NCBI RefSeq assembly: GCF_049075655.1 | Contig: NZ_CP157522.1 | Coordinates: 160,001 to 224,000 of the forward strand | Direction: 5' to 3' | DNA: 64,000 bases | From: Methanothermococcus sp. Ax23 | Lineage (GTDB): Archaea > AGJL01 > Methanococci > Methanococcales > Methanococcaceae | Shown: in pieces, positions 1-64,000 of the stretch | Layout: each line of letters starts with the position of its first letter | Numbering within the stretch: position 1 is the first letter of the stretch | Program-made: the position numbers and the translations under genes | The notes under the pieces: generated by a model | Databases searched by the model: none | What the model was told of the DNA's origin: nothing | What the model saw: the letters and a program-made list of their open reading frames with translations, nothing else

Positions 1-80
1 TTGAATTTAAAAAAACATACCAATACTGCAATGATGTTTATTTCGATAGTGTAGTTTGCGTAGCTTTTGGTGGAGATATT

Positions 81-911
81 TTGCCAAAAATAGCCTATGG
101 AAACTACTCGGAAACGGATGAAACATCCAATACAATAAAAAGCAAAAATAAAACAGTCATAACAGAAACAAATAAACGATACATTTACAAGCTAAACAGC
201 ATAAACGCACTTGATTATTATAAAAATATCTCAAAATTCAAAGGCACCTATGATAAGCTCCAAAAAGATAGGCAATTTTATCTATCCAATGCGTTTGGTT
301 TGGTAAATCCAAATAATGAAATTTATTTAAAAGGACCCATATCCATAAAAAACGGAGTTTTAATATGTGGTTCGAATATTGTTGAAGGAAATGAATTGAA
401 AATGGTCAATATAACAGATGCAAAAATTAAACAATTATTCGAGAGCTCCACAGAATTGCTGATTAATACTGCACCAAAGTATGATTCTCCATTAACATTC
501 TGCTGTTCATCCATATATTTGCCCGAAATATCGGAAGAATCTGTAAAAAATAGTTTGGAATCCGGTCCTTTAAATATTTTTGGATTTACATCCTATGGAG
601 AAGCGGTTTTAAGGGAATATATGAATTATACAGTATCAATGTGTTCCATAGTTCCTGATTTAGCTTCTATTAGTGCAAAAGATGGAATCCACATGGTTAC
701 AAAATATCCCGCTACAAAAGAAACCATATTAAAAATAAATGAAATGGGCGGTGTAGTAAAGATAGAGGAGCTCGCAAAAGCACTTGGTATTCATAGGAGA
801 ACAGCTTATGATAGGATAGAACCTCTCCTTCAATACGGATTTGTTGAAAAGGAACATGCTGTTATAAAAATAACGGATTTTGGAAAATTGCTATTGAAGC
901 TTTGGATTTAA
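81..911 (+). CDS. hypothetical protein with C-terminal winged helix-turn-helix
   Basis: 276-aa ORF, TTG start after GGTGGAG; C-terminus (IEELAKALGIHRRTAYDRIEPLLQYGFVEK...ITDFG) is a wHTH; N-terminal part not recognised. Confidence 0.6.
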   Translation: MPKIAYGNYSETDETSNTIKSKNKTVITETNKRYIYKLNSINALDYYKNISKFKGTYDKLQKDRQFYLSNAFGLVNPNNEIYLKGPISIKNGVLICGSNIVEGNELKMVNITDAKIKQLFESSTELLINTAPKYDSPLTFCCSSIYLPEISEESVKNSLESGPLNIFGFTSYGEAVLREYMNYTVSMCSIVPDLASISAKDGIHMVTKYPATKETILKINEMGGVVKIEELAKALGIHRRTAYDRIEPLLQYGFVEKEHAVIKITDFGKLLLKLWI

Positions 912-929
912 TTTTTTATTCTATTTTAT

Positions 930-1508
930 TCATTTTTCCATAATAAAAACACCATTGTTGTTTAACAGCTTTATTTCCTCATCTGTAAGTTTTTCTTCCT
1001 TAACTCCATCTCCAATTATGGCACTGTGTCCAAGGGGGTCTTCAATTATAAGTGTTGCAGTTTCTTTTCCATTTTTAATATTTTCAATTCTTTCTGCTAT
1101 TTCTTCTGCTTTTTTCTTCTCCTCGTCAGTTTCTACCCAGTTCATCAATGTTTTCAATGAATCTTCAAGACGGTTCAGTACACCTTCAACATTTGAAATA
1201 TATCCTTGTGAAGCTGGGCCTGGTTTAACTTCGAAACCTAATTCAGGTATTTTTATATAACCTGTGGAACTTTTTATAACCCTTTTATTCAGGTCTCCTT
1301 CTCCACATATTTTTAAAATAAATCTTTTTGGTTCTTTAACTTCTATTGGAAGTACATCGCTCTTTCTATACTTGCATTTATCACATATCATGGTGGTTTC
1401 AATTACCTTCCCAAGATATGGAATATCCAGTTCATTTGTCATGATTTTCAATGCGTTTTTAGCACCACATATTGGACAGTCTATAATATTTACTGATTTA
1501 ACTTCCAT
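930..1508 (-). CDS. ZPR1-type zinc finger protein
   Basis: CPICG...IPYLGKVIETTMICDKC zinc finger, PGPASQGYISNVEGVL and IEDPLGHSAI motifs. Confidence 0.9.
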   Translation of the reverse strand: MEVKSVNIIDCPICGAKNALKIMTNELDIPYLGKVIETTMICDKCKYRKSDVLPIEVKEPKRFILKICGEGDLNKRVIKSSTGYIKIPELGFEVKPGPASQGYISNVEGVLNRLEDSLKTLMNWVETDEEKKKAEEIAERIENIKNGKETATLIIEDPLGHSAIIGDGVKEEKLTDEEIKLLNNNGVFIMEK

Positions 1509-1742
1509 GTTCTCACCGATTGTTTTTTTAAATTTAATATATATTATTTCTTTCGTCCTTTTTTTATTTTCTGCCCCATTATTACTTTATTTGGATTTTG
1601 TAATAACATATATAGTTTTTGGTTTAATCATAGGGAAAAATTATATATATATCATCCGTCAAGAATAATATTATTCTCATGAAATAGATAATTATTGAAT
1701 ATGATATATATCGGAAATATACTTCCTATGTGATGGGATACC

Positions 1743-2378
1743 ATGTATAAAAAACTTGATATTATAGAGCATGCCATTTTATTGAATCCCAAATATATAA
1801 AAATATTCCGTAATAAACTAAAAATAACTCAGTCAAAACTTGCTGAGGAAAGCGGAGTTAGTCAATCTCATCTGAGCATGCTTGAAAAGGGAAAGAGAAA
1901 AGCCACGAAATCTCATGCCGCAGCAATAACCCTTGGGTTATTAAAATGCAGTAATATCTGGGATAAAGAAGATCCAATTCTCTATCTTCTCGATATACTC
2001 TCATTAACGAAACTTGAATCCACAATAGTGGAGTTTGTTAAGGAGCTCATTACTAAAAACAGCCTGCATAAAAAATACATTGAGGGATATCCGGTTTTTA
2101 TTGTTGATAAAGATTTTTTTACCGAATACATTAAAAAAAATCTTAAAGTAGTAAATATTGAGAAGATAGTGTTTTTTAGGGGAAGATTAAATGTTAGAGG
2201 AACATATTCAGATAACAGGGATATTGACATATATTTGGATTGTTCAGACATCAGAAGATTAGAAACCAAAATCTCTAACGTCCTTGGGAAAAAGACAGTT
2301 ATTCAAATATTCCCAAAAGAAGAGATGCCTCCAATATATTCCATTAAAAAAGATGGTATTGTGATACATTGTTGGTAA
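1743..2378 (+). CDS. XRE/Cro-family HTH regulator at the head of the eha operon
   Basis: ITQSKLAEESGVSQSHLSMLEKGKR HTH; co-oriented, 16 bp upstream of ehaA. Confidence 0.8.
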   Translation: MYKKLDIIEHAILLNPKYIKIFRNKLKITQSKLAEESGVSQSHLSMLEKGKRKATKSHAAAITLGLLKCSNIWDKEDPILYLLDILSLTKLESTIVEFVKELITKNSLHKKYIEGYPVFIVDKDFFTEYIKKNLKVVNIEKIVFFRGRLNVRGTYSDNRDIDIYLDCSDIRRLETKISNVLGKKTVIQIFPKEEMPPIYSIKKDGIVIHCW

Positions 2379-2394
2379 TGCATTAACTGGTGAT

Positions 2395-2676
2395 ATGATG
2401 GATTCATTATATACATTGATTTATTTCTATGGCATTTCAGTTATTTCTTCGATAGTTATTGGAGCAATGCTAAAACTACCTTTAAAACCAAATATGGATT
2501 CTTTTGAAGGCAATATTTTGTTCCCGACGGTATTTGTTGCTTTGGGATTAACTGCGATTACTGAATTTTTATTTGGTTTAGATATCGTTTTATGTATTAT
2601 TATGGGTATAACTTCTGCTTTATTTTCAAAATACACGAACAGGATATTCCCGGGTGTTGATTATGGAAATCATTGA
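2395..2676 (+). CDS. ehaA: energy-converting hydrogenase A subunit A (membrane)
   Basis: small hydrophobic protein, first of the eha membrane series; named mainly by gene order. Confidence 0.75.
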
Positions 2677-3154
2677 GTTTGTAAAGTTAATTATGGCATC
2701 TGTAATATGCTGGATAAACTTTGTAATAGTAGATACATACTTTGGATTACCAAAAAAACCCGGAGTATCGGGTGCTGATGTAATTGGAAAGAAGGTGGAG
2801 AAAATTGGAGGAAATATAAATGGAGGATATTTTATGGGAAATATCGTATGCTCCCCCGATGCATCAGCTGGGACATTAATGGCAGCCATATTCTACTACG
2901 TAATGGGTTTTGAAGGCGGCCTTATTGCTGCACTCTTTATATTCATAGGTAATAGGTTGTGTAATGACCCAGGTTATGCGGGAACCATTGGAACCATAAC
3001 TGCAACAATCTTGATATATTTATGCAGTGGATTTATAGAACCTCAGTATTTTATTGCTGGAATGGTAATTGCAATATTCACAATCCAAGGATTCCATCAT
3101 GTGTGTGCCTCTAAAATATTAGGGAGTATAGCAAAAAAGATGGGGAGGATATAA
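2663..3154 (+). CDS. ehaB: energy-converting hydrogenase A subunit B
   Basis: [18 protein letters not shown] and [12 protein letters not shown] motifs; ATG at 2663 preferred over the track start. Confidence 0.8.
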
Positions 3155-3412
3155 ATGGATATCATAACATTGTCAATAGGGATTATAGTGGTCATTGTAG
3201 GATTAAGAATATTTTTAACAAGAAGTAGAGCTCTAAAATTACTATATGTTTGCTGTTTAAACTTTTGTATAGCTGCATTAATTGTACTATATATAAAAAG
3301 CCCGATGGGGGCCATTGCAGCAATAGTATATTTTATATGCTCCACTGTGTCAAGCAACGCTATAGCTCATACCATCGGTGAAATGAAGAAACTTGAAAAA
3401 ATATCAAAATAA
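3155..3412 (+). CDS. ehaC: energy-converting hydrogenase A subunit C
   Basis: 85-aa membrane protein ending STVSSNAIAHT; gene order. Confidence 0.75.
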   Translation: MDIITLSIGIIVVIVGLRIFLTRSRALKLLYVCCLNFCIAALIVLYIKSPMGAIAAIVYFICSTVSSNAIAHTIGEMKKLEKISK

Positions 3413-3461
3413 ATATGAGATAACGGAGATGGTCAATTTAAAGATAAAATAAGGTGATTAA

Positions 3462-3740
3462 ATGGATATTTTACCATTAGTGTCTATATTTTGTTGTATT
3501 ATTGGAGGGATAGGAGTAATTTTACATACTGACTACATAAATAAAATTATCATGTTTGCATTCTTGGAAGCTGGATTAATAGGATTGGTATCTTCATTTT
3601 ATTATCTGGATGTGGCAATGATTTCATCCATATTGGAGCCAATAGGCACTATAATATTATTATTAGGTTCTTTAAAATATGCACATCTCAAAAGAACCAA
3701 GAAAAAATATAGTTCAGAAGTTCCAATACTTGTAAGATAA
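3462..3740 (+). CDS. ehaD: energy-converting hydrogenase A subunit D
   Basis: 92-aa membrane protein (NKIIM, YLDVA, EPIGTIILL); gene order. Confidence 0.75.
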   Translation: MDILPLVSIFCCIIGGIGVILHTDYINKIIMFAFLEAGLIGLVSSFYYLDVAMISSILEPIGTIILLLGSLKYAHLKRTKKKYSSEVPILVR

Positions 3741-3742
3741 AT

Positions 3743-4009
3743 ATGGTGGATAACATGAATTTAGTTATATTAACAATGTACATTGGTTATTTCCTATTAA
3801 TAATAGGAACAATTGGTGCAATATTCGGTCCAATGTCCAATGACCCGCTTAAAAGGCTCTTAAATATAGAGGTGCCGTCAATGGGTGTGGCATTAATTCT
3901 CCTAGCATATAATGAAACACTTGCGCTTATGACGTTTCTTGCAGTAAATGCCGTGCTTATGCTAGTATTTGTTAGGGCGATTATCAAAAATGAGGAATTG
4001 GAGGCATAA
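3743..4009 (+). CDS. ehaE: energy-converting hydrogenase A subunit E
   Basis: [32 protein letters not shown] motif; gene order. Confidence 0.78.
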
Positions 4010-4010
4010 T

Positions 4011-4481
4011 ATGAGAAAGCTCAGTAAAATGTGGAATTATATATCAAAACCTGAGGTTGTTCCAAGATTGTTCGCAGGATTCCTATGTTTAGCATTATTT
4101 ATTGAGTTTTTCGCCCCCACAACATTTAACGAAAATCAACTATATCCAAAAGATGTTCCGCAAGGTCAAATTTTTAAAACCCCCCTTGCCCCTTATGACA
4201 GAGGAGGAGCTCCTCTTGAAAAAGCCGCAGATATTAAGACACAGTATCCACAGTTTGAACCAATAAGGGGAAAAATAACTGCATACCTATCTCCAATATC
4301 TATTTGGATTAGTGAAAAAACTCCATACTTTGGAACAAGCATTGTATCTACTCCGGGGGGCATATTGGACGAAATATTATATTATACACGAGGATTTGAC
4401 ACAATACTTGAATCTACTACATTATTAATTTCATTTATAATATTTAGCTGGATATACCTCAATAGAGATGAGGTGGAATAA
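4011..4481 (+). CDS. ehaF: energy-converting hydrogenase A subunit F
   Basis: PLAPYDRGG and [23 protein letters not shown] motifs; ATG at 4011 after GGAGG. Confidence 0.8.
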
Positions 4482-5176
4482 TGGATATTGTAAGTTATTT
4501 GTTTAATAAAACTGTTGTTGTAGGATTTATAATTGGAATATTGTCATTATATGCAATATCCCGCCAAAAATCCGACTTACATATGCTTTTGTTAGCTGAC
4601 CTTGTGGAATGTGCCATGTTGGTGGTGATAGCCGCCGTTGGAACAGACCTTGCGGAAGCCCTTATACTTCCAGGATTGGTCGTTGGAATGGCAGAACTTT
4701 TGGCAGTTTCCGAGGTGCTTGTGCTTAGAAATGAAATGAAAAATGATAGAAAATCAAAAGTCAAAAAATCAAAACTTCTTGAAGAATTCATTGCAAAGGA
4801 AAGCCCTCATATCGATGTAAAATTTGGTAAAATGGAAGTATTATATAGTGCCCCAAAATTTATGGCATTTGTATTGGTGGTATATGGTGCATTATTAACC
4901 GGATTTACAGGAGGTGCTGTAATAGCAAGTGGGTTGCTGTTCTATCTTTTATCGCAGGGAGCTACTGGAAAAGGAATTTCACTTAGCAGGTTAAAATATA
5001 CGTGGGAATCAATTTCTGGATTTTCAGGAATTATGTGGGCACTCTGGGTATTATTTGGATTTGTTGGATTCTTTCTGTTTCCTCAAAAATACCTGTATTT
5101 CCTGTTAATAGCGGGCTGTGCATTGGCATTAAAAGTTGGCTCAAAACTTGGATTGATTGGTGATATTCTAAAATAA
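4481..5176 (+). CDS. ehaG: energy-converting hydrogenase A subunit G
   Basis: [20 protein letters not shown] and GFTGGAV motifs; polytopic membrane protein. Confidence 0.8.
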
Positions 5177-5187
5177 AATTATACATT

Positions 5188-5428
5188 GTCAGCTACCAAC
5201 GACTAAAGTCGTTGGCTTGCCCTTCCAACTCCCTCAATAATAAGGGCGGAGGACATTAGGCTGGCTGACGGACAGCCCTGTATTATTTACCAATAAAGCC
5301 CTTCCAACCGTATCCACTCTACCGAGCTTCGTGCCTTAGGGCTTATTACAATTTATAGTTCATACAACATATAAATTTTTCGGCATTCCTCCAACGGCTA
5401 AAACCGTTGGCTTCCTGCCGAAGGAATC
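5188..5428 (-). mobile_element. non-autonomous IS200/IS605 derivative (~241 bp) retaining a TnpB-type right end / omega-RNA, no ORF
   Basis: subterminal hairpins CCAACGACTAAAGTCGTTGG and CCAACGGCTAAAACCGTTGG; minus strand ends ...CAAGCCAACGACTTTAGTCGTTGGTAGCTGAC, like a tnpB right end; GC-rich insert between ehaG and ehaH. Confidence 0.75.
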
Positions 5429-5465
5429 GTGAATACAGGTGATAGGAGTAAAATATGGTGATGTT

Positions 5466-6128
5466 ATGTTTATGGACCCAATCACAGGGAATTTTTACGG
5501 ATATATACCTTTCGGAGATATTATATTCTATTTAACGGACTTTTCAATGATAGCATTTCTTGTTGCATTGTTCTTTACATTAGTGGTATATCTTACAAAA
5601 CCTGAACAACAGCTGGAAGCTCAGATAAATGACTTTGGCGATAAGCTCAACATCGTATCATTGAAAGAATTAAAGATAAGGCGGCTAATGGCTATTATTT
5701 GTGGAATAAGCACAGCATTTGCCATGCTCACAGGAGATATATTCGATTATGCACTATTTCTTGCTGTGGTAGGTATTGCCAATATTGGTATAGTTTCAGC
5801 TGTTAAGAAAGAATGGGTGTTAAATGCGGCATACCATTATGGAATAATTGCAATAATTTCATCCCTTCCATTGTTTGGAGCTGCGGCATTAATTTTAGCA
5901 AAAACGGGAACTCTATCAATATTTGAACTATCAAAGACATCTCATGATATATTCTATCAAAAAATAATTTATGCTGTGGGAATGGTTGGTGAAACTGGTA
6001 TAGCTCCATTTTATGCAGCAAAGGCAGAGATGTTCAGAGCTCCGGGGGCACCCTATATTTTGATGATACACCTTTCATCACTGCTTATAATTATTAGAAC
6101 AGCTGAAATCTTACTTACTATCCATTAA
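5466..6128 (+). CDS. ehaH: energy-converting hydrogenase A subunit H (antiporter-like membrane subunit)
   Basis: GETGIAPFYAAKAEMFRAPGAPYILMIH motif; ATG 5466 follows GGTGAT. Confidence 0.8.
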   Translation: MFMDPITGNFYGYIPFGDIIFYLTDFSMIAFLVALFFTLVVYLTKPEQQLEAQINDFGDKLNIVSLKELKIRRLMAIICGISTAFAMLTGDIFDYALFLAVVGIANIGIVSAVKKEWVLNAAYHYGIIAIISSLPLFGAAALILAKTGTLSIFELSKTSHDIFYQKIIYAVGMVGETGIAPFYAAKAEMFRAPGAPYILMIHLSSLLIIIRTAEILLTIH

Positions 6129-6201
6129 ATAATAAACTAAATAAAATATTATATTTATTTATGATTAAAACCATTATAGGTTCTCAAAATAATAAAAGAG
6201 C

Positions 6202-6417
6202 GTGATTCATATGACGCCAGAAAAAAAGAGTGGAATTATTTCCTTAATTATAGGACTAATCGGATTTATATATATTATATTATGTTCAAAAAGTGTATTT
6301 TTAGTTTATATGGGCACTGCATTATTCACTCCATTTATAGTTTATGGATTTGGAATATTGTTAAATCCGGATACTAGAAGAAAAGACGAAGGGCAAATCC
6401 CATTTAGAGGGTGGTAA
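6202..6417 (+). CDS. ehaI: energy-converting hydrogenase A subunit I
   Basis: two TM segments, C-terminal IPFRGW; gene order. Confidence 0.7.
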   Translation: MIHMTPEKKSGIISLIIGLIGFIYIILCSKSVFLVYMGTALFTPFIVYGFGILLNPDTRRKDEGQIPFRGW

Positions 6418-6418
6418 T

Positions 6419-7306
6419 ATGGATGCAATATTGTCAATAGGACACATAATAGGAGCTCTCTCATATACATTATATGCTTTCTTAATTGGTGGATTATTAT
6501 TGGGATTCCATAGAAAAATAATATCAAGGGTGCAAGGGAGACCAGGACCTCCAATAATTCAGTATTTGATACACACATTTAAATTCTACATCAAAGAAAT
6601 TACGTTTCCAATTACTGCTGGAAATCCGCTGTATTTATTTGTGGCGTTGATGGATATTATGGTGTGGATGTCTGCATTGTTTGTGGGGGTCGTATTTGAA
6701 TCCTCATTGTTAATATTGGTTGGATTATATGTTCTTCAAAAAATTGTTGAGCACGGATGCGGGCTTAGTAGTGGTTCCCCCTATGGAAAACTGGGAGGGG
6801 TTAGAAGTGTATTCTCAGCTGCCGCCGAAGTTCCATTATTTGCAGTAGTTGGAATAATCTATGTATTAACTCATTCATTGATGATAGGAGATATAATAAA
6901 TTATCAAGCGGTAAATGGTCCGATACTATTTAAACTTCCACTTGCAGCATTTGCATTCTTTATATTGCTTGTTTCCAAGGCACCAAACAGTCCATTCGGC
7001 ATAGTTAAGGATAAGTGTATTGTCAGCGGATACATAACAGAACATTTTGGAACCCTTGAATCAATTATATTGATTTCAGATGCAATAGCATGGTTTGTTC
7101 TCCTTTGGCTATTTATAGCATTATTTATCGGTCCAGTATTGATATTGAATCCACTATTGACATTAGTTGGAATGGTTGCCCTAACATTTATAATATCTAT
7201 GATATGTGCCATAACCCCACTATTAACGCCAAATCACTCGGTCATGCTTCAAATATTGATTGCATCCCTGACTATGATAGATTTACTGTATATGGTTGTT
7301 CATTAG
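6419..7306 (+). CDS. ehaJ: energy-converting hydrogenase A subunit J (NuoH/ND1-like)
   Basis: HRKIISRVQGRPGPPIIQ and SSGSPYGKLGGVRS complex-I subunit-1 motifs. Confidence 0.88.
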   Translation: MDAILSIGHIIGALSYTLYAFLIGGLLLGFHRKIISRVQGRPGPPIIQYLIHTFKFYIKEITFPITAGNPLYLFVALMDIMVWMSALFVGVVFESSLLILVGLYVLQKIVEHGCGLSSGSPYGKLGGVRSVFSAAAEVPLFAVVGIIYVLTHSLMIGDIINYQAVNGPILFKLPLAAFAFFILLVSKAPNSPFGIVKDKCIVSGYITEHFGTLESIILISDAIAWFVLLWLFIALFIGPVLILNPLLTLVGMVALTFIISMICAITPLLTPNHSVMLQILIASLTMIDLLYMVVH

Positions 7307-7314
7307 GTGATATC

Positions 7315-7590
7315 ATGAAAAATTACATTTATCTCTTAGCAATATCCTGCTTTACATTATTGGGCGTCTTGGTTTCAATAAATATGTTTCAAACTAACAT
7401 TATGTCAGTAATTGGGCTTTTTATCGCAATATTGTTTGTGATAATTGCCTTTAAATCAAATAAAATTAAAACTATTGCACATACCATGGAAAATTTAGAG
7501 ATATTATTTATGTTCTTGGTATTTATAGGATTGTTGTATTTAAGTTATTCGATGTATTCTGTAAATACCAATTTGCTATTGATAAAATAA
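7315..7590 (+). CDS. ehaK: energy-converting hydrogenase A subunit K
   Basis: ATG 7315 after AGGTGA; 91-aa hydrophobic protein; gene order. Confidence 0.65.
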   Translation: MKNYIYLLAISCFTLLGVLVSINMFQTNIMSVIGLFIAILFVIIAFKSNKIKTIAHTMENLEILFMFLVFIGLLYLSYSMYSVNTNLLLIK

Positions 7591-7599
7591 GGTGATTCT

Positions 7600-7911
7600 A
7601 TGAATGAGGTGCCATATAATATACTTTACAGCACAATATGTCTTGTAATTGGAGGGTTTTTAGGACTATCTTATAGTTATAAAAAATATCATATGCCTTA
7701 TGTGGAAAAAGTCAGGGATAAATATGCATTAATTTGTTCTATAATTGGAGGATTGATATTTTTAATAGACTTGCCATATCATTTAAATTATCCTATTGCA
7801 TGCCTTTTAATTGGCGTTCCTTTTGGGATGAGACCAGGATATGGAAATGTAGAGCTGTATATTGGACTTATTATCGCATTTGTAGGATATTTAATTAAGG
7901 CGAACTTATAG
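7600..7911 (+). CDS. ehaL: energy-converting hydrogenase A subunit L
   Basis: YSYKKY and PFGMRPGYG motifs. Confidence 0.78.
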
Positions 7912-7922
7912 GGGGTGATATT

Positions 7923-8336
7923 ATGGAACTTAATTTAAAAAAAATAGATGAAATTCAATGCGAAGGAACTTTGGAGCAAAAATACAATATCATAAAAGAC
8001 AACAGATATCTAATGGAAGAAGTTATTGTTCCAATTTCAAATGCCTTAAAACTTCCATTGGAAGATGTTATTGAAATATTCGTAAAAAAGTATGATGGAG
8101 TTGCACTTTATGAATCTCATGCCTTTGCTGAGCAGGCAAGAATGGCATGTTTAGGAAGAAAAGTAGATATAGATTTAGGACTTTGCTGGATTTCTGATTT
8201 TTTTGGTTTAATTCCAAGAGAAGAGGCTGATTTAATAAGAAAAAAAGTGGTTGAAGATACATTGATGCATCATAAACCCTACAATGAAGCATTGAATATT
8301 GGCAGAGAATTGATTATAAGTCTTTTAAAAGAATAG
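7923..8336 (+). CDS. ehaM: energy-converting hydrogenase A subunit M
   Basis: [28 protein letters not shown] motif; gene order. Confidence 0.78.
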
Positions 8337-8352
8337 CAATTGGAGGAACAGC

Positions 8353-8814
8353 ATGATAAAAGAATTCTTCAGAAAGAGGTCCATATACGTTTGTATTGTA
8401 AATACGGGAGGATGCAATGGATGTGATATAGAACTTGTATCCACGCTTGCTCCAAGATACGATATTGAACAGTATGGGATTTATGTGCATAATAATCCAA
8501 GGGAAGCTGATGTTCTGGTTATCACAGGACCTGTCACGCTTCCGTGGAAAAATCGACTTAAAGAAATATATGAAAAAACACCAGAACCAAAAATTGTTGT
8601 GGCTGTTGGAGCATGTGCTTTGAGTTGCGGCATATTTAGAGAAGGTCATGTTTGCGGTCCAGTGGATAAGATTATCCCAGTAGATGCAAAACTTCCTGGA
8701 TGCCCACCAAGACCTGGTGAAATAATTGAAGCAATATTGAAAATAGCACCTGATGCCATAGCGGCAAAAGAAAAACTTCTTAAAAAACAGGCAAAAGAAG
8801 AAATCAAATCATAG
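8353..8814 (+). CDS. ehaN: Eha [NiFe]-hydrogenase small subunit
   Basis: [15 protein letters not shown] and PGCPPRP FeS-binding motifs (NuoB-like). Confidence 0.92.
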
Positions 8815-8893
8815 TTTAGTTTGAATATAGGACATATAAAAAATAAATGAAAATGAAATAAAAGAATAAATAAAAATAAAAAACAGTGATACA

Positions 8894-10024
8894 ATGAATG
8901 TAGTGCCCATAGGACCCATAAATCCAGTGTTAAAAGAACCCATACGGGTAAAACTCATAGTTGAAGGTGAAAGGGTAATAGGCTCGGAAATAGAAATGGG
9001 TTATGTCCATAGAGGTATTGAAAAAATAATGGAAGGAAAGCATTATCTAAAAGGAATACACCTCGCTGAGAGGGTGTGTGGCATATGTTCATACATACAT
9101 ACCCAGACCTTTGCAGAGTGCATTGAGCATATGTCAAAGATTGAAGTTCCAGATAAGGCAAGATATTTAAGGGTAGTTACAACAGAGTTGGAGAGAATAC
9201 ACAGCCATTTGATAGCCGCCGCAGTGTATGATTTATCCATTGAACACGAAACACTTGCAATGTGGTGTTTAAGTGCGAGGGAGCATGTAATGGATTTACT
9301 GGAAATGATGTGTGGAAACAGAGTAAATATGGGGTTTAATGTAGTTGGCGGAGTTAGATTGGACATTAATAAAGAAATAATGGACAAAATTTATAAAAAA
9401 CTAAATGAACTTGAAGAAGATGTAAAAAATATAATGGAAGCGTTTAAAACCGGTCCTTTAATAAATTTAAGAGGTAAAGGCATAGGAGTTATTGGATATA
9501 AAGAAATAATGAAAACAAGAGCAGTTGGACCAGTGGCTAGAGCTTCTGCACTGCCAGAATGTGATTGGAGACTGAGACATCCAACATATAAAGAACTTAA
9601 ATTCAAACCTGTCTGGGCTGACGAAGGGGACAACTCTGCAAGAATGATAGTTAGACATGAGGAAGTTTTGGCAAGTATAAGTCTTATTAGGAAAGCACTG
9701 GAATTATATGAGGAGAGCTCAGGTGGTGTAAGAGTTAAAGCCAATATAAAAGGCGGTTCCGGTGGATGGAAAAATGAAGCTCACAGAGGTGAGGTTTATT
9801 ATAAAATAGCCATTACAGATGGAGGATTGATTAAAAGAATAATGATTAGAACCCCAACAGTCATGAATCTTGAAGCTTATAAATACATGCTAAAAACTTG
9901 TCCAACAGTTTCAGATGCAGTTACCACCTATACTTCAATCGACCCTTGTGTATCATGCACTGAAAGAACAATCGTATTGAAAGATAAAAAAACAGGAAAA
10001 ATTACCCCTTATTCATTCAAATAA
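8894..10024 (+). CDS. ehaO: Eha [NiFe]-hydrogenase large subunit
   Basis: ERVCGIC and DPCVSCTER NiFe motifs, group 4 hydrogenase. Confidence 0.93.
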
Positions 10025-10058
10025 GTTTAGTTTAGCAAAAATAACAGGAGTGAGTTTT

Positions 10059-11315
10059 ATGTCATCATCAATATGGTATCTCTATGAATTTGTGAGAAAA
10101 AAATGGATTAAAAAATTTTTGGATGCCAAAACAGAAGAAGAAAGTGTTATTGCCCCAAAACGATACCGAAAGATTCCCCCAACTGTGGATTATCCTGAAA
10201 AATGTATAAGTTGTGGGGCATGTGAAGGTTCATGTCCATCATTTGCTATCGAAATGGTAGATAATTCAGAATATAATAAAAAAATTCCTGAAATAGATGC
10301 AGGAGCTTGTATAAGTTGTGGAAATTGTGTAGAATCATGTCCTACAAGAGTTTTAGAGATTGGAACATTAATGGAAGAAACAGATGGTCTTCCCTGGAAT
10401 GTTCCAAAATATACCAATTTAATAATCGATGAAGAGCTCTGTGTAAATTGTGGCTCCTGTAAATTAGTATGTCCTGTTGATGTAATTGGATATAATGAAA
10501 CTACCCATTTTATTGACGAAAATGGATGTATTGGTTGTAAGCGATGTATTGAAGCCTGCCCTGTGATTGATGCGATAAAAACCTATGATGAAAAGATATT
10601 AAAAGAAAAAATCGATAAATGCTATCGCCTAAAATTTGAAAGACTAATAACTAATGTCAAAGACAGCAATGACAAAAACTCTGATGGTAAAAAAGAAGGA
10701 AAAGAATGTGAAAAAGAAGAAGAAAATGATAATAAAAATAATAACTGTGAAAAAATCTCTGAAATTCCAAGAATAGTAAAAAGTCTCTGCATATCTTGCG
10801 AAAACTGTGTAGATGTATGTCCTGGACATATAGATTTAAAAAACTACAAAGTAGTTGAATGTGTAAAATGTGGAAACTGTATAGAAGTATGCCCAACCAC
10901 AGCAATGAGAATTGGAGAGGTTGTAAAAACCACCAAAATAAAGGACAAATGTTATATTATTGATGAGAATTCCTGTATTGGATGTAGAATTTGCTATAAA
11001 TTATGCAATGTCGATAATGCCATATTAATATCTAGCGAAACTCGACTACCTTATATAAATCCAGAATCTTGTGTAAGATGTGGATTATGTTATAGAGAAT
11101 GTCCTGTTGAGGTAATAAGTTTAACCAATACAGAAACAGTTTTCGAAAGATACAAACTGAGAAAAATAAAAGATGAATTTGAATCTGTGATTAGGTCAGA
11201 TTTAGAAGAATTCTCTAAGAATTACTTGATGTCAAAAAACGACATTGTAGAATTTGCAGAAATTAAGGTTAATGAGGCTGTTAATAACCATAAAAATAAA
11301 AAAATAGGCTCCTAA
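10059..11315 (+). CDS. ehaP: polyferredoxin (Eha-associated)
   Basis: multiple CxxCxxCxxxCP motifs; charged low-complexity linker. Confidence 0.85.
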   Translation: MSSSIWYLYEFVRKKWIKKFLDAKTEEESVIAPKRYRKIPPTVDYPEKCISCGACEGSCPSFAIEMVDNSEYNKKIPEIDAGACISCGNCVESCPTRVLEIGTLMEETDGLPWNVPKYTNLIIDEELCVNCGSCKLVCPVDVIGYNETTHFIDENGCIGCKRCIEACPVIDAIKTYDEKILKEKIDKCYRLKFERLITNVKDSNDKNSDGKKEGKECEKEEENDNKNNNCEKISEIPRIVKSLCISCENCVDVCPGHIDLKNYKVVECVKCGNCIEVCPTTAMRIGEVVKTTKIKDKCYIIDENSCIGCRICYKLCNVDNAILISSETRLPYINPESCVRCGLCYRECPVEVISLTNTETVFERYKLRKIKDEFESVIRSDLEEFSKNYLMSKNDIVEFAEIKVNEAVNNHKNKKIGS

Positions 11316-11364
11316 TCTAAAAATAAAAGTAAATAAACCAAATACAAATATAAAAAATAGAAGA

Positions 11365-11880
11365 ATGATTGATATGTCACCAAAAGTCATACCTGCTGAA
11401 GAGGTAATATATAGACATTTCAGAGATTTAGAAGTTGAGTTAAGTTTAGATGACAAAATCGTCAAAAAGCGGATTGATATTGACCATAAAAAATGTTTAT
11501 CCTGTAATATATGTGTTGAAGCATGTCCAATCAATATTATTGAATCAAATATCCCATTTCCGCCAATAATACATGAAAATTGTGTCTATTGCTCAACTTG
11601 TGTAGAGGCTTGCCCAGTGGATGCAATAGAAATCACCCACATTGTGGGTAAAATCTCCAAAGGAAATATAATCATTGAAAGATGGGCTAAAAATGAAAAA
11701 CTAATATATAATCGTATGAAATGCGTTTCCTGTCTTGTATGTATGAAAAACTGCCCATTTTGTGCCATATATGAATCAAAAGGAGCTGTTGGGTTTGATA
11801 TGGAAAAATGTCGCTTGTGCGGGCATTGTGGATATCTTTGTCCATCAGATGCCATAGATTTTGAAGGAGCTCCTGAGTAG
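11365..11880 (+). CDS. polyferredoxin, 4 x [4Fe-4S] (Eha-associated)
   Basis: four CxxCxxCxxxCP motifs. Confidence 0.85.
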   Translation: MIDMSPKVIPAEEVIYRHFRDLEVELSLDDKIVKKRIDIDHKKCLSCNICVEACPINIIESNIPFPPIIHENCVYCSTCVEACPVDAIEITHIVGKISKGNIIIERWAKNEKLIYNRMKCVSCLVCMKNCPFCAIYESKGAVGFDMEKCRLCGHCGYLCPSDAIDFEGAPE

Positions 11881-11900
11881 CTTAAAACTTAAACGGTGGT

Positions 11901-12674
11901 TTGATGATAACCATAAAAAAACCTATTAAAAAGATAATATCTGACATTTCAGATAATTTATGTTTTGATGAAGAAGAAGTCAATAAAATAATCCAAGAAA
12001 TAACAAATCTTTCTGAAAAATATATTTATGTATTTCCAAAAAAATGCGTAAGATGTGGATTATGTTATGAGGAATGCCCTGTTGATGCAATAACAAAACC
12101 TACTGTAAGAAAACCTGCTGAGATAATACCTGAAAAATGTGTAAAATGTGAAATATGTGCTAAAACTTGTCCTGTTGATGCCATTGAAGTTTTAGATGGT
12201 GAGGCATATCTAAATGGAGACAGCATAATATATAAATTAAAAGAAACCGAAGTCCAACATAGGACTGTTCGATTAAAAAAATACGATATAGATTTGGAAA
12301 ACTGTATAAAATGTGGAATTTGCGATAGATACTGCCCAACAAAAGCAATCCATGTGGAGAGAAGAAAAAGTTTCGATGTAAATTTGGATTTATGCGTTGG
12401 ATGTAAAGCATGTGAAAATGTTTGTCCAAAAAAAGTAATAAAAGTCCAAAATGAACTGGGAGAAATTCCATTTAATAAGGACATTACCGTAGATAACGAT
12501 ACCTGTATAAAATGTCTTGCCTGTATCGATGAATGCCCTGTTAATGCCATAGATGAGATTAATGAAGGGGTGGAAATAAACAAATCGACATGCATATATT
12601 GTGGAAGATGTGAAAAAGTCTGTCCTGTGCATGCTATTGAGATTAAACAATTAAATAATGATATAAAAAATTAA
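11901..12674 (+). CDS. polyferredoxin, 6 x [4Fe-4S] (Eha-associated)
   Basis: six CxxCxxCxxxCP motifs. Confidence 0.85.
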   Translation: MMITIKKPIKKIISDISDNLCFDEEEVNKIIQEITNLSEKYIYVFPKKCVRCGLCYEECPVDAITKPTVRKPAEIIPEKCVKCEICAKTCPVDAIEVLDGEAYLNGDSIIYKLKETEVQHRTVRLKKYDIDLENCIKCGICDRYCPTKAIHVERRKSFDVNLDLCVGCKACENVCPKKVIKVQNELGEIPFNKDITVDNDTCIKCLACIDECPVNAIDEINEGVEINKSTCIYCGRCEKVCPVHAIEIKQLNNDIKN

Positions 12675-12735
12675 AATAGATAAAAAATTAAATAAAAATA
12701 TTAGTATATATTATTAAAAATAGGTGGGGTTAATT

Positions 12736-13365
12736 ATGAAAGTAAAGGAATTAATGGATACTAAATTTTTAAGAATATATCCAGATTATACTGCTAAAAA
12801 AACCATAGAGCTCATGTATAGAAAAAAAAGATACAGCACCGCAGTTCTTGACAATAAGGATAAATTAATTGGATGGGTCATGTCAATAGATTTGGCATTA
12901 ATTGATGATAAAACTAAAAAAATAGAGGAAATAATGCATCCTCTTGAAGATGTAATTACATTGCATGAAAATGACCCTGCAAGGGACGCAGTTGTAAAGA
13001 TTGTGGAATATAAGGTAATGAGCATACCTGTCCTAAATAATGAGGGAAAGGTTGTGGGAATGGTTAGAAACTGCGATATAACAAAAACACTTGCAAAATT
13101 ATATGATATTCCAGTTTATAATCTATTCAAAACCTTTGAAAAAGAGCTGAAAGGTATAACATGGGATGAGCTCATGGAAGCCGCAGCAGTTGTAACAAAA
13201 CATACTACTGGGGAGGATATATCTGCCAAAGAATATGAAAAAAGAATAGAAAACACAACCTTCGGTCAGGCATTGTGGGCGTGCGGAGGTTTGGAAAAAT
13301 TCTTTGCAGGATTGATAAAAATTGGAGAAATTGCCATTGCTAGAAGAGTGGCTAAGGTAAGATAA
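12736..13365 (+). CDS. CBS-domain protein at the end of the eha operon
   Basis: N-terminal CBS pair (MKVKELM...IPVLNNEGKVVGMV) plus C-terminal extension. Confidence 0.8.
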   Translation: MKVKELMDTKFLRIYPDYTAKKTIELMYRKKRYSTAVLDNKDKLIGWVMSIDLALIDDKTKKIEEIMHPLEDVITLHENDPARDAVVKIVEYKVMSIPVLNNEGKVVGMVRNCDITKTLAKLYDIPVYNLFKTFEKELKGITWDELMEAAAVVTKHTTGEDISAKEYEKRIENTTFGQALWACGGLEKFFAGLIKIGEIAIARRVAKVR

Positions 13366-13403
13366 TGGAATATTATTTAATATATTATTTATGTTTGTAA
13401 ATA

Positions 13404-13853
13404 TTACAATTCTTTATTGCACCATCTTTTAACTATTTCTTTAACTATATCATAAGAGCTATGGAATGGACATTTTGTATAATTCTCAACCTTCACAACC
13501 TCTGTTTTTAAATCATGTTTTTTCAATTCATCCTTTAACTCTTGGATTTTAAATGTGGTCTGGTCAGGACCTAATACTATAAAATCTGGTTTTATTTTTA
13601 ATATTGGTTCTAATTTGTCAGTTAAACTTCCAAGTATTGCTTTATCAACTGGTTTAATTGCTTCAACCATCATCCGTCGCTGTTCTTCTGGAATTATGGG
13701 CTTTCTCCCCTTTATCTTTTTTACAGTCTCATCTCGTGCTATGATAACGATTAATTCATCTCCCAAACTTTTTGCGTAATTTAACGTATTATAATGCCCA
13801 GGATGTAATAAATCAAAAGTCCCGGCTGTCATCACTATCTTCTTTTTTCTCAT
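13404..13853 (-). CDS. ribL: FAD synthase (cytidylyltransferase family)
   Basis: [10 protein letters not shown] HxGH motif, LGPDQ, C-terminal Cys residues. Confidence 0.88.
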
Positions 13854-13999
13854 GCTATCATCTTTTTAAGTATAATAATACATTCACAATTATTTTATCA
13901 TTATTTTATTTTTATAATATCAAATAGTATTTTAACCTTTTTAACCATTATTTATTTTTCCTTCTTTTTCTGTTTAATCTTATTATATACTCCCTTTAT

Positions 14000-15046
14000 C
14001 TACTTACTTATATTTCCGTATTTTTCCTTTAATTTCACCTTCCATATGGCATCAAATGCCCCAACAATTAAAGGACCTATTGCAAATCCTCCAAGTCCCA
14101 ATGTAAGTGGTCCCACTAAAAAGGCTATTAAAATTAGAGAAGGATGAACATCGCTTTCTTTTTTGACTATTAAAGGCCTTATAATAAAATCCGGCAGAGT
14201 AGATAAGAATATCGCACCAAATAACAACAATTCGATACCCTTTAATACCTCACCTACTATTATGTAATATATTGAAATAGGGATATATACCGCCCATCCC
14301 CCAATTATTGGCAAAAGTGCAAAAACACCAGTTATAACTGCCAAAATAAATGCATTTGGGATTCCAATTATATAATACCCAATGCCTGAAATCACACCAA
14401 TAACAATAGATGTTAGAACATTTCCAATAAATAGGTTCTTATAAGATTCATTTAAATTATTTAGAAACAGTTCTGTTTTTTTATGGTATTTATCAGGCAC
14501 CTGAGCCAATATTGCCTTTTTAACCATATGTCCATCCTTTAAAAAATAATATGTCATGAATAAAACAACCATTGTTTTTACAACCATTTCTGGCAAAATC
14601 ATAATCTGAGATAATGAATTTTTTACATAAGGTTCCAAATATACCCAAGTTTGAGATAGGTATTCAAATAATGTTTTTTCATCTACCTGCCAAGAATATC
14701 CAAAAATACCTGATATTTTATACAAAACTTCATTTAAACTTTTTACTATATCTATGCTTTGTAAATCTATGCTTTGTATATTAATTTGCTGTAAAAATAC
14801 TACCAATTCTTTTAATACTATGTATCCTACAATAACCGTTGGTATGATAAATACCAATAGGCATATCAATGCAGCAATGGAATTTCCCGCATATGGTTTA
14901 ATTTTATCATATATTGGTTTTCCCATATATGCAAATGCACATGAAAGAGCTAGCGTGTCTAAAAAGGGATATACCATATACATAATAGACAAAAACACTA
15001 CTAAAATAAATATTTTCATTAACAATCTATATTCATCGTTGTTCAT
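14000..15046 (-). CDS. AI-2E family transporter
   Basis: polytopic; YYFLKDG, LPIIGG and DFIIRP motifs. Confidence 0.85.
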   Translation of the reverse strand: MNNDEYRLLMKIFILVVFLSIMYMVYPFLDTLALSCAFAYMGKPIYDKIKPYAGNSIAALICLLVFIIPTVIVGYIVLKELVVFLQQINIQSIDLQSIDIVKSLNEVLYKISGIFGYSWQVDEKTLFEYLSQTWVYLEPYVKNSLSQIMILPEMVVKTMVVLFMTYYFLKDGHMVKKAILAQVPDKYHKKTELFLNNLNESYKNLFIGNVLTSIVIGVISGIGYYIIGIPNAFILAVITGVFALLPIIGGWAVYIPISIYYIIVGEVLKGIELLLFGAIFLSTLPDFIIRPLIVKKESDVHPSLILIAFLVGPLTLGLGGFAIGPLIVGAFDAIWKVKLKEKYGNISK

Positions 15047-15145
15047 ATTTTACCCCCTAAAATATATGGTTAAATATTAGTAATTATATATCATTGGTTA
15101 TACATTATTAAAATATAAAAGTTTATAAAAAAATCGGTGAGGGGT

Positions 15146-17062
15146 ATGAATATATTAATAGATGCTTCAAATGAAAAATACGAAATTATAAATAAAGAAT
15201 TTTTTCCGCTAAACTGGGGCATATATCTCCATAATAAATATGAAACATGGAAATATGACGTTTATAATGAAAATAACATATTCTGTTTTGGAAGGGGCGT
15301 TATACCCATAATAGGAGGAAATAGACTTATATTTTCATTTAGGTCTCCCCTTTGGGATGGATTCCACTTCTCCGCAATGGGCGGTGCAGGATATGTATTT
15401 AAGGACACAGGATTAAATAATGTTGCAATAATTGGAAAATGTGAAAAACCGAGTTTGTTAATATTGGACAGGGAAGGTGAAGAATTAAAAATAGATTTTA
15501 TGGAACTTAAAGATTACGATATAAAAAATTATAAAAGTGTATATGATTTAAGTGAATATATATTAGAAAAATTCAATGAAAAGAATTTTAGGGCATTTGT
15601 TGTGGGTCCTGCATCATTAAATACAAACATGGGTGGAATATTTTCCCAAACTGTAAAAAACGGAAAGTTTGTTGAAGGTTCCGAGGACTGGGCTGCACGA
15701 GGTGGAGTAGGTTCTGCATTATACAGGGCTCATAACATTTTAGGAGTGGTATATTACGGTGGAAGTGAAATAATAAATGAAGAACTAAAAAAACAGAAGG
15801 ATTTGGAAAAGAGATTGAGAAAAATTGTGGAGGAACACTATAACAAACCATATACAAAGGTTGTTCTCGAACATACCAAAAAATACCGATACAACGAAGA
15901 AACAGAAACTGGAGGAACTTTTGGAAATAACTATCATTATACCCTTGATATCACACCAATATTTAATTGGAGAATGCCATACATTCCCAAAAATACCAGA
16001 ATAGCACTTCACAAAAAAATAATGGAATATTTTGTGGCAAGATTCAACAAAGAATCCATAGAACCTAAAAAATGGACTAACTGCGGGGAACCCTGCCCAG
16101 TATTGTGCAAAAAATATAGAAATGGTTTAAAGGTAGATTATGAGCCCTATGAAGCAAATGGTCCCTTATTGGGAATATTTGACATATATGCCACAGATAA
16201 GGTCGTGCATACTGTGGATGCCCTTGGTTTTGATGCCATAGAGTTTGGAAATTTAGCATCATGGGTATTTGAACTGCTGGATGTTGGACTTTTAAAACCA
16301 GAAGAAGTTGGAATAGATAAACCAGTATTTGATATAAATGATTTCCAAACTGACGAGGATATATTGAAAAATTCAAGCCATAATGCAGAGCTCGCGGTAA
16401 AACTTGCAAATATTGTGGCATTCAACGAAAATGAAATTGGAAAGATATTGGCACTTGGAAAAAGAAAGGCATCAAATATCTTAAATGAGAAATTTAAAGA
16501 TAGGTTAAATAACAATGATGAATTCCCATATAAAAAATTTAACGACTATGCTGTTTATGTGCCTTTTGGAGATAATGGAGAAATATCTCCAACACTTTAT
16601 TGGGCAATTGGAAACTTTATGCCCTATCTTATTCAAGGAAAGTATTTAACATACTACCAATGCGGAGAATTTTTAGAGCCAGAAGAACTGGCAAAACTGA
16701 GCGTTGAAAGGGTTATTGAGGAAATAACAATAGAGGATTTAGGTATTTGTAGATTCCATAGAAAGTGGATTTATCCTGTGATTGAATTACTTTTAAAGGA
16801 AATAACCGATGTAGATTTAAATTCTACAATTAAAGAGCTAATTAAAGATATTTACGAATACGATAAAAAAATAGGATATCCAAAGTATATAGAAAGCCAT
16901 AGAGTTAAAGATTTAATAGTGGCTGGTGCAGAAGAGTTTGGAAATGATAAATGGGCAGTAGAGTTTGAAAATGAGGGTGAAGCAAAAATTAAAGAATACA
17001 TAAAAAGAGTTCTGGATGAATACAGTAGATTATTGGAAATTGATTGGAGAATAGAGGAATAA
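15146..17062 (+). CDS. gapor: glyceraldehyde-3-phosphate:ferredoxin oxidoreductase (AOR family)
   Basis: SPLWDGFHFSAMGGAG, EDWAARGG, CGEPCPVLCKK and DYEPYEANGP motifs. Confidence 0.88.
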   Translation: MNILIDASNEKYEIINKEFFPLNWGIYLHNKYETWKYDVYNENNIFCFGRGVIPIIGGNRLIFSFRSPLWDGFHFSAMGGAGYVFKDTGLNNVAIIGKCEKPSLLILDREGEELKIDFMELKDYDIKNYKSVYDLSEYILEKFNEKNFRAFVVGPASLNTNMGGIFSQTVKNGKFVEGSEDWAARGGVGSALYRAHNILGVVYYGGSEIINEELKKQKDLEKRLRKIVEEHYNKPYTKVVLEHTKKYRYNEETETGGTFGNNYHYTLDITPIFNWRMPYIPKNTRIALHKKIMEYFVARFNKESIEPKKWTNCGEPCPVLCKKYRNGLKVDYEPYEANGPLLGIFDIYATDKVVHTVDALGFDAIEFGNLASWVFELLDVGLLKPEEVGIDKPVFDINDFQTDEDILKNSSHNAELAVKLANIVAFNENEIGKILALGKRKASNILNEKFKDRLNNNDEFPYKKFNDYAVYVPFGDNGEISPTLYWAIGNFMPYLIQGKYLTYYQCGEFLEPEELAKLSVERVIEEITIEDLGICRFHRKWIYPVIELLLKEITDVDLNSTIKELIKDIYEYDKKIGYPKYIESHRVKDLIVAGAEEFGNDKWAVEFENEGEAKIKEYIKRVLDEYSRLLEIDWRIEE

Positions 17063-17104
17063 AACCTTTCTAAGTAGGCGACAATATATTAATTCACTAA
17101 TAGG

Positions 17105-17442
17105 CTGACCTACTCCAACGAGTGAACTCGTTGGGTTCTCGCTTACGGTAGTAAGCGAGCAACGAAATCACGAAGTGATTTCGTCTAATTTTAGTAGGGT
17201 TTAACCCTACACGGGTGGCCAAACCCACTACCCCTATCCCCGTTTAGGAGATTCAGGGCTACCTTTTGAACTTCCAACCACTACCAGCGGTAGAGTTTTC
17301 ACTAACCCTACCCATAGATACTTGGACTGGTAGCGTTACTTACTATTAATCTTCTCATATTTATATTTTACTACTTACTAGCCGATATAATGTCCGCCTC
17401 TCATCCAACGATTAAAATCGTTGGCTTTCTCGGCGGTTTATC
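17105..17442 (-). mobile_element. non-autonomous IS200/IS605 derivative (~338 bp) retaining a TnpB-type right end / omega-RNA, no ORF
   Basis: subterminal hairpins CCAACGAGTGAACTCGTTGG and CCAACGATTAAAATCGTTGG; minus strand resembles tnpB tails (GGGGATAGGGGTAGTGGG...GGAGTAGGTCAG); preceded by TTAC. Confidence 0.72.
17139..17188 (+). repeat. double-hairpin mini-element copy inside the IS derivative
   Basis: TCGCTTAC-GGTA-GTAAGCGA + GCA + ACGAAATCAC-GAA-GTGATTTCGT + CTAA. Confidence 0.7.
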
Positions 17443-17484
17443 GTAAAATATAAAAGAATATAAAAAAATAAAATAATATTAATA

Positions 17485-18897
17485 TTAATTTTTATCCAAT
17501 TTCTTTTTTAGAATCTCTACGACCTTCTTAGGTTCTGCTCTTCCTCTTGTTAATTTCATTACCTGTCCCATTAGGAAGTTTAATGCAACTTTGTTTCCGC
17601 TTAAATAATCTTGCACTGCCTGAGGGTTGTTTTTTATAGCCTCATCGCAGGCATTTTCGAGAACATCATCAGAAGTAATTACAGTTAAACCGAGCTCCTC
17701 TATAATTTCCTTTGGTGATTTTTCACCCCTGTTTTCAACCATTATTTCAATTACTTTTTTACCAATCTTTTGGCTGATGGTTTTACTTGTAATTAATTTT
17801 ATCAATTCCGTTAAATGTTCAGGTTTTAAATTGCTTTCAAAGAAATCTATTTTATTATATGCTAAAACCCTTCTTAATTCATTTCTTATCCAGGTTACTG
17901 CAAGACCTACATTCTCCTCATTTACTCCAAGGTCATTTACAACCTTTTCAAACACATCTGCAAGAGCCAAATCAGAAACAAGCACTTTTGCATCTTCCAT
18001 TTTTATATTATATTGCTCTACAAATCTCTTTTCCTTTTCCATAGGAGTTTCAGGCATCTGAGCTTCCACTTCTTTTACCCAGTTTTCATCTATCACAATA
18101 GGCTGAAGGTCTGGGTCTGGAATATATCTATAATCATCTGCGGTTTCTTTGCTTCTCATTGCCTTTGTAATCATTTGGGATTCCATAAATGCCCTTGTTT
18201 CCCTCTTAATTTCTCCCCCTCTTCTGAGTATGTTTTTCTGTCTTATGAATTCATACTTTAAAACTTTATAAACTCCTTTGATGGAATTGACGTTCTTTAC
18301 CTCAACCCTGTTTCCTTGAATACCGTTGTAATTGACAGATATATTCACATCTGCCCTCATTGTCCCTTCTCCTCTCAGATGACCTATGTATCTGAACAAT
18401 CTCATGAGCTGTTTTAAAAACTCCCTAGCTTCCTCTGGGTTCTTTATATCAGGCTCAGATACTATCTCAATAAGAGGCGTTCCACTTCTGTTGTAATCTA
18501 CGACCCCCAAATCAGGTTTATACTGTCCAGGGTCTTCTTCAAGATGCACCTCTGTAATACCAACGCCTAAAAAGTTTCCATTAACGCCTATTGGAACAGA
18601 GGTTCTTTGGTATCCACTAGGTAAATCAGGATAATTATAGTGTTTTCTCTGGAAGTAAATGTCTTTATCCAAAACTATCTCACATCCGAGCATTTTTGCC
18701 ACCATAATTGCTATATCCACTGCCTTTTTATTTGGTGGCATTGGTCGAGCTCCGGGATGTGCTATACACACAGGGCAAATATTCGTGTTTGGTGGGACAT
18801 CGTTATAATTTGTAGGGCATCTACAAAACAATTTAGATTTTGTATCGACCTGAACATGTATTTCTAATCCACATTTCATAGACACATTTTCATCCAT
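17485..18897 (-). CDS. gatB: Asp/Glu-tRNA amidotransferase subunit B
   Basis: GLEIHVQ, RKHYNYPDLP, HLEEDPG, DYNRSGTPLIEIVSEPD and DYRYIPDPDL motifs. Confidence 0.96.
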   Translation of the reverse strand: MDENVSMKCGLEIHVQVDTKSKLFCRCPTNYNDVPPNTNICPVCIAHPGARPMPPNKKAVDIAIMVAKMLGCEIVLDKDIYFQRKHYNYPDLPSGYQRTSVPIGVNGNFLGVGITEVHLEEDPGQYKPDLGVVDYNRSGTPLIEIVSEPDIKNPEEAREFLKQLMRLFRYIGHLRGEGTMRADVNISVNYNGIQGNRVEVKNVNSIKGVYKVLKYEFIRQKNILRRGGEIKRETRAFMESQMITKAMRSKETADDYRYIPDPDLQPIVIDENWVKEVEAQMPETPMEKEKRFVEQYNIKMEDAKVLVSDLALADVFEKVVNDLGVNEENVGLAVTWIRNELRRVLAYNKIDFFESNLKPEHLTELIKLITSKTISQKIGKKVIEIMVENRGEKSPKEIIEELGLTVITSDDVLENACDEAIKNNPQAVQDYLSGNKVALNFLMGQVMKLTRGRAEPKKVVEILKKKLDKN

Positions 18898-19011
18898 GTA
18901 ATCACCGTAAAAATATAATTTTAATTATTTTAAATAATATTACAACCAGTATTTAAAGTTTTTATAAATATGTAAAATAATCAAAAATCCATGTTTATAA
19001 AAAATAAGGAA

Positions 19012-20487
19012 TTAAATTAATAAATTTATACCTTCCATCACAGCTTCAACAGATGCTCTTACAATATCCCCCTGGGCATTTTTAACCTCAACCACTTCAT
19101 GACCTCTTCTCAACTTAACAACCACTTCAACAAGGGCATCTGTTCCACCACCTATGGATTTTACATGGTAATCCTCTAATGTAATATCTGCAACACCACT
19201 TAATGCCTTTCTTATAGCATTTATTGCAGCATCCACAGGACCAACACCAAATGCAGTTTCTATAAGCTGTTCCTTTTTACACTCATCTGCAAAGTCCAGT
19301 CTGATTGAAGCTACTGGTGTTATTTTGTTTCCAGACACAACAGTGAGCTCATCCAATAGTATTTTTTTCTCAACAGATTCTCCTTTTACTTCGTTTATTA
19401 TTGTTTTTAAATCAATATCTGAAATGTATTTTCCTAAATCCCCGAGATTTTTTATTTTATCATATACCTTTTCAAATTCTTCATTTGTAAGTTTTATATC
19501 CATAAGTTCAAGTTTGTATTTTAAAGCCGCCTTTCCGCTGTGTTTTCCAAGTATTATCCTTCTTCTATTCCCAACAGCTTCTGGTGATATTGGTTCATAG
19601 GTCTGAGTGTTTTTAATAAGTCCATCAACGTGTATTCCTGCCTCATGGGCAAAGGCATTGTCTCCCACTATTGCTTTGTTTGGTGGGACTGGTAACTTCA
19701 TCAATCTTGATACAACTCTTGATGTTTCGTAGAGTTTTTCAGTCTTTACATTCGTTTTAATATCATAAAGTGTATGAAGTGCCATTACAACCTCTTCAAG
19801 TGATGAGTTTCCTGCCCTCTCACCTATTCCATTTATTGTTAAGTGGCACTGCTGAGCTCCTCCTCTTATTGCTGAAATTGTATTTGCAGTAGCCATTCCA
19901 AAATCATTATGGCAGTGGGCAGATACAGGAACTGGCACATTTTCGCTTAGGGTTTTAAACAATTCATAAGACCTCTCCGGTGTTAAAACTCCAACAGTAT
20001 CGCATACGCACGCCCTATCTGCCCCCAACTCTGCACCTCTATTGAAAAGTTCTATTAAAAACTCCACATCGCTTCTTGTGGCATCCTCTGCGGAGAGCTC
20101 TACAATCAAACCATGTTCTTTTGCATGTTCAACAGCTTTTAGTGCTGATTCAAGGGTTTCCTCTTTTGTTTTTCTCAGTTTATATTTCATATGTATTTCT
20201 GATGTTGGAACCACAAGATGAACACTATCTACATCACATTCAAGAGCATAATCTATATCAACAGGCAGAGCTCTTACAAAGGAACATATTTCAGCATTCA
20301 AATCCTGTTTGGTTATAAGTTTTATACCTTCTCGCTCTCCCTTGGATGTTATAGCACTTCCTGCTTCTATTATATCTACCCCTAATTCATCCAGTTTTAA
20401 AGCTATTTCAAGTTTTTCATTTGGAGTTAAAGAAACCCCCGGGGTTTGTTCTCCGTCTCTCAATGTAGTATCAAATATCTTTACCAT
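19012..20487 (-). CDS. cimA: (R)-citramalate synthase (LeuA/CimA family)
   Basis: DTTLRDGEQTPG, HCHNDFG; N-terminus matches my recollection of methanococcal CimA (EAGSAITSKGEREGIK, VDSVHLVVPTS). Confidence 0.85.
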   Translation of the reverse strand: MVKIFDTTLRDGEQTPGVSLTPNEKLEIALKLDELGVDIIEAGSAITSKGEREGIKLITKQDLNAEICSFVRALPVDIDYALECDVDSVHLVVPTSEIHMKYKLRKTKEETLESALKAVEHAKEHGLIVELSAEDATRSDVEFLIELFNRGAELGADRACVCDTVGVLTPERSYELFKTLSENVPVPVSAHCHNDFGMATANTISAIRGGAQQCHLTINGIGERAGNSSLEEVVMALHTLYDIKTNVKTEKLYETSRVVSRLMKLPVPPNKAIVGDNAFAHEAGIHVDGLIKNTQTYEPISPEAVGNRRRIILGKHSGKAALKYKLELMDIKLTNEEFEKVYDKIKNLGDLGKYISDIDLKTIINEVKGESVEKKILLDELTVVSGNKITPVASIRLDFADECKKEQLIETAFGVGPVDAAINAIRKALSGVADITLEDYHVKSIGGGTDALVEVVVKLRRGHEVVEVKNAQGDIVRASVEAVMEGINLLI

Positions 20488-20677
20488 AAAAATCACTCAA
20501 TTCTTAATTATGCATTTAAAATATTCCTAATATAAATTTAATATCATGTATTATAGCTCAATACCATTAACAATTAATCATTATAAATTTATAAAAACTT
20601 TTTTATATTCTATTGGATTATACAATAATGATTAATTTATAGCAGTATTATTTAATTCTTATCCATATTTATAATAG

Positions 20678-22111
<1,434 letters not shown>

Positions 22112-22177
22112 ATAATAATAAAATAAAATATAAAAAAACTAAAAATAAAATAATATATAAAAATAAAAAAATTTATT

Positions 22178-23377
22178 TTATTCTACAACTTTTTTGTTGT
22201 TCTTTGGATGTCTTTTTTCCTTATCTATTTCCATCTGTTTTAAAACTGAATCTAAGGCATCCTTTAATACTTCTATGAAATCCCATCTCTGTTTTTCAAC
22301 TACGAGCTGGATATCCTCCCCTTCCATTTCCATTCTTTTTGCGGTGGATAATTTAGGCTTTCCTTCTGCAACATAAAGTTTTCTTGGAGTTTTTACATAT
22401 ACTTTAACTATATAGTATGGAACCCCTCCTTTATCGTGCTCTTTTTTCATTACAATTTTAATCCAGTGGAGTCTTTTAGACTGCTTTGCTATTTTTTTAA
22501 CTTCTGTCATTAAAATTCTTTCTGCGAGCTCTCTCATTTCTTCATCAAATTCACCATGGAGCTCCACTTCAATTACAGATTCTTCTCTTAAATTCTTTAT
22601 ATATTTCATTATATCTATTCTTGTAACAATTCCTCTTAATGTTCCTTTTTTGGTAACCGGAACTCCTCTGATGTCGTGTTTCTCCATCAACTTTGCCACA
22701 TCAGCAATTGATGATTCTACATCCGCAGTGATAAGTGGGGAGTTCATAATCATAGATACTGGCTGAGCCATTCTTGGAACTTTCTCCCCCGCATACTCTC
22801 CAACGGTCATTTTTTTCTTAGGTTTAAATACTTTCCTTAAAATGTCATCCTCGGTAACTATCCCTATTGGGTCTCCTTCTTCATCGAGAACTACCAACCT
22901 TCCGATGTTGTATTTTCTCATTAAGCTCCTAGCTTTACCTATGCTTTCATCTTTATCAATTGTAATTGGACTTCTTGTCATTATCTTAGTTACTTTAACA
23001 TCTTTTAGGAGCTCCGATTTTCCTGCCCTTTTCATTATGTCATAGTCAGTTACAATTCCTACTAATTTTCCGTTTTCATCCACAATAGGTGCGGCTCTTT
23101 GACCACTGCCTATTATTTCACATACTGCATCCATTACTGGCGTGTTTTGGTCGATACAATGTGGTTTAAACATCAAAGCCTCAACATTTTCATTTAATGA
23201 TGATGCTAAAAGTAAATCATGTATTGTTATCATATGTATGTTTTCATTTTCATCCATAACTATTAAGTTGTGGAAGTTGTGGCTTTCCATTACCCCTATC
23301 GCCTTTGATATTGGAGTGTCTGGCGTGATTGTAATCACGTCTTTTGTTGCTATCTCTATTACGGGTTCGTTTAACAT
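22178..23377 (-). CDS. 4xCBS-domain protein with C-terminal HPF/RaiA-like domain (putative ribosome hibernation factor)
   Basis: four CBS repeats followed by ~130-aa beta-alpha-beta-beta-beta-alpha-like tail ending WDFIEVLKDALDSVLKQM. Confidence 0.7.
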   Translation of the reverse strand: MLNEPVIEIATKDVITITPDTPISKAIGVMESHNFHNLIVMDENENIHMITIHDLLLASSLNENVEALMFKPHCIDQNTPVMDAVCEIIGSGQRAAPIVDENGKLVGIVTDYDIMKRAGKSELLKDVKVTKIMTRSPITIDKDESIGKARSLMRKYNIGRLVVLDEEGDPIGIVTEDDILRKVFKPKKKMTVGEYAGEKVPRMAQPVSMIMNSPLITADVESSIADVAKLMEKHDIRGVPVTKKGTLRGIVTRIDIMKYIKNLREESVIEVELHGEFDEEMRELAERILMTEVKKIAKQSKRLHWIKIVMKKEHDKGGVPYYIVKVYVKTPRKLYVAEGKPKLSTAKRMEMEGEDIQLVVEKQRWDFIEVLKDALDSVLKQMEIDKEKRHPKNNKKVVE

Positions 23378-23435
23378 ACCCTCACCTCATTGCCGTATTG
23401 TCAATAAATATATGAAAATAATGCTATTTAAACTT

Positions 23436-23482
23436 TTGGAGCGAAGCAGAGAGCTATATAAATCCGAAGGATTTTTATTCAA
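23436..23482 (+). repeat. double-hairpin mini-element copy (solitary)
   Basis: TTGGAGCGAAGCAGAGA-GCTATATAAATCCGAAGGATTTTTATTCAA, close to array unit 2. Confidence 0.8.
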
Positions 23483-23611
23483 TATATTGATATATTTCGT
23501 TTTATTTAATATGGAAAATATGGAATGGAATGTCGCCAATAATGGTGAAAATAAAAAAATAAAAAAGAAAATGAAAAAAAGAAGATTGTATATTATTCCA
23601 GTTAATCATCT

Positions 23612-24295
23612 TTATTCGTTCATTAACATTCCTTTAAACATGTTTAACCCATCATCAGAACCCAATACTTTTTCGCTGGCCCTCTCTGGATGAGGCATTA
23701 ATAAAACGCAGTTTCCATTTTCATTGCATACTCCTGCTATGTTATCAACTGAACCGTTTGGATTGGCATCTTCGGTAATTTCTCCGTTTTCATCGCAGTA
23801 TTTAAATACTATCATATTCTTTTTATACATCTCTTGGAGTGTATCATCATCGGTGTAAAATCTACCTTCTGCATGAGCTATTGGTATCTTTAAAACATCT
23901 CCTTTTTTGTAGCATTTTGTAAATGGAGTGTTGTTGTTTTCAACTCTTATATAAACCCATTTACATATGAATCTTGCATTTATGTTATTTGTTAATGTTC
24001 CGTATGAAAAACCTGCTTCCAATCCTATCTGAGCTCCGTTGCAAATACCCAATACTGGTTTTCCATCATCAACCATCTTTTTTAATCCCTGTATTACTGG
24101 TGTTTTTGAGCTTATGGCACCTGCTCTTAAATAATCTCCGTAGGAAAACCCGCCGGGTATTACCGCACCTTTAAATTTGCTCAAATCAGTCTCAGAGAAC
24201 CATACCAATTCTGGTTTTCCTCCTGCTAATTCAATAGCATGACATACATCTTTATCACAATTTGTGCCCAAAAATTTTACAACTGCAATGTCCAT
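23612..24295 (-). CDS. purQ: phosphoribosylformylglycinamidine synthase subunit PurQ
   Basis: PGGFSYGDYLRAG, LGICNG, IAHAEG, MPHPER. Confidence 0.96.
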   Translation of the reverse strand: MDIAVVKFLGTNCDKDVCHAIELAGGKPELVWFSETDLSKFKGAVIPGGFSYGDYLRAGAISSKTPVIQGLKKMVDDGKPVLGICNGAQIGLEAGFSYGTLTNNINARFICKWVYIRVENNNTPFTKCYKKGDVLKIPIAHAEGRFYTDDDTLQEMYKKNMIVFKYCDENGEITEDANPNGSVDNIAGVCNENGNCVLLMPHPERASEKVLGSDDGLNMFKGMLMNE

Positions 24296-24385
24296 ATTAT
24301 CACTATAAATAATATATTGAAATTATTGTATCATTTAAATTATGATTATATTATAATTATGTTAGAATATATTAACTATAAATGA

Positions 24386-24685
24386 TTATTCCCTTTTTAA
24401 TTCAGAAGCTAAAACCTTTAAAAATTCTTTTGTTAATATATTAACTTTTTCAGTTCTTTCTGCTATTTCCATAATTTTTACTCTTAATCTCTCTTCATCA
24501 CAGCATTCAATATCCCTTGCTTTGATGGTTTTTCTCTTATCTTTTCTCGCGTTTTCCTCTGCCAATTTTGTTGTGGTTACGATGTATTCTTGTAAAATTT
24601 CCACAAGCTTTTCAACCGATTCAGCAGATATGTTCATATCTGTATTTTCCTTCATCAGCCTCTTAACTGTCCCTTTTGGTATCAT
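24386..24685 (-). CDS. archaeal histone variant with C-terminal extension (MJ1647-type)
   Basis: IPKGTVKRLMK...RKTIKARDI histone fold plus ~30-aa helical tail. Confidence 0.85.
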   Translation of the reverse strand: MIPKGTVKRLMKENTDMNISAESVEKLVEILQEYIVTTTKLAEENARKDKRKTIKARDIECCDEERLRVKIMEIAERTEKVNILTKEFLKVLASELKRE

Positions 24686-24842
24686 AATAAAACCTCCTGT
24701 TTTAAATACTAAATAGATATTGTGTTTAAATTTATTTAAAGTTTATGCATATTTTTTAAAATATTTTGATAGATGTTGGTAAAATAAAAAATAAAATATA
24801 ATTGGCAGAAATAACTTAAAAATAAATTATAATAAAGGGGAA

Positions 24843-26495
24843 TTATTTCAACACCGCCCCTTCATCTGCGGAAGATACCAATCTTGAATATCTTGCCAAA
24901 TAGCCTTTTTTAACCTTTGGCTCTGGTTTTTCCCATTTTGAGAGCCTTTCCTTTATTTCTTCATCGCTTAATTTTAACTCAATTTTTTTAGCAATCATGT
25001 CTATGCTGATTATGTCGCCATCTTCGATTATGGCAATAGGTCCACCAGCCATAGCCTCGGGGGATATATGCCCTATACATGGTCCCCTACTTCCACCGCT
25101 GAACCTACCATCTGTAATTAGTGCAACGCTGTCATCCAATCCCATACCACATATAGCAGATGTTGGGGAGAGCATTTCTCTCATTCCAGGTCCTCCTGCT
25201 GGTCCTTCGTATCTTATTACAACAACATCTCCCTCTTTAATGTCTCCGCTGAGTATTGCTTTTATGGATTCCTCCTCTGAATCAAACACTCTCGCAGGTC
25301 CCTGGTGCTTATACATCTTTGGATTTACTGCACCAATCTTAACAACACATCCATTTGGTGCGAGATTTCCCTTTAAAATCCTTAAACCTGCCTCTTTATG
25401 AACTGGTTTATCCATTGGTCTTATAATGCTGTAATCGATATATTTTACGCCGTTTATAATTTCTTTTATGGTTTTTCCACTTACTGTTTTTGCGTCCCTT
25501 ACCTTCTCTTCCAAAACCTTTAATACTGCTGGAATACCCCCTGCCTTGTGTAAATCAATTATAAAGTGCTCTCCACCAGGTCTAAGGGATGCTATGTGTG
25601 GAACTTCATCACTTAATCTGTCAAAGTCATCAAGTGTGATGAATCCCCTTTCTATCTCATTGGCTATTGCAGGTATGTGGAGTGTTGTATTTGTGGAACC
25701 ACCAAGTGCCAAATCAACCAATATGGCATTTTCAAAGGATTCCTTTGTTAATATGTCCGTTGGTTTTATGTTGTTTTTCACTAAATCAACTACTCTCATC
25801 CCGCTTTTTTTCGCAATTCTTACCTTCTGAGCATCGACAGCAGGAGTTGTTGCACACATTGGGAGTGATAAACCGAGTGCCTCTGTTAAACATGCCATAC
25901 TGTTTGCGGTGAATAATCCTGCACAGCTCCCAGCACCTGGGCAGGCACAGTTTTCAATCTCACTTAATGCCTCTTCATCAATTTTTCCAACCTGGTATTC
26001 CCCAACTCCTTCAAATACGCTTATAAGGTCATACTTCTTTCCGTGCATTTCTCCCGGGAGCATAGGACCCCCAGTCACTACAACAAATGGTATGTTTAAC
26101 CTCAGAGCTCCCATTATCATACCGGGAACTATTTTATCACAGGATGGAATAAGCACCAATCCATCAAATCCATGTGCCTTAGCCATGCTTTCTACTGTAT
26201 CTGCGATTATTTCCCTTGAAGGTAGGGAATACCTCATACCCTCATGCCCCATGGCTATACCATCACATACCGCCATGGTGTTGAATTCAAATGCAGTTCC
26301 GCCGTTTGCATATATTCCTTTTTTTACAGCTTCTGCAAGAGTGTTCAAATGAATATGTCCTGGAACCACTTCTGTGAAGCTATTTACAACCCCTATAAAA
26401 GGTCTGTTTATTTCTTCATCAGTGTATCCGCATGCCTTCAATAAACTTCTGTTTGGAGACCTTGTAATGCCTGTTTTCACATTGTCGCTTATCAT
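24843..26495 (-). CDS. ilvD: dihydroxy-acid dehydratase
   Basis: [27 protein letters not shown]; ATG 26495 after AGGTGA. Confidence 0.96.
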
Positions 26496-26623
26496 CTCAT
26501 CACCTATTGCATCAATAAAAATCAAAATAAAATAATTATTCAAATAATATAAATATATTTATTTATAAAGTTATATATCAAAACTAATTATTATTTATTT
26601 TTCTTATTTTTCTTATTGTAGTT

Positions 26624-27895
26624 TTAACTTTTTATTTTATCCTTTTTATACTGTATAAACAACAAAATCATCAAGAATATAGATATTGAAGATATTAATG
26701 TTGCATAAGCTCCCCCGATTATCCCAAGTTTGTTTATAAGCGCATAATTTAGAACACCATTTAATACTATGCCAAATAACAGGATATACAACGGTATCTT
26801 AGCATAACCTAAACCTTGAAGTGAAGAACTGCATATTGTATATGAGCTCATAAACCCCGCAGAAATTGATAATATTTTTAAACATATTGATGCTAGATAA
26901 TCATCCACTCCAAAGAAAATCATTAAAAACTCTTTTGAAAATATAAACGCCATTGCAAGGACTGGAAGAATTATTAAAAAGTTCATTAAAAGTGCTTTTT
27001 TAAAGTAGTTGAAATCCTTTGTTTTTGCTATTCTCGGTATCAACGGAATGGATATTGCAGAAGCAAACAAAAAGACTCCTCTGGAAAGTAGGGAAGCATA
27101 ACCATAAATACCGTTATCATAAGCCCCTAATATTGACATTATAAATATGCTGTCCAAATCATTTAAAAGACGATAGGACGCCGTTCCCAAAGCTATTGGA
27201 ATGGCATATAACAATATTTTTTTAACAAGTTCTTTATTTTCATTTAGGGATGATTTAAATGATGATGCACCGATATTAAAAGATTTTCTCAACAAATAAA
27301 AGCCAAAAATCCCGCCAACAATATATGCAAATGATATGGACAGCAGAGCTCCGAAGACTCCAAACAATGATGCAAAAATTATCACAAATAATATCTTAAA
27401 GGTGTGTTCTATTACCCATGTTTTGGAGAGCTCCTTTATCTTTAACATACCCTGCAAAACTCCCCTATTCCAAGATATAAAAGATGAAGATATTATTGCA
27501 AACCCAACTGCAAGGTATAATGTGATGTCTATATTTTTATATCCCCCACCAAGTATGTATTTTAACAAAATTGTAATCAGAGCTCCGACAACTGAAAAAA
27601 TCAGCATAATCTTTAAAACAGATACAATCCATTCATTGTTATTTTTTGTCTGAAATTCGGAAATGTGTTTTGCCATTGACGGCGGGATACCTGAGCAAAA
27701 AAATATTGTCATTACATCCATCAACGGCAAAAGTCCCCTAAGTGTCCCAAATCCTTCTGTTCCAAGGATAAGAGCAGTTAAAAAATAAAATACATAAGCC
27801 ATTCCCTTTGAATAAATGTTTGAAAAAATCATGTAAAAACTGTCCTTTACCAGTCCATCCTTTTTTAAATTCTTAAATTTTTTAAATTTCAACAT
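26624..27895 (-). CDS. flippase / MATE-like polysaccharide exporter
   Basis: ~12 TM segments with RfbX/MurJ-like pattern. Confidence 0.8.
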   Translation of the reverse strand: MLKFKKFKNLKKDGLVKDSFYMIFSNIYSKGMAYVFYFLTALILGTEGFGTLRGLLPLMDVMTIFFCSGIPPSMAKHISEFQTKNNNEWIVSVLKIMLIFSVVGALITILLKYILGGGYKNIDITLYLAVGFAIISSSFISWNRGVLQGMLKIKELSKTWVIEHTFKILFVIIFASLFGVFGALLSISFAYIVGGIFGFYLLRKSFNIGASSFKSSLNENKELVKKILLYAIPIALGTASYRLLNDLDSIFIMSILGAYDNGIYGYASLLSRGVFLFASAISIPLIPRIAKTKDFNYFKKALLMNFLIILPVLAMAFIFSKEFLMIFFGVDDYLASICLKILSISAGFMSSYTICSSSLQGLGYAKIPLYILLFGIVLNGVLNYALINKLGIIGGAYATLISSISIFLMILLFIQYKKDKIKS

Positions 27896-27928
27896 GTTTA
27901 TCACTAAAAAGAAAAATAGTTTATTTAT

Positions 27929-30415
27929 TCAGTTTGCCTTTGTATAAATTTCATTGTCATAGATATGTTTTTTAATATAATTTAAAAAGTTAGGTATATT
28001 TGACCCAAGTGCATTTTTTAATTTAGTTAGGGCATTTTTTCTCTTCATATCTGGTGTTTTTAAGGCATTTGGTGATAGGTTATCAATACCTCCCTTCTTA
28101 TACTTTTCAAGTAATGAAAAGGCGATTTCTCGTATATCCTCGCCGTATTTGTTTATATGCTGGATATGGGCATTTATAAAGTAATTTACTCTTTCATCCT
28201 TTGTCAATAATGGAGCATCAAAAACCAAGTGAGCAATAATATCAAAGGTATCGTAATCCAATTTATTTTCGAGCTTTTTTATGAGCTCTACATCTATATT
28301 TTTTTCTTTGAGCTTATTTAGAAATTCCTTTCTTAAATTGTCGTTAATCCACATATTTTTTAAATCCTCCGTGGTATGAACTTCTTTTAATATATTCTCC
28401 TTTGTGTATTGTTTATACTCTGCGAAGGATATTTTATTTCCATCAAACTCTATATCTATTTCTTCGGCAATTTCTACATTTATACCTCTTACGGTAATGG
28501 TTTTAGGTTTCTTTTTTATAGGTTTTAATTCAAATATGGGATTTTCTATTTCTTTTAAATCGTTTAGGCTTATTTTCTTTTTTAAGGTTCTATACCCCTC
28601 CTTTGATATTGTAAGTGGTAAAAGTTTGTTTGATGGTAGTTCGTTTAATTCAAAGTGCCCGTTTTTTTCGGATAATACTTCTTTTTTAAATCTTTCAATT
28701 TTTATTATTACTTTTGCATCTGATATCGGTTCTTTTGTGTTTTTATCAATTACAAAACCTTTTAATGATTTATTGTATGGTTTTTCTGGCTTTTCTTCGT
28801 CTGGTGATGTTATTGGGGATGGTATTTCCCATTTATCAATTAATCTTGTTGCGTTGGTAAAATCTATTATTCTAAAAAATCCCTTATTATCTGATAATCT
28901 CGCACCCCTTCCTACGATTTGTTTAAATAATACCCTTGAATTAACTGGTCTCATAAATACAATGTTTTTAAGATGTGGTATGTCAATACCTGTTGATAGT
29001 AAATCCACAGTTGTGGCTATTTGTGGGTAAAGGTTTTCATTATCTCTAAATCGTTCTAAATCATCTTTATCTTCATAAACTATCTTTGTTGCAAATTCCT
29101 CATTGTTCGTGAGCTGGTTTAATATGCCCCTAACATTTTCCGCATGTATTGTATCTACACAAAATATTACCGTTTTTTGGCGGTCGTTTGTTCTTTTAAG
29201 AATCTCCAATAATTTTTCACACATTAGTTTTGTTCTATCTGGAAGATGAATGCTTATCTCAAATTCGGAAGGGTCATAATAATCCTTAATATCTGACTCA
29301 TTTATTTCATCGTCGTAGATTATCTCTTCCGCCTGTGATATATCTACGCCGTTTAAATCAATATTTGTGAAAATTTTATGAATTTTGTAGGGGACTAAAT
29401 AGCCGTCCTCTATTGCCTGTGCCATTGAATAGGTAAAAACTGGCTCTCCAAAGTATTCATAAACATCTATGTTATCTTCCCTCTTTGGTGTTGCCGTCAT
29501 ACCTAATTGATAGGAGTTTTTAAAATATTCTAAAATATTTCTCCATTCCCCATATCCTGAGCGGTGGCACTCATCTATAAGTATTAAATCAAAAAAATCT
29601 TCTGGTATTTTTTTATATAAATCGTTGGAATATAATGTTTGATATGTTGAAAAATAGATTTTTCTGTTTTTGTTAAAATTTCCTGATTTTATTTGATACT
29701 TGGCATCTTTAAAAGGTTCATAGTTGTCATGTGCCTGCTCTCTTAAAAATACTCGGTCTGTTAAAAATAAAACTCTTGATAGGTAGTTGCTTTTTATTAA
29801 TTTCCAAACTATTTGAAAAGATGTAAAGGTTTTCCCTGTTCCTGTTGCCATTGTTAAGAGTATTCTTTTTTGACCTTTTAAAATTGATTCAATTACTTTT
29901 TTTATTGCTGTTTCTTGGTAGCTCCTTACTTTTTTGTTTGTGTTTGAATCTATGTAGTATGGGTATTCTAATGGGGATATATCTTTATATTCCAATCCTT
30001 TCCATTCTTTGTATATGGCGTATAGTTCATTTGGTGGTAAAAATTCATTAACTTCTTTTGTTTCCTTTGTTCTTCTGTCATAAACTATTATTTTTCTTCC
30101 ATTTGTTGCATAGGCAATTGGAACATCCAGCATTTTGGAATATTCCATTGCCTGAGATAGTCCTGCTTCTGCATCTTTTTTGTATTTTTTTGCTTCAATT
30201 ACTCCAACTATTACATTATTTATTTTTAAAACATAATCCGCAAACCTGTTTTTTATTTCGATTTTTTTATATTCGTCCCCTGCTATATAGTATCTGTATT
30301 TATTTTTTATTGGATATTCTCTTATTATGTTATTTTCTCCCCATCCTGCTTTTATTAGTTTTGGTTTTATCAGCTTTTCCTTTGTGTCTGCTTCTGATAA
30401 ATTATTTAAATCCAT
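27929..30415 (-). CDS. hsdR: type I restriction endonuclease subunit R (EcoAI/EcoEI-like)
   Basis: ADYVL...IEAK nuclease motif, MATGTGKT, DECHRS, TATP, QIVGRGAR; extra beta-sandwich insertion. Confidence 0.93.
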   Translation of the reverse strand: MDLNNLSEADTKEKLIKPKLIKAGWGENNIIREYPIKNKYRYYIAGDEYKKIEIKNRFADYVLKINNVIVGVIEAKKYKKDAEAGLSQAMEYSKMLDVPIAYATNGRKIIVYDRRTKETKEVNEFLPPNELYAIYKEWKGLEYKDISPLEYPYYIDSNTNKKVRSYQETAIKKVIESILKGQKRILLTMATGTGKTFTSFQIVWKLIKSNYLSRVLFLTDRVFLREQAHDNYEPFKDAKYQIKSGNFNKNRKIYFSTYQTLYSNDLYKKIPEDFFDLILIDECHRSGYGEWRNILEYFKNSYQLGMTATPKREDNIDVYEYFGEPVFTYSMAQAIEDGYLVPYKIHKIFTNIDLNGVDISQAEEIIYDDEINESDIKDYYDPSEFEISIHLPDRTKLMCEKLLEILKRTNDRQKTVIFCVDTIHAENVRGILNQLTNNEEFATKIVYEDKDDLERFRDNENLYPQIATTVDLLSTGIDIPHLKNIVFMRPVNSRVLFKQIVGRGARLSDNKGFFRIIDFTNATRLIDKWEIPSPITSPDEEKPEKPYNKSLKGFVIDKNTKEPISDAKVIIKIERFKKEVLSEKNGHFELNELPSNKLLPLTISKEGYRTLKKKISLNDLKEIENPIFELKPIKKKPKTITVRGINVEIAEEIDIEFDGNKISFAEYKQYTKENILKEVHTTEDLKNMWINDNLRKEFLNKLKEKNIDVELIKKLENKLDYDTFDIIAHLVFDAPLLTKDERVNYFINAHIQHINKYGEDIREIAFSLLEKYKKGGIDNLSPNALKTPDMKRKNALTKLKNALGSNIPNFLNYIKKHIYDNEIYTKAN

Positions 30416-30475
30416 TCTTTCCCTCAAAATTTAGTTAAAATTCATATTTATTTCTTCGGAGCTCCGGTTTATATA

Positions 30476-30820
30476 TTATTTGTCGAGCTCTTTTAAAATT
30501 TTTTAATATCGTTTTTTAAATGTGGCAATTTATTTTCAACAACATCCCATATAATTAAAAGATTTATCTTGAAATATGAATGAATTAAAACATCTCTAAA
30601 TCCTGCTATATTTTTCCAGTTGTTATCTGGATATTTAACTTTTATTCATTGGGAATCTTCTTAACAGCCTCACCAATTATCATTAGTTTTTAATTACCGC
30701 ATCTTGAACCATTTGCTGTTCTGAGAACTCATCATAAGTATTGACATTATAAGTGTAATTTTCTATTCTTTCTATTGCCTCTAAAATATCATTTAAGTAT
30801 AATTTATAATCCCTCGGCAT
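30476..30820 (-). pseudogene. HEPN/DUF86 (HepT-like) RNase toxin, frameshifted
   Basis: MPRDYKLYLNDILEAIERI...DAVIKN / IIGEAVKKIPNE / KYPDNNWKNIAGFRDVLIHSY (Rx4HxY) in different frames; about three single-base deletions. Confidence 0.85.
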
Positions 30821-31109
30821 ATTCAACCTCGCTTAGGATGTATTTTTTTAGTTCTGGCTTAATATCATCTTTAATCACTAAATCAACTTTTTTATTAAAT
30901 AAATCTTCTAAATAATATTTTAAGCCCATATAATTGTCAAAATTTATATATCCTTTTTCAAATTCTACTAAAATATCTATATCTGATGTTTCTTTCTGCT
31001 CCCCTCTTGCATAACTTCCAAATATTCCAATAGTTTTAACTTTGTATTTTTCTTTTAGTTCCTTTTTATGTTCTAAAAGTATCTTTTTTATTTCGTTTAA
31101 GGTTTTCAT
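30804..31109 (-). CDS. minimal nucleotidyltransferase antitoxin (MntA-like)
   Basis: GIFGSYARGEQKETSDIDILVEF; overlaps the HEPN start. Confidence 0.92.
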   Translation of the reverse strand: MKTLNEIKKILLEHKKELKEKYKVKTIGIFGSYARGEQKETSDIDILVEFEKGYINFDNYMGLKYYLEDLFNKKVDLVIKDDIKPELKKYILSEVEYAEGL

Positions 31110-31274
31110 ATTATCCCCCTTCGGAGCTCCTATATTACTTAATTGTATTTAAGAGCTCACTTATTTATATAGTGTTTCCGAGCTCATTTAAAATTGAAAG
31201 TATAAATCTGTTATTTTATAGTATTTTAAGTAATTTTAAACCAACTCCCATTTAAATGCTTTATTTAATTTATA

Positions 31275-32945
31275 TTACTGGGATTGTTTATATATGAATA
31301 TTATCATTCCTCTATTTTCTGACTCTTTTGGAATGGTTATTATATTTAATAATTCATAGTCCGATATTTTTCCTAAATTCTTTTTTAAATCTCCTATTTT
31401 ATCACTTGGCGGTAAGCTTGCTGAGAATACAGTTTTTGCCTGTTCGTCAAATCCTACAAAAAATATAAATATTGGAACATTTATTCCATCCATTTTTTTG
31501 CTTAATTCATTTTTTAATTTATTATTTAAAAAATCCTTTTTGTTTTTCCACCAGTCCCCTCTTTTAAATTCTATTTTTGCGGATTCATAACTTAAAAATT
31601 TACTATCACAATTTAATGACTCTAAATGTTTTTCTATTAATTTATTAAACCATATTTCAAAATTAGTGTCTGCAAAAATGTGTTTATATATTGTTAAGAT
31701 TGTTAATAAACACAAATTTTGTGCGATAATATCATTTTTATAGTCAATATATTCATTTTCTAAATGTTCTATTAGGTCATTATATTTATTTAAGCTCGAT
31801 ATAGGTAAGGATATGCTTAAATCATTATATATTAGAAAATGCTTAAACTCCAAAGGACATAAAAGATATTTTTCAAGAATATGAAGCATTTTAATTTTAG
31901 ATTTATCATTAATTGATTTTTTCAAACTTTCTAATAATTCTTTTGCAAATCCTTCATCGATTTCAATTTTCCCATTATGTTCATATGCACATAATACAAA
32001 TATATCATTATCTTCTATTTTTTTATTTACCTTTTGATATTTGTCAAAATTACATTCATCTGGAATTTGTATATACTCAGTATATTCTTTTATTTTTTTC
32101 AAAGAATATCCTGATAGTTTTTGATATGTATTATTGATTTTTTCTTTCAATTTTGATGATACATTGTAATAATTTTCTACCAAATGATTATGAAATTTTT
32201 TAATATCGGAATATTTTTGATTATTCGCTTTTGAAATAATTTCTAATACTTCATATTCACTATTATTTATTTTTAGTGTATTATAACGATAATCCAACGT
32301 TATTAAGTTAGACAATAAACAATTTAATAATTTTTCATGTTCTATCTCGTATTTTATCGCCAGAAATGGCAACTCCCTATCTTTTAATTTAAAAGTTATA
32401 TCGCCCCACTCTTCCCAGTCAATTGAATCAATTCCAACAAATTCTGAAAATTTATTTGATTTATCACGCTCCCAAACTTTAACGACAATGTTATCATCTA
32501 GTATTTTTAATTTTATGAACCTTATCAAACCTTTCTTTGATATTAACGTATTTATTCTCTTTAATTCATCTTTTTCTTTACTCAATCCATCTAATTTTGA
32601 GCAATGAATTATAAATATACTATTCTCTTTTGGTTTTATAATTACAGTCAATGATTTATTTAGCCCTTTTCCATTACCTCTTATAGCACCCTGCTCAAAG
32701 TCATTCATTAATAATTCTGCCAGCATTTCATAATATTCAATATTTAGAAATCTTATGGAAAAGTCTTTCCAATTTTTTGGTAGGTTAGTTTCATTGAAAT
32801 CATATTCTTTATTTGTTCTATCTTCACAAAATTTTATCATGTCTGAAATATATTCCTCAGATTCTCTATTTAATTGCTCTTCAATTATTTCAGAGTCTTC
32901 TACAATACCATTTTTGAAAAAAACAATAATGTCATTATTTTTCAT
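31275..32945 (-). CDS. hypothetical protein in the R-M operon, possible C-terminal Schlafen/AlbA_2-like domain
   Basis: 556-aa ORF with strong RBS 23 bp after hsdS; C-terminal ESAKIEFK...IFFVGFDE pattern. Confidence 0.6.
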   Translation of the reverse strand: MKNNDIIVFFKNGIVEDSEIIEEQLNRESEEYISDMIKFCEDRTNKEYDFNETNLPKNWKDFSIRFLNIEYYEMLAELLMNDFEQGAIRGNGKGLNKSLTVIIKPKENSIFIIHCSKLDGLSKEKDELKRINTLISKKGLIRFIKLKILDDNIVVKVWERDKSNKFSEFVGIDSIDWEEWGDITFKLKDRELPFLAIKYEIEHEKLLNCLLSNLITLDYRYNTLKINNSEYEVLEIISKANNQKYSDIKKFHNHLVENYYNVSSKLKEKINNTYQKLSGYSLKKIKEYTEYIQIPDECNFDKYQKVNKKIEDNDIFVLCAYEHNGKIEIDEGFAKELLESLKKSINDKSKIKMLHILEKYLLCPLEFKHFLIYNDLSISLPISSLNKYNDLIEHLENEYIDYKNDIIAQNLCLLTILTIYKHIFADTNFEIWFNKLIEKHLESLNCDSKFLSYESAKIEFKRGDWWKNKKDFLNNKLKNELSKKMDGINVPIFIFFVGFDEQAKTVFSASLPPSDKIGDLKKNLGKISDYELLNIITIPKESENRGMIIFIYKQSQ

Positions 32946-32968
32946 ATCTACCCCTCCTCATTTAAATA

Positions 32969-34168
32969 TTAAACTAATTCCCCCTTAAATGCTTTATTTA
33001 AAATACTTTCTTTTAATTCTTTGAATAGGTTTAATTGTTTTTCTTGTAGTTGTTCTAATTTTTTTATTTTGTTATGTAGATTGTCTAAATATTCGGCGAT
33101 TTCTTTTTGTTTTTGTAGGTCTGGTTTGTTGTCTTTGTATGGGATAGGGATTAAAAGGCTTTCAAATTTTTTCTTAGTTATATGTTTCATGGTAGAACCA
33201 TGAGTTTTATCTGTAATACTCTTCAATATAGGCTTAATCGCGAAATACATATATTTTTTATCAATATATTCATTTTTCAACTCCACTTTAAAAATATGTT
33301 GATTTAATAGAGCCTTTCCACCACTCCAAATATATGCGTCAATTGAAGCAGACCACGATATTAGCAAATCCTCATTTTGAATATAGTATTTTTTTTCGAC
33401 AGGTTTTGAACAATAATTATATGGTGCGTTTGGATTATTTAAATTTTGAATTCTAATTATGGGTAGTCCCGTCTCTTCCCATTCAGAAGGCTTAAAAGCT
33501 CGTCCATTTATATATTTCCCCACATCTCCCAATCTAACCAATTTAAACCCTTCATCTTTAAAAACCTTATTTAAGACAGAATTAAATAAATCCTTTGTTT
33601 CATTTAATGCTTTTTGTCTTAATTCTATTGCTTTGTTAATATTGTTAAAGAGAGTTTCTATTTTATTAACAATTTCCTTTTGTTTTTGTAGGTCTGGTTT
33701 GTTGTCTTTGTATGGGATTGGGATTAAAATTTCTTTTAATTTTTTTGCATTAAAATTTGGTTTAACTCCTCCACTCGGCACTATTTGACTCCAATAATAT
33801 TTAGATTTAAAAAACATGTCTAAATAATAAGGATTAACAACATCTAAATTAGGTTTAATTTTTATCAGATAGGAAGCAAAAATTACGGGTTCTGAAAGAT
33901 TTTCTTTAATTAAATATGTTTTACCTGTTGTTGAACCAGTCCTTGCAAAAAGTATATCTCCTTTCTTTAAAATATATCTACTTATATCTTTTTCTGGCTT
34001 GCAATATGGGACATTCTCCCAATTTACATTGTTATCTTGTATATCAGTAATTCTTAAAAGTTTTATTCCAGTATTTTCTTTTAGAGCTTTTGTAGTGTAG
34101 CCATATTGTGGATTTTCTTTTAATAAATCTTCCAATCTAACCAATTTCCAACCATCTGGCAATTCCAT
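32969..34168 (-). CDS. hsdS: type I R-M specificity subunit
   Basis: ELPDGW start, two TRDs, repeated IPIPYKDNKPDLQKQKEI, C-terminal SILNKAFKGEL. Confidence 0.95.
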   Translation of the reverse strand: MELPDGWKLVRLEDLLKENPQYGYTTKALKENTGIKLLRITDIQDNNVNWENVPYCKPEKDISRYILKKGDILFARTGSTTGKTYLIKENLSEPVIFASYLIKIKPNLDVVNPYYLDMFFKSKYYWSQIVPSGGVKPNFNAKKLKEILIPIPYKDNKPDLQKQKEIVNKIETLFNNINKAIELRQKALNETKDLFNSVLNKVFKDEGFKLVRLGDVGKYINGRAFKPSEWEETGLPIIRIQNLNNPNAPYNYCSKPVEKKYYIQNEDLLISWSASIDAYIWSGGKALLNQHIFKVELKNEYIDKKYMYFAIKPILKSITDKTHGSTMKHITKKKFESLLIPIPYKDNKPDLQKQKEIAEYLDNLHNKIKKLEQLQEKQLNLFKELKESILNKAFKGELV

Positions 34169-34178
34169 AATTTAACCC

Positions 34179-35684
34179 CTATAAATTACTTTTTATCTCT
34201 TCAATTATATTTTTAATATTAACATCAATCTCTTCAATCTCTTTTACAACTTCATTAGGTTCTTTATATTCGATTTCTTCTTTTTTATTTGGATTTTTGG
34301 CAGTTAAATCATAATCTCTTTTTTTAATCTCGTCAATGGAAACAATCCAACTATTTTCAGAAATTTCACGATTTTTAATTTTATTCAAAACATCCTCAAA
34401 ATCTTCATCTTTTATCCTTTGTTTTTTCGTATATTTGCCCTCTAACTCATAATACCAAATTTCTTTGGTTTTTCCCGTCTTCTCAAAAAATACAATATTT
34501 GTTTTAACTCCTGCTCCCATCTGACTAAATACACCCTGCGGTAGTGAGACAATGGCAAAAACATTAAATTTATTTAAGAGCTCTTCCCGAATTGTTTTGA
34601 ACTTTCCACCACCGAACATTATTTGACCCTCTGGAAGAATAACTCCTGCCCTTCCTCCATTTTTTAACTTCCTCATTATATATTGAAGTGCTAATGCCTC
34701 CGTAGATTGTATTTTGTGGGGGAAATTATCCTGAACCTTTTTATTCTCCCTACCACCAAATGGCGGATTTGTAATAATTATATCGTATTTTTCACTTTCT
34801 GGAACATTATGAACATCCTCATCTCCTAAGGAATTTCTCCTATAATAATTAGGAGTTAAAATGCCGTGCAAAACCATATTCATAGTCCCTAATAAATAAG
34901 GAAATGGCTTTTTTTCATGCCCATAAAGTGTTTTATACATCAAAGTTTCATGCTCTTGAACTGTCATCAATTCCCCGAGCTCATTCTGAATATATTTTAA
35001 TACCTCAATTAAAAAACCAGCAGAGCCTCCAAATGGGTCAAATACTTTTTCTCCTATTTTTGGTTTTATCACATTAATAATAAATCTTATAATAGGTCTC
35101 GGCGTATAAAATTCTCCGCCCCATCCTGCTTCATTACCCATATTTAATAGGAGCTCCTCATATATTTGAGATAAAACATGAGTATCCTCATAATCATCAG
35201 TATTAATATTATCAATTTTATTTATTACATCCACTAAATTATAAGTGGATTTCATTTTATTTCCTGAAATTTCTTTAAAAATGCTTGCAATTTTCTCCCT
35301 CCCGGGTGTTCCTTCCAAACTCCTCAGATATGGAAACAAAATATTATCTATGAAATAAACTAAGGTATCCTCTAAATCTTCTATTTCTTTAATCTCTTCA
35401 TCAACATCATCAACAAAATCCTTTAAACTCTCCTTAGGTTTTCCTATCCAGTCTCTTTTTGCCCAGTTTGACCATCTATATTTTTTATCGATTATGGGAA
35501 TATATTCCCTACCATCCATTAAAGCAGTTTCCTCCAACTCCTTTTCAACACTTTCAAACACTTTTAAAAACAAAAGCCACGACAATTGTTCCATATAATC
35601 CATAGCCCCAGAAGTTCCGTCGTCCTTTCTTAATATATCACATGCGGATTTTACTTCGCTTTTCACTATTGATTCTCTTTTCAT
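34179..35684 (-). CDS. hsdM: type I R-M N6-adenine methyltransferase
   Basis: GEFYTPR, DPFGGSAGFL, TNPPFGG. Confidence 0.95.
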   Translation of the reverse strand: MKRESIVKSEVKSACDILRKDDGTSGAMDYMEQLSWLLFLKVFESVEKELEETALMDGREYIPIIDKKYRWSNWAKRDWIGKPKESLKDFVDDVDEEIKEIEDLEDTLVYFIDNILFPYLRSLEGTPGREKIASIFKEISGNKMKSTYNLVDVINKIDNINTDDYEDTHVLSQIYEELLLNMGNEAGWGGEFYTPRPIIRFIINVIKPKIGEKVFDPFGGSAGFLIEVLKYIQNELGELMTVQEHETLMYKTLYGHEKKPFPYLLGTMNMVLHGILTPNYYRRNSLGDEDVHNVPESEKYDIIITNPPFGGRENKKVQDNFPHKIQSTEALALQYIMRKLKNGGRAGVILPEGQIMFGGGKFKTIREELLNKFNVFAIVSLPQGVFSQMGAGVKTNIVFFEKTGKTKEIWYYELEGKYTKKQRIKDEDFEDVLNKIKNREISENSWIVSIDEIKKRDYDLTAKNPNKKEEIEYKEPNEVVKEIEEIDVNIKNIIEEIKSNL

Positions 35685-35824
35685 ACTATCACCTTTAACA
35701 TCCTAAAATACATAATAACATTACACTAATATGTAAAATACGGTAAAAAATTATAAAAATATTTTTTATACCCTCTTTAAAATTATAAAACTCTAAAAAA
35801 TAGAAAAAAGAATAAAAAATAAAC

Positions 35825-36025
35825 TTATTCAACCGTAGCAAAGCGAGTGGGCTATAAAATCCGTTAGGATTTTATTCAATCGGAGCGAAGCGGAGAGCTA
35901 TAAAAATCCCAAAGGGATTTTTATTCAATCACATCGAAGATGTGAGCTATAAAAATTACTTCGTAATTTTTATTCAACCACGAGCAAAGCGAGTGGGCTA
36001 TAAAATCCGTTAGGATTTTATTCAA
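35825..36025 (+). repeat. tandem array of four 47-49 bp double-hairpin units
   Basis: units 35833-35879, 35880-35928, 35929-35977, 35978-36025; each = hairpin A + GCTATAAAA...TTTTATTCAA; leading TTATTCAA at 35825. Confidence 0.9.
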
Positions 36026-36950
36026 ATTCAATTGTTGCCGGTGGTTTATCTGTAATATCTAAAACAACCCTTGCAACATTTGGAACTTCTGATGTGATTC
36101 TTTTACTTATTCTTTTCAATACACTGAATGGGAGCTCAGGCACACTTGCAGTCATTGCATCAAGGGATTCAACAAACCTTACTGCAACTACCCAATTGTA
36201 TTCTCTTATGTCTCCTTTAACTCCTGTTGCCTTTGTATCAAGCACAGCGGCAAAATACTGCCATAAATCTTTATCGAGACCTTCTTTTTCTATCTCTTCC
36301 TCAACTATGGCATTTGCTTCCCTGCACACTTCCAACTTTTCCTCTGTGATTTCCCCTAAAATTCTTACTGCAAGACCGGGTCCTGGGAATGGCTGTCTGT
36401 TTGCTATTTTATCTGGAAGCCCCAATTCTCTTGCCAATATTCTTACCTCATCTTTATATAATTCTCTCAACGGCTCAACAACTTCAAGCACCATTCCGCT
36501 TGGCAATGCTATGTTGTGGTGTGTTTTAATGTCCCCTTCACTTTCTATCCAATCTGGTGCAATAGTTCCCTGAACAAGAACCTCTTCACCGTTTTCCTTT
36601 GCAACTTCCTCAAATACTTCAATAAATAATCTTCCTATTATCTTCCTTTTCTCTTCTGGGTCATCTACTCCCTTTAATTCCTTTAAAAATAAGTCCTTTG
36701 CATTAATTATTTTTAAGTTAAGTCCCATATCTTCTTTAAATATTTTGTAAATTTCCTCTGCTTCATTTTTTCTCATAAGTCCTGTATCAACAAAGACTGC
36801 TAAAAGTCTGTCCCCTATTGCCCTGTCTGTAAGAACTGCGGCTACTGAACTATCTACGCCACCACTAAGTGCTATTATTGCCTTTTTGTCCCCTATTTGT
36901 TCCTTTATTTCTGAAATGGATTCTTCAATGAATTTTTTAGCATCAAACAT
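36018..36950 (-). CDS. guaAB: GMP synthase subunit B (ATPPase)
   Basis: [36 protein letters not shown]. Confidence 0.95.
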
Positions 36951-37048
36951 ATAATATCACCATTTATATTCCATATTAGATTTTTAATCCACATTATAAT
37001 AATCTAATTTATTTTTTATTTTAATTTTATTTATTTCTTAATTATTTC

Positions 37049-38701
<1,653 letters not shown>

Positions 38702-38831
38702 CTAATAACATATAACAAATAACATATAACAAATATATAACCAACAGCTTACTTAAAAATATAAAGAATATATCTTATTGAAAATTATATAAAAATATAT
38801 GCAAATAAAAAAATAAAATTTAAAAAAAGAA

Positions 38832-39179
38832 TTATGCTACATTAGCACCTTGAATGGTTTTTTGTAATGATTCTTGTAAATCCATTAATCTCTTCTGCAT
38901 TTTTTCTTCCTGTTTTTCCAATGTTTTAGTCCTTAATTTTAAGGTTTCCAATTTTTCGTTTAATTCTTCTTCTATTTCTTTTTTATTTCTTTTTACAAGT
39001 ATGCCGCCAGCCATCTTATATACTTCCTCTGACTGTGATTTTCCCATCTCTTCCAACGCCTTTTCCATTTCTTTTATTTGTGCTTCTATCTGCTGTTTTT
39101 GGAAAACAATAGCCTGCAACTGCTGTTGAAGTTGTTGAAACTGCATTAATTGGTTTTGAACATTTGGTGGTAATTCCAT
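38832..39179 (-). CDS. pfdB: prefoldin beta subunit
   Basis: [21 protein letters not shown] coiled coil, [10 protein letters not shown]. Confidence 0.93.
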
Positions 39180-39243
39180 AATTTCCCTCCTTTTTTATTT
39201 ATAGTATTTTATATAACGTATAAATATTATATATCTATTATAT

Positions 39244-39558
39244 TTATTGTTCAGATGTTAATTTATAAATACTTTCCGCAACCTTTATCCATCTAATGTA
39301 TGAATACAACGATGCCTTTAAAATACTGAGCTCATCTGCAACAGTTTCTATAAATATTATGTTATTTTCAATTTTCATAATGCTCTTTGACCTTATCTGA
39401 GAATCAAGATGTTCTAAAAGTATGCTATCGTATATTATTTTTGCTTCATCTTCTGAACTGCATTCTATTTCCAAACTAAAAGATATATCAGACTTATGAT
39501 TAAATTTATCCACATTTATATTCAATTTACCCGCAGCATTAGATGTATTGGTGTTCAT
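39244..39558 (-). CDS. pcc1: KEOPS complex subunit Pcc1
   Basis: AKIIYDSI...RSK...ADELSILKASLYSYIRWI; superoperon position. Confidence 0.8.
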   Translation of the reverse strand: MNTNTSNAAGKLNINVDKFNHKSDISFSLEIECSSEDEAKIIYDSILLEHLDSQIRSKSIMKIENNIIFIETVADELSILKASLYSYIRWIKVAESIYKLTSEQ

Positions 39559-39623
39559 GATATCGTTTTTATTTATCTTTTTTATTTAACATATTTCCGC
39601 AAGAAGTCCCCACCCGTAAGGGA

Positions 39624-39668
39624 TTGAACAAAATCCTTCGGATTTTGTAGCCCTTCGCTTCGCTACGG
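39624..39668 (-). repeat. double-hairpin mini-element copy inserted in the IS left-end hairpin
   Basis: minus strand CCGTAGCGAAGCGAAGG-GCTACAAAATCCGAAGGATTTTGTTCAA. Confidence 0.85.
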
Positions 39669-39746
39669 TGGGATGAATTGCGGACAAAATATATAAATGG
39701 TATAGTGATAACATACTATTTATAAGTTATCAAACTGTGATGCCCA

Positions 39747-40997
39747 ATGATAAGGACTTACAAGTTCAGGATTTATCCTTCAAAGAGTATCCAAAGAACA
39801 ATAGAGGAGCATCTAAATATATGTAGATACCTTTATAATTATCTTTTGGAACAAAAAACTAAGAATCCAAAACTAAACAAAATGGATACTCAAAAACTAA
39901 TTACAGAGCATAAGAGGGAGAATCCTGAACTTAAAAAAGTCCATTCAAAAGTATTACAGATGGTAAATAACAAGCTTTGGGGAAATCTCAAAGCATTAGG
40001 GGAACTAAAAAAGAATGGATTCAAAGTGGGGAAGTTAAGGTTCAAATCCTCTAAAAATCATTACAAAACATTAGAATACAATCAATCAGGTTTTAAGATT
40101 GATTATAACACTAAAAAACTAAAACTATCCAAGATTGGAGAAATTCCAATAGTATTACACAGAAACATCAAGGGAGAAGTTAAAGGAGTTATTATAAAAA
40201 AAGAACCTACTGGCAAGTGGTTTGCCTTCTTCCAAGTTGAGGAGGAACCTAAACCACTACCTAAAACTAACAAAGTTGTAGGTATCGATTTAGGAATCGA
40301 TGGTTATACCATCGATTCAGATGGTAATAAATTTGAAAATCCAAAGTTTATAGATAAGACATTGGATAAAATAAAGAGAGTTCAAAAGAACCTATCCCGA
40401 AAGGTTAAGGGTTCGAACAACTATAAAAAGACCAAACTAAAACTTATCAAGGTTTATGATAAACTAAACAATCAGAAAAATGATTTTCTACATAAGTTAT
40501 CTAGATACTACATAAATAACTACGATAAAATAATTTTAGAAGACTTAAATATAAAATCGATGGTTGAAAATGGAAAATGTAAGACCTTAAACCGTCATAT
40601 TCTTGACGGTTCATGGCGTAAATTCATAAATCTACTTCTCTACAAGGCGGAGGGTGCTGGTAGAGAAGTAATATTAGTAAATCCCCATTATACTTCTAAA
40701 AAATGTTCCAACTGCGGGCATGTTGTTAAAGACTTAAAACTTTCAGATAGAATCTTTTTTTGTCCTGTCTGCGGTTGGAAAATCGATAGGGATTATAACG
40801 CATCCCTAAATATATTAAAGTCAGGGCTGGGAGAGTCCGTTGTGCCTGCCGAGAGAAAACCTCTGCTCCAAACTATTTCTTATAAAGAAGTGGTTTTGGG
40901 GCAAGTTTTCTCAATGAATCAGGAAGCCTTGCCCGAAGGGCGAGGGCTACGAAAACCGAAAGGTTTTCGTTTAACCCCGTCCGTAAGGGCGGAGTAA
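39747..40997 (+). CDS. tnpB: RNA-guided endonuclease TnpB
   Basis: RTYKFRIYP N-terminus; RuvC D (GIDLG), E (ILEDL), D (DRDYNA); CSNC/CPVC zinc ribbon. Confidence 0.95.
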   Translation: MIRTYKFRIYPSKSIQRTIEEHLNICRYLYNYLLEQKTKNPKLNKMDTQKLITEHKRENPELKKVHSKVLQMVNNKLWGNLKALGELKKNGFKVGKLRFKSSKNHYKTLEYNQSGFKIDYNTKKLKLSKIGEIPIVLHRNIKGEVKGVIIKKEPTGKWFAFFQVEEEPKPLPKTNKVVGIDLGIDGYTIDSDGNKFENPKFIDKTLDKIKRVQKNLSRKVKGSNNYKKTKLKLIKVYDKLNNQKNDFLHKLSRYYINNYDKIILEDLNIKSMVENGKCKTLNRHILDGSWRKFINLLLYKAEGAGREVILVNPHYTSKKCSNCGHVVKDLKLSDRIFFCPVCGWKIDRDYNASLNILKSGLGESVVPAERKPLLQTISYKEVVLGQVFSMNQEALPEGRGLRKPKGFRLTPSVRAE

Positions 40998-41020
40998 TTC
41001 ACTTGATTTTACGATAAAAT
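40820..41020 (+). ncRNA. predicted TnpB omega-RNA (reRNA) overlapping the tnpB 3' end; guide from the flank after TTCAC
   Basis: GGGCTGGGA..GTGCCTGCCGAG..AGGAAGCC..right-end hairpin; inferred from TnpB biology, limits approximate. Confidence 0.6.
40927..40974 (+). repeat. double-hairpin mini-element copy inserted in-frame in the tnpB 3' end / omega-RNA
   Basis: CCTTGCCC-GAA-GGGCGAGG + GCT + ACGAAAACC-GAAA-GGTTTTCGT + TTAA; 48 bp = 16 codons. Confidence 0.8.
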
Positions 41021-41045
41021 TACATTTAATCATTATGTGGCAATA

Positions 41046-41546
41046 TTATTCGATTTCTAAAATCTTTAAAGATTTAACAATAATTAAAGGCCCTACCTTT
41101 TTATCATTTTCATAAAATTGTATATAAAATATATTCTTATCTGATGAAGAACCTTCAAAACACATCCTAAAAGGCGAATTACCATTAACTACTCCAAAAT
41201 CACTAAAAAAATCATAAAATAGTTTCCGATATTTTTTGGTGTTTCCCATGAACTCCATGCTTATTTTTCCTTCCAAATTTGCAGTTTCTTCTTCGCAGAC
41301 TTCTCTTTGAAGCTTTGCAGATATTAGTATAGATATTATTTTATTTCTATTAACATCATAAAACTTTATTTTTCCAGGGTTTCCTTTATATTCTTCTACG
41401 ACAATCAATTTGCTGTATTCATTGAGAATATCCTTTAATGGAGTTTTACCTCGAGTTAATATTTTTGCATTGAGTATTCTTGCCAAATCATTTACAAAGC
41501 TTCGTGTTCTTTGAGAAGGTTTTCTTGATGTTGTAATTACCATCAT
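41046..41546 (-). CDS. Brix-domain ribosome biogenesis protein
   Basis: ITTSRKPSQRTRSFVNDL, RGK, GNPG. Confidence 0.9.
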   Translation of the reverse strand: MMVITTSRKPSQRTRSFVNDLARILNAKILTRGKTPLKDILNEYSKLIVVEEYKGNPGKIKFYDVNRNKIISILISAKLQREVCEEETANLEGKISMEFMGNTKKYRKLFYDFFSDFGVVNGNSPFRMCFEGSSSDKNIFYIQFYENDKKVGPLIIVKSLKILEIE

Positions 41547-41577
41547 TCTATTACCTATTGTAATATATTTTACCTAA

Positions 41578-41718
41578 TTACCTTGCTTTTACTTCTTTAA
41601 TCACTCTTGGTCTTAATTTTATCAAAATCTTATTACTACAGTGAGGACATTTTGCTTTTAAACCTAATTCCTCTTGGGTTATGATTTTACCACAATTTGA
41701 ACATTTATACTCCGCCAT
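41578..41718 (-). CDS. rpoP: DNA-directed RNA polymerase subunit P (Rpo12); absent from the ORF track
   Basis: 46 aa MAEYKCSNCGKIITQEELGLKAKCPHCSNKILIKLRPRVIKEVKAR. Confidence 0.93.
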   Translation of the reverse strand: MAEYKCSNCGKIITQEELGLKAKCPHCSNKILIKLRPRVIKEVKAR

Positions 41719-41778
41719 AATTTCACCAAAAAAATAAAAAATAACTATGAATTAAATAAAATTAAAAGAAAAAATAAA

Positions 41779-42069
41779 TTAGATTTCTCTGCTCTTGCTC
41801 TCGATAACTCTTCTTATTGCCTTTGCCACTACTTTACCAGCACCTGTTTCTGGTGTGTATGCCCCACCAGCCATTTTAGCACCGCATTTTTTACAGCTCC
41901 ATATTGAAGTGCTGACTCTTTTTAATTTTGGGAATCCACAAACAGGACATTTATACTCTTTTTTCTGTTTTATTTCAACATCTCTAACTCTAACTCTAAT
42001 TTTTCTACCGTATCTTGGTCCAAATCTTCCTGCTGAACCTATCTTTTTTGTATGGCTAAATTCTGGCAT
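41779..42069 (-). CDS. rpl37ae: 50S ribosomal protein L37Ae (eL43)
   Basis: [19 protein letters not shown] zinc finger, GGAYTP. Confidence 0.96.
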
Positions 42070-42165
42070 TCTTATCACCGTTTTATTTTTTTATTTATTT
42101 TTTTACGATATGATTATATTTTCATATTCTATGTGAGATTATGTGAATTACTTCCCTAGTTTCCA

Positions 42166-42867
42166 TTAAAATCTTTTTAAGAGTTTAGTTTGAACATTGC
42201 CTTTTGTGACTTTGTTTAAATATCCGTAGAATTCATTTTCAATTCCACTTGGGATTTCAATAACAAATACCAAAGAACCATCGGACTGCCATTCCTCCTG
42301 TTTTATCGTCCCATATTCATGGAGTGAATGGTAGGCCGACGCAGCATATTCTGGCGGTATTCTAACTGCAATTTCCCTTTTTTCAAATTTAATTGGTAAT
42401 ACCCTTTTAAGGTCTTTAATAATGTTAGGAATTTGCTCTTCGGCACTTTTGTAAATATCAATATTTGCCCGTATCTCCTCCAATGCATTTTCAATTCTTT
42501 TTGGAGGATGCGGGGTGTCAGTTTGAGGGTTTATAGTGTTTCTTGCAATTAAAGAAACGATTTGTTTCCTCTTCTGTTCTTTCATCTCTTTTCTCTGCTG
42601 GGCGGTAAGCTGAACATTGCCTTTTAATATAATTTTTTTGGCTATTTCATGAATATCCATTGTTCCAAAAACTTTTTCCAGCAATTCTTCTGAAGCTTTT
42701 TCTCCTTTTCCAGAATCTTTATAAACCGCCTCAGCCGCCAGTATGTCAGAAATATCTATTGGCTGACCTTCTTTTAATTTAGCAGCTAAATAAGGGTCCA
42801 CCAATATTTCAAATTTTTCCCCATGGGATTGAAGCCGTGCAATTACAGCCTTTTCCAACGACACCAT
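42166..42867 (-). CDS. ribosome maturation factor SBDS/SDO1
   Basis: [24 protein letters not shown]. Confidence 0.93.
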
Positions 42868-42992
42868 AATATCCCTTTTTTTTATTTATATACCTTTCGA
42901 TATAATGATTAATATTTAATAATTTACATACATCTATAAAAAATATATTGAATAAAATAAATATAAATACAGATATAAAAAGAAATAATTAT

Positions 42993-43805
42993 TTATTCAT
43001 TGTTATTTTCATCATTGTTATTTTCGTCAGTCTCATTATTGTCTTCATCCAATTCTTCTTCACTTTCTTCTTCCGCCTTTAAATCATCAAATGCCTTTTT
43101 TACAAGCTTTTCAATTTCTTCAAACGATAGTTTTTCCACAGTTTTTGCTTCTGATTTAATTACTGCCATATCTACATTTTCTGGTTTTAATTCTCCCCCC
43201 GTGGTCTTGCTCAGTGTATATATTGCAAGTTCAAGAGCTCCTTCAATTGTTAAATCTTCACTGTATTTTTCTTCAAGGATTTCCATTGCAGCAGGTCTTC
43301 CAGAGCCTATTGCTGTTGCCTTATATTCAATCAATGCTCCACTTGGGTCTGTTTCAAACAATCTTGAACTGTGTCTATCAATACCTGCAATTAATAAAGA
43401 TAAACCAAATGGTCGAGCTCCGCCATGCTGTGTGTATGCCTGTTTAATGTCGCAAATTTTTTTTGCAAGAGCCTCAACTGTTACAGGTTCTCCATAAGTT
43501 ATTTTGTTTATCTGAGCTTCCACTCTTGCCCTGTCTATTAAAACCCTTGCATCCGCTACAAGTCCAGAAGTTGCTGCCATTATATGGTCATCTATTTGAA
43601 ATATTTTCTCTATGGAGCATACTTCTATTAATTTACTTGTTATTCTCCTATCAACTGCTAAAATAACCCCATCTTTACATTTAATACCTATTGCAGTGGT
43701 GCCTCTCCTAACAGCCTCTCTTGCATATTCTACCTGATAAAGTCTTCCTTCTGGGCTGAATACGGTAATTGCCCTATCATATCCTGATGCTGGAACCATT
43801 TGCAT
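42993..43805 (-). CDS. psmA: proteasome alpha subunit
   Basis: YDRAITVFSPEGRLYQVEYA; acidic C-terminal tail. Confidence 0.97.
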   Translation of the reverse strand: MQMVPASGYDRAITVFSPEGRLYQVEYAREAVRRGTTAIGIKCKDGVILAVDRRITSKLIEVCSIEKIFQIDDHIMAATSGLVADARVLIDRARVEAQINKITYGEPVTVEALAKKICDIKQAYTQHGGARPFGLSLLIAGIDRHSSRLFETDPSGALIEYKATAIGSGRPAAMEILEEKYSEDLTIEGALELAIYTLSKTTGGELKPENVDMAVIKSEAKTVEKLSFEEIEKLVKKAFDDLKAEEESEEELDEDNNETDENNNDENNNE

Positions 43806-44143
43806 ATATATCCCTCCAATTTTTATAAATTGTAATAATAGTTATAGTTATGGAAAAGATAATGAATAACTAGTTTAGATTTTTATTTTTTAACATATAT
43901 GGCTATGCTTTTTTATCTCTTTTTCCATGTTTTTTATAATTATTGGTTAATCTATGTTATTATTGTATATATATTTTGTTTATATACGTATATAATATAA
44001 CTTATGCTATAAGAAAACTTAAACGCACATATGTTCATAATTATGACACAACATTTATATACTATAAAATCTAATAAAGATATAATACGATACAGAACAT
44101 TAAATATTTTTTGAATTTCCCGTTTTACTGGGATGGTGATAAT

Positions 44144-44437
44144 ATGATACCTGTGAGCATTTCCGAAGATGCCATGGAATTTATAAAAGAAAAGATTAAA
44201 AAAGCAAATGCTGATTCCTTGGTAATATACTTCGAAGGATTTGGATGAGGCGGACCTAAATTTGGAATAGATATAAAGTCCCCAAATGAAAATGATGAAT
44301 TAATTTACGATGGGGAATTTAAGATATACCTTGACAAAGTGGCAGGACAATTCCTCAATGAAGTTAATATTGTATTAAAGAAATCAATGTTCTATGGGAA
44401 ATATCTTGCCATTAAAGGTATGGGCGGAAAATGCTAA
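44144..44437 (+). CDS. HesB-like selenoprotein (97 aa, Sec35); absent from the ORF track
   Basis: ATG after GGTGAT; MIPVSISEDAMEFIKEK...YFEGFG-UGA(44246)-GGPKFGI...GGKC; frame stays open after the UGA; SECIS directly downstream. Confidence 0.9.
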
Positions 44438-44441
44438 GTGC

Positions 44442-44473
44442 TGAACCTAAGAACCCTTATGGGATTAGGTTCA
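44442..44473 (+). promoter_or_regulatory. archaeal SECIS element (3' UTR)
   Basis: TGAACCTAA-GAA-CCC-TTAT-GGG-A-TTAGGTTCA: 9-bp stem, GAA/A internal loop, 3 G-C pairs. Confidence 0.9.
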
Positions 44474-44691
44474 TTAATTTCTTTTTTAATTTTCTTATTT
44501 TTATCAAAGATAAAATTACATTTTTTGTCATATTATATTTATCAGTTGAATATTTTTATTTTTAAATCCTTTTTTAGTGAATTAAATGTAAATTTACGCA
44601 TTAAACAAAATATTAAAGTCAATTTTAACATTAACCAAAAGATTTTAATAACTTAAAAATTATACCATCATAAAAAAGTAGTGGTGATATT

Positions 44692-45912
44692 GTGAAGGCT
44701 GTTATTTTTATTGTTGATGGATTAGGCGATAGGCCAAATACTGAGGGAAACACACCATTAAAAGAGGCCAATACACCTACAATAGACAGAATGGCAAAAG
44801 AAAGTATTTGTGGTATAATGAATGCCGTTGATATTGGAGTTAGGCCTGGAAGCGATACTGCACATTTAGCTATACTGGGATATGACCCCCATGAAAACTA
44901 CACTGGGAGAGGACCTTTTGAAGCAGCGGGTGTAGGCATTGACGTGCAACCGGGAGATATAGCATTTAGATGTAATTTTGCCACCGTTGATGAAAATTTT
45001 GTCGTAATCGACAGAAGAGCGGGAAGAATAAAAAACACGGAAGAGCTCGAAAAAGCAATTGATGGTATTGAAGTTGATGGGGTTAAAGTAATCTTCAAAC
45101 AGTCAGGAGGATATAGGGCAGCACTTGTTTTAAGAGGAGATAAGTTAAGCGACAAAATAACCGAAGGAGACCCACACCACGAAGGAGTAAAGGTTCCAGA
45201 AATAAAACCCCTGGATGATTCAGAAGAAGCAAAAAGAACTGCTGATGTGCTGAATAAAATAATAAAAATAGCTTATGAAAAATTAAACAACCATCCAGTA
45301 AATGAAGAAAGAAGGAAAAATGGACTCCCTCCTGCAAATATCATATTGCCAAGAGGTGTTGGGAAGGTTCCAACCATTCAGCCGTTCAGCGAAAAATATG
45401 GATTAAAAGGAGCATGTATTGCAGGAACTGGTCTTATAAAAGGTATTGCAAAAATGGTAAAATTGGATTATATAGATGTTGAAGGAGCTACGGGAACCCC
45501 TGAAACCAATTTCATGAACAAGGCAAAGGCCATTGTGGAAGGGCTTAAAACATATGATTTTATTATTATTAATGTGAAAGGGGCAGACGAAGCTTCACAC
45601 GATGGAAACTACGAGCTCAAAAAGAAAGTTATTGAAAAAGTAGATGGAATGTTGAAATACATACTTGATAATATCGATAAAAACGAGGTTTATTTCGTAT
45701 TAACGGGAGACCACTCTACCCCAATAGAAGAAAAAGACCACTCAGCAGACCCAATTCCTATATTAATATGGGGTAAAAGTGTAAGAGTTGATGATGTGGA
45801 AAAATTCGACGAGTTTTCCACATATAAAGGAGGGTTATGTTGGATAAGAGGTAAGGATATACTACCAATACTGCTTGATTTAATGGGATTGGCTAAAAAA
45901 TACGGTGCATAA
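44692..45912 (+). CDS. apgM: 2,3-bisphosphoglycerate-independent phosphoglycerate mutase
   Basis: DGLGDRP, PGSDTAHL, DEASHDG, TGDHSTP. Confidence 0.94.
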   Translation: MKAVIFIVDGLGDRPNTEGNTPLKEANTPTIDRMAKESICGIMNAVDIGVRPGSDTAHLAILGYDPHENYTGRGPFEAAGVGIDVQPGDIAFRCNFATVDENFVVIDRRAGRIKNTEELEKAIDGIEVDGVKVIFKQSGGYRAALVLRGDKLSDKITEGDPHHEGVKVPEIKPLDDSEEAKRTADVLNKIIKIAYEKLNNHPVNEERRKNGLPPANIILPRGVGKVPTIQPFSEKYGLKGACIAGTGLIKGIAKMVKLDYIDVEGATGTPETNFMNKAKAIVEGLKTYDFIIINVKGADEASHDGNYELKKKVIEKVDGMLKYILDNIDKNEVYFVLTGDHSTPIEEKDHSADPIPILIWGKSVRVDDVEKFDEFSTYKGGLCWIRGKDILPILLDLMGLAKKYGA

Positions 45913-46036
45913 TTGATTAATACCATAATGCTGTTAAATTATTCATTATTAAATTGATTATTTATTGACTTATTAATTTATTCTATTTTTATCATCATAT
46001 TTTATTATATTTTTATAATTACTATTTAGTGATACC

Positions 46037-47032
46037 ATGGAGCTCCTACAATTTTATGAAAAATCCATTAGAAAGGAAATTACATATAAAGACGCCATCG
46101 AACTTTGGGACTACGATGTTTATGATTTACTTTATACGGCATATTCCGTTAAAAAATATTACAACAATAAAAACAATAACAGCAACAATAATGCCAACAA
46201 TAACAAAATCGATTTATGTTCCATAATAAATGCAAAATCTGGGAGATGTCCTGAAAACTGTGCATTTTGCTCCCAGTCCATACATAATAAGGTGAATATC
46301 AATATTTACGACTTAAAACCAAAGGAAGAGATTTTAAAATATGCAAAATACATAGAAAAATACAGCCACAGGCTTTCAATAGTTGTAAGTGGAAAAACTG
46401 TAAATAATGACGAGTTTGAAAAAATAATGGATACGATAAAGGAAATAAAAGAAAAAACAAATTTAAAAGTCTGTGCTTCATTGGGAATTCTCGATAAAGA
46501 CAGATTAAAAGAATTAAAAGAATTAAATGTTAGAATACATAACAATCTGGAAACTTCGAGGGATTATTTTGATAATATATGCACCACACATAAATACGAT
46601 GACAAAATAAAAACAATAAAAACCGCTAAAAAATTGGGATTGGAAGTTTGTAGTGGGGGAATATTTGGACTTGGGGAAACTTTCGAAGATAGAATTAAGA
46701 TGTTTGAGGAATTGAAAAACCTTAATGTAGATGGCATAGCTTTAAACATTATCCATCCAATGGAGGGAACAAAAATATATAATTTAATTGCGGAAAATAA
46801 AATAAAAAGAATTACGCCAATTGAGGCGTTAAAGTCCATAGCAATAGCAAAAATATATCTACCTGATAGAGAAATACGGCTCTGCGGTGGAAGAGAATAT
46901 AATTTAAATGATTTGCAGAGTTTGGCACTATTAGCACTTGATGGACTTATGGTTGGAAACTATCTAACTACAAAGGGAAGAAATATTGATGACGATATAA
47001 AAATGATAATTGACATGGGATTTAAATGTTAA
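46037..47032 (+). CDS. bioB: biotin synthase
   Basis: CPENCAFC radical SAM motif, HNNLETS, CSGGIFGLGE, GNYLTT. Confidence 0.92.
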   Translation: MELLQFYEKSIRKEITYKDAIELWDYDVYDLLYTAYSVKKYYNNKNNNSNNNANNNKIDLCSIINAKSGRCPENCAFCSQSIHNKVNINIYDLKPKEEILKYAKYIEKYSHRLSIVVSGKTVNNDEFEKIMDTIKEIKEKTNLKVCASLGILDKDRLKELKELNVRIHNNLETSRDYFDNICTTHKYDDKIKTIKTAKKLGLEVCSGGIFGLGETFEDRIKMFEELKNLNVDGIALNIIHPMEGTKIYNLIAENKIKRITPIEALKSIAIAKIYLPDREIRLCGGREYNLNDLQSLALLALDGLMVGNYLTTKGRNIDDDIKMIIDMGFKC

Positions 47033-47823
47033 TGGAAAAATACCAAAAATTGAAAGATTATTTTAAAGGAAAAAAAGTAATAGTATCTTATTCCGGTGGC
47101 ATCGATAGTTCATTAGTAGCTAAGGTGAGCTCCGATAATGCAAAATACACTCTCGCCATCACAATAGATAACGGCTTTTTTTCAGAGGATGCCGTAAATA
47201 ATGCAATAGAACGAGCTAAAAAATACAATATAAACCACAAAATCATAAAAATGAACTATATGGACAGCGAGGACATAATATCTAAAATAAATAACGATTT
47301 AAAAAATAGGTGCTACTTCTGTAAAAAGTTCATGGCAGAGGAGCTCGTAAAGGAAAAAAATAAATTAAGTGATAATGTAATTAATAATGATATAATCATT
47401 GTGGATGGAACAAACTACGATGATTTGTTTGAAGATAGACCTGGAATGAGAGCATATAAGGAATACAACATAAAATCACCCCTTGCAGAGCTGAAATTTT
47501 CCAAAAATGATATAATCAACATTTCAAAATATCTAAATCTCGATATTCCAAAAAAAGATACCTGTTTAGCCACGCGGGTTTTAAATCCACCGATTACAGA
47601 GGAAAAACTAAAAATGGTGGAAAGGGCAGAAAGATTTTTAGCATCATTTTTAAATATTGAGGGCTATTTCAGAGTAAGGCATTTTTATGATATTGCCATT
47701 ATTGAAATAAATAAAGATGAAGTTTATAAATTTGAAACTGATATAGATAATCTAAAAACAATAAATAAAAAATTTAAAGAAATAGGATTTAAAAAATGCG
47801 TATTGGATTTTAATCTAAAATAA
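47026..47823 (+). CDS. LarE-like ATP-dependent sulfur transferase (PP-loop)
   Basis: SYSGGIDSS, RCYFCK, DGTNYDD, DRPG, CLATR. Confidence 0.82.
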   Translation: MLMEKYQKLKDYFKGKKVIVSYSGGIDSSLVAKVSSDNAKYTLAITIDNGFFSEDAVNNAIERAKKYNINHKIIKMNYMDSEDIISKINNDLKNRCYFCKKFMAEELVKEKNKLSDNVINNDIIIVDGTNYDDLFEDRPGMRAYKEYNIKSPLAELKFSKNDIINISKYLNLDIPKKDTCLATRVLNPPITEEKLKMVERAERFLASFLNIEGYFRVRHFYDIAIIEINKDEVYKFETDIDNLKTINKKFKEIGFKKCVLDFNLK

Positions 47824-47890
47824 TTAGTTAAGGGTTTAGATTATAATTTAATAATAATTAAAAACAGCATATAGGTATAATGGTGATTAC

Positions 47891-49042
47891 ATGGATGAAA
47901 ATATAAATCTTGATAAATACAGAAACATTAAAAGACATCTCGGAAGAGAAATGATTGATTTGAACCCAATTCAAAGGGGCGGAGTCCTTCCAATAGAATC
48001 AAAAAAGGTAATGTATGAATACTGGGATGGATACAGTGTTTGCGACTACTGTGGAGGGCGACTTGATGAGGTTGAAACTCCACCAATCTGCGAATTTTTA
48101 AACGACATGTCAAAATTTTTAGATATGGATATATCAAGACCAACACACGGAGCTCGGGAGAGTAAATTTATAGTCATGCACTCAATATGTAAAGAAGGAG
48201 ATTATGTAGTCCTCGATGAAAACGCCCATTACACATCCTATGTTGCTATGGAAAGGGCGAAATTAAATCATGCAGTGGTAAAAAGTGAGGGCTATCCCAC
48301 ATATAGAATAAATCCCGAAGGCTATAAGGAAGTTATCGATAATTTAGAGGATGAGGGAAAAAACATAGGCTTAATACTTCTCACCCATGTGGATGGAAAC
48401 TATGGAAACCTTGCAGATGCTGAAAAAGTGGGAAAGATTGCAAAAGATAAGGGTTATCCATTTTTATTAAATTGTGCATACACCGTTGGAAGAATGCCTG
48501 TAAAGGGTAAAAAATTAAATGCCGACTTTTTAGCATGTTCAGGGCATAAAAGTATGGCGGCGTCTGGTCCTATGGGCATATTATCAATAAGGGATGAATT
48601 TGCAGACCGGATTTTAAGAACATCAAAAACCCACCCTGTTAAAGAGGTTGAGATGCTTGGATGCACCAGCAGGGGAGCTCCGATAGTATCACTTATGGCG
48701 AGCTTCCCTCACATTGTGGAAAGGGTTAAACACTGGGATGAGGAAATTAAGAAAACAAGGTTTGTAGTAGATGAGCTCGAAGAGATTGGATTTAAACAGA
48801 TTGGAGTAAAACCAAAGGAACATGATTTAATCAAATTTGAAACCCCTATACTTGATGAGATTGCACAGAAAGATAAAAGAAGAGGCTATTTCTTCTATGA
48901 CGAGTTGAAGAAAAGAGGAATCGGCGGAATAAGGAGGGGAACTACAAAAGAGGTAAAAATGAGCGTTTATGGTTTAACATGGGAGCAGGTTGAGTATGTT
49001 GTAAATAGTATTAAAGAAATTGTTGAAAATAATATAAAATAA
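47891..49042 (+). CDS. pscS: Sep-tRNA:Cys-tRNA synthase
   Basis: LNPIQRGG, GYSVCDYC, SGHKS (PLP lysine), LGCTSRG. Confidence 0.94.
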   Translation: MDENINLDKYRNIKRHLGREMIDLNPIQRGGVLPIESKKVMYEYWDGYSVCDYCGGRLDEVETPPICEFLNDMSKFLDMDISRPTHGARESKFIVMHSICKEGDYVVLDENAHYTSYVAMERAKLNHAVVKSEGYPTYRINPEGYKEVIDNLEDEGKNIGLILLTHVDGNYGNLADAEKVGKIAKDKGYPFLLNCAYTVGRMPVKGKKLNADFLACSGHKSMAASGPMGILSIRDEFADRILRTSKTHPVKEVEMLGCTSRGAPIVSLMASFPHIVERVKHWDEEIKKTRFVVDELEEIGFKQIGVKPKEHDLIKFETPILDEIAQKDKRRGYFFYDELKKRGIGGIRRGTTKEVKMSVYGLTWEQVEYVVNSIKEIVENNIK

Positions 49043-49208
49043 CATTATAACAATAAAAATTATTTAATATTATTTTAAAACACTTAATTTTTATTTTTAA
49101 TATTTATTTTATTTTAATTTTGAATAAAAAATAACAAATTTTATAAATTAAAGTTAAGATATAAATATATCATAAATGATTATTTAACTAAAAAATTAGG
49201 GGGTAAAT

Positions 49209-51320
49209 ATGCTTGATAAAATCTTTAATCCAAAATCCATTGCAGTAATTGGAGCATCCAGCACCGAGGGAAAAGTGGGGCATGCCATAATGAAAAATCT
49301 AATGGCATTTGTAGAAAACAGCCCCAATAACAAAATTTATCCAATAAACCCAAAATACGACGAAATATTGGGCATCAAATGCTACAAGTCTGTGTTAGAT
49401 GCTCCCGATAATATTGATTTAGCAGTAATTACCATACCTGCAAGGCTTATACCAAATACATTAGAAGAATGTGGAAAGAAGGGGATAAAAGGGGCAGTGA
49501 TAATATCCGCAGGTTTTTCAGAGGTTGGAAACTACGAGCTCGAAGAGGAAGTAAAAACAATAGCAAAAAAATATAACATAAGAATAATAGGTCCAAACTG
49601 TCTGGGAATAATAAATATGCACAACAGATTGAACGCTTCATTCAGCAAAGAATATTTTAAAGAGGGGAATATAACATTTATATCCCAGAGTGGGGCAGTA
49701 TTAACAGCCATACTTGATATAGCACCCCTTTTAAATTTAGGATTCTCAAAAATAATCAGCCTTGGGAATAAAATTGACATTCAGGAAAGCGATTTAATGG
49801 AATATTTAATTCATGATGATACAACAGAGGTTGTTGTTTTTTATATTGAGGGATTAAAGGATAAAAAATTTATAAAATCTGCAAAAAAGCTTGCAAAGGT
49901 TAAACCAATTATTGCCTTAAAAAGTGGAAAAACAGAAGCAGGAGCTAAGGCAGCATCTTCCCATACTGGAAGTTTGGCAGGAGATAATCAGATATACAAT
50001 GCCGCATTTAAAAAAGGAAAAGTCCTCACGGTTGAAACCTTTGAAGAATTGGTTAATTTAATGCACGTATTTTCAACACAACCACTTATGAAAAGTGATA
50101 AAATAGGAATTATTACAAATGCGGGAGGATTTGGAGTAATAGCTGCCGATAGCTGTAAAAAGTATGGTCTAACCATTGGAGAGTTTGAAGAATCTACGCG
50201 GGAAGAATTAAAAAAATATCTTCCACCAACATCGTCCATTTCAAATCCTCTTGATTTAATTGGTGATGCAGATACTGATAGATATAAAAACGCATTGAAT
50301 ATCGTTAAAAATGATAAAAATATCGACGGAATGCTTGTAATACTTACACCGCAAGAGATGACAAAGCCCTTGGAAGTTGCAGATGTGATTGTTGAGACAA
50401 AAAACAAAATGAAAAATGAAGGGATATACAAACCAATTGTGGCATCATTCGTTGGAGGAGAATCCATTAAAGGGGCAAAGAGCTATTTAAGAAAAAATGG
50501 AGTTCCCACATATATTTCTCCTGAAAGTGGAATTGAGGCACTGTCGAGCTCCTACAAATACAACACCATGAAAATAAAAGAAGACAATTGTGAATATTTA
50601 AACAGCATAAAAGACGAACTATTGAAAATAAAAGAAAAGTATAATGATATTGTTAAAAACCTTCTTAATAATCCTAATGAATATAATTCAAAAGAGTTTT
50701 TAAAAATACATGGAATGAAAGTTCCAAAAAGATATTTAGCAAAAACTCCCGAAGAAGCGGAAGAGTATGCATCTGATTTAGATGATGTTGTAATGAAAAT
50801 ATCCTCTCCTGATATTCTGCATAAATCAGATGCTGGATGTGTAATGGTAAAACCAGAAGACATTAAAAAAGCATTTAATACTATTATGGAAAACGGAAAA
50901 AGATATTTGGAAAAAAACGGAATTGAAGGAGTTATTGATGGAGTCCTGATTGAGGAATATATAGAAGGTCTTGAAGTTATTGTTGGAGGAAAAAGAGATG
51001 CCGTGTTCGGTCCTGTTGTAATGGTGGGATTAGGGGGAGTATTTGTCGAAGTTTTGAAGGATGTTTCATTCGGCATTCATCCAATTACAAGGGATTATGC
51101 ATTGGATAAATTGAAAGAATTAAAATCATATAAAGTTTTAGAAGGAATTAGGGGAAGACCTAAAAGGGATATTGATTTTATAATTGATATTATGGTTAGA
51201 TTGGGAATAATAATGGAAATATATCCTGAAATAAAAGAAATTGATATAAATCCATTGTTTGTAAAAGAGGATGGAAGGGGTGGATGTGTTGGTGATGCTT
51301 TGATTATTGTTGAAAAATAA
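49209..51320 (+). CDS. ADP-forming acetate-CoA ligase family protein (fused alpha/beta)
   Basis: PKSIAVIGAS, GPNCLG, SHTGSLAG, HKSDAG, DINPL. Confidence 0.9.
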   Translation: MLDKIFNPKSIAVIGASSTEGKVGHAIMKNLMAFVENSPNNKIYPINPKYDEILGIKCYKSVLDAPDNIDLAVITIPARLIPNTLEECGKKGIKGAVIISAGFSEVGNYELEEEVKTIAKKYNIRIIGPNCLGIINMHNRLNASFSKEYFKEGNITFISQSGAVLTAILDIAPLLNLGFSKIISLGNKIDIQESDLMEYLIHDDTTEVVVFYIEGLKDKKFIKSAKKLAKVKPIIALKSGKTEAGAKAASSHTGSLAGDNQIYNAAFKKGKVLTVETFEELVNLMHVFSTQPLMKSDKIGIITNAGGFGVIAADSCKKYGLTIGEFEESTREELKKYLPPTSSISNPLDLIGDADTDRYKNALNIVKNDKNIDGMLVILTPQEMTKPLEVADVIVETKNKMKNEGIYKPIVASFVGGESIKGAKSYLRKNGVPTYISPESGIEALSSSYKYNTMKIKEDNCEYLNSIKDELLKIKEKYNDIVKNLLNNPNEYNSKEFLKIHGMKVPKRYLAKTPEEAEEYASDLDDVVMKISSPDILHKSDAGCVMVKPEDIKKAFNTIMENGKRYLEKNGIEGVIDGVLIEEYIEGLEVIVGGKRDAVFGPVVMVGLGGVFVEVLKDVSFGIHPITRDYALDKLKELKSYKVLEGIRGRPKRDIDFIIDIMVRLGIIMEIYPEIKEIDINPLFVKEDGRGGCVGDALIIVEK

Positions 51321-51368
51321 GAAGGGCCAATATAATAAATAATTATAATGAATATTGCAATAATTAAT

Positions 51369-52034
51369 CTATAAATCAATTAATTCTATATTTTTAATTC
51401 TAACTTTATCATTTTTGTCAAATACATCAGATATAAAAAATGATTCCTGCGATGGATTAACGATATAACTGTTATTTATTTTATCAATACATTTACTTTC
51501 ATGTATATGCCCACATATAACCAAAGATGGACTGTATTCTTCAATAATTTTTCTCACTGATTCGCTTCCAACATTATCCTCCCCAACTCTATCTGCCATG
51601 GTATTTTTTGGCGGTGCATGAGATATTAATATAAAATTATTTATCAAATCCTCTTTTTTTATACCTTTAACTGCATTCTTGAACTTGGTATATAACTCTT
51701 CCTCGGTATATTCATTGGGCGTGTTAAACGGTGTTGGATTACTTCCTCCAATTCCTATAAATTTTATGTTGTTTATTTCAACACATTTTCCATCGATGTT
51801 TATATTCAATTCATTTAACTTGTTTATGGATTCGCCATTGTCGCAGTTTCCAGGAACTGTTAAGACTTGCACATTTTCCTTTTCCTTTAAATATTTCAAA
51901 TAATCAATTATTCTTAAATCTCTTCCAAAATGAGTAATATCTCCCGAAACAATAACCATATCTGGTTTATACAATAAAACTCTGCTGAAATTCACAATTC
52001 TTCCGTGCAAGTCGGTTAATCCTGCTATCCTCAT
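51369..52034 (-). CDS. calcineurin-like metallophosphoesterase
   Basis: DLHG, GDIT, PGNCD, SHAPP, GHIHE. Confidence 0.9.
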   Translation of the reverse strand: MRIAGLTDLHGRIVNFSRVLLYKPDMVIVSGDITHFGRDLRIIDYLKYLKEKENVQVLTVPGNCDNGESINKLNELNINIDGKCVEINNIKFIGIGGSNPTPFNTPNEYTEEELYTKFKNAVKGIKKEDLINNFILISHAPPKNTMADRVGEDNVGSESVRKIIEEYSPSLVICGHIHESKCIDKINNSYIVNPSQESFFISDVFDKNDKVRIKNIELIDL

Positions 52035-52075
52035 AAAATCCCTCTTTTACCATCTTTATTTATTTCTTTGTTTTT

Positions 52076-53710
52076 TTACTGAATTTTAACAAATTTTATC
52101 TCATCATTACACACAACTAAATTTCCCTTCCATTCTTCTTTTGTTTCTGGATAGTCTGAACGGTAGTGAGCTCCCCTGCTTTCCCTCCTCTCCAATGCAC
52201 ATTTCACAATAATTTCTGCAACTGTAATCATGTTCTTTAATTCAAGGTATTTTTGAATTTCAATGATTCCGTTTATTTTTACATTTTCTGCTTTATTTTT
52301 CAAGTCATCTATCTCTGAAAGTGCCTTTTTTAATCCCCCTTCGTTTCTCACTATTGAAACATAGTCCCACATAATACCTTTAAGCGAATTTATTAATTCA
52401 AATACATTATACTTATTGTCATTTTCGTTTTTGTTATTTCCATTATTCATTTTATTAGCAATTTCTTCTTTAATATCCATTATTAACTTATCTGCATATT
52501 CCTTTATATCTTTTAAATTAAATTCGCTTTCTTCTGCAAATTCTTCCGCACTTCTTCCAGCAATTGCTCCAAATACCTGAGTATCTGCCAGTGCATTTCC
52601 TCCCAGTCGGTTTGCACCGTGTATTCCTCCTGCAACTTCACCGCATGCAAAAAGCCCTTTTATGTTTGTTTCGCATCTTTCATTTATTCTTACACCGCCC
52701 ATTGAATGGTGTGCCGTAGGTGCTATAATCATTGGTTCCCTTCTTATATCTACGCCTATATCCATAAACTGCCTGAACATTGTTTCAAGCCGTTCTTCAA
52801 TGATTTCATCATCGAGATGAGACACATCTAAATAAACTCCCCCATTTACTCCCCTACCTTCCTGTATCTCATTGTATATTGCCTTTGCAACTACATCCCT
52901 TGTGGAGAGCTCCATCCTATCTTTGTCATAATTTACCATAAACCTTTCTTTATTTTTGTTGTATAAAATTCCCCCCTCTCCCCTTACAGCTTCTGTAACA
53001 AGAACTCCTGTTCCAACCATTCCTGTTGGGTGGAACTGCACCATTTCCATATCTATTAATTCCACTCCCTCATTGTATGCCATTGCAAAGCCGTCTCCAA
53101 CCTTTTGAATAGGATTTGATGTGATTGGATATAACTGCCCAGCCCCTCCTGTTGCAAGAACTGTGGATTTTGCATATATTGGGAAAATGTCCCCTGTAAT
53201 CATGTTTAAAAACAGAGCTCCGTAGCATCTATTATCCTTTACTATTAATTTTATTGCCATTGTGTCTTCTAAAATTTTAACTTTTTCAAGTTTATTTATA
53301 TACTCCATTAAACCTGCCATGAGCTCATGCCCTGTCCTGTCTCCACTATAACAAGTCCTATTGAAACTCTGCCCACCAAATGGTCTTTGAGCTATTGTTC
53401 CATCGTCGTTTCTATCGAATATTGAGCCAAATTTTTCCAAATTTTTTAATTCTTTTGGAGCATTTTTTATAAGAATTTCTACGAGTTTGGGATTATTTAT
53501 ATATCCCCCTCCCTTCATGGTGTCCTCAAAGTGCTTCTTAAAATCATCTTCTGGGTTTAATACTGCATTATATCCACCTTCTGCCATAACTGTGCATCCG
53601 CTTTTACCGAAAAGCCCCTTAACTGCGATGATTACATTTTTGTTGCTACATTCTATGGCACATCTTGCCGCAGCTCCTCCACCGCCAATAATTAAAACAT
53701 CTGTAATCAT
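52076..53710 (-). CDS. tfrA: thiol:fumarate reductase flavoprotein subunit A
   Basis: GGGGAA FAD motif, SGCTVMAEGG, QFHPTG, TEAVRGEGG, HGANRLGGN. Confidence 0.88.
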   Translation of the reverse strand: MITDVLIIGGGGAAARCAIECSNKNVIIAVKGLFGKSGCTVMAEGGYNAVLNPEDDFKKHFEDTMKGGGYINNPKLVEILIKNAPKELKNLEKFGSIFDRNDDGTIAQRPFGGQSFNRTCYSGDRTGHELMAGLMEYINKLEKVKILEDTMAIKLIVKDNRCYGALFLNMITGDIFPIYAKSTVLATGGAGQLYPITSNPIQKVGDGFAMAYNEGVELIDMEMVQFHPTGMVGTGVLVTEAVRGEGGILYNKNKERFMVNYDKDRMELSTRDVVAKAIYNEIQEGRGVNGGVYLDVSHLDDEIIEERLETMFRQFMDIGVDIRREPMIIAPTAHHSMGGVRINERCETNIKGLFACGEVAGGIHGANRLGGNALADTQVFGAIAGRSAEEFAEESEFNLKDIKEYADKLIMDIKEEIANKMNNGNNKNENDNKYNVFELINSLKGIMWDYVSIVRNEGGLKKALSEIDDLKNKAENVKINGIIEIQKYLELKNMITVAEIIVKCALERRESRGAHYRSDYPETKEEWKGNLVVCNDEIKFVKIQ

Positions 53711-53838
53711 AAAATCACCTAAAAAAATTATAATTTATAACATTATAATAATTTTTATTGTCAAATCTATTAAAAAAAGTATTTTTAAAATTTATTAATA
53801 ATTATTGGTTTTATTAATATATATCTATATTAACATAT

Positions 53839-55071
53839 TTACTGAATTACTCCGTATCCAATCAATCTCCATCTTGAACCTATTCTTCTACTCATTGCTA
53901 CTCTGTCTCCTTTATCGGCACATATTGGGAGTTTTAATTTTATATCTGCAATATCATCCCTTGCGGAGAGTATCACACCAACGGTTGTTGCTGTTCCAAC
54001 ATTCAACATTAATACTTCATTTGATTTCAATGGCTCAATTACCAATTCCTCTTTTGCACCAACGATTCTTTCAAGGAGATGTGCCTTTATGGTGATTTTA
54101 TCCAATGTTTCAGGTAGTGTTCCAGGTTCTCCTGCAACGCTTCCGCTGAGAGCATCTGATTTTGTAAGGGCAGGGTCGAGCTCCGTTCCAACCCCTACCA
54201 ATCCACCAGGATATGCCTTTTTAACCTTAGTCCCTCCAACTCCAAGAGAAGTTATTTTTGTAATAATCGGTTCCCAATAGGTTTTGTTTCCCTCTGTGAT
54301 TTTTAAACCCGGTTTTATTTCAATTTCCTTTCCAACTTCGAGAACTCCTTGAATAATACTTCCCCCTATAACACCACCTTTAAGGTCTTTTATTTCGCTT
54401 CCAGGTTTGTTAATGTCAAAACTTCTTGCAACATACATTCTTGCTGGGAGCTCCGCATCTCTCTCAGGTGTTGGTATAATGTCTTCAATTGCCTTTAAGA
54501 GAACATCAATATTTGCACCGTGGTGTGCTGAAACTGGAATAATCGGGGCATTTTCTGCAACGGTTCCCTTTACAAACTCTTTTATTTGTTTGTAGTTTTC
54601 CTTAGCTCTTTCTTCATCCACAAGGTCTATTTTGTTCTGGACAATTATTACATTTTTGATTCCCAAAGCATCCAATGCCATTAAATGCTCCTTTGTCTGT
54701 GGTTGTGGACATTCCTCGTTTGCTGCAATTACCAATATTGCACCGTCCATTAATGAAGCTCCTGAAAGCATTGTAGCCATAAGAGTTTCGTGTCCCGGTG
54801 CATCTACAAAGGATATTTTTCTAAGTGTTTTGGTTTTTGAACCACATCTTGGACATACTGGATTTACAGTATATGCCTCAGGCTCTGGACATTTTGGACA
54901 TTTTTTTATCTCGCAATCAGCATACCCCAATCTAATTGAGATACCTCTTTTTAATTCCTCACTGTGTGTATCTGTCCATACACCGGTTAGCTGTTTTGTT
55001 AAACTGGTTTTTCCATGGTCTACGTGTCCAACCATTCCAATATTTACTTCTGATTGTCTAGTCTTTGCCAT
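53839..55071 (-). CDS. eif2g: translation initiation factor 2 gamma subunit
   Basis: GHVDHGKT, zinc knuckle, [19 protein letters not shown]. Confidence 0.97.
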
Positions 55072-55301
55072 ACTATCCCTCTAAATATTTTTTATTTTTG
55101 GTTCCGCATTTGTGAGTGCATGATTATAATTGGAATATTATAATAAGAATAATAAAAGAGAATTAGCATTGTATATTCTATCTTTTATCAAATTCATTAA
55201 CATCATATACCATTTATACGACACCATATATATAATTTACATCAAATAAGAAAAATAATTAGAACATATCCTACAATTACAAAATATAATTTGGTGGAAT
55301 T

Positions 55302-56165
55302 ATGGACAGTATGAAATCCTCCGCAGTATCTCTTGCATCGGGAACAATCATAAATGCAATAGCCACAGGAAAAGGCTCAGCATTTGGTATTGATTTAAAG
55401 GTAAAAGCAACTGTCGAGCTCATAGATGATGGCAAAAAACACATAGTGGGAAAGGTAAAAGACCACCCAAATGTAAAGACAAATCTCATAGAAACATGCG
55501 TAAAAAATGTTTTAGATTATTTTAAGCTGGATTATTCGGCGAAAGTCATTACAGAAACAGAAATTCCAATAAAATCAGGTTTAAGCAGTAGCAGTGCAAC
55601 ATCAAATGCAGTGGTTTTGGCAACCTTCGGAGCTCTGAACGAAAAAATAGACGACAAACTTATACTTGATTTGGCAATAAAATCGTCATTTGATGAAGGT
55701 TTGACCATCACAGGAGCTTATGATGATGCTACGGCGTCATACTATGGTGGAATTACCATTACAGACAATTTAAATAGGGAAATAATTAAAAGAGATACAT
55801 TTAAAGAAGAAGATATAGATGTTTTGGTGCTTATGCCAAATTTAAATAAAAATGTAGATGTAAATAAGATGAAACTCTTAAAAAATTATGTTGAAGTGGC
55901 ATTTAACGAGTGTTTAAGTGGAAACTACTACAACGCACTATTTTTAAATGGAATTTTATACGCTTCTGCTCTTAACTTCCCAACAAACATTGCCATAGAA
56001 GCAGTTGAGTGCGGAGCTCTGACAGCAGGACTATCTGGAACAGGTCCATCATACATAGCATTAAGTTATAAGGATGACACTGAGAAAGTTAGGGGAGCTC
56101 TTGAAAAATACGGTAAGGTAATCACTACAAAGTTGAATAATAAGGGAGCTGAAATAATTGATTAA
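55302..56165 (+). CDS. aroK: archaeal shikimate kinase (GHMP family)
   Basis: [40 protein letters not shown]. Confidence 0.93.
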
Positions 56166-56252
56166 AAACTATAAAGATAAATATTAAGTAATAAAGTTAA
56201 AATAAATAATATTAAAATAAATTTAAAAAATAATAAAGGTAAAGGTGAAATA

Positions 56253-56945
56253 GTGGTAAATAAAGTTTATGGAATAGGTGTAGGACCAGGAGATGAAGAA
56301 CTATTGACTTTAAAAGCGGTAAGGATATTAAAAGAAGTAGATACAATCTTTGTTCCAATATCTAAAAAAGGAAAAACATCCGTAGCTTATGATATTATTA
56401 AAAATATTGTAGATGAAAATAAAAATATAGTGGAACTACTATTCCCAATGAGTAAAGATATAGAGTATTTAAAAAAACATTGGGAAGAGGCATTTAATAC
56501 CATCAAAAACGCAGAGGGGGAAGTGGCAGTAATTACAATAGGGGACCCGACCCTTTACAGCACCTTTTCTTATGTTTGGAATTATCTAAAAGAAAATAAT
56601 ATTCCTGTTGAGATTATAAACGGCATTCCTTCACCATTTGCAAGTGCAGGGAGGTTGAATATCCCACTTGTTGAAGGGGATGAAAACCTTGTAATACTTC
56701 CGCAGGGAAAGGATTTGGAAAAATATTTGGGAGTATTTGATACCATCGTAGTTATGAAGACTAAGAGTTTAGGGGAAAAACTTAGAGCTCTCCTTGATGA
56801 AGAACATAAAAATGATTATCTTGTTGGTATCGTGTGCAGAGCATGTTGCGAGAATGAGGAAATTCAAATTGGAAAAATCGATGAAATCAATTTTGATGAA
56901 GTTAATGAATATCTATCCCTTGCTGTGATTAAGAAGATTAAATAA
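56253..56945 (+). CDS. cbiL: cobalt-precorrin-2 C20-methyltransferase
   Basis: YGIGVGPGDEELLTLKA, FPM, GDPTLYSTF. Confidence 0.9.
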   Translation: MVNKVYGIGVGPGDEELLTLKAVRILKEVDTIFVPISKKGKTSVAYDIIKNIVDENKNIVELLFPMSKDIEYLKKHWEEAFNTIKNAEGEVAVITIGDPTLYSTFSYVWNYLKENNIPVEIINGIPSPFASAGRLNIPLVEGDENLVILPQGKDLEKYLGVFDTIVVMKTKSLGEKLRALLDEEHKNDYLVGIVCRACCENEEIQIGKIDEINFDEVNEYLSLAVIKKIK

Positions 56946-56998
56946 TTAAAAAGCAGATTAAACGATTATTAATATAATAATTGTTTTTGCCTTTTGCA

Positions 56999-57241
56999 CT
57001 AATTCCCTAATTTTTTTAACCTTTTAAATATTATTCTTACAATGGTGGTTACTATGCCCAAAATTACTAATAATGCCAAGATATAATAAAAAATTACTAA
57101 AATATTTATAGATATGATTTTAATATTGTCAAATATGGGATTACATCCTTTTATGAAATCATATATCAGTAAATAACCCACACAAAAAGCTAAAAGTACT
57201 AATAGAACCCTAAATTTGGTTATTCCCACATAAATCACCAT
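56999..57241 (-). CDS. small membrane protein (2 TM), hypothetical
   Basis: 80 aa, two hydrophobic segments, directly downstream of the secreted protein. Confidence 0.5.
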   Translation of the reverse strand: MVIYVGITKFRVLLVLLAFCVGYLLIYDFIKGCNPIFDNIKIISINILVIFYYILALLVILGIVTTIVRIIFKRLKKLGN

Positions 57242-57280
57242 TTAATAAATTAAAAATAAAGAAGTGAAAGGTCAGTATTA

Positions 57281-58135
57281 TTAATTAATATTTACTTTAC
57301 ACATATCATAATCAGAGTCTCCAGTGCCCCAAATAGCACCGGTAATTGAATCACTAGATCTAAACTCAAAGCTTCCACTTTTACTGTATCTAACTTTTAT
57401 AATGGTTTTTTTCTTATATTCTTCATATAACCCTGTGGAGCTCCACAATAACAAAGTACAAGGGCCTTCTACAAAGGAATTATCTAATCCTTGTTCTGGA
57501 ACTATATATATCTCTCCAGATTTTAAATGTTTAATATAATTTGGATTTACGCCGTCAATAACGCCCTTATATTCAACACCCTCAGGTATTCTTAAATAAT
57601 AAATTGTTGTAGGTATTATTAAACCATTAGCTTTATTATCTACATCTATTGTAATTGACCCATAACTATTAATTGAAGTATAATATTTATCGGGATATAT
57701 ATCTACTGTTGCAGTAGGATGCGGTATCCTCAAATCTATACCTTTGGTGGATAACATTGTGGATTTTTCAAATAATTTAGAGCTTATATGTTCAATAGGA
57801 TTATAAGTTGTTTTCATTGTTGTGTATTTTTTACCATCCACATACATTTCAGTTAAATATGTGTCTTTTACTTTTTTAGTTATGAATTTATAGTTTATTG
57901 TTTTTCCTGTTTTCTTATCCATTATTTTAAGAGTAGCAACTTTTCCATTTGTATGATAGGTTATGAGATTTCCATTAACATTTACTATTTGGTCTGTTGG
58001 CGTATTTTTTACTACCTCAACATCTACCTTCTGCATTTCAATATTTTTGTTATTTTCCACACTAATAGCACTTACAGATGCAATTGTGGAACATACAATT
58101 AATATTCCAAATAAAAAGGATAAAATCTTTTTCAT
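57281..58135 (-). CDS. secreted hypothetical protein
   Basis: signal peptide MKKILSFLFGILIVCSTIASVSA; beta-rich mature part. Confidence 0.7.
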   Translation of the reverse strand: MKKILSFLFGILIVCSTIASVSAISVENNKNIEMQKVDVEVVKNTPTDQIVNVNGNLITYHTNGKVATLKIMDKKTGKTINYKFITKKVKDTYLTEMYVDGKKYTTMKTTYNPIEHISSKLFEKSTMLSTKGIDLRIPHPTATVDIYPDKYYTSINSYGSITIDVDNKANGLIIPTTIYYLRIPEGVEYKGVIDGVNPNYIKHLKSGEIYIVPEQGLDNSFVEGPCTLLLWSSTGLYEEYKKKTIIKVRYSKSGSFEFRSSDSITGAIWGTGDSDYDMCKVNIN

Positions 58136-58185
58136 ATTCTACACCCCAATTTATTATTTTGGTTAGGAAATACCTTATCATTTGA

Positions 58186-58248
58186 TTATCTACTTAACGT
58201 TCCTACCTCACTTAAATATACAATTCTATTACTGTTTTCAAATTCCAT
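58186..58248 (-). CDS. possible 20-aa leader/small peptide
   Basis: GGGGGTGAT RBS then MEFENSNRIVYLSEVGTLSR*. Confidence 0.35.
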   Translation of the reverse strand: MEFENSNRIVYLSEVGTLSR

Positions 58249-58312
58249 ATATCACCCCCATAATTTTACAAAAATAACTTTTTCTTTTCCATATATTTAA
58301 AATTTTCTATAT

Positions 58313-58403
58313 ATAATTATTATGATATTTCATAAAAATTATGTTTTTTTATAATTATTATGATGAATCATAAAATTTTATGGTTAAGCATAATTATTAT
58401 GAT
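58313..58403. promoter_or_regulatory. three phased direct repeats ATAATTATTATGAT (putative operator)
   Basis: copies at 58313, 58351 and 58390 (period 38-39 bp), upstream of a minus-strand TATA-like box near 58290-58300. Confidence 0.6.
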
Positions 58404-58470
58404 ACTTTATAAATCGAAAGAATTAAGAATATGGATATAGAAGTATTAAAAAATAAATAAAAATAAACAT

Positions 58471-59250
58471 CTAAATCTTATCAATTTCCTTAGATTTATT
58501 TAAATAATAACCAAATAACTCCCTCCCCCACATTAAAGCATTTTTATCATAAGATATTAAAAATTCACTTACATCATAAACACCATTTTTAAAATACAAA
58601 GAAAGATATAAAAACCTATCAGAAACTACCATAGCTAATTTTGCATCTTTGACAACATACATTTTTGCATTGCCTAACTCCAAATATTCGTTGAGCTCTT
58701 TGGGATTTTTCTCTTTCACCTTATTAAATACATTTTCAGTTAAAATTAAATAGATATTTTTGCCAGTTTTTGCAAGTTTTAAAAACGTCAAAGGATAATC
58801 TGGATGATAAATAGATGAGATTCCATATATATTATCCGATACCTCAATATTCCTTATAAATCCTTCATGAAGTTCATAAATACCTTCTAATGGATTTTTT
58901 ACAACTTCACAACTTTCTAACTCATAAATTCTTTTTAATAAGTTGTTAGGAATTGGTGAAATATCGTGATTATTCCAGAAATCCATATACTTTTCAACAA
59001 TATCCGCCCCCAACATAAATCCAAGAAATAATTCTTTAACTAACTTTCCAGATTCAGTTAATGAGTATTTTCCATTTTTAGATTTAACTAACTCCTCATA
59101 CTCAAGTTTTCTTAGATATGGTAAGAGATTTGATGGTGTTATATCAAGAGTTTTTGATAACTCTGCAAGTGATTTTGAAACATCTGAAAGCTCTAAAATT
59201 ATTTTACATCTTTTTTCAGAAGTTATTAATAATTTTAATAACCTTTGCAA
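58471..59250 (-). CDS. winged-helix transcription regulator (DUF1724/FilR1-like)
   Basis: SEKRCKIILEL...YSLTESG wHTH, FWNNHDISPIP, ALMWGRELF; TTG start at 59250 after GAGGGG. Confidence 0.8.
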   Translation of the reverse strand: MQRLLKLLITSEKRCKIILELSDVSKSLAELSKTLDITPSNLLPYLRKLEYEELVKSKNGKYSLTESGKLVKELFLGFMLGADIVEKYMDFWNNHDISPIPNNLLKRIYELESCEVVKNPLEGIYELHEGFIRNIEVSDNIYGISSIYHPDYPLTFLKLAKTGKNIYLILTENVFNKVKEKNPKELNEYLELGNAKMYVVKDAKLAMVVSDRFLYLSLYFKNGVYDVSEFLISYDKNALMWGRELFGYYLNKSKEIDKI

Positions 59251-59352
59251 AAATATCCCCCTCAAATCTTTTAGCCTAATATATTTGGAAAAAATATATA
59301 TTTTTATCATTAAAAGTAATAAATGGAAAAGTATTTAAAAAAATTTTAAAAA

Positions 59353-60465
59353 TTATTCAACAATCTCCTTCAAAATCTCCAAAAACCTCTCATCCTCTTC
59401 AAAAGTTCCAATAGCAACCCTTACATAATTATCTCCAAGACCTTCAAATGAATAACAGTCCCTTACAATTACCCCTCTTTTCAAGAGCTCCTCACAAAAC
59501 TCACCTGAGCTCATGCCATTTTTAACCTCAACTAACAAATAGTTTGCCTCAGATGGATAAACTCTTAATTCTTTAAACTTCTTCAATCCTTCGTATAATA
59601 TTTCTCTGCTCCTTATACCGTCATTTTTTGATTTATTGAAAAATTCCTTATCTCTTAGTGCTGTGATGGCACAGATTTGGCTTAATCTTGTTAAACTGAA
59701 TATTGGTTTAACCCTCATCATATAATCTACGATTTTTTTACTTGTGATGCCGTAGCCAATTCTCTGACCTGCTAAACCAAATACCTTTGAAAATGTTCTT
59801 AATACTAAAACATTGTCATACTTCAATGCCCATTCTGTTAAATCGTATTCCTCTTTTGAGTATTCAATATAGGCGTGGTCTATTACCACCAACGCATCGG
59901 TTGAATTTATGATTTTTTCAATGTCCTTTTTATCAATTATATTTCCTGTTGGGTTGTTTGGGGTGCATAGGAATATAATTTTTGTTTTATCTGTAATATT
60001 GTTTAAAACACTATCAACATCCAATTCAAAATCCTTTTCCTTGTCAAATTTTGCATATTTTACATTTGCACCATATATTTTTGCAGATATTCTATACTGT
60101 GTAAAGGTAGGTATTGGAATAATTACCTCATCACCATTATCAATTAATATTCTCATCATTGTGTCTATTATCTCATCTGCACCATCTCCACCAACAATAA
60201 TATTTTCCTTCGGAGCTCCTGTGAATTTGGAGAGCTCTTCCATAAGTATTGGATTTACAGGCTCTGGGTATTGGTGGAGTTTTGGAATCTCTTTTAATAT
60301 TTCATCCTTTATTTTTGGAGAACATCCCCATGGATTTTCATTTGAACCTAATTTTATAATATCGTCTGGATTTATTCCGTAAGTTCTTGCTATTTCTTCC
60401 TTTGATTTTCCAGGAACATAAGCTTTAAAGGATTTTACTACATCTCTTATTTTATTATCTATCAT
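59353..60465 (-). CDS. hisC: histidinol-phosphate aminotransferase
   Basis: [30 protein letters not shown]. Confidence 0.94.
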
Positions 60466-60889
60466 ATAATCACCGTCATTTGATAATACACATACATTAT
60501 AAAGTGCAATTAGTGATTTTAATGTAATTCTTACTTTATAATTATATTTGTATCTATGATATGCAAAAGTGGAATTATTATATTGGTAAATAATGCAACC
60601 ACAGAATATATAATACTTATCAATTTTTATTAAAGGAATTAGAGGTTAGAAAATATTGGATAATGTTAAGACAATATTAAATAAACTTGAAAATAACATC
60701 TATTGAAACAATAACCCATTATATACTTATTAATCGATATATAATCAAATATGCCACATCAATCACGTTTAAATAACTAGGTGTATGTGTAGATATTCCA
60801 CAATATATGGGAGTGAAAATTACTAATTTTTTATCATATATTTAATTTTTTATACCTATTTTAAAAATGAATAAAAAATAAGAATCTAA

Positions 60890-61234
60890 TTATAATGCAC
60901 TTTTAACCTTTTCAGTGCTTCTCTTCATGGATATTCTAATCAACCCCAAATTTACCTTAGCATCGGTTAAAACAACCAAAATACCTTCTCCTGCATCAGT
61001 CATTAATGTTTTTCCATACTCCCCTTCAATCATCATCTGTTGTAAGTTCCCCTGATTTATCTCTGATGCCGTTCTTTCAGCCGAACCATATGCTGCAGAT
61101 GCCATAGCACCAATTAATTCCGTATCTATGCCTGATGGCATTTGAGCTGCAATTACGAGTCCGTCTTTACCTACAACCATTGAACCTTTTATACCTTCGG
61201 TTTTGTTCAAATCTGACAGTATTCTATCTATCAT
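60890..61234 (-). CDS. roadblock/LC7 (MglB-like) protein
   Basis: [16 protein letters not shown]...NLGLIR. Confidence 0.9.
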
Positions 61235-61377
61235 GGTTTCACCATTGGTTTTTATAGGATATGTTCCTATTAATTATTTAAATATCTTTTGATTTATTTC
61301 AAACGATATGATGCCCTTAGAATTGTGATTTTCTTTATTTTGAACGAAGTGTGGGAATTATAGTTTTTTGTTATTCC

Positions 61378-61857
61378 TCATACATCGAGATTGGCAAAAA
61401 TATTTTTTAATTCATCAAAACCTTTATTTTTTAGTGCCGAACCTTCGACGATATGATAATAATTATTACATAAAACTTCAATTTCTTTTTTTAATTCTTC
61501 AAGTTTCTTTTTATCTACAATGTCTATTTTATTTATAAATATGATATAAGGTATTCTTTTGGAACATAATTTATCAATTATTTTTTTATCCAGTTTATTT
61601 AGTCCAGCGGCGGCATCTAAAACCAGTAATACAAAATCCACTCCATTTAATGCCAATTCCCTCATAAATTCAAACCGTTCCTGCCCCGGAGTGCCAAATA
61701 AATGTAATTTTCTTCCATTTATTACCGTATTTCCATAATCTATTGCTACTGTGGTTCCATTATGTTCTACTTTACCTATGTTTCCAATTAAATTTTCCAT
61801 TAATGTGGTTTTCCCCACATCTTCGGAACCCATGACAACAATTTTTATTTCTTTCAT
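61378..61857 (-). CDS. small GTPase (MglA/Rab-like)
   Basis: GSEDVGKTT, TTVAIDYG, GTPGQERF, NKID, SAL. Confidence 0.9.
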   Translation of the reverse strand: MKEIKIVVMGSEDVGKTTLMENLIGNIGKVEHNGTTVAIDYGNTVINGRKLHLFGTPGQERFEFMRELALNGVDFVLLVLDAAAGLNKLDKKIIDKLCSKRIPYIIFINKIDIVDKKKLEELKKEIEVLCNNYYHIVEGSALKNKGFDELKNIFANLDV

Positions 61858-61866
61858 AATACTCCC

Positions 61867-62895
61867 TTAATCCGTGAATAACTTTCTCATACTCCGTTTA
61901 ATAGCTCCATTTGCCGCAGCTCCCCCAATCAATGTTCTAAGTTCTTTCACAAGTGCCTGAGCTGCAACAAGTGTTGTTGGATTTATTGTTGCATTTTGAG
62001 ATTCGCTTAATAATTTTTCATCTAAATTATTTAATATGTCTAACGCATCGTCTAATTCTTTCTGTTCTTCCAATAGGTGCATGGATGATGCACTTTTTAT
62101 AAGTAATTCTGGATTTATGGCTTTTAGAAGCCCTTTAACTCCCGAGGTTTCCACAAGTGAAGCCATTGTTTGAAGTGTCATGATAATTTGCTGTTCAATC
62201 ATTTTTTCCGGAGCTCCTATAACATTTTTACCCACACTATAATAATCTAAAACGCCAGCTAGTGCAACAGCAGTTACAAGAGAACCCATGTCTGCAACAG
62301 AGGATGAAACATCAGCAGGAACCACATAAGCTTTTTTATTGGCACTTTCTGCCAGTTCAACACATTTTTTTATCTGCTCATCAGTAGCATAATTTGTTCC
62401 ATCTGTTGAAGTTCCGCTTATCACATAATGGCTATGCTGTGGAGTTCCAGGAACCGCAGCAGGATGCATTGAAGATATACCCACATCCTTTCTTTTTGTT
62501 CTGAGCTCTACTTCAAGTGCAGCATATAAAACAGCGGGGGATATTGTGCATGTATTTGCTATAATGGCATTTTCCGGGAGGTGGGGAATTATATTTTTTG
62601 CTATTTCAATAGTTTTTTTTCCAAATGGTGTGAAAAATATGGCTATCTCCCCATGCCTTGCAGCTTCGATATCGTCTGAAACCACCTTAACCCCGGATTC
62701 TTCAACTTTTTTCCACATTTCCTCAGTTAGTATATTTTTGTTAGGTTCTGCAAGTACAACATCATGTCCTGCTTCTGCAAACTCCATGGCAATTCTACTT
62801 CCGCCATAAGGTGCCTCCCCACCATAATTTTCAGGTAAATTTAATTGATTTACATACAGGTTTTGGTTTCCTGCACCATATACTGAAATTTTCAT
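61867..62895 (-). CDS. H2-forming methylene-H4MPT dehydrogenase paralog (HmdII/HmdIII type)
   Basis: YGAGNQNLY, PYGGSRIAMEFAEAGHDV, NTCT, SSMHPAAVPGTP. Confidence 0.9.
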   Translation of the reverse strand: MKISVYGAGNQNLYVNQLNLPENYGGEAPYGGSRIAMEFAEAGHDVVLAEPNKNILTEEMWKKVEESGVKVVSDDIEAARHGEIAIFFTPFGKKTIEIAKNIIPHLPENAIIANTCTISPAVLYAALEVELRTKRKDVGISSMHPAAVPGTPQHSHYVISGTSTDGTNYATDEQIKKCVELAESANKKAYVVPADVSSSVADMGSLVTAVALAGVLDYYSVGKNVIGAPEKMIEQQIIMTLQTMASLVETSGVKGLLKAINPELLIKSASSMHLLEEQKELDDALDILNNLDEKLLSESQNATINPTTLVAAQALVKELRTLIGGAAANGAIKRSMRKLFTD

Positions 62896-63123
62896 AATAT
62901 ACCTCCTCTATTGAACTAAATAAAATAATATTGTATCAATTGTTTATAAATGTTTTATTATAATTATGCATCAATCATACAAAAAAGAATATGGTAGTTA
63001 TAATTATAAAGAGACTAAACTCGAAGCAGAAGCCGAAATTTAATCTTTTGACTTTATATTACTTCACTAGGATATTAATCGAATCAAAGGAATACATTTA
63101 ACATTGACTAAATATATTCCTAA

Positions 63124-64000
63124 TTATATTTTTTCAATTACTAAGATTCCATCACTTAAAGATGTGTGTTTAAAATCATAGCCCATAGATTCCAAGGTAT
63201 CCAATATTTCTTTTTTCGAATGATAGTTTTTAAAAAATTTATTTAATCTATTATAAAACTCAAATAATTCAACATTTATATCAGAAGCTGTATCTTTAAA
63301 GAATTCCTCTGCAATAAATAGTTTACCTCCTGAACGCAGAGCATCCATCATCTTTTTGAGGAATATCTTTGGTGATGAAGCATACTTTAGTGTATATGTG
63401 CATATAACATAATCGTATTTATTTTTAATTATTGCATCGCAAAAATCCATATGTTTTAATAATACACTGCCATTATCCCATCTTTTAGTTCTTATTTCAG
63501 CTATTTTCAGTAAATTTTTTGATATATCTATGCCAGTATATTTTCCCCTAGGGAATATTTTGGAGATATAAAATTCAGGAGACCTAGAACCACAACCTAC
63601 ATCCAATATATAATCGCCATTTTCTAAACCTAAATATTTCGCAGCAATATTTCTACATGATTTCAAATATGAGGTATTTAGTATTATGTCCCAAATATCA
63701 GCGTCTTCTATAAAATTAAGCAATATTTTTGGATGGTTATATCCTATAAGGGCATATTTAGATAACTTAGTCATATGGTCGTAGTTTATTGAATAATCTT
63801 CCATAAATTTGTCGTATTCTGGATGCTTTATAATTATTTTTTTATCCCTATTTAGTTCTAAACTACCATTTTCGTTTTGATATATTATCTCTAATTTTAT
63901 GGCAGTTTTTATGTAGTCATTGAGAAAATCATTGTTGGGATAACCTAGAAGTGAATTTACTTCATTTATTTTTGGTTTATATTTATCAATTACGCCATAT
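63124..64000 (-). CDS. class I SAM-dependent methyltransferase (5' end beyond the window)
   Basis: ILDVGCGS motif I; frame stays open from 63804 to the window edge. Confidence 0.8.
   Translation of the reverse strand, partial: YGVIDKYKPKINEVNSLLGYPNNDFLNDYIKTAIKLEIIYQNENGSLELNRDKKIIIKHPEYDKFMEDYSINYDHMTKLSKYALIGYNHPKILLNFIEDADIWDIILNTSYLKSCRNIAAKYLGLENGDYILDVGCGSRSPEFYISKIFPRGKYTGIDISKNLLKIAEIRTKRWDNGSVLLKHMDFCDAIIKNKYDYVICTYTLKYASSPKIFLKKMMDALRSGGKLFIAEEFFKDTASDINVELFEFYNRLNKFFKNYHSKKEILDTLESMGYDFKHTSLSDGILVIEKI

Follow-up and report, generated by a model that had tools for sequence, protein, structure and literature searches.

The window, by which we mean the whole stretch of 64,000 nt analysed here, carries eight short units, each built of two hairpins and 45-50 nt long. 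The initial annotation had given their positions and their two-hairpin architecture, and all eight (8/8) were located where it had placed them. Together with the elements that host some of them, they are arranged as follows:

17105..17455, minus strand: PATE/MITE from a tnpB IS family, itself tnpB-less, carrying unit 1 in inverted orientation; right boundary approximate
17115-17134: PATE end hairpin on the RE side, read on the plus strand, CCAACGAG-TGAA-CTCGTTGG
17139..17188, plus strand: unit 1, 50 nt, fold z -7.0, hosted by the PATE; hairpin A TCGCTTAC-GGTA-GTAAGCGA, linker GCAA, hairpin B CGAAATCAC-GAA-GTGATTTCG, tail TCTAA
17405-17424: PATE end hairpin on the LE side, CCAACGAT-TAAA-ATCGTTGG
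23434..23482, plus strand: unit 2, solitary, intergenic between a CBS-domain gene and a GATase gene; 5' boundary +/- ~3 nt
35833..35879, plus strand: array unit 3a, a covariance-model match with a shuffle-tested fold
35880..35928, plus strand: array unit 3b, hairpin A of a purine-rich type, TCGGAGCGAAGCGGAGA
35929..35977, plus strand: array unit 3c, with a perfect hairpin A, TCACATC-GAA-GATGTGA
35978..36025, plus strand: array unit 3d, ~94% identical to 3a
39591..41003, plus strand: tnpB-only element of the IS200/IS605 family, inserted after TTTAAC and ending ..AATTCACT
39608-39622 and 39669-39672: LE hairpin of this IS, CCCCACCC-GTAA-GGG|TGGG, split by unit 4
39624..39668, minus strand: unit 4, inverted relative to its IS, within the 3' arm of the LE hairpin
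39747-40997, plus strand: tnpB ORF with OrfB_IS605, Cas12f1-like_TNB and HTH_OrfB_IS605 domains
40927..40974, plus strand: unit 5, in the same orientation as its IS, between ..CAGGAAG and the RE hairpin
40977-40992: RE hairpin of this IS, CCGTCC-GTAA-GGGCGG, with unit 5 directly 5' of it

Units 3a-3d follow one another head to tail (TRF period 49, 4.2 copies), and the tail of unit 3d, TTATTCAA, supplies the stop codon of a minus-strand GMP-synthase gene. The tnpB ORF runs through unit 5, and the LE hairpin of the same IS, free of interruption, reads CCCCACCC-GTAA-GGGTGGGG. Beyond the eight units, the window contains no more full-length covariance-model matches. The curated covariance models of Rfam 15 gave 0 matches in the window at gathering score, and the sole Rfam match around unit 1, RUF1, was at chance level and below that score.

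The general plan of the unit is hairpin A, then G-GC(T/A)A, then hairpin B, then T(Y)(Y)AA(T), with a family-wide length of 45-57 nt and a start that is usually TC. In an alignment of hairpin B from 38 unique modules, the linker residues G, C and A and the tail residues AA are invariant (38/38), such that G-C-(T/A)-A is a conserved tetranucleotide abutting the hairpin-B stem on its 5' side. The third linker position goes with the tail: A is found with TCTAA in 18/38 modules and T with TT(C/T)AA in 17/38, leaving three exceptions (3/38). Hairpin B has a stem of the form (C/T)(G/A)AAA.. and frequently a GAA loop, C-GAA-G being common in the same alignment. Hairpin A is variable in sequence and usually still a hairpin, with a minimum free energy of -4 kcal/mol or lower in 26/70 unit clusters vs 49/2000 controls; a GCGNAGC core occurs within it in 18/70 clusters vs 13/2000 control sites. 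In one related genome, G013, smaller modules resembling hairpin B are nested within the loops of hairpin A.

Folded as single-stranded DNA, seven of the eight window units were more stable than 198 or more of their 200 dinucleotide shuffles (z -2.7 to -7.0), the weak one being unit 2 (z -1.5), for which 20/200 shuffles were equally good. Compensatory changes in hairpin B, proposed initially from a few copies, were found again as strong covariation in two larger alignments, with counts that are inflated because the unit copies share ancestry. Among 40 unique matches collected with a sequence-only nhmmer profile, 5/8 pairs of stem B show compensatory variation (e.g. C:G 28 / T:A 10 and A:T 19 / T:A 19), and the observed pairing was reached by 0/5000 permutations. 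The covariance-model alignment has 99.1% of hairpin-B cells paired and both-sided changes in 6/8 pairs; 0/500 shuffles were as good, and slid controls gave 35-60%. To judge from these alignments, the invariant linker and tail beside a covarying hairpin look like a site of protein recognition and cleavage.

A covariance model built from hairpin B, linker and tail was scanned over the whole genome (1.67 Mb), as the initial annotation had suggested, and returned 192 matches at E<=1 and 89 at E<=0.01, the latter including all eight window units (E 1e-8 to 5e-5). Measured against GC skew, which was noisy, the units gave no demonstrable strand bias (58 plus, 43 minus), and 31/101 units are passengers of amplified PATE/IS copies, in clusters of 21, 7 and 3. 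Matches are present in 21/41 related genomes. In this cross-genome count the richest are G013, with 94 units yet only 3 tnpB matches, and the source genome itself (G000), with 82; three genomes with intact tnpA hold 13-18 units each, G031 has 15-18 covariance-model matches, and a sister genus is nearly unit-free, with matches in 0-1 of its 7 genomes. Units occur in 16/19 genomes with tnpB over the cut-off vs 5/22 without it, and in 6/6 Methanococcales genomes in which tnpA is intact or broken.

The comparison of filled and empty sites that had been proposed for the IS copies yielded exact empty sites for units 1, 4 and 5. The PATE hosting unit 1 is present in >25 genomic copies of 81-98% identity. 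A gap of 4 nt separates unit 1 from the PATE end hairpin, and the unit is exactly missing from at least nine paralogous copies, where the empty site reads GGGTTC|TTTTAG; comparison of PATEs of this type gave 10-16 empty partners per filled copy. In three copies of the IS with unit 4, the LE holds a different unit at a different position each time, and each copy is empty at the sites of the others (the sister copies C1:336350 and C1:1308507 lack unit 4 and bear other units elsewhere in LE). Every one of the 3 copies of its IS has unit 5, which is absent from the related copies C1:334760 and C1:497546; in these the RE hairpin follows CAGGAAG without a gap. More filled/empty pairs are found at C1:1458064, 1587500, 126052, 1071369 and 706272, and in G015 a unit lies within LE of a tnpA-bearing IS at a site that is empty in G032 and G024. 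At orthologous positions, the four-unit array is wholly absent from the congeners G012 and G003, whose empty site reads ...AAACTTAT/CTCAA|ATTCAATTGTTGC, and the intergenic region of unit 2 measures 235 nt here vs ~103 nt, unit-free, in G012 and G010.

Protein genes have been entered as well. A 57-nt unit lies in frame within gltX and is absent in 24/24 relatives; a second, 95% identical to it and likewise in frame, lies in an LMWPc phosphatase gene and is absent from G012 and G010 (2/2, the only congeners alignable on both sides). The pair marks a recent copy event in this lineage. Ten of the 70 clusters fall within open frames of >=120 codons, and at least six units are in frame in coding regions, with both orientations represented. 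Five of six gene-borne clusters that were checked lie in the Pfam families GluRS, LMWPc, TPP enzyme, ATP-grasp_3 and GHMP kinase, and the sixth in an ORF whose sole match, to a kinase, falls short of the Pfam cut-off; in G031, a P-loop ATPase ORF holds a 48-nt unit in frame. The units add 16-19 residues to GluRS and other enzymes, and are also found in front of start codons or at ribosome-binding sites.

The units are mobile, and their insertion is whole and precise. Empty alleles exist, both paralogous and orthologous, covariation is strong and the units are not constitutive in the IS ends, contrary to all three refuting conditions of the initial annotation; its minimal non-coding mobile element thus stands, and we regard it as very probable that the family is a mobile mini-element. 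That these elements parasitise TnpB transposons, which had also been claimed, holds in part. Three of the four dispersed window copies (units 1, 4 and 5) do sit at IS200/IS605-type ends, and 20/70 clusters lie within ~100 nt of an IS/PATE end signature vs 404/5000 random places, on a list of signatures chosen after looking at the data; however, the other 50/70 are away from such signatures, and those in frame occupy ordinary genes. Compared with PATEs in their own right, the units lack the LE/RE subterminal hairpins of any resident full-length IS.

At the junctions examined there is no target duplication, in agreement with the first description, and unit start and flank share 0-5 nt of microhomology (T, TC, TCG, ATC, TCACC). 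At the array site, target and unit tail are identical over 8 nt, and the 5' flank ends in AA in 15/38 well-delimited clusters, for a genome expectation of 0.125. Insertion borders are nucleotide-exact across many independent events. Target sites appear loose (GTTC^T, CCCT^TC, GGAG^TCG, GGAAG^CC, GGGG^AC), whereas target choice by the known IS200/IS605 transposases is generally strict.

Movement as single-stranded DNA by an HUH (Y1) enzyme, put forward as plausible at the outset, is no more than a possible mechanism. Y1_Tnp (PF01797) has 0 matches in the source genome, which is 98.9% complete, and none in G013, so that tnpA was found in neither of the two unit-richest genomes. Searches of the source genome for Y2_Tnp, Rep_1, Viral_Rep, Phage_GPA and Relaxase were likewise blank, three of these five blanks being weak because the control genomes were equally silent. 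Intact tnpA is present in 3/40 related genomes (G015, G024 and G032), with fragments in G003, G010 and G029. A Y1 transposase flanked by units had been suggested as an object of search; beside five unit clusters there is no candidate enzyme gene, 9/10 neighbouring ORFs belonging to ordinary Pfam families and one having no match. The tnpA-bearing IS of relatives has the GC-rich end hairpin CACCGCCC-TTTA-GGGCGGTG, and the unit hairpins A and B resemble neither this nor the GC-rich end hairpins of the resident IS and PATE.

Our working reading, that the units are a non-autonomous mobile mini-element of Methanococcales moved as single-stranded DNA in trans by a Y1/HUH enzyme, is offered tentatively, as a statement that comes close to being probable and stops short of it; a Y1/HUH transposase as the mobilising enzyme is possible and somewhat doubtful. 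In outline, a nick-and-join site on single-stranded DNA would be made up of hairpin B, the conserved tetranucleotide on its 5' side and the AA^T end; the unit would be cut at ..AA^TC.. on either border and then joined into another site of the A^T(C) kind. The enzyme would act in trans, as an HUH Y1 transposase such as the TnpA of IS200/IS605, and would since have been lost from the source genome. Tandem arrays would arise because each insertion regenerates the nick-and-join site, and a preference for the exposed hairpin regions of IS ends would follow from the same reading. Proximity to IS ends and the co-occurrence of units with tnpB and tnpA genomes speak for a Y1/HUH enzyme; the missing Y1_Tnp, the apparently loose targets, the dissimilar hairpins, the strand bias that could not be demonstrated and unit counts that do not follow tnpA speak against it. 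The recent gltX/LMWPc copy event is awkward for it, with the enzyme absent from the genome.

The alternative that survives best, although we consider it unlikely, is that the units are mobile through a non-HUH activity: a host structure-specific nuclease/ligase, a route through replication or repair (for instance template switching, or hairpin oligonucleotides being captured at nicks where 1-5 nt of microhomology is available), or an unnamed protein family common to the unit-rich genomes. The HUH blanks in the source genome fit this account, as do the independence of unit counts from tnpA, junctions that show microhomology instead of a fixed target, a copy event within a tnpA-free lineage and the nested modules of G013. 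Yet an invariant linker and tail beside a covarying hairpin resemble a protein recognition and cleavage site, repair-based capture would not usually give nucleotide-exact borders, the presence of units goes with that of IS200/IS605 elements from genome to genome and the ten ORFs beside the five clusters offer no candidate gene. In its boldest form, which we think improbable, hairpin pairs of 45-57 nt would be mobile in a cell that has no dedicated transposase gene, and few known mobile DNAs would be as small. Nicking at the hairpin-B/AA^T site and pasting of the folded single strand would fall to a nuclease/ligase of the host, to the replication machinery or to a protein family not yet recognised, with exposed IS200/IS605 end hairpins as the preferred landing sites. 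This form draws on the lack of an HUH enzyme in the two unit-richest genomes and on the copying of one unit into two genes after the species split from its congeners.

Two further readings deny independent movement. That the units belong, as constitutive modules, to IS200/IS605 ends or to the omega-RNA scaffold, with all other copies as remnants of decayed IS, takes up the three dispersed window copies at IS/PATE ends, the presence of unit 5 in 3/3 IS copies where a guide-RNA scaffold is expected and the passenger copies; it is very improbable, being contradicted by an empty counterpart for every IS-borne unit in sister or related IS copies, by the clusters away from IS ends, by the empty orthologous array, gltX and phosphatase sites with no surrounding IS sequence and by the many units of the tnpB-poor G013. 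Equally improbable is an immobile structural motif (a terminator, RNA stabiliser or protein-binding site) that was selected and arose repeatedly or by local duplication: hairpin B does end in a T-run, oligo-T being the archaeal termination signal, many units are intergenic and 3a and 3d resemble a local duplication, but this is contradicted by the exact presence/absence with conserved flanks, by the same 57-nt sequence in two unrelated genes and by in-frame copies in both orientations.

Returning to the mobile mini-element, its interest lies partly in what it does to its hosts: the units remodel genes and alter TnpB elements at their ends and probably in their guide-RNA region, and are therefore relevant to archaeal TnpB mining. 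The spread of very short palindromic repeats is moreover a long-standing question, REPs having a candidate enzyme and RPEs none, and we know of no candidate mobilising enzyme for the archaeal MJREs. The family is unusually clean material for it, with exact filled and empty sites, a recent copy, a defined conserved site and a preference for IS ends, and allows a natural comparison of unit-rich genomes that lack tnpA with genomes whose tnpA is intact and with a nearly unit-free sister genus.

The initial annotation did not recognise a described family; that the family is undescribed is doubtful. The units probably correspond to or resemble MJRE1-3 of Methanocaldococcus jannaschii, palindromic repeats that Suyama, Lathe and Bork reportedly described in FEBS Lett in 2005 as 141 elements of ~100 bp each, 14.3 kb in all. 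Both are short palindromic repeats of a Methanococcales genome, some in coding regions with the frame intact, although the MJREs, at ~100 bp, would be twice the length of one unit. To our knowledge, the abstract of that report mentions no filled or empty sites, no link to IS ends and no enzyme.

In the IS608 paradigm, the target is TTAC, the right end TCAA, and a guide tetranucleotide stands 5' of each hairpin. The units share with IS608 and PATEs the lack of target duplication, hairpins on one strand and a tetranucleotide 5' of the hairpin, and their T-Y-Y-A-A end resembles both TCAA and the resident IS ends (..ATTCAC^T; target TTTAAC^). They differ in hairpins that match no resident IS end, in a target choice that appears loose and in size, being 6-8 times shorter than the window PATE with no room for a left-end guide. 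The term PATE comes from Haloquadratum walsbyi, for MITEs derived from IS200/IS605 (PMC3119063).

In bacteria, the REP/BIME/REPIN elements go with RAYT (Y1) transposases (PMC2817692, PMC3337134, PMC3116915). Like REPs, the units are short and non-coding, form hairpins whose stem is preceded on the 5' side by a conserved tetranucleotide, and occur singly, clustered or arrayed at around a hundred copies per genome. Unlike them, they reside in an archaeal host with no RAYT/Y1 gene in the genome or beside the unit clusters, have the linker GC(T/A)A vs the GTAG of REPs, consist of two different hairpins on one strand where REPs form inverted doublets, and are not strictly extragenic, as they also lie inside genes. 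RPEs are bacterial and ~100-150 bp long, with a sequence unrelated to the units and no known association with IS200/IS605 ends. They are palindromic selfish repeats of Rickettsia that lie in frame in housekeeping genes and add a short peptide (PMC2996958, PMC2229807). The units show this trait, shared by RPEs and MJREs, of leaving the frame open (57 nt in gltX and LMWPc, 48 nt in G031), and for RPEs too no mobilising mechanism has been established. By analogy, then, the units would work like the REP elements of bacteria and the RPEs of Rickettsia.

The genome of Methanothermococcus sp. Ax23 comprises 1.67 Mb at 32% G+C in two contigs (C1, the main contig, and C2), and the window, C1:160001-224000, carries the genes of a methanogenic archaeon, HMD and GatB among them. 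Neither an Rfam nor a tRNA scan of this stretch returned a match. The eight two-hairpin units claimed by the initial annotation were all found in place:

17139-17188, plus strand: unit 1
~23434-23482, plus strand: unit 2
35833-36025, plus strand: units 3a-3d, an array of four head-to-tail units of 47-49 nt each
39624-39668, minus strand: unit 4
40927-40974, plus strand: unit 5

The units follow one pattern, consisting of hairpin A, G-GC(T/A)A, hairpin B and a T-Y-Y-A-A tail, and the next base is nearly always T. When they are folded as single strands of DNA, all units but unit 2 (z -1.5) are far better than their shuffled versions (z -2.7 to -7.0). For the genome-wide scan that had been called for, a covariance model of hairpin B, linker and tail with 8 base pairs (R1) was built from a seed alignment (A2) of 38 unique hairpin-B modules found by a simple pattern scan. 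With E<=1 as the limit, this model matched the whole genome 192 times, and 89 of these matches have E<=0.01. Among the best 150 of the 192 matches, removal of partial and antisense matches left 101 full-length units, which a crude clustering by flanks placed in 70 clusters. Clusters of 21, 7, 3 and 3 represent units carried along by amplified copies of insertion sequences (IS) or of PATEs, the tnpB-less, MITE-like derivatives of IS200/IS605. Because a few of the 70 clusters remain redundant, the number of independent insertions is roughly 60-65.

The A2 modules had been picked for perfect stems, and the search was therefore redone with a sequence-only nhmmer profile devoid of pairing information. 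Among its 69 matches (40 unique), five of the eight stem-B positions vary, always jointly: C:G 28 / T:A 10; G:C 20 / A:T 18; A:T 37 / T:A 3; A:T 19 / T:A 19; and C:G 32 / T:A 6 / G:C 1. Such pairing was reached by 0 of 5000 permutations, a figure inflated, like all covariation figures here, by the common ancestry of the copies. Alignment A3, fitted to the model, is biased towards structure and includes some partial matches; in it, 99.1% of cells are paired and both sides change in six of the eight pairs; none of 500 shuffles reached this level, and slid controls gave 35-60%. With that inflation in mind, both sets uphold the covariation first noticed in hairpin B.

Hairpin A is not conserved in sequence. 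A minimum free energy of -4 kcal/mol or lower was found in 26 of the 70 clusters, compared to 49 of 2000 control stretches upstream of random GC(T/A)A sites, and a GCGNAGC core in 18 of the 70 compared to 13 of 2000 controls. Nearest-neighbour energies under-rate this core, a 'mini-hairpin' that a passage of one paper calls extraordinarily stable (PMC13037366). The TCGCTTAC/GTAAGCGA type of hairpin A has the compensatory variants TCGCTTGC/GCAAGCGA, TTGCTTAC/GTAAGCAA and TCACTTAC/GTAAGTGA. A composite is present in eight copies (C1:910391, 1263335, 1457811, 1550347, 1578269, 1587568, 1541149 and 1048319), with a TCGCTTGC..GCAAGCGA hairpin followed by CTAAAACC-TAC-GGTTTTAA and, in seven of the eight, a full unit. 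The hairpin A of this unit resembles the reverse complement of the usual purine-rich type, so that hairpin A may take either orientation relative to hairpin B. In the related genome G013 (L106 and L107, at its C1:1310700-1311300 and 1285750-1286300), smaller hairpin-B-like modules are nested in the loop or stem of hairpin A; one unit holds four of them, and identical units also occur in tandem. These nested modules and tandem units suggest that single hairpin modules may insert alone.

The host of unit 1 is a repeat about 350 bp long (17105-~17455), present in more than 25 genomic copies. The ends of this repeat form similar hairpins on one strand, CCAACGAG-TGAA-CTCGTTGG and CCAACGAT-TAAA-ATCGTTGG, and some of its pieces are common to a tnpB IS family, which makes it a PATE-type derivative of an IS200/IS605 element. 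The family spans about 300-400 bp, lacks tnpB and has IS200/IS605-type end hairpins of the form CCAACGAN-TNAA-NTCGTTGG on one strand. Its copies are 81-98% identical and some pairs differ only by unit 1, implying that it would have amplified fairly recently in a tnpA-free genome. Precisely the 50-nt unit 1 is absent from at least nine PATE copies; the empty site reads GGGTTC followed directly by TTTTAGTAGGG, the filled one GGGTTC[TCGCTTAC...GTCTAA]TTTTAGTAGGG, and each filled copy has 10-16 empty partners.

The tnpB IS at 39591-41003 has two sisters about 87% identical to it, and in the left end (LE) of each of these three copies sits a different unit, at a position of its own:

IS copy at C1:1308507: unit before the LE hairpin, inverted relative to the IS
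IS copy in the window: unit 4, inside the 3' arm of the LE hairpin, inverted relative to the IS
IS copy at C1:336350: unit 6 nt after the LE hairpin, inverted relative to the IS

Every one of the three is empty at the LE sites of the other two. Unit 5 is found in all three and is missing from two related IS copies, in which ..AATGAAGCAGGAAG abuts the hairpin of the right end (RE); unit 5 is thus likewise an insertion rather than a fixed component of the RE or the guide-RNA region. Further paralogous pairs of filled and empty sites exist at C1:1458064, 1587500, 126052, 1071369 and 706272. The comparison of IS copies proposed in the initial annotation has thus yielded empty counterparts for units 1, 4 and 5, and the empty sites contradict both a constitutive IS module and a non-mobile motif. 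The tnpB ORF (39747-40997) runs through unit 5 and the RE hairpin to a stop in ..GGAGTAA, and therefore its last ~24 codons come from the unit and the transposon end. Unit 5 also falls where the scaffold of the TnpB guide RNA is expected.

Related genomes provide orthologous empty sites. The array site is empty in G012 (flank 89% identical) and G003 (95%), both reading ...AAACTTAT/CTCAA followed directly by ATTCAATTGTTGC. Directly upstream of the array is a type I restriction-modification methylase gene (HsdM_N + N6_Mtase; 34179-35684), and the DNA on this side of the site differs in G003, which puts the array at a synteny break. In gltX, a 57-nt unit sits in frame within the catalytic domain of glutamyl-tRNA synthetase and is absent from 24 of 24 relatives. 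An in-frame unit 95% identical to it, in an LMWPc phosphatase gene, is absent from G012 and G010, the two congeners alignable on both sides. With two near-identical copies in unrelated genes, both missing from congeners, the element has copied itself since the lineage split off. A tnpA-bearing IS of G015 holds a 49-nt inverted unit in its LE between GATGAAT and TAGGGG, the spot used in the C1:336350 copy, and the same LE site is empty in the tnpA-bearing IS of G032 and G024. In G024 (L086, 1-420), the tnpA-tnpB IS has a partial tandem duplication of its right end and of the tnpB 3' end, with the same ~120 nt of tnpB 3' coding sequence present twice.

Unit borders are exact and, as first noted, target duplications are lacking, the junctions sharing just 1-5 nt: T at the PATE site, TC at C1:1458064, (T)CG at C1:1587500 and ATC in gltX. 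This ambiguity arises because units usually start with TC and the 3' flank usually starts with T or TC. At the array, TTATTCAA is common to the target and the unit tail; this octamer holds the stop codon of GMP synthase, which the last array unit regenerates. Of 38 clusters with a compact hairpin A, 15 have AA as the last two bases of the 5' flank, compared to a genome-wide chance of 0.125 for AA before T. From these flanks, the preferred site appears to be ..YYAA^T(C).., identical to the junction between units, which would explain the tandem arrays in the Ax23 genome, G013 and G003. Clearly different targets (GTTC^T, CCCT^TC, GGAAG^CC and GGGG^AC) are also used. A 2-nt TC target duplication fits gltX, C1:1458064, C1:1587500 and the ribosome-binding sites and was rejected, being contradicted by the PATE site and the array. 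A role for hairpin A as a target-complementary guide, with the first bases of the unit repeating in the 3' flank, was not adopted either: the prefix sum of 46 against 35.9 in shuffled sets was reached by 105 of 5000 shuffles, and the signal came mainly from T/TC and two TCACC cases at ribosome-binding sites.

Clusters lie near IS/PATE end hairpins in 20 of 70 cases, compared to 404 of 5000 random places, by a signature list picked after inspection; ATTCAT, 6 nt from the LE hairpin, is a recurrent spot. Several units have a GGTGA ribosome-binding site before them and the start codon after them, and there their own TCACC..GGTGA hairpin A restores GGTGA. Examples are C1:420842 and 1360202, L110 in G013, and L117 and L118 in G003, with the flanks CATAATA before the unit and TCACCAAAAT after it; in G003, two tandem units occupy such sites. 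Long open frames hold 10 of the 70 clusters, with in-frame units in both orientations. Of six in-frame cases checked, five match a named enzyme family above the Pfam threshold (GluRS, LMWPc, TPP enzyme, ATP-grasp_3 and GHMP kinase), and for the sixth there is just a kinase match under that threshold. A bias towards one replication strand did not emerge clearly: genome-wide, 58 units are on the plus and 43 on the minus strand, with a mild regional trend and a noisy cumulative GC skew.

The wider distribution was surveyed in the group of 40 genomes from two families in which Ax23 is placed (the same set at the 'phylum' and 'relatives' levels) and in the outgroup G040. At E<=1e-3, R1 has matches in 21 of the 41 genomes, with both families represented. 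As lower bounds from the best 150 candidates per genome, there are at least 82 units in Ax23, 94 in G013, 44 in G003 and 28 in G010, and 1-18 in the others. On the same basis, the sister genus Methanococcus has a single marginal match (E 8e-4) in one of its seven genomes, and G040 has none at E<=1e-3. An exact-pattern scan of a large genome-contig collection gave four matches in bacterial MAGs, about chance level, and missed all the Methanococcales genomes known to hold the motif; the same pattern found nothing in viral contigs. Part of the stretch is present in 21 public sequencing runs, and more than half of it in three, which contain 0.72-0.91 of the sampled words.

Units were found in 16 of the 19 genomes with tnpB (PF07282) above cut-off, compared to 5 of the 22 others. 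The search for a Y1 transposase flanked by units came back empty, PF01797 having no match in the Ax23 genome. Among the 40 group genomes, only G015, G024 and G032 have an intact gene of this family, with a TnpA of 144 aa, and G003, G010 and G029 have broken copies or fragments; the family is also present in the outgroup. Units occur wherever tnpA has left a trace in a Methanococcales genome (six cases), and the two unit-richest genomes have no tnpA. Y2, Rep_1, Viral_Rep, phage gpA and relaxase families were not found in the Ax23 genome either, the control genomes being silent too for Y2_Tnp, Rep_1 and Viral_Rep. Beside five unit clusters there is no RAYT-like gene: of the ten ORFs there, nine belong to Pfam families and the tenth is without a match, and a Y1-like protein is not among them. 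C2 (L085, 7732 nt) looks like a circular plasmid with one large ORF that bears a DEAD/ResIII helicase signature and runs off both contig ends; as a source of a Rep protein it was rejected, this helicase-like product having no HUH domain.

The initial observation is genuine and clearly exceeds chance. A folded two-hairpin unit inserts precisely and without duplication, and what it conserves is a tetranucleotide, the covarying hairpin B and the AA^T at its end. HUH enzymes, which nick and join single strands, use such anatomy at IS200/IS605 ends and REPs. The unit tail, (A)TTCAA^T, also resembles the resident IS right end (..ATTCAC^T) and its target (TTTAAC^). On account of these resemblances we tentatively rank first, as a possibility short of an even chance, that a Y1 transposase would mobilise the units in trans. 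Ranked second, and rather unlikely, is movement by an enzyme of unknown type or a host route. It draws on what speaks against a Y1 enzyme, namely the lack of such a gene in Ax23, the lack of correlation with unit number, the loose targets and the foreign hairpins, the end hairpins of resident and related IS being GC-rich and unlike hairpins A and B; the HUH-like anatomy points the other way. By either route, the minimal mobile element of the initial annotation is confirmed by paralogous and orthologous empty sites: the units are a mobile REP/RPE/MJRE-like mini-element, active now or recently in the Ax23 lineage, and lend themselves to clean tests of a question of long standing.

The belief that no family had been described is doubtful. 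The units probably belong with the MJRE1-3 repeats of M. jannaschii, reported in 2005; a full-text literature search found the names MJRE1-3 in none of the papers it covered. That study reportedly described 141 elements in three groups, with some MJRE2 copies in coding regions. In the related genome G031, there are 15-18 R1 matches and one in-frame unit. Two papers citing the MJRE study mention only the coding potential of MJRE. As far as could be seen, the filled and empty sites, recent copying, preference for IS200/IS605 ends and lack of any HUH enzyme are not in print. Unlike the REP/RAYT system, the units have no RAYT in their genome and are not strictly extragenic, and unlike those of PATEs, their hairpins are not those of an IS. 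They are similar to REPs in joining a hairpin to a 5' tetranucleotide and in forming arrays, and to RPEs in their in-frame insertion into genes.

Follow-up and report, generated by a model that had tools for sequence, protein, structure and literature searches.

The tandem array that overlaps the stop codon of guaA in this archaeal genome is probably a pile-up of four copies of a non-autonomous mobile element, 47-57 nt long, which is made of two hairpins and whose 3' end regenerates its own target. Judged from the orthologous sites, the four-unit block is an insertion. The relatives G016 (GuaA 99% identical) and G010 (94%) read without interruption through TTTGA(A/G)|TAAGTTTATTTTTT, in the context ...ATTGAATTTGA(A/G)|TAAGTTTATTTTTTT, and the genome analysed here (G000) has the same flanks with a four-unit block of 196 nt between them. 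The check for empty sites in the guaA 3' region that came with the original prediction thus found the whole block absent from the closest relatives and the junction otherwise conserved. Orthologues of guaA were found in 22 of the 23 genomes of the archaeal family, all with one protein ending, the sole miss being a genome that is 64% complete. A covariance model of the unit detected none at the guaA stop in 21 relatives; in G022 (L026), one unit lies upstream of guaA instead.

Layout and composition of the guaA array

The window, the whole stretch of 64,000 nt under analysis, corresponds to C1:160001-224000 of a 1.67-Mb genome with 32% G+C. Tandem Repeats Finder reports positions 35825-36025 as a tandem repeat with a period of 49, 4.2 copies and a score of 175. 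Direct reading of the sequence divides 35833-36025 into four head-to-tail units of 47, 49, 49 and 48 nt, which abut without spacers (Table 1), and a CRISPR array was rejected on that ground. Read from 5' to 3', hairpin A comes first, rich in purines and closed by a GAA or AAA loop; GCT separates it from hairpin B, which is A/T-rich, and TCAA ends the unit. The motif GCTATAAAA-N(9-20)-TTTTATTCAA is present four times in the window and absent from each of 100 shuffles. Four double-hairpin units were what the original prediction had described at this stop codon, and the repeat finder, direct reading and the shuffles bear it out. It was also right that hairpin B varies and yet stays perfectly paired (in 4/4 units, with three different stems), and that TTATTCAA brackets the array, the last copy being the 3' end of guaA on the other strand: the gene ends ...ATT GAA TTT GAA TAA, with a final 8-mer that is the reverse complement of the TTATTCAA closing unit 4. 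Its description of the first module as a hairpin holds less evenly. The stem of hairpin A is perfect in unit 3 only; in units 2 and 4 it contains G.A-type purine-purine mismatches and can form on the + strand only, and in unit 1 the 5' arm is altered.

Logan contigs of runs X1 and X2 match 35850-36012 without any difference, so that the array is not an assembly artefact, with the reservation that one of these two runs may be the source sample itself. Runs X3 and X4 have no contig over 35931-36298 and are uninformative either way.

Units 1 and 4 are 94% identical overall and share an identical segment of GCT, hairpin B and TCAA; they may stem from a local duplication or from two insertions from one source. 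Unit 2, as had been predicted, is closer to the solitary copy at 23436 (88% identity) than to unit 3 (73%), and three dispersed copies share its hairpin A exactly. No array neighbour of unit 2 or unit 3 exceeds 73-80% identity to it, and dispersed copies are closer to both. By its sequence, hairpin A of unit 1 looks like a recombinant, a chimera of two hairpin-A types, and the array as a whole is a composite to which three or more different source units have contributed.

Local tandem duplication of one ancestral unit by slippage, followed by divergence, would account for a head-to-tail periodicity without spacers and for the resemblance of units 1 and 4, whose B parts are identical. The empty site in a relative with a 99% identical GuaA leaves too little time, however, for units 2 and 3 to have diverged as far as they have, with compensatory changes in their stems, and both have closer relatives elsewhere in the genome. 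Slippage is disfavoured for the whole array, where we consider it highly improbable, and is possible for the pair of units 1 and 4 only. The closer dispersed copies and the empty site in a near relative uphold the earlier view that units 2 and 3 differ too much from units 1 and 4 for this process.

The array folds far more stably than shuffled sequence, at -65.1 kcal/mol on the + strand (z -5.9) and -58.7 kcal/mol on the - strand (z -4.4), with 0/200 shuffles as good in either case. A T-run of 4-5 follows each hairpin B on both strands, and the array lies exactly between two co-directional transcription units, guaA (with a CTP synthase gene upstream of it) and hsdM/hsdS. These features would suit a module selected by the host, either a bidirectional terminator or insulator stack between guaA and the R-M operon or a small-RNA locus, to which we give little chance. 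Relatives that lack the array already have a T7 run after guaA at the empty site, units of this kind also occur inside coding sequences and insertion sequences, and hairpin B has almost no G.U pairs, unlike RNA helices. No Rfam family matches at its gathering score in the window or at seven other copy loci; a relaxed Rfam scan of the array gave STnc490 as its best candidate, with 24.4 bits against a gathering score of 56, and a structured RNA family was rejected. A pile-up of mobile units would probably be neutral for the host, and its hairpin-plus-T-run modules could provide extra transcription stops after guaA. The original prediction had also placed the array at the border of an R-M island. 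This link looks incidental, as the TTGAA that serves as target belongs to guaA itself and copies of the family occur throughout the genome.

Table 1. Positions of the array, its units and neighbouring or related features (window coordinates unless a contig or locus is named)
Feature	Position	Strand	Remarks
TTATTCAA, original guaA 3' end (TTGAATAA in gene orientation), displaced beyond the array; contains the TTCAA target	35825..35832	+	Single 8-mer copy in the empty sites of G016 and G010
Unit 1, 47 nt: CCGTAGC-type hairpin A with mismatched 5' arm; GCT; hairpin B ATAAAATCC/GGATTTTAT; TCAA	35833..35879	+	94% identity to unit 4, B part identical
Unit 2, 49 nt: hairpin A TCGGAGCGAAGCGGAGA; GCT; hairpin B ATAAAAATCCC/GGGATTTTTAT; TCAA	35880..35928	+	Best match over the whole unit: solitary copy at 23436 (88%)
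Unit 3, 49 nt: perfect hairpin A TCACATC-GAA-GATGTGA; GCT; hairpin B ATAAAAATTAC/GTAATTTTTAT; TCAA	35929..35977	+	Nearest copy C1:550749 (80%)
Unit 4, 48 nt: hairpin A CCAC-GA-GC-AAA-GC-GA-GTGG; GCT; hairpin B as in unit 1; TCAA	35978..36025	+	Terminal 8 nt encode guaA ...(F)E-stop in the opposite orientation
guaA, GMP synthase ATP-pyrophosphatase subunit, 310 aa, ends IEFE*	36018..36950	-	Pfam GMP_synt_C 8e-38
hsdM, type I R-M methylase, downstream neighbour of guaA	34179..35684	-	Pfam N6_Mtase 2.6e-64
hsdS	32969-34168		Pfam Methylase_S 5.6e-39
Solitary intergenic unit	23436..23482	+	Covariance-model match, 61.2 bits
Unit within a left-end hairpin (TnpB insertion sequence)	39624..39673	-	Paralogous IS copy C1:337398 without the unit
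tnpB, 416 aa, IS200/IS605-type element	39747..40997	+	PF07282 match, ORF
Unit-like module (hairpin, GCT, hairpin, T(C/T)AA) in the tnpB 3' end/right-end region	40923-40974		Covariance-model match, 34.7 bits
TCACC-subfamily loci	G000:C1:420843-420899; G016 L069, L070, L068; G010 L064; G020 L067, L071

A dispersed family in genes and insertion sequences

The covariance model and genome scan suggested with the original prediction were run and reveal a dispersed, evidently mobile family. Built from 13 copies found by regular expression, the model retrieves 29 full-length copies in G000, these 13 seeds included. Copies were found in 8 of the 23 genomes of the archaeal family (71 in G020, at E<=0.001; 27 in G000, 24 in G009, 18 in G016, 12 in G022, 6 in G010, 2 in G021 and 1 in G005). 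Across the class they are present in 15 of 40 genomes, including 8 of the 17 in a second family, and were detected in none of seven genomes of the mesophilic genus Methanococcus at E<=1e-4; about 150 candidates were scored per genome, and the absences are soft. The 67 copies listed for G020 are interleaved in orientation (39 + and 28 -), and no replication-linked bias is visible in these together with the 29 copies of G000.

In 58 distinct copies from relatives, hairpin B has standard pairs in 100% of cells, a value that is partly an ascertainment effect of a covariance search that favours paired copies, with almost no G.U and with double-sided changes at 8 of its 10 pairs. Hairpin B is a DNA-type palindrome. 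Hairpin A is 65-75% paired in these 58 copies, in an alignment fitted to the model. The most conserved letters of the unit are the linker GCTA and the terminal TTCAA, and the 3' terminal pentamer of 52 relatives' copies reads TTCAA (33 copies), TTTAA (10) or CTCAA (4).

The copies occupy three kinds of place: intergenic DNA, TnpB insertion sequences and, in frame, the inside of protein genes. At least 5 of the 29 copies of G000 are inside long ORFs. The glutamyl-tRNA synthetase (GluRS) gene (G000:C1:1007847-1009403, L092/L096) contains an exact in-frame unit of 57 nt, equal to 19 residues, just upstream of LSTSKM; the insert reads IGQKSQSDFCSSSLASLTPIE including flanking residues and is absent from all five relatives compared (G016, G010, G020, G009 and G022). 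A 57-nt unit is likewise in frame in an LMW phosphatase gene (G000:C1:567459-567896), where the site is empty in 4/4 matching relatives, and in these two cases the units add 19-21 residues per protein. In an ATP-grasp gene (G000:C1:49990-50961), a unit lies in frame on the gene's own strand, and both relatives compared are empty. A further unit is inside the ORF of a tnpB gene (G000:C1:946113-947384).

In the acylphosphatase gene (G000:C1:126022-126387), a unit rewrites the C-terminal tail; the site is filled in G000 and G010 and empty in G016 and G009. The units at G000:C1:126025-126081 and G010:C1:1176783-1176839 are identical over 52/52 positions within flanks that are 84% identical. Together with the absence from the closer relative G016, this identity suggests a recent site-specific re-insertion, a transfer or a precise loss. 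Three of the units in the phosphatase, acylphosphatase, ATP-grasp and tnpB ORFs share the antisense frame ...SDFCSS(S/P)(L/F)ASLTPI.... In-gene units have ACAAAA or ACGAAA in hairpin B and not ATAAAA, a replacement that removes the TAA stop from the frame in use. We also observed a unit at the same position of an acylphosphatase-like paralogue in two genera (G016 L042:1501-1550 and G020 L085:394-443), apparently in frame. Between these two, hairpin A shows a compensatory pair change (CCAAAGC/GCTTTGG versus CCGAAGC/GCTTCGG), and the unit looks like an old insertion in which pairing has been maintained.

One subfamily of intergenic copies, with a hairpin A of the form TCACC-loop-GGTGA, is found 2-3 nt upstream of a spacer plus ATG (Table 1). 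Its unit duplicates the GGTGA ribosome-binding site, which could be sequestered in the hairpin, and the number and type of units at the same site vary between species.

The 21 TnpB matches of G000 carry many double-hairpin insertions, which fall into several subfamilies; some variants have GCA as linker and end in CTAA(TT). Left-end hairpins, right ends and tnpB ORFs are all affected, several of these ORFs being truncated, and so is the stretch after tnpB that should hold the guide RNA scaffold. Paralogous IS copies without these units exist. The unit-like module in the right end of one IS family may itself be an insertion. Further TnpB loci with units are L089 (G009) and L088 (G021). TnpB elements are present in 14 of the 15 unit-bearing genomes of the class and in 5 of the 25 unit-free ones, an association that is partly circular, since relatives are not independent and some model matches are modules inside insertion sequences.

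Apparent insertion rule, probable array growth and possible routes of movement

At the phosphatase site, the empty sequence gcTGGAACAAAAG corresponds to gcTGGAA[TCGGAG...GTTCAA]CAAAAG when filled. At the acylphosphatase site, GTTTAACTCC (G009) corresponds to ATTTAA[TCGGAG...GTTCAA]CTCA (G010), the junction TTTAA|CTCC becoming TTTAA[unit...GTTCAA]CTCA. From such empty and filled junctions it follows that the element extends from hairpin A through TTCAA and sits directly 3' of a pentamer. The element inserts precisely, and the pentamer appears to be usually TTCAA or TTTAA, more loosely NNNAA. At four of seven independent sites (guaA, GluRS, ATP-grasp, acylphosphatase) the target is TTCAA, TTTAA or TNCAA; it is TGGAA at the phosphatase, and the non-AA sequences TCCC(C/A) and CCCT at an IS left end and an IS right end, respectively. 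Of 52 copies from relatives, 38 are preceded by an A, with the register off by two for one subfamily. The unit ends (5' TCGGAG... or CCGTAG..., 3' ...TTATTCAA) are not inverted copies of each other, so terminal inverted repeats are absent. No target duplication is seen in the empty and filled pairs of the phosphatase, the acylphosphatase and the left and right IS ends; the guaA, GluRS and ATP-grasp sites are ambiguous in this respect, as the target there resembles the unit's own end. A classical MITE, dependent on a DDE transposase, was rejected for want of terminal inverted repeats and target duplication.

This rule would explain head-to-tail arrays without spacers, because the 3' end of a unit re-creates the preferred target and would offer new landing sites at both junctions. 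Arrays do recur: there are seven adjacent pairs among the matches listed in the genomes of the family, and G020 has arrays of about 5-6 non-identical units, some with nested insertions. At orthologous sites, one unit in G000 stands against two in G016, and G010 and G016 differ in composition.

At guaA, a unit landed at the end of the gene, TTTGAA-TAA, which is TTATTCAA on the element strand, and this unit, ending in TTATTCAA itself, rebuilt the last codons and the stop of guaA. Its TTCAA ending would then have served as a fresh target for further units at either junction, giving a head-to-tail array of non-identical units. The original prediction of an accreting array at one site is favoured by the insertion, the dispersed mobile family, the affinity of units 2 and 3 to dispersed copies, the target-like unit ends and the recurrence of arrays. 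That the four units arrived one by one is more doubtful: units 1 and 4 are possibly a duplication, and no intermediate array states were found at guaA among the relatives compared.

The main rival is template-switch copying at hairpins; hairpin-rich DNA is a known trigger of template switching and gene conversion at stalled forks. Units would then be copied between loci by microhomology-primed switching or gene conversion, without a transposition enzyme, the guaA block arising in one or two events and units 1 and 4 by local duplication. We regard this as unlikely, although several observations speak for it. Microhomology, variable in length and phase, is frequent at the junctions (8 bp of TTATTCAA at guaA, TTCAATC at GluRS), TCACC is common to unit starts and 3' flanks in the TCACC subfamily, and unit 1 looks like a chimera. 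At one site in an IS right end, hairpin B is all that distinguishes the units of C1:1458065 and 1587819; no copy repeats another, although hairpin B is perfect throughout; and there is no transposase of the expected kind in G000 (see below). Against it, junction homology is slight or absent at several sites (AA only at the phosphatase, none at the IS left and right ends). The boundaries, from the start of hairpin A to TTCAA, are constant across unrelated sites and two archaeal families, which argues for a defined element. The identical 52-nt unit at the same acylphosphatase site in G000 and G010, despite flanks of 84% identity, also speaks against template switching.

The least certain step in the movement of such an element would be the enzyme. 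By analogy with IS200/IS605 elements, we favour the view that units may be mobilised as single strands, by 'peel and paste', with a Y1 (HUH) transposase acting in trans, a route that has been proposed for the 52-bp terminal-only PATEs of haloarchaea. A single-stranded DNA substrate fits, because the G.A-mismatched hairpin A with its GAA or AAA loops forms on one strand only. Several observations weaken this case, among them the interleaved orientation of copies noted above, which lacks a replication-like domain pattern. A search for the Y1 transposase domain PF01797 gave no match in G000 and none in G020, the genome with most copies; across the class, it is intact in only 3 of 40 genomes (G021, G029 and G036) and broken or partial in three more. 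No parent IS with matching ends was found among the 21 TnpB matches of G000 or the tnpA+tnpB elements of G009 and G021; right ends in this comparison are TTCAC, GTCAG or GTCAT, with targets like TTAAC or TTAC. IS608-type ends have two similar hairpins, and a spacer carries the guide bases. In the unit, hairpin A does not resemble hairpin B and follows the 5' target with no spacer. No two units in G000 are identical (the best pair reaches 94%), which is odd for a recently active transposon. The second contig of G000 (C2:1-7732, L134; 7.7 kb), in which neither a unit nor a HUH protein was found, is probably circular, with a large helicase-like ORF across its ends.

A more far-reaching version of the mobile-element reading, which we think quite unlikely, is that the units represent a class of self-seeding mobile DNA without a resident transposase of its own kind. 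Its sites would form an ordered record of insertions, and hairpin B would be regenerated at each move, one arm being copied from the other. Such units might be mobilised by TnpB/omega-RNA elements or by host replication and repair at extruded hairpins, and would rewrite ribosome-binding sites and add loops to essential proteins.

Comparison with described elements

Several known families of small hairpin DNA share features with the units. REP/BIME sequences are tiny hairpin repeats mobilised as single-stranded DNA by RAYT Y1 transposases; they are extragenic and alternate in orientation. The units resemble them in being tiny, clustered, strand-asymmetric hairpins, and several copies of hairpin A contain GTAG. 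They differ in being arranged head-to-tail, in having two different hairpins, in not being confined to extragenic DNA and in that no RAYT/PF01797 gene was found. A REP/BIME-RAYT system was rejected, given the lack of a PF01797 match, the head-to-tail units and at least 5 of 29 copies inside long ORFs. Rickettsia palindromic elements (RPEs) are hairpin-forming selfish DNA of about 100-150 bp, inserted in frame in essential genes of bacteria. The units, too, lie in frame inside conserved protein genes (GluRS, LMW phosphatase) and are absent from orthologues; they are shorter, archaeal and without sequence relation to RPEs, for which we know of no tandem accretion. The double-hairpin elements of Allomyces and chytrid mitochondrial DNA and the very small dispersed repeats of cyanobacteria are one- or two-hairpin units of some tens of bases. 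Like the units described here, they insert into each other and into structured regions with pairing preserved; their genomes and sequences are different, and to our knowledge no TTCAA-type terminal or target rule has been reported for them.

The closest described analogues are the 52-bp PATEs and the SMRs of Haloquadratum. In the account of Dyall-Smith et al. (2011, PMC3119063), the terminal-only 52-bp PATEs of Haloquadratum walsbyi derive from IS605-type transposons and show strain-specific insertions without an intact IS200-type transposase in the genome. The units match these PATEs in size (about 50 bp), in the lack of terminal inverted repeats and target duplication, and in having palindromes close to both ends and a conserved oligonucleotide at the 3' terminus; the short targeting sequence on the 5' side of PATEs has an apparent counterpart in the pentamer (PMC3119063). 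Compared with PATEs as presented there, the units have no parent IS with matching ends that could be found, dissimilar hairpins and no spacer between target and hairpin. Their target resembles their own 3' end, which leads to head-to-tail stacking, they occur in frame in genes, and their hosts are Methanococci and not haloarchaea. The same paper calls the mobilisation of SMR-A enigmatic, with no transposase and no target duplication, and describes preferential insertion into the near-terminal palindromes of IS605-type elements and PATEs (PMC3119063). Several of our units also lie in near-terminal palindromes of IS605-type elements. SMR-A are given in this source as about 110 bp long, bounded by prominent inverted terminal repeats and >95% identical among members of one type (PMC3119063), whereas units of 47-57 nt have neither such repeats nor identical copies.

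What is particular to the units is the target-regenerating end, the lack of any recognisable parent IS or transposase in G000, and the breadth of places invaded. A search of the full-text literature, with most subscription journals outside its coverage, returned no description of such elements in Methanococcales. If our reading is correct, the element of thermophilic Methanococcales, at about 50 nt, ranks among the smallest mobile elements known, and a simple rule, landing after TTCAA and ending in TTCAA, explains its arrays. Cultivable organisms with this family provide natural sites in both the empty and the filled state. Mesophilic Methanococcus species are genetically tractable and, apparently being free of units, could serve as clean test recipients. 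The question of movement without an intact transposase, raised earlier for haloarchaeal PATEs and SMRs, could be addressed in the units of Methanococcales. For annotation, it matters that units extend or interrupt real genes (GluRS, phosphatase, acylphosphatase, tnpB) and duplicate ribosome-binding sites. They also disturb the ends and guide-RNA regions of TnpB elements, which are of interest as genome-editing tools.

A pattern scan of the whole collection found three loci only, one of them in a Methanothermococcus MAG. Bacterial occurrence was rejected for two contigs (L136 and L137) labelled as a Bacteroidales MAG, whose flanks match Methanococcales loci; on this sequence evidence, they are probably archaeal DNA that entered the MAG by a binning error.
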